This document shows, piece by piece, positions 1-64,000 of a stretch of 64,000 bases of DNA. The notes beneath the pieces were generated by a model. The model had not been told where the DNA came from. It was given only the letters and a program-made list of their open reading frames with translations, and ran no database searches. The DNA is from an uncultured Kiritimatiellota bacterium (lineage in GTDB: Bacteria; Verrucomicrobiota; Kiritimatiellia; RFP12; DVOR01). Numbering within the stretch: position 1 is the first letter of the stretch; every line of letters begins with the position of its first letter. The position numbers and the translations under genes are program-made. Location of the stretch: positions 129,818 through 193,817 of the forward strand of contig CALXMW010000003.1 of the NCBI GenBank assembly GCA_944389585.1, read 5' to 3'.

Positions 1-551
1 CGGCCGAGGGCGCGCCCGGGCCCCTGCCCGGGGATCCGCGCCTGGTGGCCGTGGGCGAGCTGGGGTTTGACTTCCATCGGAAGGGCCCCGAGACCGCCGA
101 CGCCCAGCGCGCCCTGTTCGAGGCCCAGGCCGCCCAGGCACGCGCCCGCGGCCTGCCCGTCATCGTCCACACCCGCGAGGCCGACGACCTCACCCTTTCG
201 GCGCTCCGCGCCGCGGCCCTGCCGCGCGCCGGGGTCATCCACTCCTTCACGGGGGGGCTGGCGCTGGCGCGCGCGTGCCTGGACCTGGGCTACTTCATTT
301 CCTTCTCGGGCATCCTCACCTTCCGCAACGCCGGCGCCCTGCGCGAGGTGGCGCGGCACGTCCCGGCCGACCGCCTGTTGGTGGAGACCGATTCGCCCTA
401 CCTCGCGCCCGTGCCGCATCGGGGCGCGCGCAACCGGCCCGCGCTCGTCGCCGCCACCGCCGCCTGTTTGGCCGGTCTGCGCGGCCTGCGGCCCGAGGCC
501 CTCGCCGAGCTGACGACGGCCAACGCGGCGCGGCTCTTCGGTTTGTCGTAG
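1..551 (+). CDS. TatD-family metal-dependent hydrolase/DNase, C-terminal part (5' end outside window)
   Basis: Frame 3 is open from the window edge to TAG at 549-551. Blocks VGELGFDFH, VIVHTREA, GVIHSFTG and LLVETDSPYLAPVPHRG are typical of TatD/YcfH. Confidence 0.85.
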   Translation, partial: AEGAPGPLPGDPRLVAVGELGFDFHRKGPETADAQRALFEAQAAQARARGLPVIVHTREADDLTLSALRAAALPRAGVIHSFTGGLALARACLDLGYFISFSGILTFRNAGALREVARHVPADRLLVETDSPYLAPVPHRGARNRPALVAATAACLAGLRGLRPEALAELTTANAARLFGLS

Positions 552-552
552 T

Positions 553-1866
553 TCAGTGGCCGTAATGCGCGCCGCCGGCGTCCCCGCCCCCGCCTGTCTT
601 GGGACGGCGGCAGGTGTGGCCGAAGCGCGCCAGCCAGGCCAGGCCGCGGGCGCGCCAGGCGGGGTTGGAGAAGGTGCGCAGGGCCGCGCAGTAGCGGCAG
701 CCCGGGAAGGTCAGGCCGGTGGCCGCGTAGCCGGGCAGGTGGCGGCGGATGTGGCGCAGCCAGGCGGGGTTGAAGGCCACAAGCCCCACGTCGCCCGCGT
801 CCACGGGGATGAGGCGCACGTCGCCGAAGCCGCCGAGGACGAGGCCGTGGGCGGTGGGGTTCGCGCCGCCCACCTCGCCGAAGGGCTTGGCCACCGCCAG
901 CCAGACGAAGGCGCCGTCGGCGACGGAGAGGGGGGCGGAGGCGCCGAAGTAGTCGTACTTGTCGCGGAGCGTGCCGTCGATGGGCAGGTTGCCCGGGCGC
1001 ATGGCCCGCCAGGGGCCCCAGGCGTTTTCGTCGTAGGCGCTCCAGGGGACGGTGAGGCGGCGCTCGGCGTTGTCCGCGGCGGGGCCGTGGGCGGGCGGGG
1101 GCAGGGTGGGGTGGCCGAGGGCGCCGAGCTGCGCGTCGAGGGGCGCGCCGCGGGCGAGGAGGTCCTCGAGGCTCGTGAGGCGCTCGCCCAGGCGCAGGCC
1201 GAGGAAGGGCTCGGTGGCGTAGTCCGGGAGGGGGCCGAAGTCGGCGCGGCCGGAGAAGCGTTGGAGGAAGGGGTGGGCGTGGAACCAGAACCAGCACCAG
1301 TCGTCGGCCAGGACGGCCTCGTAGAAGTCCTGCGCCAGCAGGAGGTGGCCGGAGGGATCGGCGCCGGGGCTGGCGGGGGCGGCGTGGAGGGGGCGCGCGG
1401 CGAGGGTGCGGGCCATGTCGCGGAAGGCCTCCTCGGCGCCGGGGAAGAGGCCGTTGAAGGCGGCCTCGTCGCCGATCTCGCGGAGGAAGTCGGCGCATTC
1501 GGGGATCTCGGGCAGGCCGTTGGCGCGGGCGGTCTCGCTGGCCGAGAGGAGGGCCAGGAAGGGGACGGCGAGGGCGACGCGGCGGCGGAGCCCGTGGAGG
1601 GCCTGGGCGGCGTCGGCGTTGGGGGCGGCGTCGGCGAGCATGTAGGCCTGGATGAGGTTCAGCTCGCCCACGAGGTTGAGCCCGGCGGCCTGCCAGCGGG
1701 CGGCGGCGAGGGCGGCGGCGTCCCCGCCGTCGCGCAGGGCCAGGCGCGCGTCGGCGTGGCGGTAGGCCGTGCCGATCCAGAGGACGAGGGCCGCGAGCGC
1801 CGCGAGGAACCCGAGCAGGAGCACGACGGCCTGGCCGCGTTCAGCGCGCGAGGTAAAGCGAGGCAT
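553..1866 (-). CDS. TadG-like pilin-type protein with a class-III (Flp-type) leader, 437 aa; rest of protein unassigned
   Basis: ATG at 1866. N-terminus MPRFTSRAERGQAVVLLLGFLAALAALVLWIG is a charged leader, then G/QAVV, then a hydrophobic helix, as in TadG/TadE pseudopilins. Overlaps the upstream tadE-like gene by 26 nt. The W- and Cys-rich body has no domain I can name. Confidence 0.7.
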   Translation of the reverse strand: MPRFTSRAERGQAVVLLLGFLAALAALVLWIGTAYRHADARLALRDGGDAAALAAARWQAAGLNLVGELNLIQAYMLADAAPNADAAQALHGLRRRVALAVPFLALLSASETARANGLPEIPECADFLREIGDEAAFNGLFPGAEEAFRDMARTLAARPLHAAPASPGADPSGHLLLAQDFYEAVLADDWCWFWFHAHPFLQRFSGRADFGPLPDYATEPFLGLRLGERLTSLEDLLARGAPLDAQLGALGHPTLPPPAHGPAADNAERRLTVPWSAYDENAWGPWRAMRPGNLPIDGTLRDKYDYFGASAPLSVADGAFVWLAVAKPFGEVGGANPTAHGLVLGGFGDVRLIPVDAGDVGLVAFNPAWLRHIRRHLPGYAATGLTFPGCRYCAALRTFSNPAWRARGLAWLARFGHTCRRPKTGGGGDAGGAHYGH

Positions 1867-2389
1867 GGTCTTCCACCGCCCATTCCGCGGAGATCGTGCG
1901 CGTGGGGCCGGCCGCGCCCAGGCCGAAGAGGGCGCCGAGGCGCCAGGGGAGGGCGGCCTCCGTCTCGAAGTCGGCGCGGACGCGGCATTCGCCGCCGCCG
2001 CGGCGCGCCTCGTGGCGGAGGCCCTGCCAGCCTTCGTAGTCGAGGATGCCGTCGGCCTCGGCCCAATCCTTGGCCTGGAGGTAGGTGCGCACGAGGGCCA
2101 GCTCGCCGGCGCCCGGGGAGACGGCGCGGTCGCGCTCCGGCACCAGGCGGCGCCCGGCGACGGGGATCATGCCCACGCGCAGGGACTTCTCGCGCTGGAA
2201 GGCGTTGAAGCCCACCGCGTCGGCCCGGGCGGTGGAGGCGGCGGCGTTCTCCAGCAGCAGGCGCGAGACCGCGCCGAGGGCGAAGTCGTAGAGGAAAAGG
2301 AAGGCCGCGACGAGGAAGAACAGGACGATGAGGCTTTCCACCATCGCCTGCCCGCGCCTGGGGCGGGAGCTCGCGCGGCACGGGGGCAT
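1841..2389 (-). CDS. TadE-like pseudopilin (182 aa)
   Basis: N-terminus ...RPRRGQAMVESLIVLFFLVAAFLFL is a TadE-type leader and helix. Start ATG 2389 overlaps the stop of the upstream pilin gene (TGATG junction). Confidence 0.75.
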   Translation of the reverse strand: MPPCRASSRPRRGQAMVESLIVLFFLVAAFLFLYDFALGAVSRLLLENAAASTARADAVGFNAFQREKSLRVGMIPVAGRRLVPERDRAVSPGAGELALVRTYLQAKDWAEADGILDYEGWQGLRHEARRGGGECRVRADFETEAALPWRLGALFGLGAAGPTRTISAEWAVEDHASLYLAR

Positions 2390-2640
2390 CAGTTCAGGTC
2401 GCCCGTCTCGTCCAGGCGGCGGAGCGTGCCGCCGTCCTCGGCGCCATCACTGACGTCCTGGTAGGCGTCCTGGGCCTCCTGGCCGATCTCGTCGTCGAGG
2501 GCGGAGGTGGCGCCGGAGACCTTTTTGGCGATGGCCGATCCGAAGAGCGACCACAGCGCGATGCCCGCGATGGCGATCAACACCACGATGATGATGTATT
2601 CCACCATCGCCTGCCCCTGCTTGCTGTTTCTCATGCGCAT
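2389..2640 (-). CDS. Flp-family pilin (83 aa)
   Basis: Internal ATG at 2640 of ORF 2389..2820 gives MRMRNSKQGQAMVEYIIIVVLIAIAGIALWSLF. This is the Flp G/xxxxEY motif plus a hydrophobic helix. GGAAAGGA RBS lies 6-13 nt upstream. The longer N-terminal extension is Arg/Gly-rich and implausible. Confidence 0.8.
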   Translation of the reverse strand: MRMRNSKQGQAMVEYIIIVVLIAIAGIALWSLFGSAIAKKVSGATSALDDEIGQEAQDAYQDVSDGAEDGGTLRRLDETGDLN

Positions 2641-2654
2641 GGCGCGTCCTTTCC

Positions 2655-2798
2655 TTAAGGGTAGCCGGAGCCGAGCAGCGTCTCGGTGCGCGCCTCCTGC
2701 GCCCGGATGGCCTGGGTGAGCAGGCCCGCGGCGGCGGCGGCGCCCAGCAGCGCCACCAGCACCAGGAGATACTCGACCATCGCCTGCCCGTTCCTCAT
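2655..2798 (-). CDS. Flp-family pilin (47 aa)
   Basis: Tail of ORF 2655..3467: MRNGQAMVEYLLVLVALLGAAAAAGLL..., with the same GQAMVEY motif. First gene of the pilin operon. An alternative ATG at 2816 cannot be excluded. Confidence 0.7.
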   Translation of the reverse strand: MRNGQAMVEYLLVLVALLGAAAAAGLLTQAIRAQEARTETLLGSGYP

Positions 2799-2804
2799 GC
2801 GGGC

Positions 2805-2815
2805 ATTGTACCACA
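2805..2815 (-). promoter_or_regulatory. Extended -10 promoter (TGTGGTACAAT) for the pilin operon; predicts a leaderless mRNA
   Basis: The reverse complement of 2805-2815 is TGTGGTACAAT. The last T of the -10 is 7 nt from the A of ATG 2798. It matches the -10 motif recurring upstream of 11 other operons in this window. Confidence 0.4.
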
Positions 2816-2820
2816 TCCAT

Positions 2821-2830
2821 TTGCTACAAT
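2821..2830 (+). promoter_or_regulatory. Extended -10 promoter (TTGCTACAAT) for the gph operon
   Basis: TGC-TACAAT at 2822-2830. ATG 2838 lies 8 nt after the -10, so the transcript may be leaderless and start at Met-4 of the listed ORF. Confidence 0.35.
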
Positions 2831-3488
2831 GTTGCGCATGGACGCACCTACGCTTTTCTTCGACTTGGACGGCACGCTCATCGATTCGCGCGGCGACATC
2901 GCCAACAGCGTCAACCTCACGCGCGCCGATTACGGCCTGCCCCCGCTCCCCCTCGAGGCCGTCACCGGGATGGTCGGCAACGGCGCGCGCCAGCTCATGC
3001 TCCGCGCCATGCCCGGCTTCGAGGATCGCCTGGACGAGATCGTGGAGAACAACCGCCGCCAGTACGCCGCCCACCTGGTGGAGCGCACCTTCGTCTTCCC
3101 CGGCGTGCCCGAGGGGCTCGAGGCCCTGCGCGCGCTCGGCTGCCGGATGGCGGTGACCTCGAACAAGACCTCCGCGCACATCCCGCGCATCCTCGAGAAG
3201 CTCGGCATCCTCAAGTATTTCGACGTGACGGTCGGCGGCGGCGACGTCCCGGCCCTCAAGCCCGCGCCCGACCTGCTTTACCTCGCCGCCGAGCGCCTGG
3301 GCGTGCCCGTCCGCCCCGACGATTGGGTCATCGGCGACCATTACACCGACCTGGAGGTGGGCCGCCGCGCCGGCGTCAAGGTCTGCCACTGCGCCTACGG
3401 CTTCGGCCAGCCCCGCGGCGAGCGTTTCGACGTGGAGGTGCAAGACCTGCGCGAATTCGCCGCGCACCTGCGGGGCTTGCTGGGATGA
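2829..3488 (+). CDS. HAD-superfamily phosphoglycolate phosphatase-like hydrolase (start 2829 or 2838)
   Basis: FFDLDGTLIDS motif I, VTSNK motif II, and GD(x)3D at the C-terminus. The length is typical of Gph. Confidence 0.85.
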   Translation: MLRMDAPTLFFDLDGTLIDSRGDIANSVNLTRADYGLPPLPLEAVTGMVGNGARQLMLRAMPGFEDRLDEIVENNRRQYAAHLVERTFVFPGVPEGLEALRALGCRMAVTSNKTSAHIPRILEKLGILKYFDVTVGGGDVPALKPAPDLLYLAAERLGVPVRPDDWVIGDHYTDLEVGRRAGVKVCHCAYGFGQPRGERFDVEVQDLREFAAHLRGLLG

Positions 3489-4345
3489 CGGCGGCCGCGC
3501 GGCGGCTGGCGGGGTGGGGCGCGGGCGCGCTGCTGCTGGCCGCGCTCTGCCTGAGCCTCCCGCTCTGCACCCGCCGCGCCCTGCCCCCCGGGGTGGGCCT
3601 CTCCCCGGCGCCGGGCGCCCTGCTGGCCGCGCTCGGCGGCAGCCGCGGGATCTTGGCCGAGGCCGCCTGGTTCCGCCTCAACGGCCTCCAGCGCGAGGGG
3701 CGCCTCGCCGAATTGAGCCTGCTCACCGACTTCATCGTGGCGCTCGACCCCTCAAACGTCGAGGCCTGGACCTTCATGGCCTGGAACCTGGCCTACAACG
3801 TCAGCGCCGACGCCGCCACCCCCGAGGCCCGCTGGCGCTGGGTGCGCGCGGGGATTGAGCTCCTGGGGCGCGGCCTGCGCGCGAACCCCGGCGACCCCAC
3901 GCTCCTGCGCCAGCTCGGCTGGGTGTGGGAGCACAAGGTCGGCGGCGGCGTGCCCGACCCCGCCTTGCCCGGCGGGTACCCCCCGGAGACGCTCGAGCTC
4001 CGCGCCCGCGCCGCGGCCCTCCCCCCGCCGCCGGACGCCGCGGCCTTCGCGGCCTTCCTCGGCGCGCCGCCGGATTGGGCCTCGCCGGCCTGCCGCGCCC
4101 TCCACTGCTACGCCCGCGCCGGGCACGCCCGCGACACGCTCCGCGCCCTTACCCTGTGGCTGGGCGCCCTGCCGCCGGCGCGCCGCGCCGCGCTCCTGCC
4201 CTGCTTCCGGCGCGCCGTGCTCGCCGCCTGGCCCGAGCTCCCGCCCGACCAGGCCGAGCGGTGCCGCGCCGTGGCGCGGGAGCTGCTGCGCGCCCATCCC
4301 GGCGACCCCGCGCTCCAAACCCTGCTCAAGGAGACCGCCCCATGA
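3485..4345 (+). CDS. Hypothetical membrane-anchored protein (286 aa), helical-repeat-like
   Basis: ATG 3485 overlaps the gph stop (ATGA). N-terminal hydrophobic segment AGALLLAALCLSLPLC. W/L/A-rich helical body with no recognisable family. Its stop overlaps the next start (ATGA). Confidence 0.6.
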   Translation: MTAAARRLAGWGAGALLLAALCLSLPLCTRRALPPGVGLSPAPGALLAALGGSRGILAEAAWFRLNGLQREGRLAELSLLTDFIVALDPSNVEAWTFMAWNLAYNVSADAATPEARWRWVRAGIELLGRGLRANPGDPTLLRQLGWVWEHKVGGGVPDPALPGGYPPETLELRARAAALPPPPDAAAFAAFLGAPPDWASPACRALHCYARAGHARDTLRALTLWLGALPPARRAALLPCFRRAVLAAWPELPPDQAERCRAVARELLRAHPGDPALQTLLKETAP

Positions 4346-5217
4346 TCCGCACCATCGGCGAGACCGTCGTCGCCTTCGACTGCGAGTGGATCCCAGACCC
4401 GAACGCCGCCCGCGCCCTTTTCCCCGACGCCGCCGCGCTCCCCGAGCCCGAGCTGCTGGCGCGCCTGTGGGCGCACAACGGCGCCACGCCCGAGGAGCCG
4501 CGCCCCTTCGTCCGCCTCATGCAGAGCCGCGTCGTCTCCGTGGCGATGGTTATGCGCAGCGCCCCGAAGGTCAACGGCGGCGACCCCGAGCTCCGCCTTG
4601 TCTGGCTGCCCAAAGACCCGGACGACCCCGCCGCGCGCGCCGAGCGCAAGGTCGTCGGCTCCTTCCTCGCGGCCATCGGGCGCAGCCAGCCCCAGCTGGT
4701 GGGCTTCAACTCCCGCTCGGCCGACCTGCGCATCCTCGCCCAGCGCGCCCTGGCCCTGGGCATCCCCGCCAAGGGCTTCCTCAGCCACCCCCAGAAGCCC
4801 TGGGAGGGCGTGGACTACTTCGCGCGCGACAACGATTGCTCCATCGACCTCATGGAGCTCATCGCCGGCCCCTTCTCCGGCCGCGCCGCCGCCCTCTCCC
4901 TCCACGAGGCCGCCACCCTCTGCGGCATCCCCGGCAAGTTCGACGCCCACGGCGACCAGGTGCTCGACCTGTGGCAACAGGGCCGCTACCGCGAGATCGT
5001 CCAATACAACTGCTACGACGCCCTCACCACCTACCTCCTCTGGCTCCGCCTCGCCTGGGTCTCCGGCCGCCTCCAGGCCGACCAGTACGAGAACGAGCAG
5101 GCCCTCCTGCGCGACCTGCTCATGGGCCTCTGCGACGCGCCCGAGACCGCCTTCCTCGAGCCCTACCTCCACGAATGGGACCGCCTCGCCGACCTCCGCG
5201 AGCGCTTCCCCGGCTGA
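4342..5217 (+). CDS. Predicted 3'-5' exonuclease related to the PolB exonuclease domain (RNase H-like fold)
   Basis: MIRTIGETVVAFDCEWIPD (Exo I DxE), LVGFNSRSADLRIL (Exo II), and YNCYDALTTYLLWLRL (Exo III YxxxD). This resembles the COG3298 / DNA_pol_B_exo2 family. Confidence 0.8.
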   Translation: MIRTIGETVVAFDCEWIPDPNAARALFPDAAALPEPELLARLWAHNGATPEEPRPFVRLMQSRVVSVAMVMRSAPKVNGGDPELRLVWLPKDPDDPAARAERKVVGSFLAAIGRSQPQLVGFNSRSADLRILAQRALALGIPAKGFLSHPQKPWEGVDYFARDNDCSIDLMELIAGPFSGRAAALSLHEAATLCGIPGKFDAHGDQVLDLWQQGRYREIVQYNCYDALTTYLLWLRLAWVSGRLQADQYENEQALLRDLLMGLCDAPETAFLEPYLHEWDRLADLRERFPG

Positions 5218-5231
5218 ACGAAAGGAACGCC

Positions 5232-6155
5232 ATGCCCATCCTCGATTCCGTCCTCGGCGCCATCGGGCGCACCCCCCTCGTCCGCCTCTCGCGCCTCTGT
5301 CCCGGCCCCGCCGCGCTCCTGGCCAAACTCGAGGCGCGCAACCCCGGCGGCAGCGTCAAGGACCGCGTCGGCCTGGCCCTCATCGAGCGCGCCGAGCGCG
5401 AAGGCCGCCTCGCCCCCGGCGCCCTCCTCATCGAGCCGACCAGCGGCAACACTGGCATCGGCCTGGCCCTCGCCGCCGCCGTCAAAGGCTACCGCCTCAT
5501 CCTCACCATGCCCGAGACCATGAGCCTCGAGCGCCGCAAGCTCCTCGCCGCCTACGGCGCCCAGCTCGTCCTCACCCCCGGCGACAAAGGCATGCAAGGC
5601 GCCATCGACGAGGCCCAGCGCCTCCACGCCGCCAACCCCGGCAGCCTCATCCCCCAACAGTTCGAGAACCCCGCCAACCCAGCCGCCCACGAGGCCGCCA
5701 CCGGCCCCGAGATCCTCCAAGACCTCGGCCGCGCGCCGGACGTCTTCGTCGCCGGCGTCGGCACCGGCGGCACCCTCACCGGCGTCGGCCGCGCCCTCCG
5801 CCGCGCCGACCCCGCCGTCGAGCTCGTCGCCGTCGAGCCCGACACCAGCGCCGTCCTCAGCGGCCGCCCCGCCGGCCCCCACAAACTCCAAGGCATCGGC
5901 GCCGGCTTCATCCCCAAAACCCTCGACCGCGCCCTCATCAGCCGCGTCCTCCCCGTCTCCGCCGAGGACGCCGGCGCCGCCGCCCGCCAAGCCGCCCGCC
6001 GCGAAGGCCTCCTCGTCGGCATCTCCGGCGGCGCCGCCCTCCACGCCGCCCTCACCCTGGCCCGGGATCCCGCCTACGCCGGCAAGACCATCGTCGTCCT
6101 CCTCCCCGACGCCGGCGACCGCTACCTCTCCACCTGGCTCTGGGAAGAAGCCTGA
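5232..6155 (+). CDS. cysK: Cysteine synthase A (O-acetylserine sulfhydrylase)
   Basis: ATG 5232 inside long ORF 3855..6155. Carries NPGGSVKDR (PLP lysine), TSGNTGIGLA and GVGTGGTLTGVG motifs. 307 aa. Confidence 0.95.
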   Translation: MPILDSVLGAIGRTPLVRLSRLCPGPAALLAKLEARNPGGSVKDRVGLALIERAEREGRLAPGALLIEPTSGNTGIGLALAAAVKGYRLILTMPETMSLERRKLLAAYGAQLVLTPGDKGMQGAIDEAQRLHAANPGSLIPQQFENPANPAAHEAATGPEILQDLGRAPDVFVAGVGTGGTLTGVGRALRRADPAVELVAVEPDTSAVLSGRPAGPHKLQGIGAGFIPKTLDRALISRVLPVSAEDAGAAARQAARREGLLVGISGGAALHAALTLARDPAYAGKTIVVLLPDAGDRYLSTWLWEEA

Positions 6156-6165
6156 CCCCACGCCC

Positions 6166-6477
6166 CACTAAGACCACTAGGACAACTAAGACCACTGGGA
6201 CGGCTGGGCGGCGCTTCGCCCGTCGCCCTGCAGGGCAGTCTCCGTTTTCCCTTTGTGCCCGTTGCGTCCTTTGTGCCCTTTGTGATTTCCAGAACCCTAG
6301 CCCGTCCTGCGTGCGCCAGCACGCCCTCAATCTGCTCCAAATCCGAGCAATCTGCGGTTCCTTTCGCCGCAAGCCTCCGTTGTGCCCGTTGAGCTTCCCA
6401 GGCTCCGTGTCTCTCTGCGTGTCCTCTGTGCCCGCTGTGGTCTTCCCTGCGCCGTGCAATGTCCTTTGTGATTTCCA
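6166..6477 (+). repeat. Composite intergenic repeat, copy A (modules M1-M2-M3 ... M4)
   Basis: 9-bp ACTAAGACC/ACTGGGAC units at 6166-6210. GCTTCGCCCGTCGCCCTGCAGGGC hairpin plus TCTCCGTTTTCC at 6212-6251. CCTTTGTG...GATTTCCA at 6252-6292. The 73-nt M4 at 6405-6477 is 71/73 identical to 7706-7778. Confidence 0.85.
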
Positions 6478-6510
6478 AGCGCGCCCCGCCCGCAGTGCTC
6501 CCGACTCCAT

Positions 6511-6547
6511 AAAAAAGGCCCCGGCGTGCGCCGGGGCCCTTTTTGTT
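6511..6547. terminator. Bidirectional rho-independent terminator between cysK and the PEP-CTERM gene
   Basis: AAAAAA-GGCCCCGGCG-TG-CGCCGGGGCC-CTTTTTGTTT: a perfect 10-bp GC stem flanked by an A-tract and a T-tract. Confidence 0.75.
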
Positions 6548-6557
6548 TGCCGGTCGC

Positions 6558-7235
6558 TTAGGCCACGCGGCGGCGGAGGGCCACGCCGGCCACGCCGAGG
6601 GCGAGCAGCGCCAGCGCCGTCGGCTCGGGCACGCTGTAGGCCTCGCGCAGGTCGTCGATGGAGGCCGCGACGAAAGCGACCTGGGCGTCCGAGATGGAGA
6701 GCCCCTGGGTCGCCTCTTCCATGTTCACCTTGTTGCCAAGGACGAACTGGTCGAGCGTCCAGCCCGCACTGACCGCGAGGTTCGCGGCGGAGCAGATCTC
6801 CACGCCGTCGACGAAGAACGAGACGTTCATCGAGGCCCCGGAGCGTTCGACGGCCAGCACAAGCTCGTGCTTATCGCCATTCGTCAGCTGCGAGATGGTG
6901 CGGTCGGTTCCTTCAATATGGGTTCCTTCGGTATTCTCGCCGACGCCGAGACGGAGGTTGTTGCCGCTCAGCCAGACGGTCGGGGAGGAACTGTCCGTGT
7001 CCTGGTTGCCGATGCTGAAGAGCGAGTTGCCCTTGGCGCCGGAATCCGCGAAGGAGGCGACGACGCGGATGGCGCCGGCGGCCACCGTGCCTTCCCCGGA
7101 GGCCGCGATGGCGGTGGGGAGGGTGCCGAGCGTGCCGGCGGTGTAGTTGTCGACGGCGGCCCAGTCGATGCTCACGGCGTGGGCGGCGGAGAGGGCGAGC
7201 GCGGCGAAGGCCGCGGTAAGGAGGGTTTTCTTCAT
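6558..7235 (-). CDS. PEP-CTERM-anchored secreted protein with a lectin/LamG-like beta-sandwich body
   Basis: Signal peptide MKKTLLTAAFAALALSAAHA. C-terminus VPEPTALALLALGVAGVALRRRVA is the PEP-CTERM sorting signal. Confidence 0.9.
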   Translation of the reverse strand: MKKTLLTAAFAALALSAAHAVSIDWAAVDNYTAGTLGTLPTAIAASGEGTVAAGAIRVVASFADSGAKGNSLFSIGNQDTDSSSPTVWLSGNNLRLGVGENTEGTHIEGTDRTISQLTNGDKHELVLAVERSGASMNVSFFVDGVEICSAANLAVSAGWTLDQFVLGNKVNMEEATQGLSISDAQVAFVAASIDDLREAYSVPEPTALALLALGVAGVALRRRVA

Positions 7236-7601
7236 GGGTTTGCATTTCTCCTTCCCCGCCCGACAACGTGGCCGAGGGAATCAGGGACGGGGAAGCAGGG
7301 GATCCCCTCGGCTGGTGCGCCACAGACACACGTCCATGCGCGCATGTCCGCGCTTCCGCCGCAGGCCCACGAAAAGACGCACCGCCCTTTCGCACCTCGC
7401 GGAGGCCCTGAGAAGCCTGATAAGGATGCGAGAGGGAAGTGCACCCAACGGTGCGCACTTCGCCGATTCCGCCGCCTTATCAGAAAGTTCTCAGGTTTCC
7501 ACGAGCGACTTGTCGCGCAAAGCGCAAACGATGCCACAGCTCTCCCATGGCGTGCCAATAGAACAACACAATACCCCCGCCCCTTGGCAAGCCCTCTGCC
7601 C

Positions 7602-7778
7602 TACTGGGACCACTGGGACAACTGGGACGGGTGGGAGAGGGCTTCGCCCGTCGCCCCGCAGGGCGGTCTCCGTTTCCCCGTTGTGTCCTTTGTGATTTCC
7701 AACCACCGTGTCCCTCTGCGTGTCCTCTGTGCCCGCTGTGGTCTCCCCTGCGCCGTGCAATGTCCTTTGTGATTTCCA
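7602..7778 (+). repeat. Composite intergenic repeat, copy B (M1-M2-M3-M4, compact)
   Basis: Same module order and orientation as copy A: TACTGGGACCACTGGGACAACTGGGAC, GCTTCGCCCGTCGCCCCGCAGGGCGGTCTCCGTTTCCCC, GTCCTTTGTGATTTCCA, then M4. Confidence 0.85.
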
Positions 7779-7820
7779 CTTCGCCCCGCCGGTGGGGTGG
7801 GGCGGGGGCAGGAAAAGTCC

Positions 7821-7850
7821 TTGCATTTGCCCGGGGGCTTGTGGTATTTT
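7821..7850 (+). promoter_or_regulatory. Sigma-70-type promoter of rplM-rpsI (TTGCAT-N18-TATTTT with TGTGG upstream)
   Basis: -35 TTGCAT at 7821-7826. TTGTGGTATTTT at 7840-7850. Same architecture as the tuf, rpsO and ppdK promoters. Confidence 0.45.
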
Positions 7851-7860
7851 AATGGGACTT

Positions 7861-7925
7861 GCGCATGGGATTGGCGGGACACGACCCCGACTCCCTGTTG
7901 TCCCGCCCCGGCAGAGCCCATGCGC
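7861..7925 (+). promoter_or_regulatory. Structured 5' leader stem-loop of rplM-rpsI
   Basis: Nested perfect helices GCGCATGGG(7861-7869)/CCCATGCGC(7917-7925) and GGCGGGACA(7873-7881)/TGTCCCGCC(7899-7907). It begins a few nt after the predicted TSS. The leader is about 144 nt long. Confidence 0.3.
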
Positions 7926-8000
7926 GTGGGGCGCCCCGGGCCGCCTGACCGTCGATGGCCGGCCGCGCGGCGCCCGAACCGAGAAAGACAGGGTACAGAC

Positions 8001-8435
8001 ATGACCAAGACGACTCTCCCCGAGTTGCCCGACAACGACAGCCGCAAGTGGTACATCATCGACGCGGCGGACAAGCCCCTCGGCCGCCTGGCCGTGCGCG
8101 TGGCGAACGCCCTGCGCGGCAAGGACCGCGCCGATTACGCGCCCTCCGTGGACACGGGGGCCTTCGTGATCGTGGTGAACGCGGCCAAGGTGGCCCTCAC
8201 CGGCAAGAAGAACGAGCAGAAGCAGTACGTGGATTTCACGGGCTGGCGCGGCGGCCTGAGCAAGACCCCCGCCTCCGTCATCCGCGAGCGCAACCCCACG
8301 CGCCTGATCACCGACGCGGTCTGGGGGATGCTGCCGAAGAACAACACCGCCGACATCCGCATGACGCGCCTGAAAGTGTACGCCGGCGCCGAACACCCCC
8401 ACGCGGCCCAGAAGCCTGAGCCGCTGAGCATCTGA
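8001..8435 (+). CDS. rplM: 50S ribosomal protein L13
   Basis: ATG 8001 within ORF 7797..8435. Carries [15 protein letters not shown] and the KVYAG..HPH signature. Confidence 0.95.
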
Positions 8436-8458
8436 CACTGGCGAAAGGATCGCACACC

Positions 8459-8854
8459 ATGGCCATCACCGAACTTTCCAAGGCCACCGGCCGCCGCAAA
8501 ACCGCCGTCGCCCACGTCCGCCTCGTCTCCGGCACGGGCAAGTGGGTCGTCAACGGCGTGGAGGTCGAGCGCTACATCCCCAGCGAATCGCTGCGCGACT
8601 ACATCAACCAGCCCTTCGTGATGACGGAGACCGCCGGCAAGTATGACGTGCTCGTCTCGGCCAAGGGCGGCGGCATCGCCGGCCAGGCCGGCGCGATGCG
8701 CCACGCCCTCTCCCGCGCCCTCTGCGGCCTCGACGCGAACCTGCGCGAGGTGCTCAAGAAGGCCGGCTGCCTGACGCGCGATTCGCGCATGAAAGAGCGC
8801 AAGAAACCCGGCCAGCGCGGCGCCCGCGCCCGCTTCCAGTTCTCCAAGCGCTGA
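8459..8854 (+). CDS. rpsI: 30S ribosomal protein S9
   Basis: [12 protein letters not shown] ... C-terminal [11 protein letters not shown]. Immediately follows rplM. Confidence 0.95.
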
Positions 8855-8862
8855 TTGGACGT

Positions 8863-8937
8863 GCGCGGGCGGACCCGCGCGTTTCCGAAGGGGGCGGGCG
8901 TCTTCGCGCGAGGACGCCGCCCCTCTTTCGCTTTCTT
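8863..8937 (+). terminator. Tandem hairpins / terminator after rpsI
   Basis: GCGCGGG-CGGA-CCCGCGC at 8863-8880. A GGGGCGGGCGTC...GACGCCGCCCC stem at 8891-8923 is followed by TCTTTCGCTTTCTT. Confidence 0.5.
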
Positions 8938-9004
8938 CCCGGGAGTCCCGGGCGGCCTGGCCGCCTAAGCCTGGGCCCAACCCTTTATCGAAGGAGGAAG
9001 CCTC

Positions 9005-10996
9005 ATGGGCCTTCTTTCCAAGCTCAAAAACGCCTTCGGCCTCGGCGCCCAGGCGCCGAAAGGCGCCCCCGCCCCGCGCCAAGGCGCCCCCGCGCCCGAC
9101 GGGCCCGGCGGCGACCGCCCCCGCCGCAAGCGCCGCCGCGGCGGCCGCAACCGCAACAATCAGCCCCGCCCCGAGGGCGCCCAGGGCGCCCAGCCCGCCG
9201 CCGAGCGCGGCCCCGCCCCCAAGGCCCGCGCCGCCAAACCCCAGGGCGAGCGCCGCGACGAGCGCCGCCCGCCCCGTGACCGCGGGCCCCGCCGCGACCG
9301 CGGCCCGCGCGACCGCGCCGGGCGCGGCGAGCGCGACACGCCCAAAGGCCAGATGCGCCCCGGCGGCGCCTTCACCCAGGAGCAGTTGGCGGCCTTCGCC
9401 GCCGAGCACGCGGCCTGGGACCCGGCCAGCTACGACGTGCCGGAGGCCGAGGGCAAGAAGCGTTTCGTGGACTTCGGCCTGCCCAACGAGATCTTGCACG
9501 CGGTGGCCGACCTGGGCTTCCAGTACTGCACGCCCATCCAGGCGCAGTCGCTGGCCTTCTCCCTCGCGGGCAAGAACGTGGCCGGCAAGGCGCAGACCGG
9601 CACGGGCAAGACGGCGGCCTTCCTCATCGCCGTGCTCACGCGCTACCTGCGCACCCCCGAGAGGCGCAACCTCAAGCCCGGCTGCCCGCGCGCCCTCATC
9701 CTGGCGCCGACGCGCGAGCTGGTCATCCAAATCTGCAAGGACGCCGAGGCCCTGGGCAAATACTGCGGCGACGTCCGCTCCCTGGCCGTCTACGGCGGCA
9801 TGGACCACGAGCGCCAGCGCCGCGAGCTGGAGGAGGCGCCCGTCGACCTCCTCGTGGCCACGCCCGGGCGCCTGAAGGACTACATGCGCGGCCGCGTCGT
9901 CGACCTGCGCCAGGTGGACACGCTCGTCATCGACGAGGCTGACCGGATGCTCGACATGGGCTTCATCCCCGACGTGCGCTTCATCGTCAACCACCTGCCC
10001 GACCGCGACCACCGCTGCACGATGCTCTACTCGGCCACCCTCAACGACACGGTGATGAACCTGGCGGCCATGTGGATGCGCGACCCGGTGCGCGTGGAGA
10101 TCGAGAGCGACAAGCCCGCCACCGACACCGTCAAGCAGATCGTCTACATCGCCCGCTCCGAGGAGAAGTTCACCCTCCTCTACAACCACCTAGCCAAGCA
10201 CCCCGAGGCCCGCACCCTCATCTTCTGCAACCGCAAGTTCACCACCGAGCGCCTCGCCGAGAACCTCCGCCGCCGCGGCATCGACTGCGAGGTGCTCTCC
10301 GGCGACGTCAACCAGGCCAAGCGCCTGCGCATCCTCGAGGCCTTCCGCGCCGGCAAGATCCGCAACGTCGTGGCCACCGACGTCGCCGGGCGCGGCATCC
10401 ACGTCGACGACATCGCCTTCGTGGTGAACTACGACTTCCCCTACGAGCCCGAGGACTACGTCCACCGCATCGGCCGCACCGGCCGCGCCGGCCACACCGG
10501 CACCGCCATCTCCTTCGCCGACGAGGACGAAAGCTTCATCATCCCCGACATCGAGCGCTACATCAACGAGCCGCTCAAATGCTCCATGCCCGAGGACTGG
10601 ATGTTCGCCGAGCCCCCCGCCCCCGCCCCCCGCGGCCGCCGCCGCGACCGCGGCCCCGCCAGGGAGGAGGCCCCCGCCGCGGGGGCCACTCCCGAGGCCA
10701 AGGGGGAGAGCGCCCAGCCCGCCGAGGCACCCGAGGCCCCCGCCCAGGACGCCCCCGCCGCGCCCGAGGCCGAGGCCCCCAAGCCCCCCAGCCCGCCCAA
10801 GGCCCCCGCCAAGGACGGCCCCCGCCGCCCCCGCCGCAACAACGGCGGCAAAGGCCGCCCCGGCTGGGCCCGCACCCAGGCCGACGGCCCCCGCGACGGC
10901 TCCGAGAGCCACCACGCGGCGCGCCCCGCCGCCCGGCCCATCTACGCGCCGGGCCGCCAGGGCCCCGTCACTGCGGAATGGTCGCCCGGCGAGTGA
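9005..10996 (+). CDS. DEAD-box ATP-dependent RNA helicase with Arg-rich N- and Pro/Ala-rich C-terminal low-complexity extensions
   Basis: Q-motif FQYCTPIQ, motif I AQTGTGKT, DEAD (VIDEADRMLD), SAT, and HRIGRTGRAG. GGAGGA RBS before ATG 9005. Confidence 0.93.
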   Translation: MGLLSKLKNAFGLGAQAPKGAPAPRQGAPAPDGPGGDRPRRKRRRGGRNRNNQPRPEGAQGAQPAAERGPAPKARAAKPQGERRDERRPPRDRGPRRDRGPRDRAGRGERDTPKGQMRPGGAFTQEQLAAFAAEHAAWDPASYDVPEAEGKKRFVDFGLPNEILHAVADLGFQYCTPIQAQSLAFSLAGKNVAGKAQTGTGKTAAFLIAVLTRYLRTPERRNLKPGCPRALILAPTRELVIQICKDAEALGKYCGDVRSLAVYGGMDHERQRRELEEAPVDLLVATPGRLKDYMRGRVVDLRQVDTLVIDEADRMLDMGFIPDVRFIVNHLPDRDHRCTMLYSATLNDTVMNLAAMWMRDPVRVEIESDKPATDTVKQIVYIARSEEKFTLLYNHLAKHPEARTLIFCNRKFTTERLAENLRRRGIDCEVLSGDVNQAKRLRILEAFRAGKIRNVVATDVAGRGIHVDDIAFVVNYDFPYEPEDYVHRIGRTGRAGHTGTAISFADEDESFIIPDIERYINEPLKCSMPEDWMFAEPPAPAPRGRRRDRGPAREEAPAAGATPEAKGESAQPAEAPEAPAQDAPAAPEAEAPKPPSPPKAPAKDGPRRPRRNNGGKGRPGWARTQADGPRDGSESHHAARPAARPIYAPGRQGPVTAEWSPGE

Positions 10997-11015
10997 ACCC
11001 ACGGGCACAGCGAAA

Positions 11016-11050
11016 GGCCCCCGGCAACGCGCCGGGGGCCTTTTCTTTTT
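11016..11050. terminator. Terminator between the helicase (+) and HAD (-) genes
   Basis: GGCCCCCGGC-AACGC-GCCGGGGGCC followed by TTTTCTTTTT. GAAA precedes it on the other side. Confidence 0.7.
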
Positions 11051-11064
11051 CTCGGGGCGGGGCC

Positions 11065-11868
11065 TTAGAGCAGGCCGATGGCCCGGAGGTGGCGCAGGAC
11101 GCCGTCCTGCGTGTTGGGCGGGGCGACGGCGGCGGCGCGGGCCTTGACCTCGGGGAGGGCGTTGGCCATGGCCACGCCGTGGGGGGTGAGGGCGATCATG
11201 CCCGCGTCGTTGAGATAGTCGCCGAAGACGATGGCCTGGTCGGGGCGCAGGCCGCGGCGCCGGAGGAGGGCGGCCAGGGCGCGGGCCTTGTCGACGCGGG
11301 CGTGTTGGACGTCGACCCACTCGGGGCCGGAGAGGATGACGCGGCGCCCGGGGGTGGCCAGCGGGGCGAGGCGCGGGTGGAGGGCCTCGGCGGCGCGGGG
11401 GTGGTAGACGGCCACCTTGCAGACGTCGCGGCCGAGGACGTCGCCCAGGGCGTGCCAGGGCTCGGTGCGGGCGAAGTAGCAGCCCACGGCGGGGAGGCTC
11501 TCGGGGTGGGCGTCGTGGACCCAGGCGCGGTCGGGGCCGCAGAGGACGGGGGTGGCGCCGGGCGTCTCGAGCGCGGCTTGGAGCACGGGCGCGAAGGCGG
11601 CCGCGGGGGTGAGATCCTCGAAGAAGGGCGCCTCCTCGCCGTCGGCCCAGGCCAGGGCGCCGTTCTCGGCGATGATGTCCAGCGGCAGGCCCAAGGGGTC
11701 GAGGCGGGCGCGGAGGTTGGCCAGCTGGCGGCCGCTGGCGATGGCCCAGCGCACGCCGCGCCCGGCGAGGGCGCGGACGGCGTCCGGGAAGCCGGGGGGC
11801 AGGCGGCGCTCGGCGTCGAGGAGCGTGCCGTCCATGTCGGTGACGACGAGGCGGAGGTCTGGTTGCAT
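11065..11868 (-). CDS. Cof-type HAD-IIB phosphatase
   Basis: ATG 11868 gives MQPDLRLVVTDMDGTLLD. C-terminal GDYLNDAGM motif. The listed start at 11886 is a GTG 6 codons upstream. Confidence 0.85.
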   Translation of the reverse strand: MQPDLRLVVTDMDGTLLDAERRLPPGFPDAVRALAGRGVRWAIASGRQLANLRARLDPLGLPLDIIAENGALAWADGEEAPFFEDLTPAAAFAPVLQAALETPGATPVLCGPDRAWVHDAHPESLPAVGCYFARTEPWHALGDVLGRDVCKVAVYHPRAAEALHPRLAPLATPGRRVILSGPEWVDVQHARVDKARALAALLRRRGLRPDQAIVFGDYLNDAGMIALTPHGVAMANALPEVKARAAAVAPPNTQDGVLRHLRAIGLL

Positions 11869-11897
11869 GGGGGTGGATTGTAGCACACCGGCGGCGT

Positions 11898-11926
11898 TTG
11901 CGCGGGTGCGCCGGATATGGTACGTT
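11898..11926 (+). promoter_or_regulatory. Promoter of hom / aspartate kinase (TTGCGC-N17-TACGTT, TATGG upstream)
   Basis: -35 at 11898-11903, -10 at 11921-11926. Fits the window-wide motif. Confidence 0.4.
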
Positions 11927-11955
11927 ATACGTCATTGTTGAGAGCGGAGAAGCGC

Positions 11956-13260
11956 ATGAAAGAAGTTGGCGTAGCGATTGTTGGGTTCGGCACGGTGGGC
12001 GCGGGCGTGGCCGAGGGCCTCCTGAAGGGCGAGGCGTTGCTCTCGCGGCGGTGCGGCCTGCGCGTGGCCCTGCGCGGCGTGGCGGACCTGGACATCGAGC
12101 GCGACCGCGGGGTGGCGGTGCCGCGCTCCCTGCTCACCACCGACGCGATGGCCTTGGCGACGCGCGCCGACGTGGACGTGGTGGTGGAGCTGATCGGCGG
12201 CACGGGGGTGGCGCAGGAGATCATCCGCGCGGCCCTCCAGGCCGGCAAATCCGTCGTCACCGCCAACAAGAAGCTGCTGGCCGAGCGTGGCGCCGAGCTC
12301 TTCGCCCTGGCCCGCGAGAAGGGGGTGGATCTGTACTTCGGCGCGAGCGTCGGCGGCGGCATCCCCATCGTCCGCGCCCTGCGCGACGGCCTGGTGGCCA
12401 ACGACATCCGTGCCATGCACGGCATCCTCAACGGCACGTGCAACTACATCCTCACGCGCATGGCCGCCGAGGGCTCTGGCTTCGACGACGTGCTGGCCGA
12501 CGCCCAGCGCCTGGGCTACGCCGAGGCCGACCCCACGCTCGACGTCGACGGGCACGACACCGCGCACAAGATCTGCATCCTCGCCTCCCTGGCCTACGGC
12601 CTCTCCGTGCCGCTCCGCGACATCCCCGTCAAAGGCATCCGCGGGCTGAACCCGGTGGACGTGCGCTACGCCGGCGAGCTGGGCTACGTCATCAAGCTCC
12701 TGGCCGTCTGCAAGGCCCACGGCGGCAAGCTGGAGGTGCGCGTCAGCCCCACGCTGGTGCCCAAAAGCCACACCCTCGCGGCGGTGAACGACGTCTTCAA
12801 CGCCGTCCTCGTCGACGGCTCGATGACCGGCGACACGCTCTACTACGGGCGCGGCGCCGGGCGCGAGGCCACCGCCAGCGCCGTCATCAGCGACGTCGTC
12901 TCCGTGGCGCGCCACGTGGCCGTGGGCACGCCCCGCGCCGCCGAGCCCCTCCCCCCCCTGGGCGAGACGCCCTACAGCCTGCTGCCGCCCGAGGACTGCG
13001 TCAGCCGCTTCTACATCCGGCTCATGGTGCGCGAGGCCTGCGGCATGGTGGGGCGCTTCGCCACCATCCTGGGCGACCACGGCGTGAGCATCTTCGCCGC
13101 CAGCCAGCACGAGGCCACCGAGGCCCAACGCGCCGAGGGCTACGTCCCCGTCGTCATCCTCACCCAGCCGGCCCGCGCCGGCGACATCGCCGCGGCCCTC
13201 ACCGAGATCACCGCCCAGGGCATCGTCCGCTCCATGCCCTTCCACCTCTGCATCCTCTGA
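11956..13260 (+). CDS. hom: Homoserine dehydrogenase with a C-terminal ACT domain
   Basis: MKEVGVAIVGFGTVGAGV Rossmann N-terminus, and GILNGTCNYIL and GYAEADPTLDVDG blocks. Confidence 0.93.
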   Translation: MKEVGVAIVGFGTVGAGVAEGLLKGEALLSRRCGLRVALRGVADLDIERDRGVAVPRSLLTTDAMALATRADVDVVVELIGGTGVAQEIIRAALQAGKSVVTANKKLLAERGAELFALAREKGVDLYFGASVGGGIPIVRALRDGLVANDIRAMHGILNGTCNYILTRMAAEGSGFDDVLADAQRLGYAEADPTLDVDGHDTAHKICILASLAYGLSVPLRDIPVKGIRGLNPVDVRYAGELGYVIKLLAVCKAHGGKLEVRVSPTLVPKSHTLAAVNDVFNAVLVDGSMTGDTLYYGRGAGREATASAVISDVVSVARHVAVGTPRAAEPLPPLGETPYSLLPPEDCVSRFYIRLMVREACGMVGRFATILGDHGVSIFAASQHEATEAQRAEGYVPVVILTQPARAGDIAAALTEITAQGIVRSMPFHLCIL

Positions 13261-13293
13261 CAGCTGTCCCAACCCAATGGAGTCTTCGCGCCC

Positions 13294-14661
13294 ATGAAAG
13301 TCTGCAAGTTCGGCGGTTCCTCCGTCGCCGACGCCGCCCAAGTCGCCAAAATCCGCGACATCATCGCCTCCGACCCCACCCGCCGCATCGTCGTCGTCTC
13401 CGCCCCCGGTAAGCGCGACAAGGGCGACACCAAGGTCACCGACCTGCTCATCGAGTGCGCCGGGCGTTGCCTCACCCAGCGCGACCCCGCCGAGGCCCTC
13501 GAGGCCGTCGTCGCGCGCTACGCCGAGATCCAGCGCGGCCTGGGCCTGGACGAGGCCGTCCTCGCCGAGATCCGCGCCGACCTGGAGCGCCGCGTGGCCG
13601 CCTGCGGCGAGATGGAGGCCGCCCGCTTCATGGATCTGATGAAGGCCGCCGGCGAGGACAACGCCGCCAAGGTCGTCGCCGCCGCCTTCCGCGCCGGCGG
13701 CCTCCGCGCCGAATACGCCAACCCGCGCGAGGCCGGGCTGCTGATGTCCGACGACTTCGGCAACGCCCAGGTCCTCCCCGACTCCTACAAGCGCCTGGCC
13801 GAGTACCTCGGCGAGCGCGCCGAGAGCGAGATCGTCGTCTTCCCCGGCTTCTTCGGCTACACCCAGGCCGGCGACGTGGCCACCTTCCCGCGCGGCGGCT
13901 CGGACATCACCGGCTCCATCCTCGCGGCCGCCGTCAAGGCCAAGGTCTACGAGAACTTCACCGACGTCGACGCCGTCTACCCCGTCGACCCCCGCCTCGT
14001 CCCCGAGGTCACCCAAGGCATCCCCGAGATGACCTACCGCGAGATGCGCGAGCTCTCCTACGCCGGCTTCGGCGTCTTCCAAGACGAGGCCATCATCCCC
14101 GCCGTCAAGGCCGCCATCCCCATCAACATCCGCAACACCAACCACCCCGACGCCCCTGGCACGATGATCGTCCACCACCGCCGCGCGCGCCAGGGCTCCG
14201 TCGTCGGCATCGCCTCCAGCGCCGGCTTCTGCACGCTTTACATCGACAAATACATGATGAACCGCGAGATCGGCTTCGGCCGGCGCCTCCTCCAGATCCT
14301 CGAGGAGGAGGGCATCTCCTACGAGCACATGCCCTCGGGCATCGACAACGTCTCGGTCGTCTTCCGCGAGGAAGGCTTCACCCCCGAGGTCGAAGGCCGC
14401 GTCCGCGACCACATCATGCGCGAGCTCAAGCCCGACAACCTCCAGATCGAGCGCGGCACCGCCCTCATCATGATCGTCGGCGAAGGCCTCTACTACACCC
14501 CCGGCATGGCCGCCCACGCCACGCTCGCCCTCTTCCGCGAAGGCATCTCCCTGGACATGATGAACCAAGGCTCCTCCGAGATCTCCATGATGTTCGGCAT
14601 CCAAAGCTCCCAACGCGAGAACGCCGTCCGCGCCCTCTACCACGCCTTCTTCAAAGACTGA
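13294..14661 (+). CDS. Aspartate kinase (monofunctional, 455 aa)
   Basis: MKVCKFGGSSVADA, VVVSAPG, GGSDITGS, and C-terminal ACT-like repeats. Confidence 0.92.
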   Translation: MKVCKFGGSSVADAAQVAKIRDIIASDPTRRIVVVSAPGKRDKGDTKVTDLLIECAGRCLTQRDPAEALEAVVARYAEIQRGLGLDEAVLAEIRADLERRVAACGEMEAARFMDLMKAAGEDNAAKVVAAAFRAGGLRAEYANPREAGLLMSDDFGNAQVLPDSYKRLAEYLGERAESEIVVFPGFFGYTQAGDVATFPRGGSDITGSILAAAVKAKVYENFTDVDAVYPVDPRLVPEVTQGIPEMTYREMRELSYAGFGVFQDEAIIPAVKAAIPINIRNTNHPDAPGTMIVHHRRARQGSVVGIASSAGFCTLYIDKYMMNREIGFGRRLLQILEEEGISYEHMPSGIDNVSVVFREEGFTPEVEGRVRDHIMRELKPDNLQIERGTALIMIVGEGLYYTPGMAAHATLALFREGISLDMMNQGSSEISMMFGIQSSQRENAVRALYHAFFKD

Positions 14662-14685
14662 CGCGCCCCCGCCGCGCGCCGCGCG

Positions 14686-14717
14686 GGAGGCCGCCCCCAC
14701 GGGCGGCCTCCGTTTTC
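14686..14717 (+). terminator. Terminator after aspartate kinase
   Basis: GGAGGCCGCCC-CCAC-GGGCGGCCTCC followed by GTTTTC. Confidence 0.5.
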
Positions 14718-14733
14718 CCCGCCCGCCCGGGCG

Positions 14734-14742
14734 TGGTATACT
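14734..14742 (+). promoter_or_regulatory. Extended -10 (TGGTATACT) directly before the BatD-like gene; predicts a leaderless mRNA
   Basis: The last T of the -10 at 14742 is 8 nt from the A of ATG 14750. There is no room for an SD. Confidence 0.4.
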
Positions 14743-14749
14743 ATACGCC

Positions 14750-16909
14750 ATGCTGAGACCCATGATGCTGATGCTGGCGCTGGCCGGCGCGGGCGGAGCG
14801 GCCGCGCAGGGCCTGGACGTGCGCCTGAGCCCCGAGGAAATCTACGCCGGCGACGCCTTCACCCTGGAAGTCTCGGCAGGCGACGCCGACCTCGAGTCCC
14901 TCGACTTCGCCTTCTCCCTGCCCACCCAAGCCACCGGCCAGACCCGCCGCACCACCATCGTCAACGGCCGCCGCGCCACCGCCCTCGGCCGCGGCCTCCT
15001 CCCCCAAGGCACCGGCCCCTGCCGCCTCGAGCGCCTCTCCGCCCGCACCGCCGACGGCCGCACCCTCACCTACGACGGCCACCCCCACGTCACCGTCCGC
15101 GCCCTCGCCGCCGACCCCGAGGTCACCCTCACCCTCGCCGCCGACCCCGCCGAAGCCATGCCCGGCGACGCCGTCACCCTCACCGTCACCTGCCGCGCCC
15201 CCGCCCTCCGCGCCGGCGGGCGCCTCCTCTCCCCCTTCCTCGGCGCCGACCTCTTCGGCCGCCCCACCCCCCGCGCCCCCGCCATCCGCTTCCAGCCCGG
15301 CGCCTTCGACGCCTCGCCCCTGCGCCCCGCCGCCGACGCCACCCTCGAAGGCCCCGAGCCCGACGGCGACGACCTCGTCTGGCGCGTCACGATCCCCCTC
15401 CGCGCCGAACGCGCCGGCGAGCAGACCTTCCCCGCGCCCTTCCTCAACGACACCCGCGTCCGCGCCCTCGACGCCGACGGCCGCCCCCAGACCGTCCGCT
15501 GCGCGGCCGTCGGCCAGCCGCTCACCCTCCGCGTCGCCGACCCGCCCCTCGAAGGCCGCCCCGAAGGCTACGTCGGCGCCATCTGCCGCGCCTTCTCCGC
15601 CGACGCCGCGCTCGACGCCCAAAACCTCCGCCTCGGCGACCCCGTGCGCCTGCGCCTTACCCTCCGCGCCGACTGCGACCCCGCCCTCCTCCGCGCCCCC
15701 CGCCTCCCGGAACTCCCCGGCTTCCGCGCCGTCGGCGAGCCCGCCCGCGAGAGCGCCGAGGGCGGCGCCGCCTTCGTCTTCACCCTCCGCCCCACCCGCG
15801 TGGGCCTCCTGGAAGTGCCGCCGCTGCAGGTCGCCTGGTTCGACCGCGCCGCCCGCGCCTACCGCACGGCCGCCACCGTGGCCCTGCCGGTGCGCGTGCG
15901 CGCCTTGGCCCAAGGCGCCCTGTTGGGCCCAGACGGCGTGGCCCTGGCCGAGCCGCCGCCCGCCCTGGCGCGGGAGGACGAGCCCGCGCCGCGCCCGCCG
16001 TGGCCCTGGCTTGCCCTGGCCGCCGGAGCGGGGGCGCTGGCGTGCCGCTGGCTCGCGGCGCTGGGGAAAAGGCTCGCGCGGGCCGTCCTCGCGCCCTTCC
16101 GCGCCCGGCGCCCGCTGGCCCGCGCGCTGGCCGCCCTCGACCGGCCCGGGGACCCCGCGGCGGCCGCCGCGGCCGTGCGCCTGTGGGCCGGGAGCGCGTC
16201 GCTCACCCCCGCCGAGCTGGCCGCGCGCCTGGCCCCCTCGCCCGAGGCGGCGGAGGCCGTCGCCGCGTATGCCAGGCTCGAGGGGGCGGCCTATTCCGGC
16301 GGGGGGGACGAACCCGAGGCCCGCGCGGCGCTCCGGCGGCTCCTGCCCCGCCTCCGGCTGCTCGCGGCGCTCGCCCTGTTGCTCGCGCCGTCTGCGGGGC
16401 AGGCGGCGGACGGCTTCGTCCGGGAGCAGGCCTGGGCGCTCTCCGTCCGGGCCGAGCGTGAGGCCGACTACGCCGAGGCCGCGAACCTGTGGCTGCGCCT
16501 GGCGCGGGAGGGGGAGCCCTCGCCCGCGACGCTCCTCAACGCCGCCACGTGCGCCTTCCTGGCGCGCCGGCCGGATGTTTCCCTGGCGGTGCTGGCGCGG
16601 CGCGAACGCCTGTATGGGCGCACCGAGGACGGCGACCAGGCGCTCCGCGCCGCGTGCGCCCGGCTGGGCCGCGAGCCGCCCGGGCCCTGGGCGCGCGTGG
16701 CCTGGTGGCGCGCGGCGGGGTGGGCCGCGGCGGCGTTGGGCGCGTGCCTGGCGCTTTGCGCCATGCCGTGGCGGCGGCTGAGGCCGTGGCGCTGGGCGGC
16801 GTTGGCGGCGGCGTTGGGGCTGGGCGCGTGGGCGTTGGTGCTGTGGCAGGGGGCGCGCGGGCCGTGGCCCGAGGTCGTCGTGCCGAGCGCGGGGGAGGCC
16901 GCGCCATGA
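14750..16909 (+). CDS. BatD-like (aerotolerance/oxygen-tolerance family) membrane protein with a C-terminal helical-repeat and TM region
   Basis: Signal peptide MLRPMMLMLALAGAGGAAAQG. Repeated beta-rich 'GD.v.Ltv' segments as in BatD. TM WPWLALAAGAGALACRWL. Two further TM segments near the C-terminus. Confidence 0.7.
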   Translation: MLRPMMLMLALAGAGGAAAQGLDVRLSPEEIYAGDAFTLEVSAGDADLESLDFAFSLPTQATGQTRRTTIVNGRRATALGRGLLPQGTGPCRLERLSARTADGRTLTYDGHPHVTVRALAADPEVTLTLAADPAEAMPGDAVTLTVTCRAPALRAGGRLLSPFLGADLFGRPTPRAPAIRFQPGAFDASPLRPAADATLEGPEPDGDDLVWRVTIPLRAERAGEQTFPAPFLNDTRVRALDADGRPQTVRCAAVGQPLTLRVADPPLEGRPEGYVGAICRAFSADAALDAQNLRLGDPVRLRLTLRADCDPALLRAPRLPELPGFRAVGEPARESAEGGAAFVFTLRPTRVGLLEVPPLQVAWFDRAARAYRTAATVALPVRVRALAQGALLGPDGVALAEPPPALAREDEPAPRPPWPWLALAAGAGALACRWLAALGKRLARAVLAPFRARRPLARALAALDRPGDPAAAAAAVRLWAGSASLTPAELAARLAPSPEAAEAVAAYARLEGAAYSGGGDEPEARAALRRLLPRLRLLAALALLLAPSAGQAADGFVREQAWALSVRAEREADYAEAANLWLRLAREGEPSPATLLNAATCAFLARRPDVSLAVLARRERLYGRTEDGDQALRAACARLGREPPGPWARVAWWRAAGWAAAALGACLALCAMPWRRLRPWRWAALAAALGLGAWALVLWQGARGPWPEVVVPSAGEAAP

Positions 16910-17868
16910 GAGGGCTTGCGTGCTGTCTGCTGGCGGCGTTGGGCGCGTGGGCCGCGCGCGCCGACCTCGTCTCGGCCGCCTGGGGCACCGAGCCGGCCGC
17001 CCCGCTCTACGTGGGGCAGGCGTATTTCCTGACCCTCACGCTCACGACGGGGGCGGACGAGGAAATCGCCTCCTTTGTCATCGACCAGGGCCCCTCGCGC
17101 AACCCCGACGCCCAGCGGCGCGAGGAGCGCGACGGCAAGCGCCTGACCACCTTCCTCTGGCGCCAGTCCGAGCCCACGCCGCGCCTGGCCGCCATCCCGC
17201 TGACGCGCGTGGTGGCGGAGGTGACGCGCGTGCAGGCCTTTGGCTTCGCGCGCTTCGCCGACAGCTCGCGGCAGGGCGTGGGCGCGGCGGCCTTTTCGTA
17301 TGACGTCGTCGAGCTGCCCGGCGAGGCCGCGGGCGCGCCCATCGGGGACTTCACGCTGACCTTGGGCGTCGATTCGGAGACCTTCGAGCCCGGCGACGTG
17401 CGGCGGCTGACCGCGACGTTGGAGGCGCGCGAGGGCACCGTGCCGCAGACCCTCGACCTGGCGCTCGAGCCGTGCGAGGGGGTGCGCGTCTGGCCCTTCC
17501 GCGTGGTCGGGCGCACGGACGGGCGGCTGGTGGCGGAGGCGAGCGTGGCGATCGAGGCCGAGGGGCCGGTCACGCTGCGCCTGCGGCCCATGCGGGCGTT
17601 CGACCTGGGGACGCGCGCGCTGGCCGAGGTCGCCGCCGCGCCGCTCACCCTGCGCCCCCTGACGGCGGCGGAGAAGGCCTCCGCGCCCGACGCCGCGGGG
17701 CCGGTACCGCTGCGTTTCGCGCCGAGCGCCGCCGCGCCCGTGCTTGGGACGGTGGGGGAGGAGGCGCCCGTGCCGGCGGGCGGGCGCGTGGAGGGCTGGG
17801 TGCGCGTCCGCGCCGGCGGGCGCACGGGCTGGGTGCGCGAGGACGCGCTGAAGGGGGGCGGGCGATGA
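16906..17868 (+). CDS. BatD/BatE-like secreted protein with a C-terminal bacterial SH3 domain
   Basis: ATG 16906 overlaps the previous stop (ATGA). Signal peptide MRGLACCLLAALGAWAARA. C-terminus GRVEGWVRVRAGGRTGWVREDAL is SH3b-like. Confidence 0.65.
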   Translation: MRGLACCLLAALGAWAARADLVSAAWGTEPAAPLYVGQAYFLTLTLTTGADEEIASFVIDQGPSRNPDAQRREERDGKRLTTFLWRQSEPTPRLAAIPLTRVVAEVTRVQAFGFARFADSSRQGVGAAAFSYDVVELPGEAAGAPIGDFTLTLGVDSETFEPGDVRRLTATLEAREGTVPQTLDLALEPCEGVRVWPFRVVGRTDGRLVAEASVAIEAEGPVTLRLRPMRAFDLGTRALAEVAAAPLTLRPLTAAEKASAPDAAGPVPLRFAPSAAAPVLGTVGEEAPVPAGGRVEGWVRVRAGGRTGWVREDALKGGGR

Positions 17869-20108
17869 CGTTTTCGCATCCGTTTGCGTTGTTGGGGCTG
17901 CTGTTGGCGCCGGCGCTGTGGGCGCTGGCGTCGTGGCGGCTTCGGGTGATGGCGGCGCGGATGGCGCGGCTGTCGCGCAAGGCCGCCGGCACGCCGCCGC
18001 GGGCGCGGCTGCAGGTGGGGCTGTTGGCGGGGGCGGTGGCGGCGCTGGCCCTGGCGTTGGCGGGGCCCCGGTGGGGGCGCGGGAGCGAGGAGGCGGTGGT
18101 CTCGGGGCGTAACCTCATGCTGGCGGTGGACGTCTCCAACTCGATGCTGGCGCAGGACGTCCGCCCCGACCGCCTGGGCCGCGCCAAGGCCGACCTGATT
18201 GATTTGGTGGACGCCCTGCGGGGCGACCGCGCCGGGTTGCTGGCCTTCCGCGGCAGGGGGGCGCTCCTCTGCCCGCTGACGACCGACGCGGCCTTCCTGC
18301 GCCAGGGCATCGACGGCCTCTCGCCCGAGAGCGCGCCGCCCGGCGAGACCGACCTGGCCGACGCCCTTGCCAAGTGCCTGGAGGCTTTCGACCTGGCCGA
18401 GACCGACCATAACGCCATCGTCCTCATCAGCGACGGCGAGGACCTCGCGGGGCGCGCGCGGGCCTTGGCCCAGGAGGCCGGGCGGCGCGGCATCCCCATC
18501 TTCGCCGTCGGCGTCGGCTCGCCGCAGGGCGCGACGGTGCCGGGCGTGACGCACGGGGGCAGACCCGTGACGAGTCGCCTGGACGGGCGGACGCTCCGGG
18601 CCTTGGCCGAGGCCAGCGGCGGCGCCTATGTGCCCCTGGCCGGGGCCGGCGGGGCCGAGACGACCCTCGGCGCGGTCTACGCCCGCCATCTGGCGCGCCT
18701 GGCGGCGGAGGAGGAGCGCGAGCGGCTGGAGACGGCGCTGGCCGACCGCTCGCCGCGTTTCGCCGCGTTGGCGGCGGCCTTGGCGGTGGCGGCGGGATGC
18801 CTTTCCCTGGGGCGCGCGGCGGCGGCGCTGGCGTTGGCGGCGCTCCCTTTGGCGGCTGGGGCGCAGGAGGATGCCGCGCGGGTCTTCAACGACGCGCTCG
18901 CGCGTTATCAGGCCGGGGATGTGACGAACGCGCTCGGGCGCGTCCGCCAGGTGTTGGATCCCGGCCTGGAGGCCCGCGCGGCGACGCTCGAGGGCGCGCT
19001 TCTCCTGCGGTTGTCCGAGGCCGCCGAGGCTCCCGCCGAGCGGCTGGAGCTGCGCGGCCAGGCGGCGGGGGCCTTTGCCCGGGCCCTGCGCGCGGAACCT
19101 TCCGAGGCCGCGCGGCGCAACCTTTCCCGCGCCCTTGAGGGGATGGCGGGGCTGCGGCGCGAGGCGCGCAAGGTCGCCGCGTTGAGGCGCTATGAAGGGA
19201 AAGGCCTGGGGTTGGCGCCGGAGCTGCTGGCCGCGCAACGCGCCCTCATGCGCCGCCCGGCCGAGGTGGCCGCCCTGCCGCCGGGCGCGCGCATCGCGGC
19301 GGCGGAGGCGTTGGCGGCGGAGACGCGCGCGCAGGCGGATCGATGGTTTCCCGTGCTCGAGGCGCTCCCGCAGGCCGTGACGAACGAGACGCTCCGCGCC
19401 GAGATCGCGGCGCGCGCGGAGGCCGAGCAGGCGGCGCTCGACGCGGCGGCCGAGGGGTTCGAGGCGCTGTCGTTGGGGGCCGGGCCGCTGGCGGCTGGCG
19501 AGCCTTTCGTCTATGACCTGTGGAAGGGCGTGGCCGACCCGCCGATGCTCAACGCCGAGGCCATCGCCGTCCACTCCAACGCGCTCAACCGCCTGCCGCC
19601 CTATCAGCCCGCCCGCGAGGATCTGCCCGAGGTGCTCGCCCTCACGCGCCAGTTCCGCCTGGCCTTCCCCGAGTGGGCCGAGGAACAGCTCCGCCAGGCG
19701 GCGGCCTCGACCAACGAGACGGCCTTCACCGAGGCCGACCGCGACCTCATCGAGCGGACCGCCGCGGCCACCGAGCCGCTCCTGGCCCCGCCCGTCTCCG
19801 AGGACGCCCTAAGCCGGGTGATGGCGAACCTGCTGCTCATCCGCGACCATCTGCCCAAGCAGGGCGGCCAGGGCCAGGGGCAACCCCCGCCCCAGCAGCA
19901 GCCTCCGCAGGGCCAGCCCCCGCCTTCCGGCGGCCAGGGCCAAAACCGGCAGTCCCCGCCCCCGACCCCCGCTGAGCGCGAGGAGCAGGCGCGCCGGGAG
20001 GATCTCGAGGCCCTGCTCCAGAAGGCCGCCGACCGTACCCGCGCGCATGAGGAGGAGAAGCGCCGCGCCCGGCGCGCCCTTCTCCCGCCGAACGTCCGCG
20101 ATTGGTGA
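17865..20108 (+). CDS. VWA-domain protein fused to TPR-like repeats (BatA/BatB + BatC-like), Q/P-rich tail
   Basis: ATG 17865 overlaps the previous stop. Two N-terminal TM helices. MIDAS-type LAVDVSNSM, ...ISDGED, and FAVGVGS. A helical repeat region follows, then a GQGQGQPPPQQQPPQGQPPP tail. Confidence 0.8.
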   Translation: MTFSHPFALLGLLLAPALWALASWRLRVMAARMARLSRKAAGTPPRARLQVGLLAGAVAALALALAGPRWGRGSEEAVVSGRNLMLAVDVSNSMLAQDVRPDRLGRAKADLIDLVDALRGDRAGLLAFRGRGALLCPLTTDAAFLRQGIDGLSPESAPPGETDLADALAKCLEAFDLAETDHNAIVLISDGEDLAGRARALAQEAGRRGIPIFAVGVGSPQGATVPGVTHGGRPVTSRLDGRTLRALAEASGGAYVPLAGAGGAETTLGAVYARHLARLAAEEERERLETALADRSPRFAALAAALAVAAGCLSLGRAAAALALAALPLAAGAQEDAARVFNDALARYQAGDVTNALGRVRQVLDPGLEARAATLEGALLLRLSEAAEAPAERLELRGQAAGAFARALRAEPSEAARRNLSRALEGMAGLRREARKVAALRRYEGKGLGLAPELLAAQRALMRRPAEVAALPPGARIAAAEALAAETRAQADRWFPVLEALPQAVTNETLRAEIAARAEAEQAALDAAAEGFEALSLGAGPLAAGEPFVYDLWKGVADPPMLNAEAIAVHSNALNRLPPYQPAREDLPEVLALTRQFRLAFPEWAEEQLRQAAASTNETAFTEADRDLIERTAAATEPLLAPPVSEDALSRVMANLLLIRDHLPKQGGQGQGQPPPQQQPPQGQPPPSGGQGQNRQSPPPTPAEREEQARREDLEALLQKAADRTRAHEEEKRRARRALLPPNVRDW

Positions 20109-20111
20109 GGA

Positions 20112-20122
20112 TGTGGTATGAT
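20112..20122 (+). promoter_or_regulatory. Extended -10 (TGTGGTATGAT) upstream of proC
   Basis: Followed by AGGAAGGA RBS and ATG 20141. Confidence 0.4.
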
Positions 20123-20140
20123 GGGCGCGAACAGGAAGGA

Positions 20141-20923
20141 ATGGATATGACGATCGCGATCTTGGGCGCCGGCAACATGGGCGGCGCCATTGCCAAGGGC
20201 CTCGTGCGCTCGGGCCTGGCCCCCGCCGACATCACGCTGACGCGCACCCAGCCCGGCGCGCCGGAGGATCTGGCCGCGCTGGGCCTGGCCGTGACGACGG
20301 ACAACGCGGCGGCGGCGGCCGGGGCGGACGCGCTGTTCGTGGCGGTGAAGCCGTGGCTGGTGAGCGCGGTGCTCCAGCCGTTGGCCGGGGCCCTGCGGCC
20401 GGGGACGCTCGTGGTCTCCGTGGCCGCGGGGGTGACGCTGGCCGAGCTGCGCGAGGATCTGGGCCGCGCCAAGGGCGTGCGCCTGGCGCGCGTCATGCCC
20501 AACACGGCGGTCGGGCTGTGCTGCGGCGTCTCGGCCGTGGCCGGGGAGACGCCCGAGGCCACCGAGGCGGCCACCGCGCTGATGGGGCGCCTGGGGCTGA
20601 CCTTCGTCTGCGGGGAGGAGCGTTTCGGGGCGGTGACGGCGCTTTCCGGGTGCGGCATCGCCCATGCGTTGCGCTTCCTGCGCGCGGGGCAGGAGGCGGG
20701 GTTGGAGATGGGGGTGCCGGCGAAGGCCGCCGGGGAGATCTTCGCGCAGGTGATGAAGGGCGCCGCCGAGCTCGTCCTGCGTTCCGGCAACCACCCCGAG
20801 GCGGAGGTCGACCGCGTGTGCACGCCGGGGGGGCTGACCATCAAGGGCATCAACGCGATGGAGCGCGCGGGCTTCACCGGCGCGGTGGTGCAGGGCCTGC
20901 TGGCCTCCTTGCCGGAGAAGTGA
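20141..20923 (+). CDS. proC: Pyrroline-5-carboxylate reductase
   Basis: MDMTIAILGAGNMGGAI Rossmann N-terminus and C-terminal TPGGLTIKG. Confidence 0.9.
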   Translation: MDMTIAILGAGNMGGAIAKGLVRSGLAPADITLTRTQPGAPEDLAALGLAVTTDNAAAAAGADALFVAVKPWLVSAVLQPLAGALRPGTLVVSVAAGVTLAELREDLGRAKGVRLARVMPNTAVGLCCGVSAVAGETPEATEAATALMGRLGLTFVCGEERFGAVTALSGCGIAHALRFLRAGQEAGLEMGVPAKAAGEIFAQVMKGAAELVLRSGNHPEAEVDRVCTPGGLTIKGINAMERAGFTGAVVQGLLASLPEK

Positions 20924-20924
20924 G

Positions 20925-21692
20925 ATGCGCGTGGTCCTCAAAGTCGGCTCGAACGTGGTGGCGCGCGCGAACGGGCGCCTGAGCATCGCGCGCCTGGCGG
21001 CCTTGGCCGACGAGGTGGCCGCGCTTTGCGAGGCCGGGCACCAGGTGCTCATCGTCAGCTCCGGCGCGGTGGCCGCCGGGCGCGGCCGCGTGGCCCTGCC
21101 CAAGACGGTCGACCGCGTGGCGCGCCGGCAGGTGCTCAGCGCCGTGGGCCAGGCCATCCTCATCGACACCTACCGCACGCTCTTCGACGCCGACGGCATG
21201 GACGTGGGGCAGATTTTGGTGACGAAGCACGACCTGTCCAGCCCCGAGCACGCCGCGACCCTGCGCCAGTGCGTCGAGGCCTTCTTCGCCTACGGCATCG
21301 TGCCGGTGGTGAACGAGAACGACACGGTGAGCGTCGAGGGCCTGATGTTCACGGACAACGACGAGCTCGCCGGCCTGCTGGCCCGGCTCATCGGCGCGGA
21401 TCTGCTGATCCTCCTCTCCTCGGTGGACGGGCTGTGCGCGGGCGACCCGGAGGCCCCCGGGGCCGAGGTGGTGCGCGAGGTGCGCCCCGGCGACGACCTG
21501 TCGGCGCTCGTGCGGCGGACGACCTCCTCGCAGGGGCGCGGGGGCATGGGCACGAAGCTGCGCGTGGCGCAGGCGGCGGCCGAGGGGGGCATCGCCGCGG
21601 CCATCGCCAACGGCGCGCGGCCCGGTATCGTCGGCGCGCTCGTCTCGGGGGCGGACGTGCCGTGCACGCGCTTCCTCCCGGCGGCGCGGTAG
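20925..21692 (+). CDS. proB: Glutamate 5-kinase, short form without a PUA domain (255 aa)
   Basis: VLKVGSNVV, IVSSGAVAAG, NENDTVS and GGMGTKL motifs. Starts 2 nt after the proC stop. Confidence 0.9.
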   Translation: MRVVLKVGSNVVARANGRLSIARLAALADEVAALCEAGHQVLIVSSGAVAAGRGRVALPKTVDRVARRQVLSAVGQAILIDTYRTLFDADGMDVGQILVTKHDLSSPEHAATLRQCVEAFFAYGIVPVVNENDTVSVEGLMFTDNDELAGLLARLIGADLLILLSSVDGLCAGDPEAPGAEVVREVRPGDDLSALVRRTTSSQGRGGMGTKLRVAQAAAEGGIAAAIANGARPGIVGALVSGADVPCTRFLPAAR

Positions 21693-21715
21693 CGCGCGCG
21701 GGCGGGGCGGGTTTG

Positions 21716-21749
21716 GCCCGGCGGCGTGCGGCCGCCGGGCTTTTCGTTT
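21716..21749 (+). terminator. Terminator after proB
   Basis: GCCCGGCGGC-GTGCG-GCCGCCGGGC (10-bp stem) followed by TTTTCGTTT. Confidence 0.65.
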
Positions 21750-21759
21750 GGCGGGGGCG

Positions 21760-23685
21760 TCAGTAGAGGCCGTAGCGCCTGGAGACGAGCTCCGGGGGGA
21801 GCTGCTTGACGAAGCGCGAGGGGAAGAGGGCGACGGTGCCGCCGCCGGGGGGCTTGCGGTGGGAGGGGACGCAGAGCAGGAGCTCGTCTTTGGCGCGGGT
21901 GAGGGCCACGTAGAAGAGGCGGCGCTCCTCGGGGGCCTGGTCTTCCATGATGGCCTTGGCGGAGGGGAAGAGGTCTTCGTTGCACCAGATGAGGATGACG
22001 ACGGGCCATTCGAGGCCTTTGGCCTGGTGGACGGTGGAGAGGCGGATGGCGGGGCGGTCGGGGGCGGCGCCCTCGGCGTCGACGTTGCTCATGAGGGCGG
22101 CCTCGGAGAGGAAGTCGGCGACGGTCTGGCCTTCGGCGATCTGGGCGGCGAGGGCGGCGACGTCCTGGGCGCGGTCCTCGGCGTTGTCGTAGGTGCGGCG
22201 GAGGTAGGCGGCGTACCAGGCCTCGAGGAAGCGTTTGACGGCGAGGCCGCCGCGGTTTTCGAGGCCTTCGGCGTGGTAGTCGGCGATGAGGGCGTCGAGG
22301 GCGCGCCAATCGTCCTGCGCCTTTTTGGGCAGGAGGGTGAGGAGCTTGAGGCGGGCGGTCTCGTCGGCGGGGTCGAAGAAGCCGCCGAGGCGCTGCCAGA
22401 TGCGCTCGACGGTCTTGGGGCCGACGCCGGGGAGGAGGGCCATGCAGCGGGCGAAGGCGATGGCGTCGACGCCGCCGGAGCAGAGCCTGAGGAAGGCGAC
22501 GACGTCTTTGGCGTGCTGGCTTTCGAAGATGCCTTGGCCGGAGGTGAGGACGTAGTCGACGCGGCGGCGGCGGAGCTCGAGCTCCAGCTCCATGACGTGG
22601 TAGTGGGCGCGGTAGAGGACGGCGATGTCTTGGGGGCGGTAGCCGCTTTGGAGGGCGCGCTGGATGTGGCGGAGCACCATCTGGTTTTGCTCGGCGGCGT
22701 CGTAGAGGAAGGCGACGAGGGGCTTGCGGCCGGCGGGGGGGCGCGTGGGCAGGAGGGTTTTCTGGAATTGCTCGGGGTTGCCGGCGATGGTGGCGTTGGC
22801 GACGGCGAGGATCTCGGGGGCGGAGCGGTAGTTGCGCTCGAGCTTGACGACGCGGCAGCCGGGCCAGCGCTTGGGGAAGTCCATGATGTTGCGGAAGTCC
22901 GCGCCGCGCCAGGAGTAGATGCACTGGAAGTCGTCGCCCACGGCCATGAGGTTGCGGTGGCGCGCGGCGAGGCGGTCGACGAGCTGGGCCTGGATGGTGT
23001 TGGTGTCCTGGTATTCGTCGACGAGGACGTGGCGGAAGCGCGCGGCGTAGAAGTCGGCCACCTGGGGGTGTTCCTCGAAGAGGCGCAGGGTGAGGGTGAG
23101 CAGGTCGTCGAAATCCATCGCGTTGTTCTCGCGCTTGGCCTCGGCGTAGCGCCGGGCCACGGCGAGGAGCTGCGCGGGGTCGACGGGGTCCTCGAAGAGG
23201 GTGCCCTCGAGCAGGGCCTGGAGGTCGGCCTGGGTGTTGGCGGCCTTGCCGATGAGGGCGGCGATGACCTCCTTTTTGGGGAAGCGCTTGGTGTCGGCGA
23301 CGAGTTCCTTGAGGCCGCGGTTGAGGAGCGAGAGGGCGTCGGCGCGGTCGAGGATGGCGAAGTCGCGCCGGTATCCCAGGAGGGGCGCCTCGCGGCGGAG
23401 GATGCGGTGGCAGACGTGGTGGAAGGTGCCCGACCAGAGGGTGGCGATGGCGGGCCCGGCGAGGGCCTGGGCGCGTTCCATCATCTCGCGCGCGGCGCGG
23501 TTGGTGAAGGTGAGCAGGAGGATGCCCTCGGGGGCCTCGCCCTGCTCGAGGAGCCAGGCGACGCGGTGGGTGAGGGTGCGCGTCTTGCCGGTGCCGGCGG
23601 CGGCGAGGACGAGCGTGGGCCCTTCGCCGGCGGTCACCGCCGCCAGCTGCTCCGGGTTCAGCAAGCTTTCCCAATCCGTCGCCAT
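21760..23685 (-). CDS. UvrD/Rep/PcrA-family ATP-dependent DNA helicase
   Basis: ATG 23685 gives MATDWESLLNPEQLAAV...VLAAAGTGKTRTL (Walker A). Also DEYQDTN, YRS, and TVHQAKGLEW...LFYVALTRAK. Confidence 0.92.
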   Translation of the reverse strand: MATDWESLLNPEQLAAVTAGEGPTLVLAAAGTGKTRTLTHRVAWLLEQGEAPEGILLLTFTNRAAREMMERAQALAGPAIATLWSGTFHHVCHRILRREAPLLGYRRDFAILDRADALSLLNRGLKELVADTKRFPKKEVIAALIGKAANTQADLQALLEGTLFEDPVDPAQLLAVARRYAEAKRENNAMDFDDLLTLTLRLFEEHPQVADFYAARFRHVLVDEYQDTNTIQAQLVDRLAARHRNLMAVGDDFQCIYSWRGADFRNIMDFPKRWPGCRVVKLERNYRSAPEILAVANATIAGNPEQFQKTLLPTRPPAGRKPLVAFLYDAAEQNQMVLRHIQRALQSGYRPQDIAVLYRAHYHVMELELELRRRRVDYVLTSGQGIFESQHAKDVVAFLRLCSGGVDAIAFARCMALLPGVGPKTVERIWQRLGGFFDPADETARLKLLTLLPKKAQDDWRALDALIADYHAEGLENRGGLAVKRFLEAWYAAYLRRTYDNAEDRAQDVAALAAQIAEGQTVADFLSEAALMSNVDAEGAAPDRPAIRLSTVHQAKGLEWPVVILIWCNEDLFPSAKAIMEDQAPEERRLFYVALTRAKDELLLCVPSHRKPPGGGTVALFPSRFVKQLPPELVSRRYGLY

Positions 23686-23687
23686 AT

Positions 23688-23813
23688 TCACCACAAGGAG
23701 CACAAGGGGCCACAAAGGGCGCAAGGATTTTTAAGGGGGGAAGGAGAGGTGGCAATCATCTCTGTTGGGTTCGCCACAAGGGTCGCAAGGGGCCACAAAG
23801 GGCGCAAAGGGTT
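23688..23813 (-). repeat. Two direct copies of an M3-like module (copy C) in the helicase 5' UTR / downstream of the GxxExxY gene
   Basis: 23688-23737 and 23770-23813 both read TTCRCCACAAGG..CAAGGGGCCACAAAGGGCGCAARG. The reverse complement (CCTTTGCGCCCTTTGTGG...) resembles module M3. Confidence 0.75.
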
Positions 23814-24218
23814 CTAGAGCACGAAGTGTTTGTAGCCATCGATGAGGCGCGGGTAGCCGAAGTTGAGCAGGACGCCATAGCGTTTGTTGGCAAGTTTGAG
23901 GTAGGTGAGCAGCTGTTGTTCGTAGACGGGCTTGTTGGCTTCCGTGGATTTGAGTTCCACCACGAGCGTGTCGTTGACCAACAAGTCCATCCGAAAGGCG
24001 ACGTCAATCACGTGTCCTTCGTCGACCACGGTGACGGGGACTTCCGTCTTGACATCCAGCCCGTGTTTGTCGCGCAATCGATGCAGCAGTGCGACGCGGT
24101 AGAAGTTTTCCAATAACATCGGGCCATAGTTTTGGTGGAGCGAGATGGCCTCGTGGAGCACGATCCCATTGAGCTCGTAGTCTTCGTTGCGTTGGGCAGG
24201 CGTGATTGTCGGCGGCAT
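23814..24218 (-). CDS. GxxExxY-family protein (PD-(D/E)XK nuclease-like fold)
   Basis: 134 aa. GPMLLENFYRVAL (GxxExxY block), DVAFRMDLLVNDTLVVELKS (D...ExK core) and GVLLNFG, as in the family often found in 23S rRNA intervening sequences. Confidence 0.85.
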   Translation of the reverse strand: MPPTITPAQRNEDYELNGIVLHEAISLHQNYGPMLLENFYRVALLHRLRDKHGLDVKTEVPVTVVDEGHVIDVAFRMDLLVNDTLVVELKSTEANKPVYEQQLLTYLKLANKRYGVLLNFGYPRLIDGYKHFVL

Positions 24219-24227
24219 GGCGGCATT

Positions 24228-24273
24228 GGTTCCGTTGCGCCCGTTGTGGTCCTTTGCGTTCTTTGTGGTGGCC
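24228..24273 (+). repeat. M3-like module (copy D), inverted relative to 23770-23813
   Basis: GGTTCCGTTGCGCCCGTTGTGGTCCTTTGCGTTCTTTGTGGTGGCC aligns with the reverse complement of 23770-23813. It fills the whole gap between the GxxExxY start and the next gene's stop. Confidence 0.7.
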
Positions 24274-25230
24274 TTACGCGAGGGCGCGGAAGTAGGCGAT
24301 GGTTTTGGCGAGGCCGTCGCGCAGGGGGATGCGGGGGGCCCAGCCGAGGCAGGCGGTGGCCCAGGCGATGTCGGGCTTGCGGCGCTTGGGGTCGTCGCCG
24401 GGGAGGGGGCGGGTGACGAGGGCGCTTTTGCTTTCGGGGAGCTGGCGGAGGACTTCCTCGGCCAGTTGGCGGACGGTGAATTCGCCGGGGTTGCCCATGT
24501 TGAGGACGGGGATGGCGCAGCCTTTGGGCTTGAAGAAGGCCTCGAGGGCGGCGGGCTCGGCCTGCATGTAGGCCAGGAAGCCGGCGATGAGGTCGTCGAC
24601 GAACTGGAAGCTGCGGGTCTGCGCGCCGTCGCCGTAGAGGGTGATGGGCTCGCCGCGGAGGGCCTGGAGGATGAAGTTGGAGACCACGCGGCCGTCCTTG
24701 GGATCCATGTAGGGCCCGTAGGTGTTGAAGATGCGCACGAGGCGGACGTCGGTGCCGCGGGCGCGGCGGTGCTCGAGGGCGAAGACCTCGGCGGCGCGTT
24801 TGCCTTCGTCGTAGCAGCTGCGGATGCCCAGGGTGTTGACGTGGCCCCAGTAGGTCTCGGGCTGGGGGTGGACGAGGGGGTCGCCGTAGACCTCGCTGGT
24901 GGAGGCGTGGAGGACGCGCGCGCCGCAGCGCTCGGCCAGCTCGAGGACGCGGCGGATGCCGTCGATGGAGGTGGTGAGGGTGAAGAGCGGGTCGCGCTGG
25001 TAGTGCGGGGGCGAGGCGGGGCAGGCCAGGCTGAAGACCCAGTCGTAGTCGCCGGGGATGGGCTCGCGCACGTCGCGCTCCAGGAGCGTGGCGCCGAGGC
25101 CCTCGAGGTTGGCGCGTCGGCCGGTGTAGAAGTCGTCGAGGAGGGTGACGTGGTGCCCTTCGGCCAGGAGCCTGCGGGCCAGGTTGGCGCCGATGAACCC
25201 CGCGCCGCCGGTGATGAGAACCTTTTTCAT
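24274..25230 (-). CDS. UDP-glucuronate decarboxylase (UDP-xylose synthase), SDR family
   Basis: MKKVLITGGAGFIGANL, ASTSEVYGDP, YDEGKR and RIFNTYGP are typical of UXS/ArnA-C-type decarboxylases. Confidence 0.9.
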   Translation of the reverse strand: MKKVLITGGAGFIGANLARRLLAEGHHVTLLDDFYTGRRANLEGLGATLLERDVREPIPGDYDWVFSLACPASPPHYQRDPLFTLTTSIDGIRRVLELAERCGARVLHASTSEVYGDPLVHPQPETYWGHVNTLGIRSCYDEGKRAAEVFALEHRRARGTDVRLVRIFNTYGPYMDPKDGRVVSNFILQALRGEPITLYGDGAQTRSFQFVDDLIAGFLAYMQAEPAALEAFFKPKGCAIPVLNMGNPGEFTVRQLAEEVLRQLPESKSALVTRPLPGDDPKRRKPDIAWATACLGWAPRIPLRDGLAKTIAYFRALA

Positions 25231-25239
25231 AACCTCACC

Positions 25240-25248
25240 AGTATACCA
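25240..25248 (-). promoter_or_regulatory. Extended -10 (TGGTATACT) 10 nt before the decarboxylase ATG
   Basis: The reverse complement of 25240-25248 is TGGTATACT. The predicted leader is only about 3 nt. Confidence 0.35.
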
Positions 25249-25272
25249 TAGCTGATGGGTGGGGTGGGGCGC

Positions 25273-25302
25273 TTGCGCCGGCGCGGGGTTTTGTGGTATC
25301 TT
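25273..25302 (+). promoter_or_regulatory. Promoter of rpsO (TTGCGC-N18-TATCTT, TGTGG upstream)
   Basis: -35 at 25273-25278, -10 at 25297-25302. The ~108-nt leader contains hairpin GCCCCG-AAGTC-CGGGGC (25354-25370), possibly the S15 autoregulatory site. Confidence 0.45.
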
Positions 25303-25410
25303 ACGCCCACTTTCCTGCGACGTGTCTTAGGATACGTTCCCCGTTGCGGGCAAGCCCCGAAGTCCGGGGCGGCTGTGAAAGGTGTTGAAACCCCAATCAG
25401 GACAGACACC

Positions 25411-25668
25411 ATGATCGACAAAAACGCCATCCGCGAGCAGTTCCGCCGCCACGAGCGCGACACCGGCTCCAGCGAAGTGCAGATCGCCACCCTCACCAAG
25501 CGCATCGAGCAGCTCACCGAGCACCTCAAGGCCAACAAGAAGGACAACTCCTCCCGCTACGGCCTCATCCGCATGGTGAACAACCGCCGCAAGCTCCTCG
25601 ACTACCTCAAGCGCACCAACGAGGAGGCCTACCGCAAGGTCGTCGCCGACCTCGGCCTGCGCCGCTGA
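25411..25668 (+). CDS. rpsO: 30S ribosomal protein S15
   Basis: ATG 25411 within ORF 25255..25668. Carries [25 protein letters not shown] block. 85 aa. Confidence 0.95.
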
Positions 25669-25691
25669 GCGGCCGCGGCAGCCAGCCGAAC

Positions 25692-25719
25692 GGGGCGCCC
25701 CGGGCGCCCCTCTTTTTTG
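25692..25719 (+). terminator. Terminator after rpsO
   Basis: GGGGCGCCC/GGGCGCCCC stem followed by TCTTTTTTG. Confidence 0.65.
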
Positions 25720-25774
25720 CCCCGCGGCCGCGGCGGGATTGACCGCGCCCCGCGCCTGTACTAAGGTGGGCGCC

Positions 25775-27724
25775 ATGATGAAACGCGCCCTCGCCCTCCT
25801 TGTCCTGGCCTTTGCGGCCGCCCTCCCCGCCGCCGAATGGACGCTCGCGGGTTTCCCGACCCACTGGGATCAATCCGGCACCTACAACGCCTACACGCCG
25901 GGCAAGCGTAAGTGCGGCTGCATCGCCGTCGCCGGCGCGGCCGTGCTCCAGTTCTACAACGCGACAAAAGACCCTGGGACGCAGACGGTGGAGTGCTCAA
26001 TCGACAGCGAGCCGATCTGGCTCACCACCCGCCCCGGCGCGTATGACTGGGACAACGCGGATGACGCCCTCTACGGCCGCGTGGCCTACAACCTGGGCGT
26101 GCAGGTGGGGATGAACTACGGCGGCCAGGAAAGCTCCGCCGCCACCGAACGCCTGGCCGGCGTGCTCGAAAGCTATGGCCTCACCTGCACCTACGCGCGG
26201 CGGATGGCCACGGGCGGCTTCACCCAGGCCGAGCTCGAGGCGCACCTCTACGTGCCGCTCCGCCTGGGCTGGCCCGTGATCCTGGGTATCCGCGGCGGCA
26301 CCTCGCACGCCGTCGTGGCCACCGGCGTGCGGCCCGCGGCGGGCTCGGAAGCCGTGGAGACGCGCCTCTTCGCGGGCTTCGGCGGCAAGGGCGACGGCTG
26401 GTATGCCCTGCCGGAGGCCACCATCAACGACATCCCGTTCGACACCGTCACCGACATCCTCATCGTGCGCACCCAGGCCGAGGGCGACCGCTGCTGGCAG
26501 GCCGTCTACGGCGCCGTCTCCGCCCCCGACGGCACGCCCGCCCCCGACGGCACGCCCGCCCCCGACGGCACGCCCGTCACGCTCACCTGCGGCGGCGAGA
26601 CCCACACCGCGACGACGGCCGGCGGCGCCTACGCCCTCGCCTTCCAAGCCCCAATCAACACCCCCGTGCAAGTCTCCTGCGGCGGGCAATTGCGCGTGGT
26701 TGCTTTCATGAGCGCGGAGGAATTGCCGCGGAGGCTGGATTTCGTCGAGGGGAACGCGACGCCGGACGGGGCGTATTTGATAGGCCCGGATGTCACGGCG
26801 TTGGATTTGGAGCGGTATCCGGACTTCCGCTTCCATCTTTATCAAGTGCAGGGGGAAACGCTGGTCGAGCTTTCCCCGGTGACGTGGTCGGCCTCGCTTG
26901 AGAATGTCCAAGGCGCCAGCGAGTTTGCCTACGGCATCTCGGCCTCCATCGATTCCTCCGGGCGCGTCTTCTGTTCGGACAGCCGGTTCCGCTCCGCCAC
27001 GCTCACCGTCAAAGGCCAATACGGCAGAAACCCCGCGGTCAGCAAGACGATGACGCTGTATCCGCGCATGACGCTCGTGGTGAACAGTTGGGTGCCCTCC
27101 GTGCGTCAGGTCTGGCCTGGCGAGGTCGTCGAAGCCCGGGACATCCGCCTCAACGTCACCACGGGCGGGGAGACGACCCAGACGGACGACCTTTCCGAAG
27201 CGGTGTTTCGCCTCAATGGCAACAGATGGAGCGCCCAAGGGACGGCGCTTGCCATCCCTGCCGGGACGGAGGTCTCGCGCCAACAGCAATTGCAACTGTC
27301 GCTCAGCGCCTGGAGAGCGGGCGATTCGGAAGACCCCTTTGCCGCCAAGGCCGCCACGATAGACCTTATGCCTTCCGCCTCGACCCTCGGCGACGACTTC
27401 GACAATATCCCCGATGGCTGGCTCAAGGCGCGGGTCGGGGCGACGGATGAGACTCTCGAGAAGGTGGCCCGCGCCGACAGCGACGGGGATGGGTACGCGA
27501 ATTGGGAGGAGTGGGTGGCGGGGACGGACCCGAAGGACGCGGGGAGCACGTTGCGGGTGACGGGGCTGGAGGTGGGCGCGGACGGCGCGGCGCGGGTGGA
27601 GTGGGCGCCGCGGGCGCCGGGGCGGAAGGCCGTCGTCGTGGGGGCGGAGGCGCTTGGGGGGCCGTGGCGGGAAGACCCCGGCGCGGGGGCGCGCTTCTTC
27701 CGCGTCAGGGTTTCGCTGGAGTGA
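25775..27724 (+). CDS. Secreted peptidase C10 (streptopain-like cysteine protease) with Pro-rich repeat, beta-sandwich modules and a C-terminal TSP3-like/FFRV domain
   Basis: Signal peptide MMKRALALLVLAFAAALPAA. Catalytic-Cys block KCGCIAVAGAAVLQFY, His block GGTSHAVVATG, and GDGWYAL. C-terminus DSDGDGYANWEEWVAGTDPKD...ARFFRVRVSLE. Confidence 0.8.
   Translation: MMKRALALLVLAFAAALPAAEWTLAGFPTHWDQSGTYNAYTPGKRKCGCIAVAGAAVLQFYNATKDPGTQTVECSIDSEPIWLTTRPGAYDWDNADDALYGRVAYNLGVQVGMNYGGQESSAATERLAGVLESYGLTCTYARRMATGGFTQAELEAHLYVPLRLGWPVILGIRGGTSHAVVATGVRPAAGSEAVETRLFAGFGGKGDGWYALPEATINDIPFDTVTDILIVRTQAEGDRCWQAVYGAVSAPDGTPAPDGTPAPDGTPVTLTCGGETHTATTAGGAYALAFQAPINTPVQVSCGGQLRVVAFMSAEELPRRLDFVEGNATPDGAYLIGPDVTALDLERYPDFRFHLYQVQGETLVELSPVTWSASLENVQGASEFAYGISASIDSSGRVFCSDSRFRSATLTVKGQYGRNPAVSKTMTLYPRMTLVVNSWVPSVRQVWPGEVVEARDIRLNVTTGGETTQTDDLSEAVFRLNGNRWSAQGTALAIPAGTEVSRQQQLQLSLSAWRAGDSEDPFAAKAATIDLMPSASTLGDDFDNIPDGWLKARVGATDETLEKVARADSDGDGYANWEEWVAGTDPKDAGSTLRVTGLEVGADGAARVEWAPRAPGRKAVVVGAEALGGPWREDPGAGARFFRVRVSLE
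26522..26575 (+). repeat. Perfect 18-bp x 3 in-frame tandem repeat (APDGTP x3) inside the C10 peptidase gene
   Basis: GCCCCCGACGGCACGCCC is repeated three times without mismatch. Confidence 0.95.
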
Positions 27725-27734
27725 GGGGCGCGCC

Positions 27735-28271
27735 TCAGAGGGCCCGCCCCAGGGCGCGGGCCTGGGCGAGGTAGGGCGAGGCCTTGGCCTCGCCGGGGTG
27801 GGTCAGGCCGGCGGCGCGCAGGGCGAAGGCTTCGGTGGGGGCGTCGAGGCAGGCGAGGTAGCCGCGGAAGTCCTCGAGCGTGCGATCCATGCACGCGGGG
27901 TCGTCGTCGGCCGAGGTCATGATGAAGCCGAAGGTCTTGCCGCCCATGCGTTCATAGTAGGGGCTGGAGCGGTCGATGAGCGTCTTCATCTGGGCGCAGA
28001 CGGCGTAGAAGTAGACGGGGGTGGCCAGGACGATGACGTCGGCGCCGAGCATCCGCTCCTGGATGGCGCGCGCGTCGTCGTCGATGGGGCAGGGCTTGCC
28101 GTGGAAGGAGCAGAGGCCGCAGCCCGTGCAGTAGCCGATGCGCTTGTCGGCCAGGCGGATGAGGGTGACGGCGTGGCCGGCCTCGCGGGCGCCCTCGGCG
28201 AGGGCCTGGCAGAGGGTGTCGGAGTTGCCGTTCTTGCGCGGCGAGGCGGAGAGGATCAGGACGGTCTTCAT
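27735..28271 (-). CDS. Iron-sulfur flavoprotein (ISF) / NADPH-dependent FMN reductase family
   Basis: MKTVLILSASPRKNGNS flavodoxin-like N-terminus. Compact CTGCGLCSFHGKPC (Cx2Cx2Cx6C) cluster motif. Confidence 0.85.
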   Translation of the reverse strand: MKTVLILSASPRKNGNSDTLCQALAEGAREAGHAVTLIRLADKRIGYCTGCGLCSFHGKPCPIDDDARAIQERMLGADVIVLATPVYFYAVCAQMKTLIDRSSPYYERMGGKTFGFIMTSADDDPACMDRTLEDFRGYLACLDAPTEAFALRAAGLTHPGEAKASPYLAQARALGRAL

Positions 28272-28404
28272 GGGCGTTCTCCCGTTGCGTGGTTGTGCCC
28301 ATTATACACCTTTGCGGCGGCGCGGGCGCCCCGCCGATCGGCCGAAAGGCGGGGCGCGCTAACGGAAAACTAACGAAAAAGACGCGATTGCGGCGCGCTC
28401 GGCC

Positions 28405-28433
28405 TTGCGTGGGTCGGGGGCGTTTGGTACACT
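28405..28433 (+). promoter_or_regulatory. Promoter of ppdK (TTGCGT-N17-TACACT, TTTGG upstream)
   Basis: -35 at 28405-28410, -10 at 28428-28433. GGAGA RBS before ATG 28462. Confidence 0.45.
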
Positions 28434-28461
28434 GTTGCTTTCCATTTAACGGAGAAACGCG

Positions 28462-31257
<2,796 letters not shown>

Positions 31258-31273
31258 GCGCCCACACGCGCAC

Positions 31274-31308
31274 CCCAAAAAGCCCCGCACCCGCGGGGCT
31301 TTTTTTTT
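31274..31308 (+). terminator. Rho-independent terminator after ppdK; 35 nt identical to the one after rplL
   Basis: CCCAAAAAGCCCCGCACCCGCGGGGCTTTTTTTTT: an 8-bp stem, ACCC loop and T9. An exact copy lies at 39653-39687. Confidence 0.85.
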
Positions 31309-31646
31309 GGAGAACGGAGAGCGCCCCTGCGGGGCGACCGGCGCACGCATCCGCTGCGCGGGCACCCGCAAAGGCGCAACGTGAAGCAAAGGACGCAAAG
31401 GGGAAAGACGGAAAGCGAATGCCCCGCGGTGCGGAGAAAGGGCAGATGGTGGGCGGGCAGGCAAGAGCGGGGATGGCGGGCAGGAGCAGGGTGGTGGGCG
31501 GCGTCTCAGTGGTCTTAGTGGTCCCAGTGGTCCCAGAGCGTGGCATCCTTGGCGGCGGCGTGCTAGGACAACTGGGACTGCTGGGACTGCTGGGACAACT
31601 GGGTCGGGCTCCGCCCGTCGCCCCGCAGGGGCGTTCTCCGTTCTCT
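31309..31646. repeat. Palindromic composite repeat, copy E (MITE-like, about 338 bp)
   Basis: Terminal inverted repeats 31309-31343 and 31612-31646 match 32/35 (GGAGAACGGAGAGCGCCCCTGCGGGGCGACCGGCG). Inside are inverted 9-bp GGTCCCAGT / ACTGGGAC arrays (31506-31538 and 31563-31603) and an M3-like stretch (31380-31416). Confidence 0.8.
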
Positions 31647-31662
31647 GTCCGCCGATTTCCGA

Positions 31663-31691
31663 TTGCGGCGGGGCGTGGGGTTTGGTAATCT
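31663..31691 (+). promoter_or_regulatory. Promoter of the LysM lipoprotein gene (TTGCGG-N17-TAATCT, TTTGG upstream)
   Basis: -35 at 31663-31668, -10 at 31686-31691. AAAAGGAG RBS before ATG 31718. Confidence 0.45.
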
Positions 31692-31717
31692 ATCAGTGTT
31701 CTTAAAAGGAGTCCCCC

Positions 31718-32725
31718 ATGAAGCAGCAGATGCTTGCCACCCTTTCCATCACGGCCGCCGCGTTGATCTGCGGGTGCGCCACGAAGCAGGAGGCCGCCGC
31801 CCTGCGCGCGCAGCAGGAGGCCGCGGACGTGACGGCCGCCGAGGAGCGCCAGGTGCAGGCCGAGGTCAGCGGCGAACCGGCGATCGAGCCGGCCGAGGCC
31901 GAGCCGCTCCCGGTCATCGAGCCGGCGCCCGCGCCCGCGCCCGCGCCCGAGCAACCCGCGGCGCAGAAGCCCATCGAACATCCCAAGCCGGTGCCCTACA
32001 AGGTGACGGAAGGCGACTCCGTCAGCGCCCTGGCCACGCGCTTCAACGTGCGCCAGCCCGACATCCTGGCGCTGAACCCCGCCCTCCGCGCGAACCCCGA
32101 CCGCCTGAGCGTGGGGCAGACGGTGCTGATGCCCCCCGGCACCGACGTCACCGTCGCGCCGAAGCCGCGCAAGGCCAAGCCCGCGGCCCCCAAAGGCGCC
32201 ACCGTCTACACCGTGCAGAGCGGCGACGTCCTCGGCGGCATCGCCCTCACCCACGGCGTCACCGTCGCCTCCATCGTCGAGGCCAACAACCTGAAGGGCG
32301 ACACCATCTTCGTGGGCCAGAAGCTCACCATCCCCGGCGCGAAACAGCGCGGCCGCGTCGTCGCCAAGAAGGATCCCGCCGCCAAGCCCGCCCCCAAGCC
32401 GCAGGAAGCCCCCAAGGCCGAGCCCCCCAAGGCCGAGCCCGCGCCTGAGCCCGCGCCCGAGGCCGCCGGCGAGGAGCCCCTGCCGCCGCCGCCCGCGGCC
32501 GAGGAGGGGCTGGGCGCCGACGCCCTGCCGCCGCCGCCCGCGCCTGAGGCCGCCGCCGCCACGCAGACCTACACGGTGCAGCCGGGCGAGGATCTGGTGG
32601 CCGTGTCGCTGAAGTGGGGGGTGACGCTGCCGGTGCTCCGCGCGGCGAACGGGCTGGACGACGCCGCCGGCAACGAGGTGGCGCCGGGCACGACGCTGAA
32701 GATCCCCGTGGGCGGGGCGCAATAA
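31718..32725 (+). CDS. Lipoprotein with three LysM peptidoglycan-binding domains
   Basis: Lipobox LICGC. Three YxVxxGD...L...N.L......GQ.L.IP units separated by Pro/Ala-rich linkers. Confidence 0.88.
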   Translation: MKQQMLATLSITAAALICGCATKQEAAALRAQQEAADVTAAEERQVQAEVSGEPAIEPAEAEPLPVIEPAPAPAPAPEQPAAQKPIEHPKPVPYKVTEGDSVSALATRFNVRQPDILALNPALRANPDRLSVGQTVLMPPGTDVTVAPKPRKAKPAAPKGATVYTVQSGDVLGGIALTHGVTVASIVEANNLKGDTIFVGQKLTIPGAKQRGRVVAKKDPAAKPAPKPQEAPKAEPPKAEPAPEPAPEAAGEEPLPPPPAAEEGLGADALPPPPAPEAAAATQTYTVQPGEDLVAVSLKWGVTLPVLRAANGLDDAAGNEVAPGTTLKIPVGGAQ

Positions 32726-32744
32726 AGGGCCCTGCGGCGAAAGA

Positions 32745-32772
32745 GGGGCGCGGGTTCCGCGCCCCTTTTTCG
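32745..32772 (+). terminator. Terminator after the LysM gene
   Basis: GGGGCGCGG-GTT-CCGCGCCCC followed by TTTTTCG. Confidence 0.7.
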
Positions 32773-32795
32773 CCCCGGGGCGCGGGGGCGCGGCG

Positions 32796-33914
32796 ATGTT
32801 GCGGTTTTGCGTGCGGATGGAGATGGCGCTGGCCTTCGCGCTGGCGATCTTCGGCATCCTGATCCTGTCCTACGCGGGGAAGGCGCAGGCGGGGGCCGAG
32901 CCGTTGCGCTATTGCGTGATGCAGGCGGCCTTCCTGGCGGTGAGCCTGGTGGCGATGGGGGTGCTCTTCCGGGTGGACTACCGCTTCTTCGCGCGGAAGG
33001 AGGTGCTGTGGGCGCTGGCGGTGGGGATGGTGGTGGCGCTGGCGCTGGTGCTGACGCCGGGGGTGGGCAAGACGGTGAAGGGGGCGCACCGATGGATCGG
33101 GTTGGGGCCGATCAACGTGCAGCCGGTGGAGTTCGTGAAGCTGGGCATCGTGCTCTTCCTCTCGGGCTACCTGGGGCGCCTGGGGGGGATGGCGCGGCGC
33201 CTCAAGTGGGGGGTGGCGGTGCCGGGGGCGCTGGTGGGGCCGGTGCTGGTGCTCCTGGCGCTGCAGCCGGACTTCGGGGGGGCGATGATCGTGTGCGCGC
33301 TGGTGGCGCTGGTGCTGCTGGCCGGGGGCGTGCGCCTGCGCCACCTGCTCCTGCCGGGGGCGGCGGGGGTCGCCTTCGTGGCGGCGATGCTGCTGACCAA
33401 CGAGAACCGCGTGGCGCGCCTGCTGAACGAGCAGCAAGGGGAAAACTACCAGGCCTGGCAATCCGAGATCGCCTTCCACAACGGCGGCCTCACGGGCGTG
33501 GGGCTGGGCCACGGCATGCAGACGGCCGGCTACCTGCCCGAGTGCCACACCGACTTCATCTTCGCCATCATCGGCGAAGACCTCGGGCTCGTGGCCACGG
33601 GGCTGATCTGGCTGGCCTTCCTGCTGATGCTCTGCGGCGGCACGGTCATCGCCCTGCGCGCGAAAGACCGCCAGGGGATGCTCCTGGCCGCCGGCGCCAC
33701 GGCCATCCTCTGCGCGCAGGGGGCCGCGAACATGGCCGTGGTGACGCACCTGCTGCCCACCAAAGGCCTGGCGCTGCCCTTCCTCTCCTACGGCGGCTCG
33801 TGCCTGCTCTCCTCCTTCTGCGCGGTGGGCGTGCTCACGGGCGTGGGGCGCGCCACGCTCGAGGCCGAGGACGCGCCCGCGGCGCCCGGCGGGCGGCCGG
33901 TCTCGCTGGGGTGA
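32796..33914 (+). CDS. FtsW/RodA/SpoVE (SEDS) family peptidoglycan glycosyltransferase
   Basis: Multi-TM protein. QPVEFVKLGIVLFL, QPDFGGAMI, PECHTDFIFAIIGEDLG and LPFLSYGGS are SEDS hallmarks. Confidence 0.9.
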   Translation: MLRFCVRMEMALAFALAIFGILILSYAGKAQAGAEPLRYCVMQAAFLAVSLVAMGVLFRVDYRFFARKEVLWALAVGMVVALALVLTPGVGKTVKGAHRWIGLGPINVQPVEFVKLGIVLFLSGYLGRLGGMARRLKWGVAVPGALVGPVLVLLALQPDFGGAMIVCALVALVLLAGGVRLRHLLLPGAAGVAFVAAMLLTNENRVARLLNEQQGENYQAWQSEIAFHNGGLTGVGLGHGMQTAGYLPECHTDFIFAIIGEDLGLVATGLIWLAFLLMLCGGTVIALRAKDRQGMLLAAGATAILCAQGAANMAVVTHLLPTKGLALPFLSYGGSCLLSSFCAVGVLTGVGRATLEAEDAPAAPGGRPVSLG

Positions 33915-33917
33915 GCG

Positions 33918-34550
33918 ATGGACACGCGCCCCACCGTCGTCTGGGACTTCAACGGCACGTTGCTCGACGACGTGCGCGCCTGCCTCGACGCGCTCAACGC
34001 CATCCTCCGCGCCCACCGCCTGCCCCCGCTCGACGCCGAGCAATACCGCGCCCGCTTCCGCTTCCCCGTGGCCGACTTCTACCGCGAGCTCGGCATGGCC
34101 CCGGGCACGGCCTACGACTGGGAGGCGCTGGGCGAAAGCTTCCACATGCGCTACCTCTTCTCCCCCCACCTCGCCCTCCAGCCCGGCGCCCGCGAGGCCG
34201 TGCTGGCCCTGCGCGCCGCGGGCTTCCGCCAAGGCGTGCTCTCCGCCCTTGAGCAGGGTATCCTCGAGATGCAGCTGGCCCAGTTCGGCCTGGCCGGGCA
34301 CCTGGACTTCGTGTGCGGCTCGCGCAACTACGACGGCGCCTCGAAGGAGGCCGCCGCCCGCGCCCTGGCCCTGCGCGGCCCCGTCCTGCTCGTGGGCGAC
34401 ACCCTGCACGACGCCGAAGTGGCCCGCTCGCAGGGCTGGGACTGCCTGCTCTGCGCCGCCGGCCACCAGAACGCCGCGCGCCTGGCCGCCGCCGGCTACC
34501 CCCTCATCCCCAGCCTCCGCGCCCTGCCGCCGCGCCTCATCAAAGGCTGA
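33918..34550 (+). CDS. HAD-superfamily hydrolase (phosphoglycolate phosphatase-like)
   Basis: VVWDFNGTLLDD motif I (DxN variant), SALE and GDTLHD motifs. Confidence 0.8.
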   Translation: MDTRPTVVWDFNGTLLDDVRACLDALNAILRAHRLPPLDAEQYRARFRFPVADFYRELGMAPGTAYDWEALGESFHMRYLFSPHLALQPGAREAVLALRAAGFRQGVLSALEQGILEMQLAQFGLAGHLDFVCGSRNYDGASKEAAARALALRGPVLLVGDTLHDAEVARSQGWDCLLCAAGHQNAARLAAAGYPLIPSLRALPPRLIKG

Positions 34551-34668
34551 TGGCCGCGGAAGGCAGCCGCGGAAGGCAGCCGTGGAAGGTAGCCGTGGAA
34601 GGTAGCCGTGGAAGGTAGCCGTGGAAGGTAGCCGTGGAAGGTAGCCGTGGAAGGTAGCCGTGGAAGGT
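34551..34668 (+). repeat. 13-bp tandem array, about 9.5 copies (GGAAGGTAGCCGT)
   Basis: Units start at 34558, 34571, 34584 ... 34649. The first two have C for T (GGAAGGCAGCCGC/T) and the last six are identical. It starts 1 nt after the HAD stop. The unit length is not a multiple of 3. Confidence 0.95.
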
Positions 34669-34669
34669 T

Positions 34670-34720
34670 CGCCCTTCGGGCTCACACGCCCTTCGGGCTC
34701 ACACGCCCTTCGGGCTCACG
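34670..34720 (+). repeat. 17-bp tandem array x3 (CGCCCTTCGGGCTCACA), each unit a GCCC-TTC-GGGC mini-hairpin
   Basis: Copies at 34670-34686, 34687-34703 and 34704-34720, with one mismatch in the last. Abuts the 13-mer array. Confidence 0.95.
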
Positions 34721-34784
34721 GGCAGAGTGGCGGGTTGGCTGGCGGGGCGGGGAAGGGCGGGTGTGCGATTTTGGAAAAAAGGGC

Positions 34785-34814
34785 TTGCGTTCCACGCGGC
34801 GGGTGTGGTATAGT
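34785..34814 (+). promoter_or_regulatory. Promoter of tRNA-Thr / tuf (TTGCGT-N18-TATAGT, TGTGG upstream)
   Basis: -35 at 34785-34790. GTGTGGTATAGT with the -10 at 34809-34814. About 75 nt upstream of the tRNA. Confidence 0.5.
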
Positions 34815-34893
34815 GTGGGGACTTTCTGGTGGGAAGAGCCGCAAGGCGACGCCCCCGGGAAGGCACGGGCACCCCGTGTGAGGGTGCGTTTGT

Positions 34894-34969
<76 letters not shown>

Positions 34970-35006
34970 TATCAACCACCCCACTTCTGTTCACAGGAGC
35001 AAGAAA

Positions 35007-36212
<1,206 letters not shown>

Positions 36213-36235
36213 ACGGCTTTCTCTTGTGAACAGCG

Positions 36236-36270
36236 CCCCGGGGCGGCGGCCCCGCCCCGGGGATCTTTTC
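36236..36270 (+). terminator. Hairpin/attenuating terminator between tuf and rpmG
   Basis: CCCCGGGGCGG-CGGCC-CCGCCCCGGGG (11-bp stem) followed by ATCTTTTCG. Confidence 0.5.
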
Positions 36271-36298
36271 GTGAGAAAGGCCCGGAAGGGAGCCGACC

Positions 36299-36451
36299 AT
36301 GCCCCGCGAACTCGCGATTTTGGCCTGCACCGAGTGCAAGCGCCGCAACTACACGACGACCCGCAACAAGAAGACGCAGACCGAGCGCGTCGAGCTCATG
36401 AAGTTCTGCCCCTTCGAGCGGAAGCGGACGCTTCACCGCGAGACCAAGTAA
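36299..36451 (+). CDS. rpmG: 50S ribosomal protein L33 (50 aa; below the ORF-track size cut-off)
   Basis: Hand translation gives [50 protein letters not shown]. CxxC...C Zn-ribbon pattern, GGAAGGGAG RBS, TAA at 36449-36451. Confidence 0.9.
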
Positions 36452-36476
36452 CCCCCCACAAGGAAGCCGCACGCAC

Positions 36477-36550
36477 AGGGTGTTAGTTCAATGGCAGAGC
36501 AGCAGTCTCCAAAACTGCCTATGGGGGTTCGAATCCCTCACACCCTGCCA
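36477..36550 (+). tRNA. tRNA-Trp (anticodon CCA), CCA encoded
   Basis: Acceptor AGGGTGT/ACACCCT, anticodon arm GCAGT-CTCCAAA-ACTGC, T arm GGGGG-TTCGAAT-CCCTC. Conserved position before secE. Confidence 0.92.
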
Positions 36551-36566
36551 TCCCGCGGCAAACGCC

Positions 36567-36761
36567 ATGATTGAGAAACTCCGACAGTTCTTCGCAGACG
36601 TCGCCCTCGAAGGCAAGCGCATCAGCTGGCCCGCGCGCCGCGAGCTGGTCGATTCCACGGTCGTGGTGATCGTTTTCATCGTCATTCTGGCCGTGGTCAT
36701 CATGGCGTGCGACGAGGTCATCCGCGCCGCACTCCGCCTCATCCTCGGCTCGGCCGCCTAA
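36567..36761 (+). CDS. secE: Preprotein translocase subunit SecE (64 aa)
   Basis: ATG 36567. FFADVALEGKRISWPARRELVDSTVVVIVFIVILAVVI is the SecE motif plus a single TM helix. Confidence 0.9.
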   Translation: MIEKLRQFFADVALEGKRISWPARRELVDSTVVVIVFIVILAVVIMACDEVIRAALRLILGSAA

Positions 36762-36784
36762 ACAACCCCGACGGACGCGCGCAA

Positions 36785-37432
36785 ATGGCAGACATCCCCA
36801 AGCAGTGGTTCGTGCTCCAGACCCTCACCGGCCAGGAGCAGAAGGCGCAGCGTCAGATCGTCGCCCAGGCCCGCAGCGCGGGCCTCTGCGAGCTCTTCGA
36901 CATCCCCCCGGAGCCCGCCCCCAAGGAAGTCCTCAACGACTACGACGTCGTCGTCCCCACCGAGAAGGTCGCCGAGATCAAGGACGGCAAAAAGCGCGTC
37001 GTCACCCGCCGCGTCTGCCCCGGCTACGTCATCGTGCGCATGGCCCTCTACGCCGACGAGGCCCACAAGCGCATCAACCAAGAGCTCTGGGAGTTCATCC
37101 TCAACATCCCCGGCGTCACCGGCTTCGCGGGCTGCAAGAAAGGCACCGGCCAAAAGCCCCGCCCCATCACCGACGCCGAGGCCGACAACCTCCTGCGCCG
37201 CGTCTCCCCCGAGGAACGCGCCGCCAAGCCCAAGCTCAAAGTCAATTTCCAGGTCGGCGAGACCGTGCGTGTCACTGAAGGCCCCTTCATGAACTTCAAC
37301 GGCACCATCGAAAACATCGATCCTGACAGCGGGCGCCTGCAAATCTCCGTCTCCATCTTCGGACGCAGCGCCCCCGTCACGCTCGAATACTGGCAGGTGG
37401 AACGGATCACCGAACACCCCGAGGGCCTCTGA
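36785..37432 (+). CDS. nusG: Transcription termination/antitermination factor NusG
   Basis: ATG 36785. NGN domain WFVLQTLTGQE...PGYVIVRM. KOW domain GETVRVTEGPFMNFNGTIENID...ISVSIFGR. Confidence 0.93.
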   Translation: MADIPKQWFVLQTLTGQEQKAQRQIVAQARSAGLCELFDIPPEPAPKEVLNDYDVVVPTEKVAEIKDGKKRVVTRRVCPGYVIVRMALYADEAHKRINQELWEFILNIPGVTGFAGCKKGTGQKPRPITDAEADNLLRRVSPEERAAKPKLKVNFQVGETVRVTEGPFMNFNGTIENIDPDSGRLQISVSIFGRSAPVTLEYWQVERITEHPEGL

Positions 37433-37519
37433 GCCCGCCCGTAGCCGAGCGTCGTCAACGGCCGTGCGTTCGCACCGGAAAGGATCCCGGGAGCGCGGCA
37501 TAAGACAAAGGACCACACC

Positions 37520-37945
37520 ATGGCCAAGAAAGTCACCGGGATGATCAAGCTCCAGATTCCCGCCGGAGCCGCCAATCCCGCCCCGCCCGTGGGCCCCGCG
37601 CTGGGCTCCCAGGGCGTCAACATCATGGCGTTCTGCAAAGAGTTCAACGCCAAAACCCAGGATAAAGGCGGGATGGTCATCCCCGTCGTCATCACCGTCT
37701 ACGCGGACCGCTCCTTCTCCTTCATCCTCAAGAGCCCGCCCGCCGCGGCCCTCATCAAGAAATACGCCAACCTCCCCAAAGGCTCCGGCAAGCCCAACAC
37801 CGAGAAGGTCGGCAAAATCACCCGCGCCCAGATCGCCGAAATCGTCAAGATCAAGGCCGAAGACCTGAACGCCTCCGACCCCGAGGCCGCCGCGCGCATG
37901 ATCGAGGGCACCGCCCGCCAGATGGGCGTGGACGTCGTTGACTGA
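37520..37945 (+). CDS. rplK: 50S ribosomal protein L11
   Basis: [32 protein letters not shown]. Confidence 0.96.
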
Positions 37946-37956
37946 GGAGCACCCCC

Positions 37957-38640
37957 ATGGCCAAGCACAGCAAGAAATACCAGGACGCCCTCAAGGCCGC
38001 CCCCAAGGCCCCCGTCACCCTCGAAGAGGCCGTCGCCTTCATCAAGGCCCACCCCGGCGCCAAGTTCGACGAAACCGTCGACGTCGGCCTCCGCCTCGGC
38101 GCCGACCCCACCAAAGGCGACCAGGCCGTCCGCGGCGTCGTCCACCTCCCCCACGGCACCGGCAAGCACGTCCGCGTCGTCGTCTTCGCCGCCGGCGAGC
38201 AAGCCGACGCCGCCAAGCAGGCCGGCGCCGACGCCGCCGGGCTCGACGACCTCCTCGAGCGCGTCAAAGGCGGCTGGACCGACTTCGACGTCGCCATCGC
38301 CACCCCCGACGCCATGAAGCAGGTCCGCACCGTCGCCCGCGTCCTCGGCCCCCGCGGCCTCATGCCCAACCCGAAGACCGGCACCGTCACCGACGACGTC
38401 GTCCCCGCCATCAAGGCCGCCCAGGCCGGCAAGGTCGACTTCCGCATGGACCGCACCGGCAACCTCTGCGTCCCCGCCGGCAAGCTCAGCTTCGAGGCCT
38501 CCAAGCTCGTCGACAACATCCGCGCCATCATCGACGCCGTCGAGCACGAGCGCCCCGCCGCCGCCAAGGGCCTCTTCATCCGCAGCTGCACGATCAGCCC
38601 CTCCATGGGCGTGGGCGTGCGCGTTCTCGTGAAGGAGTGA
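37957..38640 (+). CDS. rplA: 50S ribosomal protein L1
   Basis: KFDETVDV...LG.DP.K.DQ.VRG, and MPNPKTGTVT. Confidence 0.96.
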   Translation: MAKHSKKYQDALKAAPKAPVTLEEAVAFIKAHPGAKFDETVDVGLRLGADPTKGDQAVRGVVHLPHGTGKHVRVVVFAAGEQADAAKQAGADAAGLDDLLERVKGGWTDFDVAIATPDAMKQVRTVARVLGPRGLMPNPKTGTVTDDVVPAIKAAQAGKVDFRMDRTGNLCVPAGKLSFEASKLVDNIRAIIDAVEHERPAAAKGLFIRSCTISPSMGVGVRVLVKE

Positions 38641-38647
38641 TTTCGCC

Positions 38648-39172
38648 ATGTCCAACCAGAAGAAACGCCCCGAAGTCGTCGCCATCTACAACGAAGTCGC
38701 CGACTTCCTCAACGGCAACGAGTTCGCCTTCCTCCTGAACTTCGGCGGCCTCACCGTCGCCCAGATCGGCGACCTCCGCCGCCAGCTCGCGGCCAAGGGC
38801 GCGCGCATGATGGTCATCAAAAACACCTTCATCGCCAAGATCCTCGCCGAGCGCGGCGTCACCTTCCCCGAAGGCGTCCTCAGCGGCCCCACCGCCGTCA
38901 TCGCCGGCCAGGGCGACGTCGCCGACGCGGCCAAGACCGTCGTCGACTTCGTCAAGAAGAACGACAAAGCCTCCGTCAAAGCCGGCCTCATGGCCGACTC
39001 CGTCATCACCGAGGCCCAAGTCACCACCCTCTCCGAGCTCATCTCCCTCGCCGCCCAGCAGGCCCGCCTCCTCGGCACCCTGCAGGCCCCCGCCTCCAAG
39101 ATGGCCCGCGTCCTCCAGGCAAAGGTCGACAAGGAAGGCGAAGGCAACGGCGACACCACCCCTGCGGCCTAA
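38648..39172 (+). CDS. rplJ: 50S ribosomal protein L10
   Basis: Position between rplA and rplL. Carries LTVAQIGDLRRQL...MMVIKNT. Confidence 0.92.
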   Translation: MSNQKKRPEVVAIYNEVADFLNGNEFAFLLNFGGLTVAQIGDLRRQLAAKGARMMVIKNTFIAKILAERGVTFPEGVLSGPTAVIAGQGDVADAAKTVVDFVKKNDKASVKAGLMADSVITEAQVTTLSELISLAAQQARLLGTLQAPASKMARVLQAKVDKEGEGNGDTTPAA

Positions 39173-39265
39173 GCGCCGTGTCGTAAAACCGCCCCGCGCC
39201 CACCCGCGCAGGGCAAACCCCTCCCGGGGCCAGACCCCGGGCGGTTACACAAAAGGAACAAAACC

Positions 39266-39634
39266 ATGACCCAGGAAGAAATCATCGACGCCCTCTCCGG
39301 CATGACCGTGCTGCAGATCGCCGACCTCATCAAGGCCCTCGAAGAGAAGTGGGGCGTCTCCGCCGCCGCTCCCGTCGCCGTGGCCGCCGCCGGCGCCGCC
39401 GGTGCCGCCCCCGCCGAAGAAAAGACCGAGTTCGACGTCATCCTCGCCGAAGTCGGCGGCAACAAAATCGGCGTCATCAAGGAAGTCCGCACCATCACCG
39501 GCCTCGGCCTCAAGGACGCCAAGGACCTCGTCGAAGGCGCCCCCAAACCCGTCAAGCAGGGCGTCGACAAAGACGAAGCCGCCAAAATCAAGGAAGCCCT
39601 CGAGAAGGCCGGCGCCAAGGTCGAAATCAAGTAA
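39266..39634 (+). CDS. rplL: 50S ribosomal protein L7/L12
   Basis: Ala-rich hinge, [31 protein letters not shown] and EA..IK..LE.AGAKVE.K. Confidence 0.96.
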
Positions 39635-39652
39635 CGATTTCCACCCCACACA

Positions 39653-39687
39653 CCCAAAAAGCCCCGCACCCGCGGGGCTTTTTTTTT
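39653..39687 (+). terminator. Rho-independent terminator after rplL (exact copy of 31274-31308)
   Basis: CCCAAAAAGCCCCGCACCCGCGGGGCTTTTTTTTT. Confidence 0.85.
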
Positions 39688-39691
39688 GTAT

Positions 39692-40018
39692 AGACCACAG
39701 AGAACACGGAGGACACACAGAGACGCACAGAGAATTGGAAATCACAAAGGACACAAAGGGCACAAAGGGGAGAACGGAAAACGGAGAACGGGAAACGGAG
39801 CATGCGGCGGCGAAGCCGCAAGCCTTCCCCGGCTACAAAGAGCGCCCCTGACGGGGCGCCGGGTCAGGCACGTCGCAGACGTGCCGCGGGTACAGGGGGA
39901 GCTTCCCCCTGCCGGGGTTCAAGGGGCGGCGCCCCTTGAACCTTCCATCACCTTCCCTTTTCTCGTTTTCCCTTCCCCTCCGTGTCCCTTTGTGTGTCCT
40001 CTGTGCTCTCTGTGGTCT
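39692..40018. repeat. Palindromic composite repeat, copy F (MITE-like, about 327 bp)
   Basis: Imperfect TIRs at 39692-39732 and 39978-40018 (34/41; M4-type AGACCACAGAGAACAC...). The left arm also carries inverted M3 (TGGAAATCACAAAGGACACAAAGGGCACAAAGG) and GGAGAACGGAAAACGGAGAACGG. The centre (39842-39940) holds four consecutive perfect hairpins. Confidence 0.8.
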
Positions 40019-40069
40019 CCCCTGCGCCGTGTCTTTTTTGCCAAAAGTGGGGACAGGGGCGGTGGGTTA

Positions 40070-40078
40070 TGCTATACT
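40070..40078 (+). promoter_or_regulatory. Extended -10 (TGCTATACT) upstream of the giant membrane-TPR gene
   Basis: -10 at 40073-40078. GAGAAGGAG RBS at 40092-40100 and ATG at 40110. Confidence 0.4.
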
Positions 40079-40109
40079 GCTTCGTACATAGAGAGAAGGA
40101 GTTGCGTTT

Positions 40110-43100
40110 ATGCTGACGATGTTGCTGGATTTCTTTTGTTCGCGGCCGTTCCCCGAGCAGCCGAGCCGGCTGACGCGGGTGGTGTCGTGGGTGACGGCGC
40201 TGTTCTGGGGGGTGGCGGCGTTCGCGGTGGGGGCGTGGCTGGCGGGCGATTTCGCGGTGCCGGGGGAGAACACGGTGGCGCTGTCGGCCTTCTCGGGGTC
40301 TCCGGAGGTGATGAAGTGCTTTGGGGTGACGTTGGTGAACGCGGAGAGTTACCCGATCTTGTGGTGGCTGACGGGGCTGTTGGGGGAGACGCCTTCGATG
40401 GCGGCGCTGAACCTGTTGGGGGCGGGGATCCTGGGGGCGCTGGTGGCGCTGACGTGGGTGGTGGTGCGCTTCTGGGGGTTGGACGCGATGGGCGAGGAGA
40501 CGCTGCCGCGCCAGGCGGAGCGGCGCTCGTGGGTGCTCTCGGGCGTGGCGTGCGTGCTGGCGGTGGCGTCGTTGCCGGGGCTGTACGCGGCCTCGGGGCT
40601 GACGGTGAACGCGTGGGGGTTCATGCTGTTGCTTTTGTGCGTGGCGCTGCAGAACGCCTACGTGATGGGCGGGGGGCACCGGCGGATGATGTTCGTCTTC
40701 GCGTTCGTGCTGGGGGTGTGCGCGGTGGAGTCGCCGTGGGTGCTCTTCTTCCTGCCGCTCTTCTTCCTGCGGGCGCTGCTGATGGAGTGGCGGCTGTGGG
40801 ATCAGAGCGTGCGGAACCTGCCGTATTGGTTCGTGGGGGTGGTGGCCGGCGCGGGGGTGCTGCTGGCGCTGAACACGTGGCGGGTGGCGGATGGGTTTTC
40901 GTTGCTGGCGCTGTGGGGGGTGGAGCGCGCGGCGTTGCAGGGGGTGGTGCTGCCGACGATCGGCTCGTGGTTCACGGGGCCGTGGATCCTGAACGTGGCG
41001 GCGGCGGGGCTTTTGCCGCTTCTGGCGTGGATCACGGCGCGGCGGATGCTGGACAACGGGCGCTCGTGGGGCCTGCTCTTCGTGGGGCTGGCGCTGACGG
41101 CCGCGAGCTTCGCGATGCTCTGGGGCGTGGGGCCGACGCCGTGGCGCGATTGGCTGCTGCGCGGCGCCGCGCCGGTGGCGACGCACTGGGTCTTCGCCGT
41201 GACGTGCGCGATGCTGATCGTGGGGTGGGGGGTGCAGCTCTTCGCCAAGAACCCGAACCTTTACGAGGAGCTTGACCGGCGGCGGATGCCCGCGTGCGTC
41301 CTGGCCTGCCGGGTGGCGGCCATCTTCCTCTTCCCGCTGTGCGTGGTGGCCGCCGGGGTGACGATCGGCGTGCACGGCGTGCGCTTCGCGGGGGTGGACC
41401 GCGCGATGGCCACGCGCTTCGCCGCCGAGACGGTGGACGCGCTGGCGAAGGAAGGCCGCACCTACCTGCTGGGCGCGCGCTCGGGGTGGATCGACCCGCA
41501 CCTGGCGCTGGTGGCCCAACAGAAAGGCGTGCCCCTGACCGTCTTCACCCCCGCGCTGGCCGAGCGCACCGACGCGGAGACCTCCAAGCGCCGCAGCGAG
41601 GCCCAGCGGGCCATGGACGCCATCGCCAAGAAAGACAGCTACATCGAGCGCCTCCGCCGGCATATCGAGAGCGACCCCCACCTGGGCGACGTCGACCGCC
41701 TGCGCCTGACGCACCTGCTGGACTACCACTTCCTGGTCTTCGTGCAGGACTTCTTCGTGGCCCAGCCCAACGCCGCCAAGCTCGCGGGCATCTACGACCT
41801 GGCCGACGTGTGGTACTCCGCCGGCTACCGCCCCTTCCCCGTCGGCACCTTCTACGTCCCCATCCCCGCCGATTCGGCCCAAGCCAGTGACGAGGCCGTC
41901 CGCCAGGCCGAGGAAAACCAGCGCGCCCTCGAGGCCCGCTGGGCGCCCACCCTCGACAAACCCTTCCTCATGTGGTGGGACCTCACGCGCGGCGCGCAGG
42001 CGTCCATCCGCAAACACCTGGCCTTCATGTCCAACAACCTTGGCGCCTGGCTCGACGACGAAGGCCGCCAGCCCGCCGCCGCCCTCTGCTACCTCTACGC
42101 CGCCGAGACCGACGCGGAAAACGTCTCGGCCAAGCTCAACCTCTACGACATCTGCCTCCGCCGCGGCCAAATCCAAGACAAACTCCCGCAGGTGAACCGC
42201 ATCTTCGAGGAGTTCATCAAGGCCCAGACCGCCCGCCGCGCCAACACCCCGCGCTACGACCTCAACGCCGTCGGCCGCGTCCACGGCTACATCCGCAACT
42301 ACGACCTCTTCGTCCAAATGGGCTGGGAATGGGCCGCCACCGCCGCCCCCGGCGCCATCCTCGCGGGCCTGCGCAACGCCCGCGACTCCCTCCAATCCGG
42401 CGACCCGCGCCTCGGCGCCATCAACGCCGTCGCCGGCGCCGTCTACGAACTTCAAGGCAAGACCGACCTCTCCTACGCCGCCTACCAGGAAGTCCTCGTC
42501 ACTGACCCCGACAACGTCGACGCCCTCCGCGGCCTCGCGCGCATCTCCCTCCAACGCGGCAACGTCGACGACGCCGGCAAATGGTTCGCCCAGGCCGAGG
42601 CCGCCGCCGCCCAGGCCGGCCTCCCCGCCGGCACCCTCGCCCTCGACCGCGCCGCCTACCTCATGGCCCGCACCGACCTCGCCGGCGCCGCCGACGTCGT
42701 CGCCGCCTACACCGCCGAAAACCAAGACTCCATCGACGGCTGGGCCATGCTCGGCATGATCGAGGTCGAACGCGCCGACCGCGCCCGCGCCGACGGCAAC
42801 GAAACCCAGGCCCTCCGCCACTACAACGACGCCCGCGGCTTCATCCTCGAAAACATCAAACGCCTCGCCAAAGGCGACCAACTCTACTTCCTGCACATCC
42901 TCCAAGGCCGCCTCGCCCAGGCCGACGCCCTCAAGGCCGGCGAAGGCGCCGCCGCCGCCCAAGACCTCCCCAAGGCCGCCCGCGAGCTCTGGCTCTCGGC
43001 ACGCGAGCAATACCAGCGCGCCTACACCCTCCGCCCCCGCGTCCACGGCCTCCTCGAGCTCATCCTCGGCATCGACCGCCGCCTCGGCGACAAGGCCGCC

Positions 43101-43631
43101 GCCGAGGCCGACGCCTTCGCCATCCTCCGCGACGACCCCGACAACCCCTACGGCAACTTCGTCGTCGGCACCCAACGCCTCGAAGACGCCCACCTCCGCG
43201 AAGCCTGCCTCTACTTCAAGAAAGCCTACGACCTCCAAGGCGACCGCGCCGGCATCGAGCTCATCAACAACTACGCCGACGCCCTCGCCCGCGTCGAGCC
43301 CGACCGCGCCGAGACCGTCGGCCTGCGCGCCATCACCCTCGCCCCCAACAGCTACGAGACCTGGGCCACCTACGCCCTCACCCTCGCGCGCAACGGCAAA
43401 CCCGCCGAGGCCCAGACCGCCCTCGCCCGCTCCCTCGACTTCGCCAAGCAATACGGCATCACCCCAGACCCCCGCGTCGGCAACGTCACCGCCTGGATCG
43501 CCCTCGCCAACCGCGACAAAGCCGCCGCCCAGGCCGCCCTCGAAGACGTCAAGGCCGCCCTCGGCGACGACCTCACCCCCCTCGACCGCCACGACCTCGC
43601 CGCCCTCCAAGCCGCCATCGACGCCCTCTGA
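40110..43631 (+). CDS. Large polytopic membrane protein (about 430-aa multi-TM N-terminus, possibly GT-C/DUF2723-like) fused to a long TPR-repeat domain, 1173 aa
   Basis: At least 10 hydrophobic segments in the first ~430 aa. The C-terminal two thirds carry many 34-aa TPR-like units (e.g. AYQEVLVTDPDNVDALRGLARISLQRGNVDDAGKWF, NSYETWATYALTLARNGKPAEAQTALARSL). The family assignment of the N-terminus is inference. Confidence 0.8.
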   Translation: MLTMLLDFFCSRPFPEQPSRLTRVVSWVTALFWGVAAFAVGAWLAGDFAVPGENTVALSAFSGSPEVMKCFGVTLVNAESYPILWWLTGLLGETPSMAALNLLGAGILGALVALTWVVVRFWGLDAMGEETLPRQAERRSWVLSGVACVLAVASLPGLYAASGLTVNAWGFMLLLLCVALQNAYVMGGGHRRMMFVFAFVLGVCAVESPWVLFFLPLFFLRALLMEWRLWDQSVRNLPYWFVGVVAGAGVLLALNTWRVADGFSLLALWGVERAALQGVVLPTIGSWFTGPWILNVAAAGLLPLLAWITARRMLDNGRSWGLLFVGLALTAASFAMLWGVGPTPWRDWLLRGAAPVATHWVFAVTCAMLIVGWGVQLFAKNPNLYEELDRRRMPACVLACRVAAIFLFPLCVVAAGVTIGVHGVRFAGVDRAMATRFAAETVDALAKEGRTYLLGARSGWIDPHLALVAQQKGVPLTVFTPALAERTDAETSKRRSEAQRAMDAIAKKDSYIERLRRHIESDPHLGDVDRLRLTHLLDYHFLVFVQDFFVAQPNAAKLAGIYDLADVWYSAGYRPFPVGTFYVPIPADSAQASDEAVRQAEENQRALEARWAPTLDKPFLMWWDLTRGAQASIRKHLAFMSNNLGAWLDDEGRQPAAALCYLYAAETDAENVSAKLNLYDICLRRGQIQDKLPQVNRIFEEFIKAQTARRANTPRYDLNAVGRVHGYIRNYDLFVQMGWEWAATAAPGAILAGLRNARDSLQSGDPRLGAINAVAGAVYELQGKTDLSYAAYQEVLVTDPDNVDALRGLARISLQRGNVDDAGKWFAQAEAAAAQAGLPAGTLALDRAAYLMARTDLAGAADVVAAYTAENQDSIDGWAMLGMIEVERADRARADGNETQALRHYNDARGFILENIKRLAKGDQLYFLHILQGRLAQADALKAGEGAAAAQDLPKAARELWLSAREQYQRAYTLRPRVHGLLELILGIDRRLGDKAAAEADAFAILRDDPDNPYGNFVVGTQRLEDAHLREACLYFKKAYDLQGDRAGIELINNYADALARVEPDRAETVGLRAITLAPNSYETWATYALTLARNGKPAEAQTALARSLDFAKQYGITPDPRVGNVTAWIALANRDKAAAQAALEDVKAALGDDLTPLDRHDLAALQAAIDAL

Positions 43632-43645
43632 GACAGGAGCACGCC

Positions 43646-44875
43646 ATGCCGCCCACGCTTCCGCCACGCCTCGGGATCTTGACCTTCAACGCGAGTGTGA
43701 ACTGGGGGAGTTTGGCGCAGGCCTTCGCTTTGCGGACGACCGTCCGTGGCATGGGCTATGACGTCCGCGTCATCGACCACTGGTGGGAGCCGGACAACTA
43801 TCTGCTGCTCGGGTGCTGGGCCAGATGGACGCCGAAGCGGGCCCTCAAGCACGCGCTCCAGCTGGCCCTGGGGTGCGGCTTCTTCGCGGAGGCCCTCCGG
43901 CGGCGGAGGTGCGCCGCCTTCCTGCGCGACGACGTGCGCCTGACGGATTTCCACCTCATCCGGTGGGGCGACGTGCCGGAGCGGGAAATGGGGCTTGACG
44001 GCGTGATCGTCGGGAGCGACCAGGTGTGGAATTGCCACTCCGACGACGGCTTCCTGGGCCTCTTTCTCCTGAAGGGCGCGCCGCCCGCGTGGCGCGCGGT
44101 GGCCTATGGCGCCAGCTTGGGGGCGGACGCGATGCCGGAGCGCCTCAAGCCGATTTTCCGCGAGGCCTTGCCGCGCTTCTCGGCCATCAGCGTCCGCGAG
44201 CCGGAGAGCGTGGCGATCCTGCGCGAGGTGGGCGCGGAGGCCGAGCACGTGCTCGACCCCGTCCTGCTCCTTTCCGCGGAAGACTGGGAGCGCCTCCTGT
44301 CTCTGCCTCCGGCGGCGCCCCGCCGCCGCCCCACGCTGCTGTGCTATGCGCTGACGCGCAAGGCCGCGGTCGGATTCCGCGCGTTGGCGAAGGCCGCCCG
44401 GCGTGGCAAGCGGGGGGGGTGTATGGACGTGGAACTCTTCCAGGGGCTTTGGGCGACCGAGCTGCCTAGCACGCCCGGGGCGCTGTGGCACCACGCCAGG
44501 CAGCTCTTCCTGCGCCTTTTCTCGCCGATACGCTTTCGCCTGAGCGCGGGCCCCAAGGCGTTCGTCGCCGCGTTCAGGGATGCCACCTACGTCGTCGCGA
44601 CCTCCTACCACGCGCTCGTCTTCGCCACCGTCTTCAGGAAGAACGTGCGTATCCTACTGCCTTACTGCGACGGCGCCGTCCGCTTCCGTTGGTTCGCGGA
44701 GCACTACGTCCGCGGGCCGCTCTTCGCGGAGAGCCTGGAGGAGGCGTTGGCCTCGTTCAGGCGCGGCGAGACGGTCACCTTCGACGAAGCGGCCCTGGCG
44801 CGCGACCAAGCGCGCTCCAAGGCGTGGCTGCGCGCGGCCCTGAAGCCGTTTGCGGCGGGTCAGCGCTCGCTGTAA
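43646..44875 (+). CDS. Polysaccharide pyruvyl transferase family protein
   Basis: ATG 43646 after AGGAG. LGILTFNASVNWGSLAQAFAL, VIVGSDQVWN and ISVREPES are typical of the WcaK/CsaB-like family. Confidence 0.8.
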   Translation: MPPTLPPRLGILTFNASVNWGSLAQAFALRTTVRGMGYDVRVIDHWWEPDNYLLLGCWARWTPKRALKHALQLALGCGFFAEALRRRRCAAFLRDDVRLTDFHLIRWGDVPEREMGLDGVIVGSDQVWNCHSDDGFLGLFLLKGAPPAWRAVAYGASLGADAMPERLKPIFREALPRFSAISVREPESVAILREVGAEAEHVLDPVLLLSAEDWERLLSLPPAAPRRRPTLLCYALTRKAAVGFRALAKAARRGKRGGCMDVELFQGLWATELPSTPGALWHHARQLFLRLFSPIRFRLSAGPKAFVAAFRDATYVVATSYHALVFATVFRKNVRILLPYCDGAVRFRWFAEHYVRGPLFAESLEEALASFRRGETVTFDEAALARDQARSKAWLRAALKPFAAGQRSL

Positions 44876-46053
44876 CGCCTTAGGGAACGCACGGCCGCGG
44901 CCAGGCGGCGTGCCTTGGAAAGGGTTCGGCGCGCGAGGCGGATGGGCCAGGGGCCGTTGATGGCGTGGCGGACGGCGCGACGGAAGGGGAGGCTCCGAAA
45001 GTGGGCCATGAACCAGTCGCGGCGGCGGGGGCGATGGGTGGGGGTGAAGTAGCGCGGGTTGCCGGAGAGGGCCTCCTCGGGGGTGAGGGGGACGCAGTCG
45101 GCGCGTTGGCGGAGGGCCTCGGCGGCGTCCCGCCCTTTCTGGGTGTGGGCCGCGAGGACGGAGAGCCCGCGGCCGTCGTCGAGCGCGGGGCGGACGTTCT
45201 CGACGCCCCAGAAGTCGCCGATGGTGAGATCCGCGCCGCTGGCGCCGGCCTTGGCGGCGCACCGGAAGCAGGCGGGGCGGTTGGCGATGACGGAGGCGAA
45301 GAGGCGCCCGTAGTCGGTGGCGTAGAAGGTGGCCTTGCCTTGGCGGCCGTCGGCGAGCGTCCAGGCGAGGGCGGGCTCGCGCCAGGTGCCTTTGGTCTTG
45401 TCGCGGAAGGTGAGGCAGGTGAGGGGGGCGCCTTCGGCCCGGGCGAGGTCTTCGACGGCGCGGCCGAGGACGGCTGGGCTGGGGACGCCGTGGCAGATGA
45501 TCTCGACGGCGAGGAGGTTGGGGTGGTGGCCGAGGAGGCCGCGGAGGCCGGCGATTTGGCAGGGCGTGCCGCTGTAGAGGACGGGGCGGCCTGCGCGGAG
45601 GGCGGCGCGGGCCTCGCGGAGGGTGTCGCGCGGGTCGCTCTGGACGTATTTGGAGCCGCGCAGGGGGGCGAGGGCGGCCTCGTCCTCGGCGGCGGCGTGG
45701 ATGGCGGTGAGGGTGCCTTCCTCCCAGCGGCACCCGAAGACGACGCCGCCTTGGGCGAGGATGGGGCGGGCAAGCTCGGTGAAGAGCGCGCCGGAGGCGC
45801 TGTCGCGCAGGAGCGCGGCGTCGTGGCTTTGCACGGCCAGGCAGAAGGGCGCGGGGTCGGGCGCGCCGGGGTGGAGGATGGGGCAGGCGCGCTCGCAGGC
45901 GCCGCAGCCGACGCACCGCCCGGCGTCGAGGCGGGGGCGGAGGAAGCCCTCGGCGTCGGGGGCCATGGCGAGGGCGTCCTGGGCGCAGGCGGCGCGGCAG
46001 GCGGTGCAGCCGGTGCAGGCTTCGGCGGGGGCGAGGGCGGGGAGGCGTTTCAT
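44860..46053 (-). CDS. Coenzyme F420 hydrogenase/dehydrogenase beta-subunit-like (FrhB family) 2x[4Fe-4S] protein
   Basis: ATG 46053 (ATGA overlap with the flippase stop). CTGCTACRAAC and CVGCGACERACP ferredoxin motifs, then an FrhB-like C-terminal domain (GTPCQIAG, IGDFWG). Commonly partnered with pyruvyl transferases. Confidence 0.8.
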   Translation of the reverse strand: MKRLPALAPAEACTGCTACRAACAQDALAMAPDAEGFLRPRLDAGRCVGCGACERACPILHPGAPDPAPFCLAVQSHDAALLRDSASGALFTELARPILAQGGVVFGCRWEEGTLTAIHAAAEDEAALAPLRGSKYVQSDPRDTLREARAALRAGRPVLYSGTPCQIAGLRGLLGHHPNLLAVEIICHGVPSPAVLGRAVEDLARAEGAPLTCLTFRDKTKGTWREPALAWTLADGRQGKATFYATDYGRLFASVIANRPACFRCAAKAGASGADLTIGDFWGVENVRPALDDGRGLSVLAAHTQKGRDAAEALRQRADCVPLTPEEALSGNPRYFTPTHRPRRRDWFMAHFRSLPFRRAVRHAINGPWPIRLARRTLSKARRLAAAVRSLRRYSER

Positions 46054-47603
46054 GGCAGGAACTTGGCGCGGAGGGTGTTGAGCTTGGTGCGGATGAAGGC
46101 GCGCTCGGCGTCCGTCAGCAGCAGGAACCAGGAGAGGGGGACGAAGGCGGCCTCGGTGAGCGCGGTGGTGACGCAGAGCCGCCAGAAGGAGGGCCCCATC
46201 CAAAGGCGCGGGAGCAGCCCCACGGCCCCGGCGCAGAGCGTCAGCAGGCCTAGGGGCAGGAGGATGTGGAAGAGCCAGTGGCGCGCGCTCATCCCCACCA
46301 GCCTACGGGCGAACCAGACGCGCCCCCACGCGCAGGCCATCATGCACAGAATCATGGCCACGCCGATGGTGTAGACCCCCCCGCCCAGCGCCGCGAAGAG
46401 CCAGGCCAGCGGCAGGGTCAGGATGAGCGCGGTGCCCAGGAAGGCCTGGTAGCGCGCGATGCGGCCGTTGGCGTTGACGGCGAGCATGTGGCCGACGGCG
46501 GTGTGGTCGATGAGCGTGATCGCGCAGACGCAGTAGGCCAGGCCCTCGGCATAGGCGGGCGGCTCCTTCAGCCAAAGGGTGAGCACCTCGCGCAACTCCA
46601 GCGCCATCGGCAGGATGAAGAGCAGCGAGAGGAGCGTCCCCACCTTGCACGTGCGATAGGCCATCGCCCGCATTTGGGCGTAATCGCGCGCGCCGCAGGC
46701 GTTGGTGATGGCCGGCGAGAAGGCCCCGATCATGCTGCCCGAGAGCGTGTTGCAATGGCTGATGATGGAATTGGCGATGGCCATCGAGGCGTTGGCCGCC
46801 GGGCCGTAATACTTGTTGATGAGGATGGCGATGCCCTGGCTGCGCAGGATGCTCCCGAACCCGCCGAAAAACTGCCACCCCGCGAAGTTGCAGATCGCCT
46901 TCGTCCGCCCCCAATCCCACAGATACGCCCGCCGGAACCGGCACTCCGGGAAGACGAACAGGGCGCGGACGGCGACGAGCGCCTGCGGCGCCACGCTCAG
47001 CGCCATCGCCCACGCCGCGTACTTCGCCAGCCACAGCCCCGGGTGCGTCACCATGTAATAAACGAAGCAGAAGTTGCACACCGTCGTGACGAAAGAATAA
47101 ACCGTCAGCTCCGCGATGTACTGCTTGGCCACGTACATCGCCTGGAACGGCACGTTCACCATCCCCACGAGGCACGACACGCACACGCACCGGAACACCC
47201 ACACGCACGCCTCCACCCGCTCCGGCGGGATCGTCAGCCACTCCCGCACCGCCCACTCCCCCACCGGATACCCCGCCACCATCAGCGCCAACGGCACCGC
47301 CGAATGGATCAACAACGCGCTGTTGAACCACTTCTGGCACGCCTCCAGCCCCTCCGCCCGCGACGCCGCCGTCCGCGCCTGCCCCACCGAGAACGCATAG
47401 AACCGCGACACCGCCGCCGCCAGCAACCCGTTGAAGAACCCGATGAACGTCGTCAGCCCCGCCACCACCCCATACAGCCCGAAATCCACCTCGCCCAACG
47501 CCATCAGCACCCAGCGGCTGGTGAACAGCCCGCACGCCAACGCGAAGAGCGAGCGCCCATACGTCGCCACGATGTTCAGGAATATGCGCCGGTTCTCAGT
47601 CAT
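46050..47603 (-). CDS. Oligosaccharide/polysaccharide flippase (MOP superfamily, Wzx-like)
   Basis: 517 aa with about 14 TM segments. N-terminus RRIFLNIVATYGRSLFALACGLFTSRWVL is typical of Wzx/MurJ-like exporters. Confidence 0.8.
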   Translation of the reverse strand: MTENRRIFLNIVATYGRSLFALACGLFTSRWVLMALGEVDFGLYGVVAGLTTFIGFFNGLLAAAVSRFYAFSVGQARTAASRAEGLEACQKWFNSALLIHSAVPLALMVAGYPVGEWAVREWLTIPPERVEACVWVFRCVCVSCLVGMVNVPFQAMYVAKQYIAELTVYSFVTTVCNFCFVYYMVTHPGLWLAKYAAWAMALSVAPQALVAVRALFVFPECRFRRAYLWDWGRTKAICNFAGWQFFGGFGSILRSQGIAILINKYYGPAANASMAIANSIISHCNTLSGSMIGAFSPAITNACGARDYAQMRAMAYRTCKVGTLLSLLFILPMALELREVLTLWLKEPPAYAEGLAYCVCAITLIDHTAVGHMLAVNANGRIARYQAFLGTALILTLPLAWLFAALGGGVYTIGVAMILCMMACAWGRVWFARRLVGMSARHWLFHILLPLGLLTLCAGAVGLLPRLWMGPSFWRLCVTTALTEAAFVPLSWFLLLTDAERAFIRTKLNTLRAKFLP

Positions 47604-48264
47604 GGTCGGGGAAGGCCGCGGACCAGGCGCTCAGGCGCAGGGCGGCGGGGGGGTAGTCTTGGCGCGGGGCGCCGGGGGGCGGGCAGACGTAGACGCGGCC
47701 GATGCCGGCGGCCAGGGCGGCCTGCGCGCCGACGCGGCTGTCCTCGAAGGCGACGGCGCGCGCGGGGTCGACGCCGAAGCGTTCGGCGGCCAGGCGGTAG
47801 CCTTCGGGGTCTGGCTTGCCGCGCGTGACGTCGTCGGAGGGGACGGAGCGCGCTTCGTCGAGCAGGCCGACGAGGCCGGCGGCGGCGAGGTCGCGCGCGA
47901 TGGTGGCGCGGGGGCTGCCGGAGACGTAGGCGCAGGGGACGCCCCGGGCGCGGAGGCGCCGCAGGAGCGCGGCGGCGCCTGGGATGACGGGGGGGCGGGC
48001 GGCGAAGAGGGCCTCGAAGCGGCGCACCATCAGCTGCCCGAGGGCGAAGGCGGAGAGGCCTTCGAGGGCGGCGGGGTAGGCGGCGCGGAGGGCGCGCCAG
48101 GCGTCGGGCCAGGCCATGCCGTAGATGCGGGCCATGAGGGCCTCGGGGGTCTGGCGTTCGCCGAGGTCTTCCAGGGCCAGGGCGAGGGCCTCGGCCCAGA
48201 GGCGCTCGGAGTCGAAGAGCGTCCCGTCGATGTCGAAGAGGGCGAGCGCGGGCAGGGCGGTCAC
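47596..48264 (-). CDS. HAD-superfamily hydrolase (beta-phosphoglucomutase-like subfamily IA)
   Basis: GTG 48264 (GTGA overlap with the nth stop) gives VTALPALALFDIDGTLFDS. Carries SGSPR, KPDPEGY and FEDSRVG motifs. Confidence 0.75.
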   Translation of the reverse strand: MTALPALALFDIDGTLFDSERLWAEALALALEDLGERQTPEALMARIYGMAWPDAWRALRAAYPAALEGLSAFALGQLMVRRFEALFAARPPVIPGAAALLRRLRARGVPCAYVSGSPRATIARDLAAAGLVGLLDEARSVPSDDVTRGKPDPEGYRLAAERFGVDPARAVAFEDSRVGAQAALAAGIGRVYVCPPPGAPRQDYPPAALRLSAWSAAFPDHD

Positions 48265-48920
48265 GGCTTTTTCCCTTTGCCGAGGCAGAAGCGGGCCACG
48301 GGGCAGCCGTCGCAGTGGGGGCCGACGGGCTTGCAGCGGGTCTGCCCGAAGGTGACGAAGAGGCTGTTCCAGGGGATCCAGAGGTGGCGGGGGAGGCGCC
48401 GGCGCAGGGCCATCTCCGTCTCGAGCGGCGTCTTGGTGCGGACGATGCCCAGGCGGTTGTTGATGCGGTGGACGTGGGTGTCCACGCAGATGGCGGGCTT
48501 GCCGAAGCCGATGGCCACCACGAGGTTGGCCGTCTTGCGCCCCACGCCGGGCAGCTGGCAGAGCGCCTCGACGGTGTCCGGGAGCGTGCCGCCGAAGCGT
48601 TCCTCGAGCGCGGCGGGGAGGGCGGCCAGGTGGCGGGCCTTGGCGTGGTAGAAGCCGACGGGGAAGATGAGCCGCTCGATGTCCTCGAGGCTCAGCCGGG
48701 CCAGGGCCTGCGGGGTGGGCGCGGCGGGCAACAGGCGGCGCACGGCCTGCGCGGTCACCTGATCCTTCGTCCGCGCCGAGAGGATCGTGCCCAGCAGGAC
48801 GCACCAGGGGTCGCGGGTCTGCGCGGCCACCAAGTCCATGATCGGCGCCTCCGCGCCGGCGAGGTCCGCCGCGAGCGCGTCGTGGATGGCGTCGAGCTCC
48901 TGGGGCGTGCGCAGCCTCAC
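48261..48920 (-). CDS. nth: Endonuclease III (HhH-GPD DNA glycosylase/AP lyase with a 4Fe-4S loop)
   Basis: LPGVGRKTANLV (HhH), VDTHVHR, and C-terminal CKPVGPHCDGCPVARFC cluster. Probable GTG start 48920 overlaps the sulfatase stop (GTGA). An ATG at 48842 is an alternative. Confidence 0.88.
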   Translation of the reverse strand: MRLRTPQELDAIHDALAADLAGAEAPIMDLVAAQTRDPWCVLLGTILSARTKDQVTAQAVRRLLPAAPTPQALARLSLEDIERLIFPVGFYHAKARHLAALPAALEERFGGTLPDTVEALCQLPGVGRKTANLVVAIGFGKPAICVDTHVHRINNRLGIVRTKTPLETEMALRRRLPRHLWIPWNSLFVTFGQTRCKPVGPHCDGCPVARFCLGKGKKP

Positions 48921-51094
48921 AGCAGGGCCTCCCCGTCGGCCGTCAGCGTCACGAAGGGGGCGGTGAGGCAGGCGCGCCAGGGGTGGCGGCCCTTGCCCAG
49001 GCGGATGGCGTAGCGGCGGCCCGCGGCGCAGTCCCCGGCCTCGAACTCCAGAATGTGCGCGCCTTGCAGCCAGAATTGGCAGCCGCCGGCGCCTTTGGCC
49101 TCGAAGACGACCTCGCGTTCGGCCTCGACCTCGATTTCGCCGTGGGCGAGGACGCCGCAGCCGCGGGGCGGGAGCTTGCGCATCACGGCGCCGATGCGCG
49201 CGCTGGGCACCTCGTGCACGGGCATGAGGGTGCGGAAGTCGGGCACCCACGGCCAGTCGCCCTGGTAGATCCAGAGCGCGGGGCGGGTGGGGGCGCCGCC
49301 GCTCGGGGCGGGCACGGCGGCCCGGTCGAGGGCGGCGCGGGCGGGGGCGTCGGTCTGGGCGTGGGTGGGGGCGCCGCAGGCGTCCGGGACGCGGGGGGTG
49401 GGGATGCGGCTGGCCAGGAGGAGGGCGCCCAGTCGCGCGGCCACGTCGGGGAAGTCCGCGGCCACGTCGCGCGTCTGGCCGGGGTCGGCGTCGAGGTCGT
49501 AGAGCTCGGTCTTGGCGCCTTTGGCGTGGTTTCGGACGGCGGCCCAGCGGCCTTCGCGGAGGGTTTGCTCGAGGCCGAAGCCCTGGCCGCTGCCGCCGTC
49601 GACGTATTCGGCGTAGAGGCGTTGGGGCAGCTGGCGCCCGGCGCCGGTGAGGGTGGGCAGGAGCGAGACGCCGTCGGCATGGGCGGGGGCGGGGAGGCCG
49701 GCGGCCTCGGCGAAGGTGGGCATCCAGCAGGTTTGGTCGCAGGGCAGGGCGCTGACGGCGCCAGGGGCGACGACGCCGGGCCAGCGCACGAGGGTGGGCT
49801 CGCGCAGGCCGCCTTGGTAGGCCCAGCGTTTCATGCCGCAGAAGGGGCCGTTGGAATCCATGGTTTCGACCCACTTGAGGCCGGCGGGCCGGAGGTATTC
49901 GCCGGCGGGGCCGTTGTCGGAGGTGAAGACGACGAGGGTGTCCCGATCTAGCCCGCGCACCTTGAGGAAGTGGAGTAGGTCGCCCATCGCGTCGTCCAGT
50001 CGACGGACGGTGGTGGCGTAGCGGCGCTCGGAGTCGGTGGGGTAGGCGCGGAAGTCGGGGTGGATCCAGGTGTTGGCCGTCTGGGGCGTGGCCTTGACGG
50101 CGCCTTCGAGGTCGGCGCCGCCGCCCCACGTGGGGTCGTCGTCGCGGAGGGCGGGGTAGGGGCCGCCGGGCACTTGGAAGACGTCTTTGCAGGCGATGGC
50201 GGGGTCGGCCACCTGGCGGTTCCCGCTGCCGTGGACGGCGGTCTGGCAGAGGAGGAGGAAGAAGGGGGCGTCTTTGGCGGGGCCTTCCTGGTGGGCGCGG
50301 ATGAGGGCCTTGGCCTTGGCGGTGAAGAGGTCGGCGTCGTAGACGAAGCGGGTCTCTTCGTTGGGGGCGGGGCGGCGCCATTGGGCGGTTTTGGCGCCGG
50401 GCTCTTGGTCGCGGGCGAAGCCTTCGGGGCGGCCGGCGGCCTGGTAGGCGGCCTCGGCGTAGCTTTCGAGGACGGGGGAGTGCGAGGTGGCGCTGTCGAT
50501 GTCCGTCTGCCCCTCGAGGAAGCAGTGGTAGTAGCTGTGGCCGTGGAGGTGGGCGGGGTAGCCGTAGGAATAGTCGAAGCCCGCCTGGCAGGCCATGGCG
50601 GTGCGGCGGGTGCCGCTTTGGTAGCCGCCGCCGACGCCCCATTTGCCGATGTGCCAGGTGGCGTAGCCGGCCTGCTTGAGCACGGTGGCCAGGGTCATGT
50701 GCGGGTCGATGGCCGCGTCGAAGGCGTTGTCGCGCAGGTTGCAGTGGCCCTGGTTTTTGCCGGTGACGAGCGAGGCGCGGGCGGGGGCGCAGACGGGCGC
50801 GGCGGAGCAATGGTCGGTCAGCATCAGGCCTTCGGCGGCCATGCGGTCGAGGTTCGGCGTCAGCAGGCGGTTCTTGGCCTGGCGGCGGTTTTGCCAGAAG
50901 CAGCCCAGGTCGCCCCAGCCCAGGTCGTCGCAGAGCACCAGGATGATGTTCGGGCGCCGCCCCACCCCCGGCAGACCGAAGGGGTTCGCCGCCGAGGTCG
51001 GCGCCGGGGCCGTGCCGGCGGGAGCCTCGGCCCATGCCGCGGACGGCGCCATCGCCGCCAAGCCCAACGCCCGCAGGAAGTCGCGTCTTCTCAT
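48917..51094 (-). CDS. Tat-exported arylsulfatase-family enzyme with an extra ~230-aa C-terminal beta-rich domain
   Basis: ATG 51094 gives MRRRDFLRALGLAAMAPSAAWA (twin-arginine signal). NIILVLCDDLGWGDLG and CSAAPVCAPARASLVTG (Cys-type formylglycine motif CxPxR). Confidence 0.9.
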   Translation of the reverse strand: MRRRDFLRALGLAAMAPSAAWAEAPAGTAPAPTSAANPFGLPGVGRRPNIILVLCDDLGWGDLGCFWQNRRQAKNRLLTPNLDRMAAEGLMLTDHCSAAPVCAPARASLVTGKNQGHCNLRDNAFDAAIDPHMTLATVLKQAGYATWHIGKWGVGGGYQSGTRRTAMACQAGFDYSYGYPAHLHGHSYYHCFLEGQTDIDSATSHSPVLESYAEAAYQAAGRPEGFARDQEPGAKTAQWRRPAPNEETRFVYDADLFTAKAKALIRAHQEGPAKDAPFFLLLCQTAVHGSGNRQVADPAIACKDVFQVPGGPYPALRDDDPTWGGGADLEGAVKATPQTANTWIHPDFRAYPTDSERRYATTVRRLDDAMGDLLHFLKVRGLDRDTLVVFTSDNGPAGEYLRPAGLKWVETMDSNGPFCGMKRWAYQGGLREPTLVRWPGVVAPGAVSALPCDQTCWMPTFAEAAGLPAPAHADGVSLLPTLTGAGRQLPQRLYAEYVDGGSGQGFGLEQTLREGRWAAVRNHAKGAKTELYDLDADPGQTRDVAADFPDVAARLGALLLASRIPTPRVPDACGAPTHAQTDAPARAALDRAAVPAPSGGAPTRPALWIYQGDWPWVPDFRTLMPVHEVPSARIGAVMRKLPPRGCGVLAHGEIEVEAEREVVFEAKGAGGCQFWLQGAHILEFEAGDCAAGRRYAIRLGKGRHPWRACLTAPFVTLTADGEALL

Positions 51095-51663
51095 TTCCAG
51101 ATCCCTTTCGTCAGGCGCCGCGCGGTGGCCTGACGCGCGCGCCAGGCCGCCGTGTTGGCGATCAGCTCCTCGAGCGTCGCGGGGCGCATCCCGTTCACGT
51201 CGACGCCCGCGTTGTAGGCCTGCGGCACCGTCTGCAGAAAGGCGTAGTACGGGTCTTTGCGCGAGTCGTGGATGTGGCCGTAGACCAGGTGCCCGCCGTG
51301 CCGCCGGCGGAACCAATCCATCATCGGGTAGTGCCCCACCGTCACGAAGCGCCCCGGCCGCGCCACCTCGATCAGCAGCGCCACCTCCACGAACCACTCC
51401 CCCAGCGCTACCTCGCGCATCCACGCGCGGTCGTGGTTTCCCACCGCCAGGTGCTTGCGCCCCTTCAGCCGCCGCAGGTAGTCCGCCGCCGGCCGCTCGC
51501 TGTGGCAGATCAGGTCCCCCGCGATGAAGACGTCGTCGCCCTCGCCCACCCGCTCGTTCCACGCCGCGATCAACGCCTCGTCCATCTCCGAGACCGAGGC
51601 GAACCCACGCCTCGACCGCATCTTCTCGTGCCCGAAATGCGTATCCGCGACAAACCAATCCAT
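51091..51663 (-). CDS. Metallophosphoesterase (calcineurin-like) family protein
   Basis: MDWFVADTHFGH, AGDLICH, GNHD and YGHIH motifs. Its stop overlaps the sulfatase start (ATGA). Confidence 0.85.
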   Translation of the reverse strand: MDWFVADTHFGHEKMRSRRGFASVSEMDEALIAAWNERVGEGDDVFIAGDLICHSERPAADYLRRLKGRKHLAVGNHDRAWMREVALGEWFVEVALLIEVARPGRFVTVGHYPMMDWFRRRHGGHLVYGHIHDSRKDPYYAFLQTVPQAYNAGVDVNGMRPATLEELIANTAAWRARQATARRLTKGIWK

Positions 51664-51671
51664 CGTCCCTT

Positions 51672-51680
51672 ATCATACCA
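51672..51680 (-). promoter_or_regulatory. Extended -10 (TGGTATGAT) 9 nt before the phosphoesterase ATG
   Basis: The reverse complement of 51672-51680 is TGGTATGAT. This predicts a 1-2 nt leader for the six-gene coupled operon. Confidence 0.4.
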
Positions 51681-51774
51681 AAACCAACCCCCTGCCGCAT
51701 ACCCCCGCCGCATGCCCCGGGGGACGGGAAAGGCCGCCTTTTGGGGGCGGCCTTTTGGGGCGTTGGGCGGCGGC

Positions 51775-52845
51775 TCAGCGGCGGGCGCGGGCGAGGGCCT
51801 CGGCCTCGTCGAGCGCGGCCTTGGCGTTGCCCACGTGCTCGGCGGCGGCGCGGTGGCTGGCCAGCTGGCCTTCGGCGCCGGGGAGGACGCTGAGCATGGA
51901 GACGGTGCAGAGCTCGCGCTCCTTGTCGGAAAGCACGCCGCGGGCGAAGAGATCGCAGAAGAGGTGCTCCTTCAGGAACTGCTCGGCGCCGGGGGCGAAG
52001 CGCTGCCACTCGGCCTCGGGGGCGTCGGGGTCGGAGCCGAAGAGCGCGGCGCGTTTCTCGCGGCCGATACGCTCGCGGTCGGCGCCCGCGGGGAGGGCCT
52101 TGGGCGCGGGGCCCTCGGGGTCGGCCTTCCCGGCGGCCTGGCGCTCGGCGAGGACTTGGGCGAAGGCGGCGTTGGCGTTGAGGCAGCGGGGGAAGCCGAG
52201 GTAGGCGTAGAGCTGGAGGAGGGCCTCTTTGATTTCGTTCACCGTGAGCCCGGCGTCGAGGCCTTCGGCGCAGGCGCGCTTGAGGCCGGGGAGGTCGCCG
52301 GCGGCGGCGCGGCCGGAGATGCGGGCGAGGGCGGCCTCGCGCGGGGTGAGGTGTTTGGGCGCGGCGGCGCGGGGCTGTGCGGCGGCGTAATCGGCGTCGC
52401 TGACGGGCTCCAGCCAGGTGTTCGTGTTGGTCTCTGGGTGGCACTCGACGGAGAGGTGGGCGAACCAGCGGTCGGCGGTCGCGCCGTGCCAGTGGTCGGT
52501 GTCCGGCGGGATCTCGACGACGTCGCCGGGCTTGAGGTGGCGGGCGGGCTTGCCGCGCTCCTGGTAGAGGCCCTCGCCGGCGACGCAGAGGAGGATTTGG
52601 CCGCCGGTGTGGCGGTGCCAGTTGTTGCGGCAGCCGGGCTCGAAGGTGACGTTGGCGATGGGCACGCCGGTCCGGTCGGCGTGCTCGGTGAGGCGCGCGA
52701 GGTAACTCTGGCCCGTGAAGTATTGGGCGTAGGCGTCGTTCGGCGCGCCGGTGGGAAAGGCGGGGGTGTAGTCTGGCATGGGCGTGGCTCCTTGGAGCGC
52801 GGGGACGAGGAGGGCGGCGGCGAGGGCGAACGCGGCGGTCTTCAT
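51775..52845 (-). CDS. Signal-peptide-bearing cupin domain fused to a carboxymuconolactone decarboxylase (AhpD-like) domain
   Basis: ATG 52845 (ATGA overlap). MKTAAFALAAALLVPALQGA. Cupin block NNWHRHTGGQILLCVAGEG...PGDVVEIPPDTDHWHG. The C-terminal half is CMD-like (ELCTVSMLS). Confidence 0.8.
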   Translation of the reverse strand: MKTAAFALAAALLVPALQGATPMPDYTPAFPTGAPNDAYAQYFTGQSYLARLTEHADRTGVPIANVTFEPGCRNNWHRHTGGQILLCVAGEGLYQERGKPARHLKPGDVVEIPPDTDHWHGATADRWFAHLSVECHPETNTNTWLEPVSDADYAAAQPRAAAPKHLTPREAALARISGRAAAGDLPGLKRACAEGLDAGLTVNEIKEALLQLYAYLGFPRCLNANAAFAQVLAERQAAGKADPEGPAPKALPAGADRERIGREKRAALFGSDPDAPEAEWQRFAPGAEQFLKEHLFCDLFARGVLSDKERELCTVSMLSVLPGAEGQLASHRAAAEHVGNAKAALDEAEALARARR

Positions 52846-54206
52846 GGCGTGGGCTCCTGTGGTTGGGGTTTGATGGGCATGGCAGGGTTGAGCGGCGTGG
52901 TGTCGACCAGCCTCAGGCTGGTGACCCACGGCAACGTGCCCTGCTTGTACCTCTGGAAATGCGGGGTTTGCAGGTGGCTGCGGTAGGCGGTCTCGGAGGC
53001 GTAGATCTCAAGGATGGTGAAGCGCGTGGGGCGTTCCTTCTCCTGCACGGCGTAGAGCGAGAGCACCCCCGGCTCGACGCGCACGGAGGTGGCGGTGCCC
53101 TCGTGCAGCAACGCCTTGTATTCCTCCAGATGCGCGGGGTCCACCTCGATGAGCGAGAGGCGCACGAGCGGCGCGGGCGCCTCCGCGGCCGCCTCCTTCG
53201 GCGCGGGTGCGAGGTCCCCGCCCAACAGCCGCCGGGCGTTCCCCCCCAACACGTCCCCCATCCACAGCCGGGTGGCGGGGTCGGCGGCGAGGAGCCCGCG
53301 CAGGCGCGCCAGGTGCGCCGCCGGGTCCTGATAGGGGTAGTCCGAGCCGAAGAGCCACCGCGCGGGCGGGATCACCTCCGCCAACGCGCGGAGCTGGCCG
53401 GCCTCCGTGACGCCCGCGAGGTCGGCCCACAGGCAGGCGAGGTTCCCCTCCCAATCGATGGCCTCCGCGCGGCCCTGCGCGGCCTGGGCGGCGTTGAGCG
53501 CCCGGAGCCTCGGCACGGCCAACGGCAGGAAGGCGCCCGCGTGCGGCACCACCACGCGCAGGCCGGGCCGTTTGGCCAGGACGTTGCGGGAAAGGAGCGT
53601 GACGAGCGCGCGGGTGGTCTCCGCCTGATATTCGTAGAACGGCAGGGGCGTCACGGCCGCGGTGGCGGCGCTGACGGGGGTGGGCCGCTGCGGGTGGAGC
53701 ACGACGAGCGCCTTGCGCGCCGCCAGGAAATCCATCAGCGGATCCAACGCCGGGTCGCCCAGATACTGCCCCGCGACGTTCGTGGAGAGGCGGACGCCGT
53801 CCGCGCCCAAGGCGTCCAAGGCGTAGGCGGCCTCCTCCAACGCGGCCGCGACGTCCGGGAGCGGCAACGTGGCGCAGAAGCGGAAGCGCCCCGGGAAACG
53901 CGCCTTGAGCGCGGCGGCGGCCTCGTTGGCGGCGCGGCAGGCGGCCTTGGCCTCCACGGCGTCGCCGAACCACGGCTGCGGCACGGCCAGGGTGAGGAGC
54001 GCGCAGGAGACGCCCGCCCCGTCCATCGCCGCCACGTGGGCCGCCGCGTCCCACCGCGGCAGGGGGAAGCCCTCGGCGCGCTCGGCGCCGTGACGGGCCA
54101 GCAGGGCGCGGAAAGCCTCGGGGATGAGGTGCGCGTGCACGTCCACCGCGCCGGCGGCGAGGCCAAGCGCGGAGACGGCGGCGGCGAGGGTGAGCGTGCG
54201 GCGCAT
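52842..54206 (-). CDS. Signal-peptide-bearing amidohydrolase-2 (ACMSD-like) domain fused to an ABM (antibiotic-biosynthesis-monooxygenase-like) domain
   Basis: MRRTLTLAAAVSALGLAAGAVDVHAHLIPE (HxH metal motif), HPQRP, and FGSDYPY. C-terminal 95 aa LIEVDPAHLEEYKALL...YASETAYRSHLQTPHFQRYK is an ABM fold signature. Confidence 0.8.
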   Translation of the reverse strand: MRRTLTLAAAVSALGLAAGAVDVHAHLIPEAFRALLARHGAERAEGFPLPRWDAAAHVAAMDGAGVSCALLTLAVPQPWFGDAVEAKAACRAANEAAAALKARFPGRFRFCATLPLPDVAAALEEAAYALDALGADGVRLSTNVAGQYLGDPALDPLMDFLAARKALVVLHPQRPTPVSAATAAVTPLPFYEYQAETTRALVTLLSRNVLAKRPGLRVVVPHAGAFLPLAVPRLRALNAAQAAQGRAEAIDWEGNLACLWADLAGVTEAGQLRALAEVIPPARWLFGSDYPYQDPAAHLARLRGLLAADPATRLWMGDVLGGNARRLLGGDLAPAPKEAAAEAPAPLVRLSLIEVDPAHLEEYKALLHEGTATSVRVEPGVLSLYAVQEKERPTRFTILEIYASETAYRSHLQTPHFQRYKQGTLPWVTSLRLVDTTPLNPAMPIKPQPQEPTP

Positions 54207-54212
54207 GGGGCA

Positions 54213-55388
54213 TCAGCGGTAGGACTTTTTGTAGATGTCCACGACGTCGCCGTCGGAAAGCGGCGCGGGGTCGCAGGCGAAGAGGGCGCCGAGGGTGTCG
54301 CGGGCGTTCTTGGCCATGGCGGGGAACTCGTCTGGCACGATGCCGTAGTCGCTCATCTTGAGGGCGTCCACGCCGCAGGCGCGCTGGAGTGCGGCGAGGG
54401 CGTCGAGGAAGTCCTCGGGCCGGGTGGCGGTGGGGCGGCCGAGGGCCTGCGCCAGGCGGACGAAGCGGCCGGGGCAGGCGCCTTTGGCGATGAGCGCGCC
54501 GTAATAGGCCAGGGAGACCATGATGAGGCCCGCGCCGTGGGGGAGGGCGTGGTGGAAGGCGCTGAGGGCGTGCTCGATGGCGTGCTCGCTGGTGAGCGGG
54601 CCGGTGGCCATGACGAAGCCGCCGAGGGTGTTGCCCAGGGCTATCTGCGTGCGGGCCCCGAGGTCGCCGGGGTGGGTGACGCAGCGGGCGAGGTTCGCGC
54701 CGATGCGCTCGACGCCGGCCAGCGCGTAGAGCTCGCTCATCAGCGTGCGGGGGCCGGCAAGGTAGCCTTCGACGCAGTGGAAGAGCGCGTCGAAGCCTTG
54801 GTAGGCGGTGAGGTGGGCGGGCACGGAGGCCATCAGCGTGGGGTCGACCACGGAGAGGGCGGGGAATTGGCGGTGATCCATGAAGCCGGGCTTCTCACGG
54901 CGGTCGTCGTCGGAGATGACCGCGCCGTCGTCGATCTCGCTGCCGGTGCCGGCGGTGGTGGTGACGCAGACGAGCGGGAGCGGGTCGTTGGGATAGCGCT
55001 TGTTGCCGCCGGTGGCGGTGAAGGCATAGTCCCACAGGTCGCCGGGGTTGCGGGCCATCACGCCAATCATCTTCGCGGCGTCCATCACCGAGCCTCCGCC
55101 GAGGGCGACGATGAAGTCGCACCCCTCGGCCTTGGCCAGCGCGGCGCCTTCCATGACGGTGGGGCGCAACGGGTTGGCCTCCACCTTGGGGAACGCGACG
55201 ACGGCGGCGCCGGCCTTGGCGAGCTGGGCCAGGAGGCGGTCATAGGCGCCGGTGGCCTTGGCGGATTTGCCGCCGGTCATGACGAGGAGGGCCTTCTTGC
55301 CGGGGAGCGTCTCCTCGCCGAGCTTGTCGAGCGCGCCGGGGCCGAAGAGCAGGCGCGTGGGAATGTCGTAGACGAAACTGTCGTTCAT
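54213..55388 (-). CDS. Iron-containing (group III) alcohol dehydrogenase
   Basis: GGGSVMDAAK, the TTAGTGSE block and the H..EHALSAFHHALPHGAG metal site. 391 aa. Confidence 0.9.
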   Translation of the reverse strand: MNDSFVYDIPTRLLFGPGALDKLGEETLPGKKALLVMTGGKSAKATGAYDRLLAQLAKAGAAVVAFPKVEANPLRPTVMEGAALAKAEGCDFIVALGGGSVMDAAKMIGVMARNPGDLWDYAFTATGGNKRYPNDPLPLVCVTTTAGTGSEIDDGAVISDDDRREKPGFMDHRQFPALSVVDPTLMASVPAHLTAYQGFDALFHCVEGYLAGPRTLMSELYALAGVERIGANLARCVTHPGDLGARTQIALGNTLGGFVMATGPLTSEHAIEHALSAFHHALPHGAGLIMVSLAYYGALIAKGACPGRFVRLAQALGRPTATRPEDFLDALAALQRACGVDALKMSDYGIVPDEFPAMAKNARDTLGALFACDPAPLSDGDVVDIYKKSYR

Positions 55389-55412
55389 GGCGTCAACCTT
55401 TGTTGGGAATTA

Positions 55413-55592
55413 GGAGAACGGAAAACGGGGAACGGAGAACGGAGCGCGCGGCAAGCGCGCGACGGGCTGGCCAAAAGGAAGCTATGAAACACCTTTCGAG
55501 TTTCTTTGTGGTTCTTCGGGCCCTGCAAACATTCCACAGGTGCCCATCTGCCACTCCGTCGCCCCGCAGGGGCGCCCCGTTTTCCGTTCTCC
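55413..55592. repeat. MITE-like palindromic repeat, copy G (180 bp, perfect 18-bp TIRs)
   Basis: GGAGAACGGAAAACGGGG (55413-55430) is the exact reverse complement of 55575-55592. Each arm has a GC hairpin (GCGCGC-GGCAA-GCGCGC; CGCCCC-GCA-GGGGCG). It sits between the ISF stop and the ADH start on the same strand. Confidence 0.85.
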
Positions 55593-55597
55593 TCTCA

Positions 55598-56131
55598 TCA
55601 GAAGTTCTTGCCCAGCGCGTAGGCCTGGTCGGCAAAGAGGGAGTCCTTGGCGTCGCCGGCGGCCCAGAGGCCGGTGGCGACGAGGGTGCCGCCTTCGGCC
55701 CAGCCTTCGTAGTCGGCGATTTTGCGGAACTGCAGGACTGCGGCCGCGGCGGTGTCGGGGTCGGTGTCGGCGAGGGTGACGATGAGGGCGGCCTTCTTGG
55801 GGAACTTGAGGTCGTCGCCGCAGGCGTAGAAGCGGTCGATGGCGGCGGTGAGCTGGGCGGGGAGGCCGAAGTAGTAGATGGGCGCGGCGAAGACGAGTGC
55901 GTCGGCCTTGGCGATGGCGCGGCGGACGTCGGCGAAGCCGTCGTGGAAGGTGCAGGTGCCGCTGCCGTTGTGGCAATGCTCGCAGGCGACGCAGGGGTGG
56001 ATGTCCAGGTGTGCCGCGTCGAGGCGCGTCACCGTGTGGCCGGCGGCCTGCGCGCCCTCGGCGAAGCGTTCGGCGAGGAAGTTGGAATTGCCGTTGGGGC
56101 GGGGGCTGCCCGTCAGGATCAGGATGTTCAT
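55598..56131 (-). CDS. Iron-sulfur flavoprotein (ISF) / flavodoxin-like FMN reductase, second paralogue
   Basis: ATG 56131 after AAAGGAGAG. MNILILTGSPRPNGNS. CVACEHCHNGSGTC (Cx2Cx2Cx6C). Confidence 0.85.
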   Translation of the reverse strand: MNILILTGSPRPNGNSNFLAERFAEGAQAAGHTVTRLDAAHLDIHPCVACEHCHNGSGTCTFHDGFADVRRAIAKADALVFAAPIYYFGLPAQLTAAIDRFYACGDDLKFPKKAALIVTLADTDPDTAAAAVLQFRKIADYEGWAEGGTLVATGLWAAGDAKDSLFADQAYALGKNF

Positions 56132-56161
56132 GGTCTCTCCTTTCTCAAGGTGGTCGCTCCG

Positions 56162-56167
56162 ATTATA
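56162..56167 (-). promoter_or_regulatory. -10 box TATAAT upstream of the ISF / ADH operon
   Basis: The reverse complement of 56162-56167 is TATAAT, 30 nt upstream of ATG 56131, with an SD in between. Confidence 0.35.
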
Positions 56168-56268
56168 CCCCTTTCCGGGGCGCCCGTCGCGCACCTTCCC
56201 TTGAAAGAAAACGCCGCCATGATAAATCTTGGAGCGGGCTCGAGGTCAAGCCCTTTCCCCGCGGGAAC

Positions 56269-56296
56269 AAAAAAGGCCCCGCCTTCCGGCGGGGCC
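56269..56296 (-). terminator. Terminator after ugd (minus strand)
   Basis: GGCCCCGCC-GGAA-GGCGGGGCC followed on the minus strand by TTTTTTGTT. Confidence 0.7.
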
Positions 56297-56312
56297 TTTG
56301 CGTGGGGGCCGC

Positions 56313-57662
56313 TTAGTCGCGGCCGACGGCGAGGACGCGGAAGCCGAGCTTGCGGAGCGCGGCGTGGTCGAGGAGGTTGCGGGTGTCGAAGAGGAGGGCG
56401 GGTTTGCGCATGGCGGCGTAGACGCGGGCCCAGTCGAGCGCGCGGTAGCAGTCCCACTCGGTCATGAGGAGGATGGCGTCGGCGCCTTCGGCGGCCTTGT
56501 AGGGGTCGGGCTCGAGGGTGACGGCGCCGAGGTGGGCGAGGTCGCGCTTGGCGTTGGGGAGGGCCTTGGGGTCGGTGACGACGATTTGGGCGTGCTCCTC
56601 GGCCAGGAGGTTGGCGACGGTGAGGGCGGGGGTCTCGCGGGTGTCGCCGGTGTTGGCCTTGAAGGCGAAGCCGAAGAGGGCGATGCGCTTGCCGGCGAGG
56701 GTGTTGAAGAGGGCCTTGACGGTGCGCGCGACGATGCGGCGCTGCTGGGCCTCGTTCATGGTGACGACGCTTTCCCAGTAGGCGGCGCAGTCGTCGAGGC
56801 CGTAGGTGCGGCAGAGGTAGACGAGGTTGAGGACGTCTTTCTTGAAGCAGGAGCCGCCGAAGCCGGGGCCGGCCTGGAGGAACTTGGGGCCGATGCGCTT
56901 GTCCATGCCCAGGACGCCGGCGACCTCCTGGATGTCGGCGCCGGTGGCCTCGCAGAGGGCCGAGAAGGCGTTGACCGAGGAGATGCGCTGGGCGAGCATG
57001 GCGTTGGCCGCGAGCTTGGACATCTCGCTGGACCAGACGTTGGTGGTGAGGATGCGGCGGCGCGGGACCCAGGCGGCGTAGACGTCCACCAGGGCCTTGA
57101 TGGCGGCCTTGCCGCGGCGGTCCTGCGGGCCGCCGATGAGGACGCGGTCGGGCTCGAGCAGGTCGCGGATGGCCGAGCCCTCGGCGAGGAACTCGGGGTT
57201 GGAGAGGACGGTGAAGGTGTGCTCGGGGTGGGTGTGGAGCACGGCGGCCATCGCGTCGGCGGTGCGCACGGGGAGGGTGGATTTCTCGACGACGATCTTG
57301 TCGCGGTTGGCCTCCTGCGAGATGGTGCGCGCGGCGGCCTCCCAGAATTGGAGGTCGGAGGCATAGCCGGCGCCCTCGCCGAAGGTCTTGGTGGGGGTGT
57401 TCACGCCCACGAAGATGATGTCGCAGGCCTTGATTGCGCCGGCGACGTCGGTGGAGAAAAAGAGGTTCTTGCCGCGGCAGGACTTGACCACCTCCTCGAG
57501 GCCCGGCTCGTAGATGGGCAGGTCGTCCGAGTTCCAGGCATCGATGCGCGCCTGGTTGACGTCCACCACCATGACCTTGCGGTCGGGGTTCTTCTGCGCG
57601 ATGACGGCCATGGTGGGCCCGCCGATGTACCCGGCGCCGATGCACGCGATGTCACGATTCAT
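56313..57662 (-). CDS. ugd: UDP-glucose 6-dehydrogenase
   Basis: IACIGAGYIGGPT, GGSCFKKD (catalytic Cys), and GFAFKANTGDTRE. Confidence 0.95.
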   Translation of the reverse strand: MNRDIACIGAGYIGGPTMAVIAQKNPDRKVMVVDVNQARIDAWNSDDLPIYEPGLEEVVKSCRGKNLFFSTDVAGAIKACDIIFVGVNTPTKTFGEGAGYASDLQFWEAAARTISQEANRDKIVVEKSTLPVRTADAMAAVLHTHPEHTFTVLSNPEFLAEGSAIRDLLEPDRVLIGGPQDRRGKAAIKALVDVYAAWVPRRRILTTNVWSSEMSKLAANAMLAQRISSVNAFSALCEATGADIQEVAGVLGMDKRIGPKFLQAGPGFGGSCFKKDVLNLVYLCRTYGLDDCAAYWESVVTMNEAQQRRIVARTVKALFNTLAGKRIALFGFAFKANTGDTRETPALTVANLLAEEHAQIVVTDPKALPNAKRDLAHLGAVTLEPDPYKAAEGADAILLMTEWDCYRALDWARVYAAMRKPALLFDTRNLLDHAALRKLGFRVLAVGRD

Positions 57663-57674
57663 GTCTGGACTCCT

Positions 57675-59183
57675 TTAGGATTGGATTGGCCCGTAGCTTG
57701 GCCCGGCGGGCATCGGGCGGGGATAGGCCCCCGGCATGGCGGCGCGCCCCCACAGCCGCGCCTGGCGCGCCGCGCGCAGGCGTTGCGCGTCGAGCGCCAA
57801 CCCGGTGAAGACGAGCGCCCATGCGACGCCGCCGTTGGCGGACATGGAAAAGAAGGTGAACTCACCAAGGTTGGAAATCAGAAAGACGAAGAGCGAGCAC
57901 GTACAGATGTAGGCGTGGCGTGTCAGCAACCCATAAAAGGAGACGAGGATGAAGAGGATGAAGAAGAACATCCCCAAGGCGCCGCCTTCTTCCAGGATCG
58001 CCGTAATCCAGACGCCCTTCTCGATGGGCGCGGAGAGCAACTGCGTCCACGACTGGATGTCCATCGCTTCCATTCGTTTGGCGACCTGGAAGCCGTTTCC
58101 GATGAAGGGGCTTTCGGCGAAGTTTTCCATCGCGGTGTCCATCAGGCCCTGACGGGAAGAGGTGAGCGCGGTGAACGAAGTGTCCGTCACCACGGCGTTT
58201 TCGCCGCGGGCCTTGAACGCAAAGGCGAGGACTTTGTCGCGCATCTCCGGGGTGGCGAAGAGAGCCACGCCGCAGAGCATCCCCGCGAGGAAGAGCGCTC
58301 CGAGCGCGCGCCCCTTCCAACGGGAGCTCACGCCGTTCGCACACACGAAGACAAAGGTGGTGAAGCATATCCCGGCCAACCACGTGCCCATCGCCGTGCG
58401 GCTGGAAGTATAATACAGAAGCACCGGCGCCCCAAGCAAAAGCGCCAAATAGAGCATGTTCCAACGCCGGATGAAAAAGAGCATGTCCGCCAGGAGTGTC
58501 GTCGCTATAAGGCTGACAGCCGGCCCCAAGGTCTGCGGTTGGAAGGTGACCCCCATGAAGAGCCCGACGGAGTCTACGTTTAACCCCTGTTCTACCGCCT
58601 CTGCCGCTCCCATCTTGCCGATCCCCGGGAACGGGATGAGCGCAAGCGACCCGAAAATCAGGAAGCAGGCGAAGACCAACACCACGCTCCGGAGCGTCTG
58701 CGGACGGATCCGCCTATCCGTGCAAGCCGCGCCGGCCACGCCCCAGAACGCCAGGAAGACGATGACGAAGAGCGCCAGCTTCAGGTAACTGATGATGGGT
58801 TGCCACCCCTGAGAGGAGGCCAACGCCTGGAATGCCACATACAAAAAGATGGAGAGCAGAGGGGTGAGGATCTTCGGCATCTTGCGTGCCGTGGCCTGAA
58901 GAACCAGCACACCGGCGGCGAGGCCGTACACCAAACGCGCGGCGATGGAGAAGGCGAACCCCTTCGGCGCGAGGGCGCCGTTCGTCACCGTCAGCATCGC
59001 CGTCGCCAAGATGGCGTAGAGCAACAACTCCGCGCGGTTCTTGGCGAACGCGACCAATAGGAACGGGAAGATAATCAGGAAGCCTGCGCCGCCCGTGGCC
59101 TTCATCAGCGCGCACAGGGTGCCGAGGCCGATCAGCCCCCACACCAGCCATTTGACGGAGTAAGCGTTTTCAGCCCTCTTCAT
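57675..59183 (-). CDS. O-antigen ligase/polymerase-like (Wzy/WaaL family) polytopic membrane protein
   Basis: 502 aa with 10 or more TM segments and a large loop in the C-terminal third. Sits in the glycosyltransferase operon. Assignment rests on topology and context. Confidence 0.65.
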   Translation of the reverse strand: MKRAENAYSVKWLVWGLIGLGTLCALMKATGGAGFLIIFPFLLVAFAKNRAELLLYAILATAMLTVTNGALAPKGFAFSIAARLVYGLAAGVLVLQATARKMPKILTPLLSIFLYVAFQALASSQGWQPIISYLKLALFVIVFLAFWGVAGAACTDRRIRPQTLRSVVLVFACFLIFGSLALIPFPGIGKMGAAEAVEQGLNVDSVGLFMGVTFQPQTLGPAVSLIATTLLADMLFFIRRWNMLYLALLLGAPVLLYYTSSRTAMGTWLAGICFTTFVFVCANGVSSRWKGRALGALFLAGMLCGVALFATPEMRDKVLAFAFKARGENAVVTDTSFTALTSSRQGLMDTAMENFAESPFIGNGFQVAKRMEAMDIQSWTQLLSAPIEKGVWITAILEEGGALGMFFFILFILVSFYGLLTRHAYICTCSLFVFLISNLGEFTFFSMSANGGVAWALVFTGLALDAQRLRAARQARLWGRAAMPGAYPRPMPAGPSYGPIQS

Positions 59184-59217
59184 GACGCTATGGTATCACA
59201 TTTCGGCGTCTGGGATG

Positions 59218-60387
59218 TCAGGCATTGTGTCTCGCGTCGTCGATGGGGGCATGGGTTCTGACCGCCGCCGCGATTTGGGCGTTGATGACGCCCCAGTCCA
59301 CGGCTTGGGCGGCTTGGCGGCAGCGGTCGCTTCGCTCGGGGAGGGCCGCGTCTCCCAAGGTGGCTGCGACCTTTGCCGCGGCCTCCGCCTCGTCCCCCGG
59401 CGTGAAGCAGACGCCGAGGGACGCCTCGGAGAGATAGGCCTGCGCGCCGGGCGTCGCGCTTGAGACGACGGGCAGGCCCAACGACAGGAACTCCGGGATC
59501 TTGAGCACGTAGTTCCACCGCCAGCTGGGGCGGTCGTCATAGGCGTTGAGGGCGACCTCGCAGGAGGCGAGCAGCCGCATGGCCTCGGCGTTCGGGACCA
59601 CGCCCGGGGCGATGAGGGCCTCTTGCGGGATGCCTGCCCGGCGAAGCATCCCCAGCACCGCCTCGCGTTCCGCGCCGCCGCCGATCCAGACCAGCGAACG
59701 GCCCCTGTCTTCCTGCCACAGGCGAAGGAAAATCCGCGCGATCGCCCAACAGCCCTTGCTCGAGGCGAACGCGCCGTTCACGCCAATCCTCCCGCGCACC
59801 CGCCGGACGCCCTCGGCCGCGGATTGGTTGGCCTCGCATCGCGTGCCGTTGCGGAAAACGAAGACTTTGCCCCGCAGCCGTTCCGGGAACCAGCCTTCCA
59901 AAAAGCCCGGGTGCAGGTTGAGGACCAGCATTTCCGCCCGCGCCACCGTGCATGCGAACAACCCCTTCAACAGCTTTGCCCGCAAGCGGCTGAAGCAATC
60001 CCTTCGATTGTGGACCGTGATCCCCGGCGGATCCCAACAGCAAAACACGAACCGCCGCCGGAAGAGCAACGCCCCTAGCAGACACGCGAGGAACGAGGGC
60101 TCATTGGAAGGCGCGCAAACCAACACCTCGGCACGCCGTCCCGCGGCTCGCATCATCCGAAAAAGGGTCAGCCCGAACCGCCCATCGCCCCGAACGGGGA
60201 GCTCCTCGACTCCCACATGCCCGCGGAAATCCTCCGGCACCCACTCCCGTTTGCCCTTCGGCACAAAGAGTCGCCCGCCGAGAAACTCCAGCGTCAGTCG
60301 GATTTTCTGATAAGCGTTCGCGTTCCTGGAATAACACGCGGCATTCCCCGCCAGCACAAACCCATATGGAGTCTTTTGCTCAGTCAT
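59218..60387 (-). CDS. Glycosyltransferase, GT-B fold (GT4-like)
   Basis: ATG 60387 (ATGA overlap with the upstream GT stop). The C-terminal half with LKIPEFLSLGLPVVSS resembles the GT4 sugar-donor domain (E-x7-E region is degenerate). Confidence 0.7.
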   Translation of the reverse strand: MTEQKTPYGFVLAGNAACYSRNANAYQKIRLTLEFLGGRLFVPKGKREWVPEDFRGHVGVEELPVRGDGRFGLTLFRMMRAAGRRAEVLVCAPSNEPSFLACLLGALLFRRRFVFCCWDPPGITVHNRRDCFSRLRAKLLKGLFACTVARAEMLVLNLHPGFLEGWFPERLRGKVFVFRNGTRCEANQSAAEGVRRVRGRIGVNGAFASSKGCWAIARIFLRLWQEDRGRSLVWIGGGAEREAVLGMLRRAGIPQEALIAPGVVPNAEAMRLLASCEVALNAYDDRPSWRWNYVLKIPEFLSLGLPVVSSATPGAQAYLSEASLGVCFTPGDEAEAAAKVAATLGDAALPERSDRCRQAAQAVDWGVINAQIAAAVRTHAPIDDARHNA

Positions 60388-61445
60388 TGCTGTTTCCCTG
60401 TGGCATGGATCGTTTTTTCGTAGGCCGCGGCGAGGGCGCGGGCGACGGCGGGCCAGGTGTAGCGTTCGCGCACGAGGGCGCGGCCGCGTTCGCCCATGGC
60501 CTGCCGCTCTGCATCGGTGAGGGAGAGGGCGGCACGCAGGGCCTCCACGAGGGGCTCCACGCCGATTTCGATCCACCAGCCGCAGACGTGGGTGCGCAGT
60601 TCTTCCCAAGGGGTACCGACGGTGGTGATGACGGGTGTGGCGGCGGCGAGGGCTTCGATGACCACAGAGCCGAAGTTTTCGGAGTGGGTGGGCAACAGGA
60701 AGAGCTTGGCATTGGCGTAGAGCGCGTCTTTCTCCTCTCCGTAGACGGGACCGAGGTAGGCGACGGAGGTCTCGTCCAATCCTGCGGCGCGAGCCCGCGC
60801 GATGACGTCGGCGGCGTGCGTGCCATCGGAGGGACCCGCGATGAGGAGACGCCATCCTTTCGGCCGCAGACGGGCCCAGGCATCGACGAGGTTGAAGAGC
60901 CCTTTCTTGGGGTGGACGCGTGAGACGAAGAGCGCGACATTGGGGCGCACTGCGTGCGGGGGCGCCTCAACGGTCGGGAGGTCGACTCCCAACGGAATGA
61001 TTGTGGTGGCCCCGCGCAGACCCACGCGGCGGCAATCCTCCACTTCGCTGAGCGCGGTTGCGTGCAACAGCGTGGCCCCGCGCAGCCCCCACCATTGATA
61101 GAGTGCCAGGGCAAGACGTTTCTTGAGCGCACGTTGCGAGAGGGCCCACGGCGTGAGCATGCCGTGGGGGGACCAGACGATGGGGATATGGCGGCGTTTG
61201 GCCCAGAGGAAGGCGCGGAAAAGCCAAGGCGTCCAGAGGGCGTGGATGTGCACCACGTCGGGGAGCCAATCGGTGGGCGGGGCGGCGAGAATGGGCGCGG
61301 GCGTGGGATAGTCGTCCGGGGCCGCATGGCGCACCCACAGGCGACAGTCGTGTCCGCGTTCGGCCAGCGCCCGCAGGGCCTCGCCGCAGAAGACGGAGGT
61401 GCCGGCGGCGCGGGCCATGCCCGTGATGACGTGCAGGAGCCTCAT
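60384..61445 (-). CDS. Glycosyltransferase family 4
   Basis: MRLLHVITGMARAAGTSVF, HIHALW, and PTHSENFGSVVIEALAAATPVITT (EX7E motif). Confidence 0.88.
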   Translation of the reverse strand: MRLLHVITGMARAAGTSVFCGEALRALAERGHDCRLWVRHAAPDDYPTPAPILAAPPTDWLPDVVHIHALWTPWLFRAFLWAKRRHIPIVWSPHGMLTPWALSQRALKKRLALALYQWWGLRGATLLHATALSEVEDCRRVGLRGATTIIPLGVDLPTVEAPPHAVRPNVALFVSRVHPKKGLFNLVDAWARLRPKGWRLLIAGPSDGTHAADVIARARAAGLDETSVAYLGPVYGEEKDALYANAKLFLLPTHSENFGSVVIEALAAATPVITTVGTPWEELRTHVCGWWIEIGVEPLVEALRAALSLTDAERQAMGERGRALVRERYTWPAVARALAAAYEKTIHATGKQQ

Positions 61446-61446
61446 G

Positions 61447-62487
61447 TCAGTCGAGGAAGGAGAGGGCGCGCTCGGCCCAGTCTTCGGTGGTGTAGGCCAT
61501 GCCCAGGCGGTGGCTTTCGCGGCCCATGGCGCGGAGGGCGTCGTCGGGGAGGGCCATGACGCGGCACATGGCCTGGGCGATGGCGTCCTCGTCCTGCGGG
61601 TCGAAGGTGAAGCCGTTCTTGCCGGGCTCGAGGAAGGCGGTGGTGGCCTGGACGACGTTGGAGCAGAGCAGGGGCAGGCCCATCTGCGCGGCTTCCTGCA
61701 CCACCACGCCCCAGGGCTCGAAGACGCTGGGCAGGACGAAGCACCCGGCCTGGGGGATGAAACGTTGGATCTCCTGGGGGCTCTTGTAGCCCAGGTGCTC
61801 GATGCGCGGGTGCTGCGTGCGTTCGTCCCACAACGGGCCGCCGCCGATGCAGCAGAGCCGCCAGTCGCTGCCCGGCGCCCGCTCGAGGGCCTTCAGGAAG
61901 GCGCGCTCCATGCGGCGCATGTTTTTGACGGGGACGTAGCGGCCGATGTAGAGGAAGGTGTGCGGCCACGGGTCGCGGTCCGGCGCGTAGAGCGCGGCGA
62001 ACTTCGCCGAGTCGGCGGCGTACATTCCGTCCTTCAGGCGCCCTTCGGGGAAGCCGACGCGGCGCATGTAATCCGTCTGCGGTTTGCCGGCGCCCCAAGC
62101 GAAGTCGAACAGCGGCCGTAGCATGAACCGGCCCAACACACAGTTCAGCCATTGCTTCGGCTTTCCTTGCCACGGCGTGTCGAGCATGAGCACCGTCCGC
62201 GTGTCCTTCTCCCGGAGGCGCCTGGACAATTCCAGGAAGCGGCGGTCGGCCCAGCCGCCGCAGAGGAGCAGATCCGGGCGCCAATCGCCCAGCGCCGCGA
62301 GCAAGGCGTTCACGGTGGGGCATGCGTCAAAACCATAGTAGCGCGCGCGCCCGTGCAACGGGTGGTCTTCCCCCCACGTCTCGGGCTTCGCCCAACAAAC
62401 GACCTCCGCGCCTTTGTCTGCAAGCGCGCGCAGGGACGACACCATATACCCGGCGATCTCGCTGTTCGCCATCATCACCTTTTTCAT
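61447..62487 (-). CDS. Glycosyltransferase family 4/1
   Basis: ATG 62487 preceded by GAAGGAGA. PSVFEPWGVVVQEAAQMGLPLLCS (EX7E). The listed start 62511 lacks an RBS. Confidence 0.85.
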   Translation of the reverse strand: MKKVMMANSEIAGYMVSSLRALADKGAEVVCWAKPETWGEDHPLHGRARYYGFDACPTVNALLAALGDWRPDLLLCGGWADRRFLELSRRLREKDTRTVLMLDTPWQGKPKQWLNCVLGRFMLRPLFDFAWGAGKPQTDYMRRVGFPEGRLKDGMYAADSAKFAALYAPDRDPWPHTFLYIGRYVPVKNMRRMERAFLKALERAPGSDWRLCCIGGGPLWDERTQHPRIEHLGYKSPQEIQRFIPQAGCFVLPSVFEPWGVVVQEAAQMGLPLLCSNVVQATTAFLEPGKNGFTFDPQDEDAIAQAMCRVMALPDDALRAMGRESHRLGMAYTTEDWAERALSFLD

Positions 62488-62509
62488 GCGGTCTCCTTCA
62501 ACGTGCCGC

Positions 62510-62520
62510 ATTATACCACA
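62510..62520 (-). promoter_or_regulatory. Extended -10 (TGTGGTATAAT) for the GT-GT-GT-ligase-ugd operon
   Basis: The reverse complement of 62510-62520 is TGTGGTATAAT, a perfect consensus 23 nt upstream of ATG 62487. Confidence 0.5.
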
Positions 62521-62525
62521 TCGGG

Positions 62526-62556
62526 TTGCGCAGGGGGCGGGGGAATGTGCTATCCT
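62526..62556 (+). promoter_or_regulatory. Promoter of the EIIA-CBS gene (TTGCGC-N19-TATCCT, TGTGC upstream)
   Basis: -35 at 62526-62531, -10 at 62551-62556. Divergent from the GT operon promoter. Confidence 0.35.
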
Positions 62557-62584
62557 AGAAGGGAAACAAGCGAGGGATTTTCTT

Positions 62585-63520
62585 ATGGCAGAAGCGAACG
62601 CGATCTATCTGAGCGCCTTCTTCTCGGAGGCGGACATCGTCATCGAGCAGACGGTGCCTTCCTTTTACAACATGATCCACGCGCTGGTGGGGCTGGTCGT
62701 GGCCAACCACCTGCCCGGCGTGAAGGCCGAGCCGATCGTCGACGCGGTGCTCCGGCGCGAGCGCGTCTCCCCCACCGTCGTGGGCGAGGGCGTCTCCCTG
62801 CCGCACGCGCGCATCGAGGGCATCGAGCGGCCCTACCTGGCGCTGGGCGTTTACCCCGCGGGCATCCCCTCGGCCGAGACGGAAAAGCCGGTGCGCCTGG
62901 TCTTCCTCCTGCTCGTGCCCGAGCATCAGCCCGCGCGCTACCTCCAAATCCTCCGCGCCCTGGCCAACCTCCTGCGCGAGCCCGGCGCCGTCGACCGTAT
63001 CGCCGCGATGGGCGACGCGGAGGAGATCATGCGCTTCCTGCGGCGCAGCGAGCTGAAGCTGCCCGAGTACATCTGCGCGGGCGACCTCATGACGGCGAGC
63101 CCCGAGAGCCTCTCGGCCAACGCCCCCCTCGCCGGCGCCCTGGAAAGCTTCATGGCCGGCGACAAGGTGGAGCTGCCCATCGTGGACGACGACGGGCGCC
63201 TCGTCGGCGCCGTGGACACCCACGCCATGCTCGGCTGCTTCATCCCCAAAGGCCTGCGCAAGCTCTTCCCCGGCGCGAAAGGCGACCTGGATTCCAACAT
63301 GGCCGCCCTGGCCCAACGCCTGCGCGACGCCCACCGCACCCGCGTCCGCGACGCCATGAACACCGACGTCTGCACCTGCCAGGTGGACACCCCGGCGCGC
63401 GAGATCGCCGCCGAGCTCGCCGAGCGCAACGCCGTCAAATGCTACGTCCTCGACAAGGGCGGGCGCCTCATCGGCGTCATCCCCCTGGCCCAATTCTTCA
63501 GCCGCATCCTCCGCGACTGA
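62585..63520 (+). CDS. PTS EIIA(Ntr/fructose)-type regulatory domain fused to a CBS-domain pair
   Basis: ATG 62585. GEGVSLPHARIEG (EIIA phospho-His block) and VRLVFLLLVPE. The C-terminal half has two CBS units (GDLMT...ELPIVDDDGRLVGAV; RDAMNTD...YVLDKGGRLIGVI). Confidence 0.8.
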   Translation: MAEANAIYLSAFFSEADIVIEQTVPSFYNMIHALVGLVVANHLPGVKAEPIVDAVLRRERVSPTVVGEGVSLPHARIEGIERPYLALGVYPAGIPSAETEKPVRLVFLLLVPEHQPARYLQILRALANLLREPGAVDRIAAMGDAEEIMRFLRRSELKLPEYICAGDLMTASPESLSANAPLAGALESFMAGDKVELPIVDDDGRLVGAVDTHAMLGCFIPKGLRKLFPGAKGDLDSNMAALAQRLRDAHRTRVRDAMNTDVCTCQVDTPAREIAAELAERNAVKCYVLDKGGRLIGVIPLAQFFSRILRD

Positions 63521-63527
63521 CCCCGCC

Positions 63528-64000
63528 ATGGCCAAGCGCCTGCGCCCCCCCCCGGCGGCCGACCTCCTGCGCGGGGGGCGGCAATCCTGGCGCTGGCTCC
63601 GCTTCTGGTTCCCCGCCGAGGGCGAGACCCTGCGGATGGGGCGCATCGTGGGCATCGCCGCGGCCGTCGGCGTCCTCGCCGGGCTCATGGCCATCTGGTT
63701 CTTCTCCACGATCGAATGGGTGCGCGTCTACGCCCTGGAGACGCTCGGGGCCATCCACCTGCCCATGGCCGAGGGCGAGGCCGCCCTCGCCCACCCCCAC
63801 GCCCTGCCCTACGCCCTCCTCGACCGCCTGCGCCCCGGCCTCGGCGCCTGCGCCGCCGGCCTGGCGCGCCTGCTGCTGCCCGCGTGCGGCGCCCTCCTGG
63901 CCTGCCTCCTGGCCCGCCGCTTCGCCCCCAGCGCCGGCGGCCACGGCACCGACACGGTCATCGCCGCCTACCACCGCTCCGACGCCGACATCCCCGTGGC
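63528..64000 (+). CDS. ClC-family chloride channel / H+-Cl- antiporter, N-terminal part (runs off window)
   Basis: Hand translation from ATG 63528 stays open to the window end. TM helices IVGIAAAVGVLAGLMAIWFF and LLLPACGALLACLLA, then SAGGHGTDTVIAAYH, which resembles the first ClC selectivity block. Not in the ORF track because no stop is reached. Confidence 0.7.
   Translation, partial: MAKRLRPPPAADLLRGGRQSWRWLRFWFPAEGETLRMGRIVGIAAAVGVLAGLMAIWFFSTIEWVRVYALETLGAIHLPMAEGEAALAHPHALPYALLDRLRPGLGACAAGLARLLLPACGALLACLLARRFAPSAGGHGTDTVIAAYHRSDADIPV

What the first reader, a model, noticed from the sequence alone, without database searches (positions are those of the whole stretch)
6166..55592. Modular intergenic repeat family at seven loci (about one per 9 kb), built from degenerate 9-bp units and GC hairpins
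Seven loci are assembled from the same few modules in varying order and orientation: 6166-6477, 7602-7778, 23688-23813, 24228-24273, 31309-31646, 39692-40018 and 55413-55592.
- M1: 9-bp tandem units of the ACTGGGAC type.
- M2: GCTTCGCCCGTCGCCCCGCAGGGGCG hairpin followed by TCTCCGTTTTCC.
- M3: CCTTTGTGCCCTTTGTGATTTCCA.
- M4: CCGTGTCCCTCTGCGTGTCCTCTGTGCCCGCTGTGGTCTCCCCTGCGCCGTG.
M1, M3 and M4 resolve into degenerate 9-mers ending TGGG, TGTG or TGCG. The GC hairpin changes sequence between copies while keeping its pairing (GCCCTGCAGGGC; CGCCCCGCAGGGGCG; GCGCCCCTGACGGGGCGC; GCGCGCGGCAAGCGCGC). That pattern argues for selection on structure.
All copies are intergenic and visibly less GC-rich than the flanking genes. 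I cannot assign them to any described REP/BIME/MITE/IS family. No transposase is present in the window.
Basis: partly seen in the sequence, partly recalled or inferred. Interest (0 to 1): 0.72.

Follow-up and report, generated by a model that had tools for sequence, protein, structure and literature searches.

The report
Mosaic intergenic foldback repeat family
The seven loci are real copies of one hairpin-forming intergenic repeat family in an uncultured Kiritimatiellia-like bacterium. Two of its building blocks are the same 9-base arrays that bracket small GxxExxY nuclease-like genes in several bacterial phyla, which points to an undescribed selfish gene cassette.

Summary
The 7- and 9-nt unit arrays occur 9-10 times each against 0.05-0.18 expected by chance, and only in low-GC intergenic gaps. 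An eighth locus (34553-34719) belongs to the family. Two related species carry diverged copies at about one locus per 5-8 kb.

The "varying order" claim needs correcting. Most copies are colinear truncations of one composite half-element (M1, M2, M3, optional M5, M4, M3). Loci D, E and F are inverted pairs of halves that fold as long foldbacks (z -7.6 to -10.8).

The hairpin "covariation" is not evidence for RNA structure. Each species has its own dominant hairpin sequence, which is concerted evolution.

There is no Rfam hit and no transposase. However, loci 23688-23813 and 24228-24273 are the inverted brackets of a GxxExxY gene (TIGR04256, Cas4/lambda-exonuclease-like fold). All 12 GxxExxY genes examined have 9-mer arrays directly beside them, and in 10 of them CACAGAGG/CACAAAGG-type arrays lie in inverted orientation on both sides. 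The 12 come from at least five named phyla. "Empty" brackets are abundant in Bacteroides and Gemmatirosa and in many viral contigs.

Best reading: these are non-coding, MITE/BIME-like relatives of a widespread, undescribed cassette. The mobilising mechanism is inferred, not shown.

The parts
6167..6477 (+). Locus A, the longest 'half-element'. M1 9-mers about 6167-6210; M2 hairpin GCCCTGCAGGGC 6225-6236; M2 7-mer tail 6239-6250; M3 9-mers 6250-6291; M5 6292-6376 (hairpin at about 6309-6324); M3-like 6377-6401; M4 6403-6456; terminal M3 6457-6477. It lies between the stop of a PALP (CysK-like) gene at 6155 and a terminator-like hairpin at 6517-6538.
   Evidence: It does not fold better than shuffles (z -0.65).
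7603..7778 (+). Locus B. Same half-element as A but lacking M5 (M1, M2, M3, M4, M3). 97% identical to A over 73 nt. Lies upstream of rplM-rpsI.
   Evidence: (D14, D16)
23688..23813 (-). Two M3-type arrays (CACAAGGAG / CACAAAGGG units on the + strand) immediately 3' of the GxxExxY gene. This is one bracket of the cassette. It abuts the UvrD-like start codon at 23685.
23814..24218 (-). GxxExxY protein gene, 134 aa (TIGR04256 / PF13366 PDDEXK_3). The intergenic gap that holds it has GC 0.56.
24228..24273 (+). M3-type array (CCGTTGCGC CCGTTGTGG TCCTTTGCG TTCTTTGTGGTGG), the inverted partner of 23688-23813. This is the other bracket of the GxxExxY cassette.
31274..31308 (+). Intrinsic-terminator module CCCAAAAAGCCCCGCACCCGCGGGGCTTTTTTTTT after ppdK. 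Identical to the one after rplL. Directly abuts locus D.
   Evidence: sequence. The scan tool reported the rplL copy but not this one.
31309..31646 (.). Locus D, a foldback. Order: M2 (reverse complement), M3-like (reverse complement), unique GC-rich core, M1 (reverse complement), M1, M2. The outer arms pair over about 30 bp.
   Evidence: z -7.95. Strain L025 carries extra blocks of 23 bp and about 84 bp here.
34553..34719 (+). GCCGTGGAAGGTA x9 then CGCCCTTCGGGCTCACA x3. This is a tandem expansion of module M6, which is embedded in the same repeat family in L016. It lies between a HAD gene and the tRNA-Thr promoter region.
   Evidence: (D3)
39653..39688 (+). Second copy of the identical terminator module, after rplL.
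39692..40031 (.). Locus E, a foldback. M4 (rc) 39692-39733; M3 (rc) 39736-39769; 7-mer tail (rc) 39769-39800; four GC hairpins 39800-39940; degenerate tail 39950-39976; M4 39977-40031. A promoter-like site follows at 40050-40078.
   Evidence: I21; z -10.8
55413..55592 (.). Locus F, a foldback with a perfect 18-nt terminal inverted repeat GGAGAACGGAAAACGGGG. Each arm has a different GC hairpin (GCGCGCGGCAAGCGCGC and CGCCCCGCAGGGGCG). Lies between the Fe-ADH and FMN-reductase genes.
   Evidence: (z -7.6)

Best explanation
The loci are copies and fragments of one lineage-specific family of composite, foldback-forming intergenic repeats. It is MITE/BIME-like and belongs to an uncultured, probably Kiritimatiellia, bacterium.

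The unit is a half-element of about 180-310 nt. It is built from short tandem arrays (7- and 9-nt units, almost A-free on one strand) interleaved with GC-only hairpins. Two halves in inverted orientation give the foldbacks D, E and F.

The M3 and M4 arrays are the same kind of sequence as the inverted 3 x 9-nt arrays that bracket GxxExxY (PD-(D/E)XK) genes across phyla. The window holds one such cassette.

Most likely the family consists of non-coding ('empty' or solo-end) relatives of that cassette. They multiplied in this lineage and are kept similar and reshuffled by DNA-level processes: recombination or gene conversion between copies, and replication slippage of the units. They persist in the spacers between a terminator and the next promoter, where they do little harm.

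Shown: the family, its anatomy, its presence in relatives, the cassette link, strain-level indels, and species-specific homogenisation.

Inferred: that the arrays are recognition sites for the GxxExxY nuclease-like protein or another conserved factor, and that this drives copying.
For: 1. The repeats are far above chance and only intergenic.
2. The copies are colinear with locus A. D, E and F fold as foldbacks with z -7.6 to -10.8.
3. The family is in related species at syntenic and non-syntenic loci: L016, four intergenic regions in 20 kb; L018, two long regions plus a cassette.
4. A solo M3 in the window is 30/30 identical to the left end of the L018 cassette. The two GxxExxY proteins are only about 65-70% identical.
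5. All 12 GxxExxY genes examined have 9-mer arrays directly beside them. In 10, CACAGAGG/CACAAAGG-type arrays lie in inverted orientation on both sides: window, L016, L018, L028, L032, Acidoferrales L034, L035, Bacteroides L039, Gemmatirosa L040, Bernardetia L254. Sphingomonas L038 has a related array upstream only. Prevotella L255 has direct ACAAATCGN arrays. Several of these genes are wedged between operon partners such as gatA|gatB, fabD|fabG and the methylmalonyl-CoA mutase subunits.
6. Empty brackets are common. There are six elements in 70 kb of B. finegoldii, one of them with the gene. Gemmatirosa has 32-38 places per megaplasmid. More than 120 IMG/VR contigs match.
7. Hairpin type is species-specific. 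Strain L025 differs at locus D by a 23-bp tandem duplication and an about 84-bp block bounded by direct M2 copies.
8. The GxxExxY protein keeps the invariant catalytic E..K and a near-invariant D. It models with pLDDT 92, closest to Cas4 and lambda exonuclease.
Against: - No target-site duplication or clean empty-versus-filled site was found in this lineage. Strains 1-2% apart have the loci in the same places, so there is no sign of ongoing transposition.
- In 1.04 Mb of viral contigs with 134 arrays there is no GxxExxY ORF. Only 20 arrays have an inverted partner. About 1-kb bracketed segments there carry other small genes. The arrays are therefore not exclusive to GxxExxY.
- In L034 and L040 the gene lies outside the array ends, in the order right end, gene, left end. 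That does not fit a simple transposon with terminal inverted repeats.
- M1 and the M2 hairpin were not linked to any gene or to other phyla.
- The rest of the source genome could not be scanned.
Confidence: 0.5

Rival explanations
1. The loci are cis-acting RNA elements. They would be transcribed as 3' or 5' UTR segments whose hairpins and foldbacks stabilise or terminate transcripts, or insulate neighbouring genes. The cassette brackets would form a stem, for example an RNase III substrate, that excises the selfish ORF from host operon transcripts, as in 23S rRNA intervening sequences.
For: - Locus A lies between a stop codon and the first terminator-like hairpin, so it should be in a 3' UTR.
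- The foldbacks are very stable.
- Both gene arrangements (left end, gene, right end; and right end, gene, left end) would enclose the GxxExxY ORF in a stem.
- Cassettes sit inside operons.
- Arrays in phage contigs lie at or just upstream of start codons.
Against: - Loci D and E start right after strong terminators and end before promoter-like sites, so they are probably poorly transcribed.
- The 9-mer sequence itself, not only the pairing, is conserved from Bacteroides to Kiritimatiellia. A plain stem would not need that.
- There is no Rfam family.
- Intergenic SNP density between strains is as high as or higher than coding density.
- Hairpin types are homogenised per species rather than covarying.
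Confidence: 0.17
2. The arrays are binding-site arrays (iteron- or operator-like) for a host DNA-binding protein. They would act as insulators, nucleoid or topological elements between transcription units, as proposed for BIMEs that bind IHF and gyrase.
For: - There are three to five tandem units of fixed period.
- Polarity relative to flanking units is consistent. The T-poor strand follows terminators and the A-poor strand precedes promoters.
- The position between terminator and promoter is regular.
- An unrelated prophage family uses inverted CTGGGACA 9-mer triplets around a spacer next to a gene start.
Against: - No candidate binding protein was identified.
- The unit period (7 or 9 bp) is off the helical repeat.
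- Sequence drifts at about the neutral rate between strains.
- The same arrays appear inside apparent coding starts in phage contigs.
Confidence: 0.13
3. The loci are classical REP/BIME elements mobilised in trans by a RAYT (Y1 transposase) encoded elsewhere in the genome. On this view the GxxExxY association is incidental.
For: - GC-rich palindromes occur in inverted doublets inside mosaic elements.
- A Y1_Tnp (PF01797) gene lies about 3 kb from a GxxExxY gene in other Kiritimatiellia MAGs.
Against: - No RAYT was found in the window genes scanned or in the fetched relatives of this lineage.
- The hairpins lack a shared GTAG-like 5' tetranucleotide.
- The bulk of each element is tandem arrays, not palindromes.
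- The flank of the L032 Y1_Tnp gene shows no M2-like hairpin.
Confidence: 0.08

Closest known systems
BIMEs / REPINs of Enterobacteria and Pseudomonas (REP palindromes with RAYT)
   Same: Intergenic. Mosaics of a few motifs. GC-rich imperfect palindromes in inverted pairs. Copy sequence homogenised within a genome. A small nuclease-type gene sits between inverted copies of the repeat, as a RAYT does between REPs.
   Different: Most of each element here is 7- and 9-nt tandem arrays. There is no GTAG-type motif. The bracketed gene is a PD-(D/E)XK (GxxExxY) protein, not a Y1 transposase. The array sequence is conserved across phyla, whereas REPs are species-specific.
MITEs and foldback elements (e.g. 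Correia/NEMIS, Nezha, RUP)
   Same: 180-340 nt. Terminal inverted repeats. Non-coding. Located between genes. The relation to a longer gene-carrying version resembles internal-deletion derivatives.
   Different: No target-site duplication was found. No known transposase is involved. The terminal repeats are themselves tandem 9-mers. Many copies are single halves.
Rickettsia palindromic elements (RPE)
   Same: Palindromic repeats that tolerate insertion in reading frames. The arrays here have a 3-codon period. On the arrays' A-poor strand A is 3.3% and T 39%, so stop codons are rare there in any frame on either strand. In phage contigs they read in frame as M[KR][LI]TTEDTE....
   Different: In the window all copies are intergenic. 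The sequence is unrelated. In-frame use is seen only in viral contigs.
Cyanobacterial STRR heptamer repeats and Neisseria NIMEs (comparison from general knowledge, not tested here)
   Same: Short tandem 7-nt units in intergenic regions (STRR). Mosaic blocks bounded by short inverted repeats (NIME).
   Different: Different unit sequences and organisms. No link to a bracketed gene has been described for those.
23S rRNA intervening sequences carrying a small ORF (comparison from general knowledge)
   Same: A small selfish ORF enclosed by inverted repeats and inserted in essential transcription units.
   Different: The ORF family there is the four-helix-bundle protein. Whether those carry the same 9-mer arrays was not tested here.

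Membership tests
REP/BIME (RAYT-associated) | Imperfect palindrome of 20-40 nt with a conserved 5' tetranucleotide (GTAG-like) | tested here: not met
   The hairpins are GC palindromes of 12-19 nt with differing flanks. No shared tetranucleotide is present.
REP/BIME (RAYT-associated) | A cognate Y1 transposase (RAYT) flanked by the repeats | tested here: inconclusive
   None in the window genes scanned or in the loci fetched from this lineage. The rest of the genome could not be searched. A Y1_Tnp gene occurs in other Kiritimatiellia MAGs.
MITE | Terminal inverted repeats | tested here: met
   D, E and F have 18-40 nt inverted ends and fold as foldbacks. A and B are single halves.
MITE | Target-site duplication, and filled versus empty sites among close relatives | tested here: not met
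   No duplicated flank at any element. Strains 1-2% apart have the same sites. The only contrasts found are the about 84-bp block in L025, bounded by direct M2 copies, and a genus-level presence/absence at gmd-fcl.
MITE | A related autonomous element that encodes the transposase | tested here: inconclusive
   A gene-carrying version exists (the GxxExxY cassette). Its protein is not a known transposase, and mobility was not shown.
Described ncRNA family (Rfam 15) | A match to a curated covariance model | tested here: not met
   The window gives only tRNAs. The cross-phylum elements give only spurious sub-threshold miRNA matches.
GxxExxY protein (TIGR04256 / PF13366 PDDEXK_3), for the gene at 23814-24218 | Score above the curated cut-off, and conserved G..E..Y and D...E.K residues | tested here: met
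   96.3 bits against a cut-off of 35. G32, E37, Y40, E88 and K90 are invariant and D78 is near-invariant in 37 homologues. The fold is closest to Cas4 and lambda exonuclease.
CACAGAGG-type 9-mer array brackets (defined here) | Two to four tandem 9-mers C[AG]C[AG][AG][AG]G[AG]N, nearly T-free, ending in (T/A)(C/T)ACC/ATC, often with an inverted partner | tested here: met
   M3 and M4 match. There is 30/30 identity between window 39740-39769 and the L018 cassette end. M1, the M2 hairpin and M6 do not belong to this class.

The most novel reading that the evidence does not exclude
GxxExxY genes together with their inverted 3 x 9-nt arrays would form a previously undescribed, cross-phylum class of selfish cassette. 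Members of this very large PD-(D/E)XK family have no known function. In this reading the Cas4/lambda-exonuclease-like protein recognises the arrays or the hairpin they form. It then drives copying into intergenic and intra-operon sites. Empty hairpin derivatives seed large repeat families such as the one in this window, those in Bacteroides and Gemmatirosa, and copies in phage genomes. The near absence of A on one strand of the arrays, and so of T on the other, together with the 3-codon period, would be an adaptation that keeps insertions nearly free of stop codons in all six frames.
Probability: 0.3. Interest if true: 0.82.

Novelty: new variant of a known kind. Interest (0 to 1): 0.62.

Why it matters
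Mosaic intergenic repeats are known, so the window family alone would be a lineage-specific curiosity.

What is new is the link to GxxExxY proteins. The family has no assigned function; the 2012 PD-(D/E)XK survey lists PF13366 as 'Unknown' with multiple transfers (PMC3424549). Every member examined carries 9-mer arrays directly beside it, and in 10 of 12 these are conserved CACAGAGG/CACAAAGG-type arrays in inverted orientation on both sides. The genes are often wedged between partners of essential operons. The same arrays are scattered as empty hairpins through Bacteroides, Gemmatimonadota, cyanobacterial plasmids and viral contigs.

This gives a concrete, testable hypothesis for what these proteins act on. 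It also offers a possible origin for abundant unexplained hairpin repeats in well-studied gut bacteria.

Tried and rejected
1. I translated a stop-free frame through locus B to look for spurious ORFs over other copies in the protein database. Nothing was found.
2. The M4 pattern against 185,579 species-representative genomes gave only two chance coding hits. The source species and the family are absent from that collection.
3. The M2 pattern against JGI metagenomes gave 11 loci. Nine are an unrelated multi-copy element of a low-GC organism that shares the 20 specified bases by construction. Two are coding chance hits.
4. Two look-ups of window-edge proteins failed because my start codons differed from the called genes.
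5. The FopS sRNAs of Bacteroides were considered as the identity of the Bacteroides hairpins and rejected. They are a 5' seed plus a terminator, and the loci gave no Rfam hit.
6. The M1 array against plasmids gave only chance-level hits. The M1 pattern in viral contigs gave 79 contigs. The five I inspected (L175, L176, L182, L201, L232) carry inverted CTGGGACA arrays in similar contexts and probably belong to one prophage family. The rest were not inspected and may include collagen-like coding repeats. This is not evidence of homology.
7. A run-length test for A-free or T-free stretches does not discriminate in a 70% GC genome: 339 runs against 287 in shuffles. Only the base composition of the arrays is informative.
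8. A column-wise covariation count on the M2 hairpins was abandoned. MAFFT cannot place the two hairpin types in one register.
9. Pfam on cargo ORFs of about 1-kb bracketed segments in viral contigs gave nothing informative.
10. Literature searches by family accession, family name and array sequence found no description of these cassettes.

Full report
**Source and setting.** The window has about 70% GC. Positions 13814-34218 are 100% identical to an ENA metagenome scaffold (ERZ28613587, scaffold_54, 171 kb). Other assemblies hold strains that are 98-99.98% identical. The closest named homologues of one window protein are from Kiritimatiellia MAGs, so the organism is probably an uncultured member of that class. 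This is an inference. Crude gene calling by GC3, together with the gene calls attached to the fetched contigs, shows that all listed loci lie in intergenic gaps of GC 0.56-0.67.

| Pattern | Module | Matches | Expected |
|---|---|---|---|
| CRCRRRGRNCRCRRRGR | M3/M4 | 10 | 0.18 |
| CTGGGACNNCTRRGAC | M1 | 9 | 0.05 |
| GGARAACGGRRAAC | M2 tail | 9 | 0.13 |

Every match falls in a listed locus.

- Locus E extends to 40031.
- A fifth module, M5, lies at 6292-6376. It has CAATCTG-type units plus the hairpin GCGTGC..GCACGC.
- An identical 36-nt terminator directly abuts loci D and E.
- An eighth locus lies at 34553-34719. Its 13-mer x9 and 17-mer x3 are an expansion of a module that sits inside the same repeats in a related species.

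**Anatomy.** Aligning every locus to the longest one (A) shows that B equals A without M5. The arms of E are colinear with A in the order M2 tail, M3, M4. The family is therefore better described as truncations of one composite half-element (M1, M2 hairpin, 7-mer tail, M3, optional M5, M4, terminal M3) than as freely shuffled modules. Locus D is a partial exception.

D, E and F are inverted pairs of halves. As single strands they fold into long foldbacks, with z -7.95, -10.8 and -7.6 against shuffles. A is a lone half and does not fold better than shuffles (z -0.65).

On one strand the arrays contain 3.3% A and 39% T. The window background is about 15% for each.

There is a polarity rule, seen by eye. 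The T-poor strand (GGAGAACGG.., CACAAAGG..) follows terminators. The A-poor strand precedes the next promoter-like region.

**Beyond the window.** The M4 pattern is absent from 185,579 species-representative genomes except for two chance coding hits. The M2 pattern in JGI metagenomes recovered only an unrelated low-GC element.

Contigs reached through homologues of one window protein showed the family in two related species. L016 has a syntenic region with four repeat-filled intergenic gaps in 20 kb. L018-L021 have a different genomic region with two long gaps plus a cassette. Density is about one locus per 5-8 kb in all three species.

**Hairpin 'covariation'.** The hairpin next to the 7-mer tail occurs in a few types. 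The dominant type differs by species:
- Window: GCCCCGCAGGGGC.
- L016: GCGCGCTTGCCGCGCGC.
- L018: GCGCGGGCCACGCCCGCGC, six copies.

The window type and the L016 type differ by two C:G to G:C flips, an extra pair and a different loop. Two window copies carry single-base changes that shorten or break the stem. MAFFT could not put the types in one register.

This pattern is concerted evolution of a repeat family, by spread or gene conversion of one variant per genome. It is not many independent compensatory substitutions, so it does not argue for selection on an RNA structure. No Rfam family matches.

**Dynamics.** Strains 1-2% apart keep the loci at the same sites. Intergenic SNP density is as high as or higher than coding density. 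Strain L025 differs at locus D in two ways:
- a 23-bp tandem duplication;
- an about 84-bp block (M3-like array, spacer hairpin, M2) bounded by direct M2 copies.

This is the signature of recombination or slippage between modules, not of a clean transposon insertion. The near-perfect 13-mer x9 array also shows recent slippage.

**The key lead.** Loci 23688-23813 and 24228-24273 are the two sides of a 134-aa gene. That gene is a GxxExxY protein (TIGR04256, 96 bits against a cut-off of 35; PF13366). The two sides are inverted M3-type arrays.

The same bracket surrounds:
- the ortholog in L016;
- a 70%-identical paralog at a different genomic site in L018-L021;
- the ortholog of that paralog in L028 (AATCACAACGGACACAACGGGCACAAAGGG ... 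CCCTTTGTGTCCTTTGTGCCCTTTGTGATTG).

A solo M3 in locus E is 30/30 identical to the left end of the L018 cassette.

More distant GxxExxY genes are bracketed by M4-like CACAGAGG arrays:

| Locus | Organism and position |
|---|---|
| L032 | another Kiritimatiellia MAG |
| L034 | Acidoferrales, between methylmalonyl-CoA mutase subunits |
| L035 | between gatA and gatB |
| L039 | Bacteroides finegoldii, after radA |
| L040 | Gemmatirosa |
| L254 | Bernardetia |

Two cases differ:
- Sphingomonas (L038, between fabD and fabG) has a related array on one side only.
- Prevotella nigrescens (L255) has direct ACAAATCGN arrays plus a hairpin, which resembles M5.

In L034 and L040 the gene lies between a right end and a left end rather than inside one element.

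**Empty brackets elsewhere.** A 37-nt Bacteroides array finds 38 plasmid-database records. These include 16 Bacteroides records, 32-38 places in each Gemmatirosa megaplasmid, and several cyanobacterial plasmids.

In 70 kb of B. finegoldii there are six bracketed elements of 61-460 nt. Only one holds the gene. Examples sit between gmd and fcl, dnaN and an exonuclease gene, and lptB and der.

At gmd-fcl, B. ovatus and B. finegoldii both carry the 72-nt hairpin, apparently flipped relative to each other. Phocaeicola massiliensis has no element and the two genes abut.

The 18-nt core pattern hits more than 120 IMG/VR contigs. Among those viral contigs:
- there is no GxxExxY ORF in 1.04 Mb;
- only 20 of 134 arrays have an inverted partner;
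- 24 of 117 arrays have a start codon 10 or 13 nt upstream in frame, reading M[KR][LI]TTEDTE...;
- several about 1-kb bracketed segments carry other small genes with no informative Pfam hit.

The arrays are thus a broadly distributed module that is not exclusive to GxxExxY.

**The protein.** Thirty-seven homologues keep G32, E37, Y40, E88 and K90 invariant and D78 nearly so. This is a PD-(D/E)XK catalytic set by general knowledge of the superfamily. There is no sequence relative in the PDB. The AlphaFold model (pLDDT 91.9) is closest to Cas4 SSO0001 and lambda-type exonucleases, with TM about 0.46-0.56. The 2012 PD-(D/E)XK survey lists PF13366 as function unknown with multiple transfers (PMC3424549). 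Searches by family name, accession and array sequence found no paper describing the cassettes.

**Interpretation.** The best-supported reading is that the window loci are non-coding relatives (empty or single-end copies) of this cassette type. They would have been elaborated in this lineage with further arrays (M1, 7-mers, M5, M6) and species-specific GC hairpins. They would be maintained by recombination, gene conversion and slippage in the spacers between transcription units.

It is inferred, not shown, that the arrays are recognition sites for the GxxExxY protein. For this inference:
- conservation of the unit sequence across phyla;
- the RAYT-like arrangement of a nuclease gene between inverted repeats.

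Against it:
- the arrays occur without the gene in phage contigs;
- other cargo occurs between arrays;
- the right end, gene, left end arrangement occurs;
- no target-site duplications or fresh insertions were found.

RNA-level roles (stem formation, UTR effects) and protein-binding arrays remain live rivals. A RAYT-driven REP system is less likely but cannot be excluded without the whole genome.

One attractive idea is untested. Because one strand of the arrays is nearly free of A and the other nearly free of T, stop codons are rare in all six frames. With the 3-codon period, this would let the arrays sit in or next to reading frames harmlessly.

**Verdict.** The finding is real and was undersold in one respect (the cassette link) and oversold in another (hairpin covariation, free module order). 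As a repeat family it is a new variant of a known kind. The cross-phylum GxxExxY bracket is the part worth following up.

Noticed in passing
window 31274-31308 and 39653-39688: An identical 36-nt stretch, CCCAAAAAGCCCCGCACCCGCGGGGCTTTTTTTTTG, follows two unrelated genes (ppdK and rplL). Each copy directly abuts a repeat locus, so the terminator itself behaves like a repeat module.
   Followed up: partly
window 26520-26576: A perfect 18-nt x3.2 tandem repeat (CCGCCCCCGACGGCACGC) lies inside a 649-aa gene of unknown function. Strains L023 and L027 lack one unit, so its length is polymorphic in frame.
   Followed up: partly
window 21693-21759: The short GC-rich spacer (GC 0.84) between two convergent genes carries a cluster of 1-3 nt indels in strains L023 and L027. 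This is the densest indel spot in the compared 20 kb.
   Followed up: no
L006-L012, L014, L015 (JGI metagenomes, mostly Ga0049107): A multi-copy element of a 41-50% GC organism contains GAGTCGCCCCGCAGGGGCGACTCCGTTGACCGATTTC. In one frame it reads ..KFHVNRCRGVGMQPPNHQKFPVFGKESPRRGDSVDRFPKFLG. It is repeated about every 170 nt and is unrelated to the window family apart from the searched pattern.
   Followed up: no
L032 3700-3840: Five spaced copies of the palindrome TTTTCCACNNTATGGAAAA lie upstream of the GxxExxY cassette in a Kiritimatiellia MAG. They look like operator sites.
   Followed up: no
L030-L033 1-945: A 340-aa Y1_Tnp (PF01797) gene lies about 3 kb from the GxxExxY gene in other Kiritimatiellia MAGs. 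It is a possible RAYT-type enzyme in this class.
   Followed up: no
L175 3400-3535, L176 2035-2180, L182, L201, L232 (IMG/VR): A prophage family has three GTCCCAG 9-mers, a spacer of about 90 nt rich in CACG/CGCG, and three inverted CTGGGACA 9-mers next to a gene start, plus extra single boxes. This is an iteron- or operator-like layout that uses the same 7-nt core as M1.
   Followed up: no
L062, L068, L073, L085, L093, L131 and others (IMG/VR): CCACAGAGGAC arrays lie in frame right after a start codon and Shine-Dalgarno-like site in unrelated phage genes. They give N-termini such as MKITTEDTEDTE followed by what looks like the native start. L131 has five TED units.
   Followed up: partly
L041 1500-1575 versus L168 (gmd-fcl spacer): The 72-nt hairpin element at the same site in B. 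ovatus and B. finegoldii has its arm unit order swapped. This looks like inversion of the element between the two species. Phocaeicola massiliensis has no element there.
   Followed up: partly
window 6558-7235 with 6167-6477 and 7603-7778: A PEP-CTERM protein gene on the minus strand, with its upstream region, is flanked by two direct copies (90-97% identical) of the same half-element. This could be a duplication of the repeat around an inserted gene.
   Followed up: no

Follow-up and report, generated by a model that had tools for sequence, protein, structure and literature searches.

How does a small nuclease-fold gene come to lie closely bounded by inverted copies of a repeat and inside a pair of host genes? 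The question is raised by a gene of the GxxExxY family in the window, by which we mean the whole 64,000-nt stretch of DNA analysed here. Together with its three arrays, the gene takes up all of the sequence that separates a helicase gene from an epimerase-type gene, as a cassette of ~590 bp in sense orientation, on the same strand as both host genes.

The locus and its protein

Read along the minus strand, the components of the locus are the following:

24274-25230, minus strand: upstream host gene, NAD-dependent epimerase/dehydratase (PF01370, 2.9e-44)
24228-24273, minus strand: upstream (5') array, sense strand CCACCACAAAGAACGCAAAGGACCACAACGGGCGCAACGG, four purine-rich units of 9-10 nt
23814-24218, minus strand: GxxExxY gene (134 aa plus stop codon), matching PF13366 and TIGR04256
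23770-23813, minus strand: proximal downstream (3') array D1, sense strand CCCTTTGCGCCCTTTGTGGCCCCTTGCGACCCTTGTGG, complement of the upstream array
23734-23769, minus strand: spacer between D1 and D2, holding most of a sigma-70-like consensus match
23687-23733, minus strand: distal downstream array D2, a direct copy of D1 (83% identical)
21760-23685, minus strand: downstream host gene, UvrD/PcrA-type helicase of 641 aa (PF00580, 3.7e-79)

Every arm is a tandem array of four 9-10-nt units, which are of the CACAARGG type on the plus strand of the window at 23687-23813 and of the complementary type at 24228-24273. The downstream arrays are direct copies of each other (23687-23733 and 23770-23816; 47 nt, 83% identity), and each is an inverted counterpart of the upstream array, over 37 nt in the case of D1 (23774-23810 / 24232-24268, 81% complementary) and 36 nt in the case of D2 (23689-23724 / 24235-24270, 83% complementary). 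The upstream array starts beside the epimerase stop codon and leaves 9 nt to the GxxExxY ATG, D1 abuts the GxxExxY stop codon (TAG, 23814-23816), and D2 ends 1 nt short of the helicase ATG at 23685, a start that was set by homology to relatives (MATDW...); helicase P0080 shows 100% identity over 641 aa. An earlier note on this DNA had described the gene as lying exactly between inverted copies of a module, with a third copy forming the helicase leader. Repeats and gene boundaries agree with that description, and all of its coordinates, for the gene, the inverted modules and the direct copy, hold. The gene that it called a sugar decarboxylase encodes the NAD-dependent epimerase/dehydratase (PF01370).

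In composition, the GxxExxY gene stands apart from its neighbours (GC 56% and GC3 78%, against 70% and 95%). A sigma-70-like match, TTGCCA-17-AAAAAT at 23755-23727, has a -10 hexamer that reaches 7 nt into D2; judged by the consensus only (one match found against 0.1 expected), it could be a promoter of the helicase gene. A scan of 23500-24500 gave no intrinsic terminators, and an Rfam search of the window returned two tRNAs only, with the arrays matching no RNA family.

The repeat module is also found away from the gene. When up to 2 mismatches are allowed, the window contains 13 instances of the two-unit motif CRCAARGGNCRCAARGG, against 0.84 expected, and none of 100 dinucleotide-preserving shuffles matched that number. 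The proposal of a repeat family that includes this module as well as ORF-less members, a proposal which the earlier note had made dependent on such a shuffled-sequence control, is thus upheld, with copies at four other sites in the window:

39743-39768, plus strand: ORF-less array CACAAAGGACACAAAGGGCACAAAGG, in a composite repeat mosaic at ~39690-40030
6250-6284, minus strand: ORF-less array in the opposite orientation, four copies of CCCTTTGTG ending in GTGATTTCCA, in a mosaic at ~6165-6480
7678-7694, minus strand: short ORF-less copy, two units ending in GTGATTTCCA, found as a motif match
31385-31401, plus strand: short ORF-less copy AGCAAAGGACGCAAAGG, in a composite mosaic at ~31310-31650

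The array at 39743-39768 has ~30 nt identical to the array upstream of a GxxExxY paralogue in relatives (L003). No remnants of GxxExxY coding sequence were detected by tblastn of the window, including the surroundings of the ORF-less arrays, which returned only the gene itself.

From its motifs and its predicted structure, the gene product is best described as a minimal Cas4-like PD-(D/E)XK nuclease domain of the GxxExxY family. It scores above the curated cutoffs of PF13366 (PDDEXK_3; E 3.4e-27, 95.6 bits, cutoff 22) and TIGR04256 (GxxExxY; E 1.4e-27, 96.3 bits, cutoff 35), and has the intact motif set G32-x-x-x-x-E37-x-x-Y40, D78 and E88-x-K90. In alignment A1 (35 sequences), all sequences agree at G32, E37, Y40, E88 and K90, and at least 90% at D78. 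The AlphaFold model of the protein (pLDDT 92, pTM 0.85) has its closest PDB folds in Cas4 SSO0001 (4ic1; E 1.4e-4, TM 0.55), lambda exonuclease and LHK-Exo; this clade, which has the D...ExK motif in common with the GxxExxY protein, is only marginally similar to it in sequence. A sequence-profile search of the PDB gave no entry matching the GxxExxY protein, and libraries of defence systems gave a marginal Cas4 match (PADLOC), a marginal CRISPR-associated PHROG and nothing else. Unlike Cas4, the GxxExxY protein is only ~125 aa long, lacks the Fe-S cluster cysteines and has no CRISPR context. No transposase or recombinase profile (DDE, HUH, serine or tyrosine) was matched, PF13366 being the sole Pfam match. 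The GxxExxY/PDDEXK_3 family comprises 36,577 clusters at 50% identity; its function is listed as unknown in a survey of the superfamily (PMC3424549), and no biochemical report on it was found in the literature.

Packaging of GxxExxY genes across phyla

The earlier note had tied its reading to whether other GxxExxY genes carry the same kind of flanks, and they do, in many phyla. For this comparison, the 80 best protein matches were taken for GxxExxY and likewise for the unrelated PF05635 (S23p, four-helix-bundle) family; this is a non-random sample, mostly from metagenome assemblies and with start codons assigned by rule, and it gave 72 usable GxxExxY loci, set against 394 positional controls, and 67 PF05635 loci. 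The hosts of the GxxExxY loci included Cyanobacteria, Planctomycetota, Verrucomicrobiota, Acidobacteriota, Bacteroidota, Proteobacteria, Chloroflexota and a Methanothrix. The median inverted-repeat score of the flanks was 29 at the 72 GxxExxY loci and 15 at the controls, with 71% of the loci above the 95th percentile of the controls and 64% above the 99th. A search by regular expression gave 173 arrays in 457 kb and none in shuffled sequence.

The close fit between arrays and reading frame recurs as well. An array lay within 11 nt of the start codon at 21/42 GxxExxY loci and within 13 nt of the stop codon at 21/43. GGAG or AAGG is often present in the last array units, at the distance of a Shine-Dalgarno sequence, the unit spacing is 8-10 bp, and the purine-rich arm lies upstream in 39/51 loci. 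The array-ORF-array unit is the normal packaging of the GxxExxY family across phyla. The PF05635 family is packaged in the same way: 78% of its 67 loci exceed the 95th percentile of the controls, the arms have a period of 7 nt in 40/47 loci, and the purine-rich arm is upstream in 38/47. Among the array-adjacent ORFs in the GxxExxY loci, none belonged to PF05635; B12-binding, 2Fe-2S and toxin-antitoxin proteins were found instead.

Array type and protein are correlated, the mean protein identity being 55.3% for pairs of loci with the same array type and 51.9% for pairs with differing types (permutation p < 0.0005). Near-identical cassette types were found in different phyla. For example, the proteins of Nodularia and of a Pyrinomonadaceae bacterium are 77% identical, and both cassettes have CGCAAAG units. 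Phages are not the main home of these units, since only 3 loci were found in 2.9 million viral contigs. We found no paper describing the association of such arrays with GxxExxY genes.

Gain, loss and separate history of the unit

Presence or absence of the ~500-bp unit at syntenic loci, a comparison that the earlier note had proposed, does vary among close relatives. By the identity of the flanks, the window groups with L091 (~90%) and L001 with L092 (94-96%), and L093 is an outgroup (~75%). Of these loci, the window and L001 carry the cassette, L001 with a single downstream array at this site where the window has two. The other three are without it, and in relatives without the cassette the epimerase and helicase genes are directly adjacent. 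L091 has an 82-nt gap holding other repeats; L092 is without the gene but keeps, directly behind the epimerase stop codon, a CACAAAG array and then other modules; and L093 has an empty site with a gap of 22 nt. The unit has thus been gained, lost or replaced among close relatives. Compared with the empty site of L093, the whole 22-nt spacer is replaced in the window. Inspection by eye of the window junction gave no target-site duplication: the sequences that border the arrays on the outside, ..GCGTAAGG and AATATGGCG, have no common direct repeat.

The cassette has an evolutionary history of its own, distinct from the genes around it. In a comparison of the window with L001, the GxxExxY gene has a dS of 1.66, where the helicase gene has 0.19 and the epimerase gene 0.25, a contrast of ~8-fold that may be inflated, since the codon bias of the flanks is extreme (GC3 95%) and the composition of the cassette is drifting. 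The GC content of the gene is 47% in L001 and 56% in the window, against ~68-70% in the hosts. Paralogues at 70% and 63% identity lie in another operon, one with a glycosyltransferase followed by a type II secretion ATPase, and carry the same arrays. With dN at 0.14 against the dS of 1.66, dN/dS of the GxxExxY gene is ~0.09, and the protein is under purifying selection. Within the species, ten contigs encoding the identical protein showed no change in the number of units, so phase variation of the arrays is not evident here.

Readings of the cassette

One comparison is with the intervening sequences (IVS) of 23S rRNA, to which the earlier note had likened the unit. Its premise that GxxExxY genes are known from such IVS found no support: the documented IVS ORF is S23p (PF05635) (PMC4990558, PMC10053308), and no paper was found that places GxxExxY in an intervening sequence. 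Two conserved motifs of 23S domain V were absent from all 187 loci (80 of them GxxExxY) within 1.5-2 kb of flank. For the cassette itself, a 23S rRNA setting was rejected, the insert lying between epimerase-type and helicase genes, and so was an identity of its ORF as S23p, as it matches PF13366 and not PF05635.

The likeness in architecture, on the other hand, holds. ORF-bearing 23S IVS (Coxiella, Leptospira, Brucella and the Xanthomonas-type S23p) are ~400-600 nt long and have an ORF of ~120 aa within stem-forming terminal inverted repeats, with short tandem repeats upstream of the ORF. For example, the Coxiella IVS has an S23p ORF preceded by three or four tandem GACAGAT units, and its 28-bp terminal stem is cleaved by RNase III (PMC4990558). 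Such IVS are regarded as selfish and are patchy in distribution (PMC4990558). PF05635 genes outside rRNA share the array-ORF-array design of the present cassette. Against the terminal stem of at least 20 bp by which IVS elements are recognized, the arms here measure 36-37 nt and are 81-83% complementary. The differences are that IVS lie in helix 25 or 45 of 23S rRNA and the window cassette between protein-coding genes, that the IVS ORF is the four-helix-bundle S23p (PF05635) and this one a PD-(D/E)XK protein (PF13366), and that the units are of 7 nt there and 9-10 nt here. RNase III cutting is known for IVS; the window cassette is known from its sequence and a predicted fold.

The reading that we favour, with somewhat better than even confidence, is that the locus is a mobile, IVS-like cassette in which a nuclease gene is carried between inverted purine-rich tandem arrays and has been inserted in the epimerase-helicase pair. 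On the transcript, the upstream and downstream arrays would pair into a panhandle of 35-40 bp around the ORF, the counterpart of the terminal stem that RNase III cuts in ORF-bearing rRNA IVS. Such a stem might enable the host to remove the insert from the operon transcript by processing, and might also mask the ribosome-binding region of the ORF, which often falls inside the last array units. The nuclease could serve the upkeep or spread of the cassette, for example by homing-like cutting of array-bearing or empty targets, and the ORF-less arrays could be non-autonomous relatives or landing sites. In the minus-strand fold of 23680-24285, the upstream array is paired with D2 around the ORF in the MFE structure as well as in the centroid, with a z-score for the whole region of only -1.9 (20 shuffles). 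The mismatches in the paired arms point the other way. On the sense strand, G.U and A.C mismatches numbered 65 and 70 in the GxxExxY arms and 70 and 67 in the PF05635 arms, and this absence of a wobble signature counts against the RNA-stem model, because G.U would be the favoured mismatch if a sense-strand stem were under selection. Also weighing against the favoured reading are the lack of a recognizable transposase or integrase and, by eye, of a target-site duplication at the window junction, as well as the constant unit number within the species.

The same observation lends itself to a DNA transposon, in which the arrays would be protein-bound, multi-site terminal inverted repeats in the style of iterons, Tn7 or Mu, the GxxExxY protein its own nuclease or transposase, the ORF-less arrays MITE-like and the RNA stem incidental. 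As there is no G.U excess, the complementarity of the arms looks strand-symmetric; the GxxExxY units recur every 8-10 bp, nearly a helical turn, the type of array varies together with the protein, ORF-less copies of the module are scattered through the window and close relatives differ in the presence of the cassette. We nevertheless consider a transposon of this kind rather unlikely. The PF05635 proteins have the same design without a nuclease motif, and their 7-nt period is not a helical repeat. A single-domain protein of ~125 aa has no separate DNA-binding module, the window junction shows no target-site duplication, and symmetric ends would not predict the polarity seen in both families, where the purine-rich arm is upstream in ~77-81% of loci.

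A further possibility, with that polarity in its favour, is that the arrays are the cis-regulatory packaging of a resident host gene, that is, tandem Shine-Dalgarno-like units in the 5' UTR and their anti-sequence in the 3' UTR. They would govern how a small nuclease with a housekeeping or defence role is translated or how stable its mRNA is, and patchiness would be due to deletion and not to mobility. The arrays abut start and stop codons, the last units often supply GGAG or AAGG at Shine-Dalgarno distance, heptamers close to start codons have been put forward as post-transcriptional signals (PMC4679880), purifying selection acts on the protein and the arrays are stable within the species. 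However, a resident gene would not be expected to show a dS ~8-fold above its flanks and a GC content foreign to its host, nor near-identical cassette types in different phyla; the outgroup has an empty site of 22 nt, sister genomes carry different repeat modules at the same site, and ORF-less arrays are common. This explanation seems to us more doubtful again than the transposon. That the gene merely happens to lie among the generic intergenic repeats of a repeat-rich genome, as the several composite mosaics in other intergenic regions of the window might suggest, is scarcely credible given the association at 71% of 72 loci in many phyla against positional controls, and given that paralogues in other operons carry arrays too.

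Other known systems resemble the cassette in part. Like the REP/REPIN-RAYT system, it has a single small gene between inverted copies of a short repeat, and ORF-less copies are dispersed in intergenic regions. RAYT, however, is an IS200/IS605-type Y1 (HUH) transposase and not a PD-(D/E)XK domain. Each REP is a palindromic hairpin by itself, whereas a cassette arm consists of tandem units without self-complementarity, and GxxExxY genes have numerous paralogues that each carry arrays of their own. Homing endonuclease genes and pairs of MITEs and autonomous elements share with it a small nuclease gene, terminal inverted repeats and ORF-less relatives; presence or absence at one site together with a history independent of the flanks, by which homing genes are recognized, is found for the cassette as well. 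It differs from them in showing neither a target-site duplication nor a recognized transposase, and in its second cargo family, which lacks a nuclease motif.

The short tandem heptamer repeats (STRR of cyanobacteria, TAACTGA of Beggiatoaceae and Cyanobacteria, GGGAATC of Xanthomonas) are likewise intergenic arrays, with units of 7-9 nt. They often end just 5' of start codons (PMC4679880), and often form convergent inverted pairs, 70 of them in X. campestris (PMC4692102). A term search of these two papers (PMC4679880, PMC4692102) gave no mention of S23p or four-helix-bundle proteins, and none of PDDEXK in the TAACTGA paper. The roles proposed for the heptamers are regulatory or G-quadruplex-forming; the cassette arrays, in contrast, are tied to specific cargo genes and to the gain and loss of whole units.

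A wider and more tentative proposal, which we hold to be possible but not probable, is that GxxExxY and S23p cassettes are two cargo versions of one unrecognized mobile superclass that crosses phyla and is ended by inverted arrays. ORF-bearing 23S IVS would then be its special case in rRNA, many ORF-less STRR-type arrays and convergent heptamer pairs would be non-autonomous derivatives or landing pads, and the PD-(D/E)XK protein might be a structure- or array-specific endonuclease driving site-specific re-insertion. The observations suggest an origin for two puzzles, namely the ORF-bearing IVS in some 23S genes and the abundance of short tandem heptamer arrays. A very large family also gains testable biology, in its array packaging, the gain, loss and exchange of the package between phyla, the parallel with S23p and its IVS-like design. 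For annotation, the consequence is that array sequence is translated as the ends of these small proteins; arrays are often mis-annotated into the N- or C-termini, for example as MTITKDTKGTKGG or MTTTEDTEITE.

Anatomy of the GxxExxY cassette

The GxxExxY gene and its neighbours lie on one strand (minus) of the window, which has a GC content of 70.8% and whose protein homologues carry the names Kiritimatiellia or Kiritimatiellae, including Ca. Spyradenecus.

Features of the epimerase-helicase junction, and related repeats
24274-25230, minus: NAD-dependent epimerase/dehydratase gene, upstream neighbour
24228-24273: upstream array, beginning at the epimerase stop codon
23814-24218, minus: GxxExxY gene, 134 aa; PF13366 PDDEXK_3 (Pfam, E 3.4e-27), TIGR04256 'GxxExxY protein' (NCBIfam, E 1.4e-27)
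23770-23813: proximal downstream array, directly adjoining the GxxExxY stop codon
23687-23733: distal downstream array, stopping 1 nt short of the helicase ATG
23685 (start ATG), minus: UvrD/PcrA-type helicase gene, downstream neighbour; start set by homology with relatives
~6165-6480, ~7600-7790, ~31310-31650, ~39690-40030: composite ORF-less mosaics

The earlier note had placed the gene between inverted repeats, and a repeat search confirmed this: 23687-23733 and 23770-23816 are direct 47-nt copies (83% identity), and 24232-24270 is inverted with respect to both, with arms of 36-37 nt that are 81-83% complementary. Every arm is a tandem array of four units of 9-10 nt. On the sense strand of the gene, CACAAAG-type units lie 5' of the ORF and CTTTGTG-type units 3' of it, and the arrays take up the whole intergenic space around it. 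The resemblance of the modules to an ORF-less family, also claimed in that note, proved significant in a shuffle control: the two-unit motif matched 13 times in the window, where 0.84 matches would be expected, and not one of 100 shuffles came to 13. The additional copies have no ORF and are located in the composite mosaics. A sigma-70-like consensus match, TTGCCA-17-AAAAAT (23727-23755, minus), runs from the spacer between the downstream arrays into the first bases of the distal one and, judged by its sequence, could serve the helicase gene as its own promoter after the operon was split by the cassette.

The mosaics hold arrays of the types CCACTAAGA, ACTGGGACA, GAGAACGGA, CACAGAGGA and CACAAAGG, partly in nested inverted pairs, plus GC-rich hairpins such as GCGCCCCTGCGGGGCG. 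A 32-nt terminator-like hairpin, AAAAAGCCCCGCACCCGCGGGGCTTTTTTTTT, occurs in two identical copies (31277-31308 and 39656-39687) behind different genes, and each copy directly precedes a mosaic. Elsewhere, 34553-34719 holds 8.9 nearly perfect tandem copies of a 13-nt unit, GCCGTGGAAGGTA (98% matches), and directly after them a perfect 17-nt repeat, CGCCCTTCGGGCTCACA (2.9 copies), both ~180 nt 5' of a tRNA gene (34894-34966), and a perfect 18-nt tandem repeat at 26520-26576 (3.2 copies) encodes PAPDGT repeats within a 661-aa ORF (25739-27724).

In the GxxExxY alignment G32, E37, Y40, E88 and K90 are invariant, D78 is nearly so, and further positions are conserved; together they make up a complete PD-(D/E)XK signature. 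AlphaFold models the protein with high confidence (pLDDT 92), and the PDB entries that match the model best are Cas4 SSO0001 (E 1.4e-4, TM 0.55) and lambda-type exonucleases. No solved structure was similar by sequence, and PADLOC and PHROGs gave only marginal Cas4-like matches. The family comprises 36,577 clusters at 50% identity (E <= 1e-3) and is nearly absent from viral contigs (3 loci only). Its top-scoring representatives (P0320-P0335) are 250-295 aa long with two full GxxExxY domains each, and may be true tandem fusions or read-through across adjacent cassettes. GxxExxY/PF13366 receives only passing mentions in the literature searched, and a survey of the PD-(D/E)XK superfamily gives its function as unknown (PMC3424549).

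Inverted arrays around GxxExxY and S23p genes

The association of arrays with GxxExxY genes is not specific to the window locus. Among the three closest metagenome homologues inspected, an 80% identical copy (L001) occupies the same epimerase-helicase junction, with CACAAAG x4 upstream and CTTTGTG x4 downstream, and two others (L003, 70%; L009, 63%) lie in another operon, between the genes for a glycosyltransferase and a type II secretion ATPase, and carry the same arrays as the window. The upstream array of L003 matches an ORF-less array at 39741-39770 of the window, identical over ~30 nt. A profile of 35 family members gave 80 loci (best protein matches) from one-genome-per-species contigs, in Cyanobacteria, Planctomycetota, Verrucomicrobiota, Acidobacteriota, Bacteroidota, several proteobacterial classes, Chloroflexota and one Methanothrix; by eye, most have C[AG]C[AG][AG]AG-type units 5' of the gene and complementary units 3' of it.

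The flanks were scored by the best local alignment of the 110 nt upstream with the reverse complement of the 110 nt downstream. The median was 29 in the 72 usable loci and 15 in 394 controls of the same geometry, positioned elsewhere within the same loci; 64% of the 72 exceeded the 99th percentile of controls and 71% the 95th, which bears out the systematic flanking that the earlier note had proposed to look for. A regular expression found 173 arrays in 457 kb (loci plus window) and none after shuffling. Units are spaced by 8, 9 or 10 nt, about half of the loci have arrays that reach to ~10 nt or less from the start and stop codons, and the purine-rich arm is upstream in 39 of 51. Gene callers often extended protein termini into the arrays; for example, array-encoded residues (MTITKDTKGTKGG) were added to the N-terminus in L003 (4001-4093) and L009 (3440-3494), and in L009 the ORF of the upstream glycosyltransferase appears to continue through the array.

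The earlier note's statement that GxxExxY genes are known from 23S rRNA intervening sequences (IVS) conflated two families, as the IVS ORF encodes S23p, a four-helix bundle (PF05635) (PMC4990558; PMC10053308). The architecture of the Coxiella IVS, in which the S23p ORF is preceded by three or four tandem GACAGAT heptamers and RNase III cuts a terminal stem of 28 bp (PMC4990558), matches that of the window cassette. A PF05635 consensus checked against Pfam (E 3e-52) was used to gather real PF05635 proteins, and 67 of 80 metagenomic loci (best protein matches) were usable. These loci have the same array-ORF-array design with other units, e.g. TTAGTGA/TCACTAA, CAGCGGT/ACCGCTG and GGTATTA/TAATACC; 78% of the 67 scored higher than the 95th percentile of controls, 40 of 47 have a 7-nt arm period, and 38 of 47 carry the purine-rich arm 5' of the ORF. 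Across the PF05635 loci (L095-L174) the unit sequences of these 7-nt-period inverted arrays are highly diverse, and several (e.g. TTGGTGA, GGGGACT-like, CAACTGA) resemble cyanobacterial STRR heptamers.

One packaging is therefore common to two unrelated small-protein families. A conserved 23S domain V motif was found in none of 187 fetched loci (1.5-2 kb flanks), and the sampled cassettes therefore lie outside rRNA genes. ORF-bearing rRNA IVS with inverted ends (PMC4990558), intergenic heptamer arrays, convergent pairs included (PMC4692102), and arrays ending immediately 5' of start codons (PMC4679880) have already been described. Neither a link between GxxExxY genes and flanking inverted arrays nor recognition of GxxExxY and S23p cassettes as a single architecture was found in the literature searched, which was incomplete, so that an earlier description is possible.

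Gain, loss and divergence at the junction

Syntenic junctions in relatives were located through helicase homologues. Helicase and epimerase identities group the window with L091 (~90%) and L001 with L092 (94-96%), with L093 as outgroup (~75%).

State of the epimerase-helicase junction
Window: GxxExxY cassette present
L001: GxxExxY cassette present
L091: cassette absent; 82-nt gap with a GAAGAAC-type array and GC hairpins
L092: GxxExxY gene absent; 425-nt gap
L093: empty site, 22 nt from stop to start codon

Divergence between the window and L001
GxxExxY: nucleotide identity 75%, dS 1.66, dN 0.14
Helicase: nucleotide identity 91%, dS 0.19, dN 0.074
Epimerase: dS 0.25, dN 0.058

The unit is thus present or absent among syntenic relatives, a comparison suggested in the earlier note, and each sister pair is polymorphic. 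In the L092 gap the same CACAAAG array as in the cassettes directly follows the epimerase stop codon, then GAGAACGGA x4, CAGGAGAT x4 and ATCTGCG x3; modules of the window mosaics recur at this junction. By eye, no target-site duplication was seen at the window junction, and the arrays are stable within the window's species.

The GxxExxY protein is under purifying selection (dN/dS ~0.09, window vs L001), and its history differs from that of the flanking genes. The divergence contrast, in which extreme GC3 bias lowers the dS of the host genes, is consistent with repeated insertion at a single site or an exchange of cassettes there. The cassette is poorer in GC (56% in the window, 47% in L001) than its hosts (68-70%). 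Protein identity is higher between loci of the same unit type than between different types (55.3% vs 51.9%; permutation p < 0.0005, 52 loci with clear type), and near-identical cassette types occur in separate phyla, such as in Nodularia and a Pyrinomonadaceae bacterium (77% aa identity, CGCAAAG units in both). ORF and arrays therefore travel together, also across phyla.

Possible roles of the arms in RNA or DNA

We lean slightly towards reading the window locus as a mobile, IVS-like cassette bracketed by arrays. In the predicted fold of the sense RNA (23680-24285; MFE and centroid), the upstream array pairs with the distal downstream array in a stem of ~37 bp with the ORF inside, with a modest z-score of -1.9 for the whole region. 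Such a panhandle could be open to RNase III processing, as in IVS, so that insertion within an operon would be tolerated, and it could also cover the ribosome-binding region. A transcript-level role is suggested by the polarity common to both families, the array that often adjoins the start codon and the SD-like GGAG or AAGG in the last array units.

RNA-level selection is argued against by the arm transition mismatches on the sense strand, in which G.U is not in excess over A.C in either family (65 vs 70 for GxxExxY; 70 vs 67 for PF05635). DNA-level processes may instead keep the arms complementary, either as terminal repeats or through recent copying. The same mismatch counts speak for a DNA-level transposon, which we consider unlikely at the window locus, and it is quite improbable that the arrays there are purely cis-regulatory.

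Some GxxExxY loci are reversed, with the pyrimidine-rich array upstream. Since such genes often have a complete ORF-less hairpin on either side (L035, L039, L063), these hairpins cluster with GxxExxY genes. In these three loci and in L083, where hairpins also enclose the GxxExxY gene, the hairpins consist of a purine-rich array, a short loop and a pyrimidine-rich array, and several stand in tandem, which suggests clustering or nested insertion.
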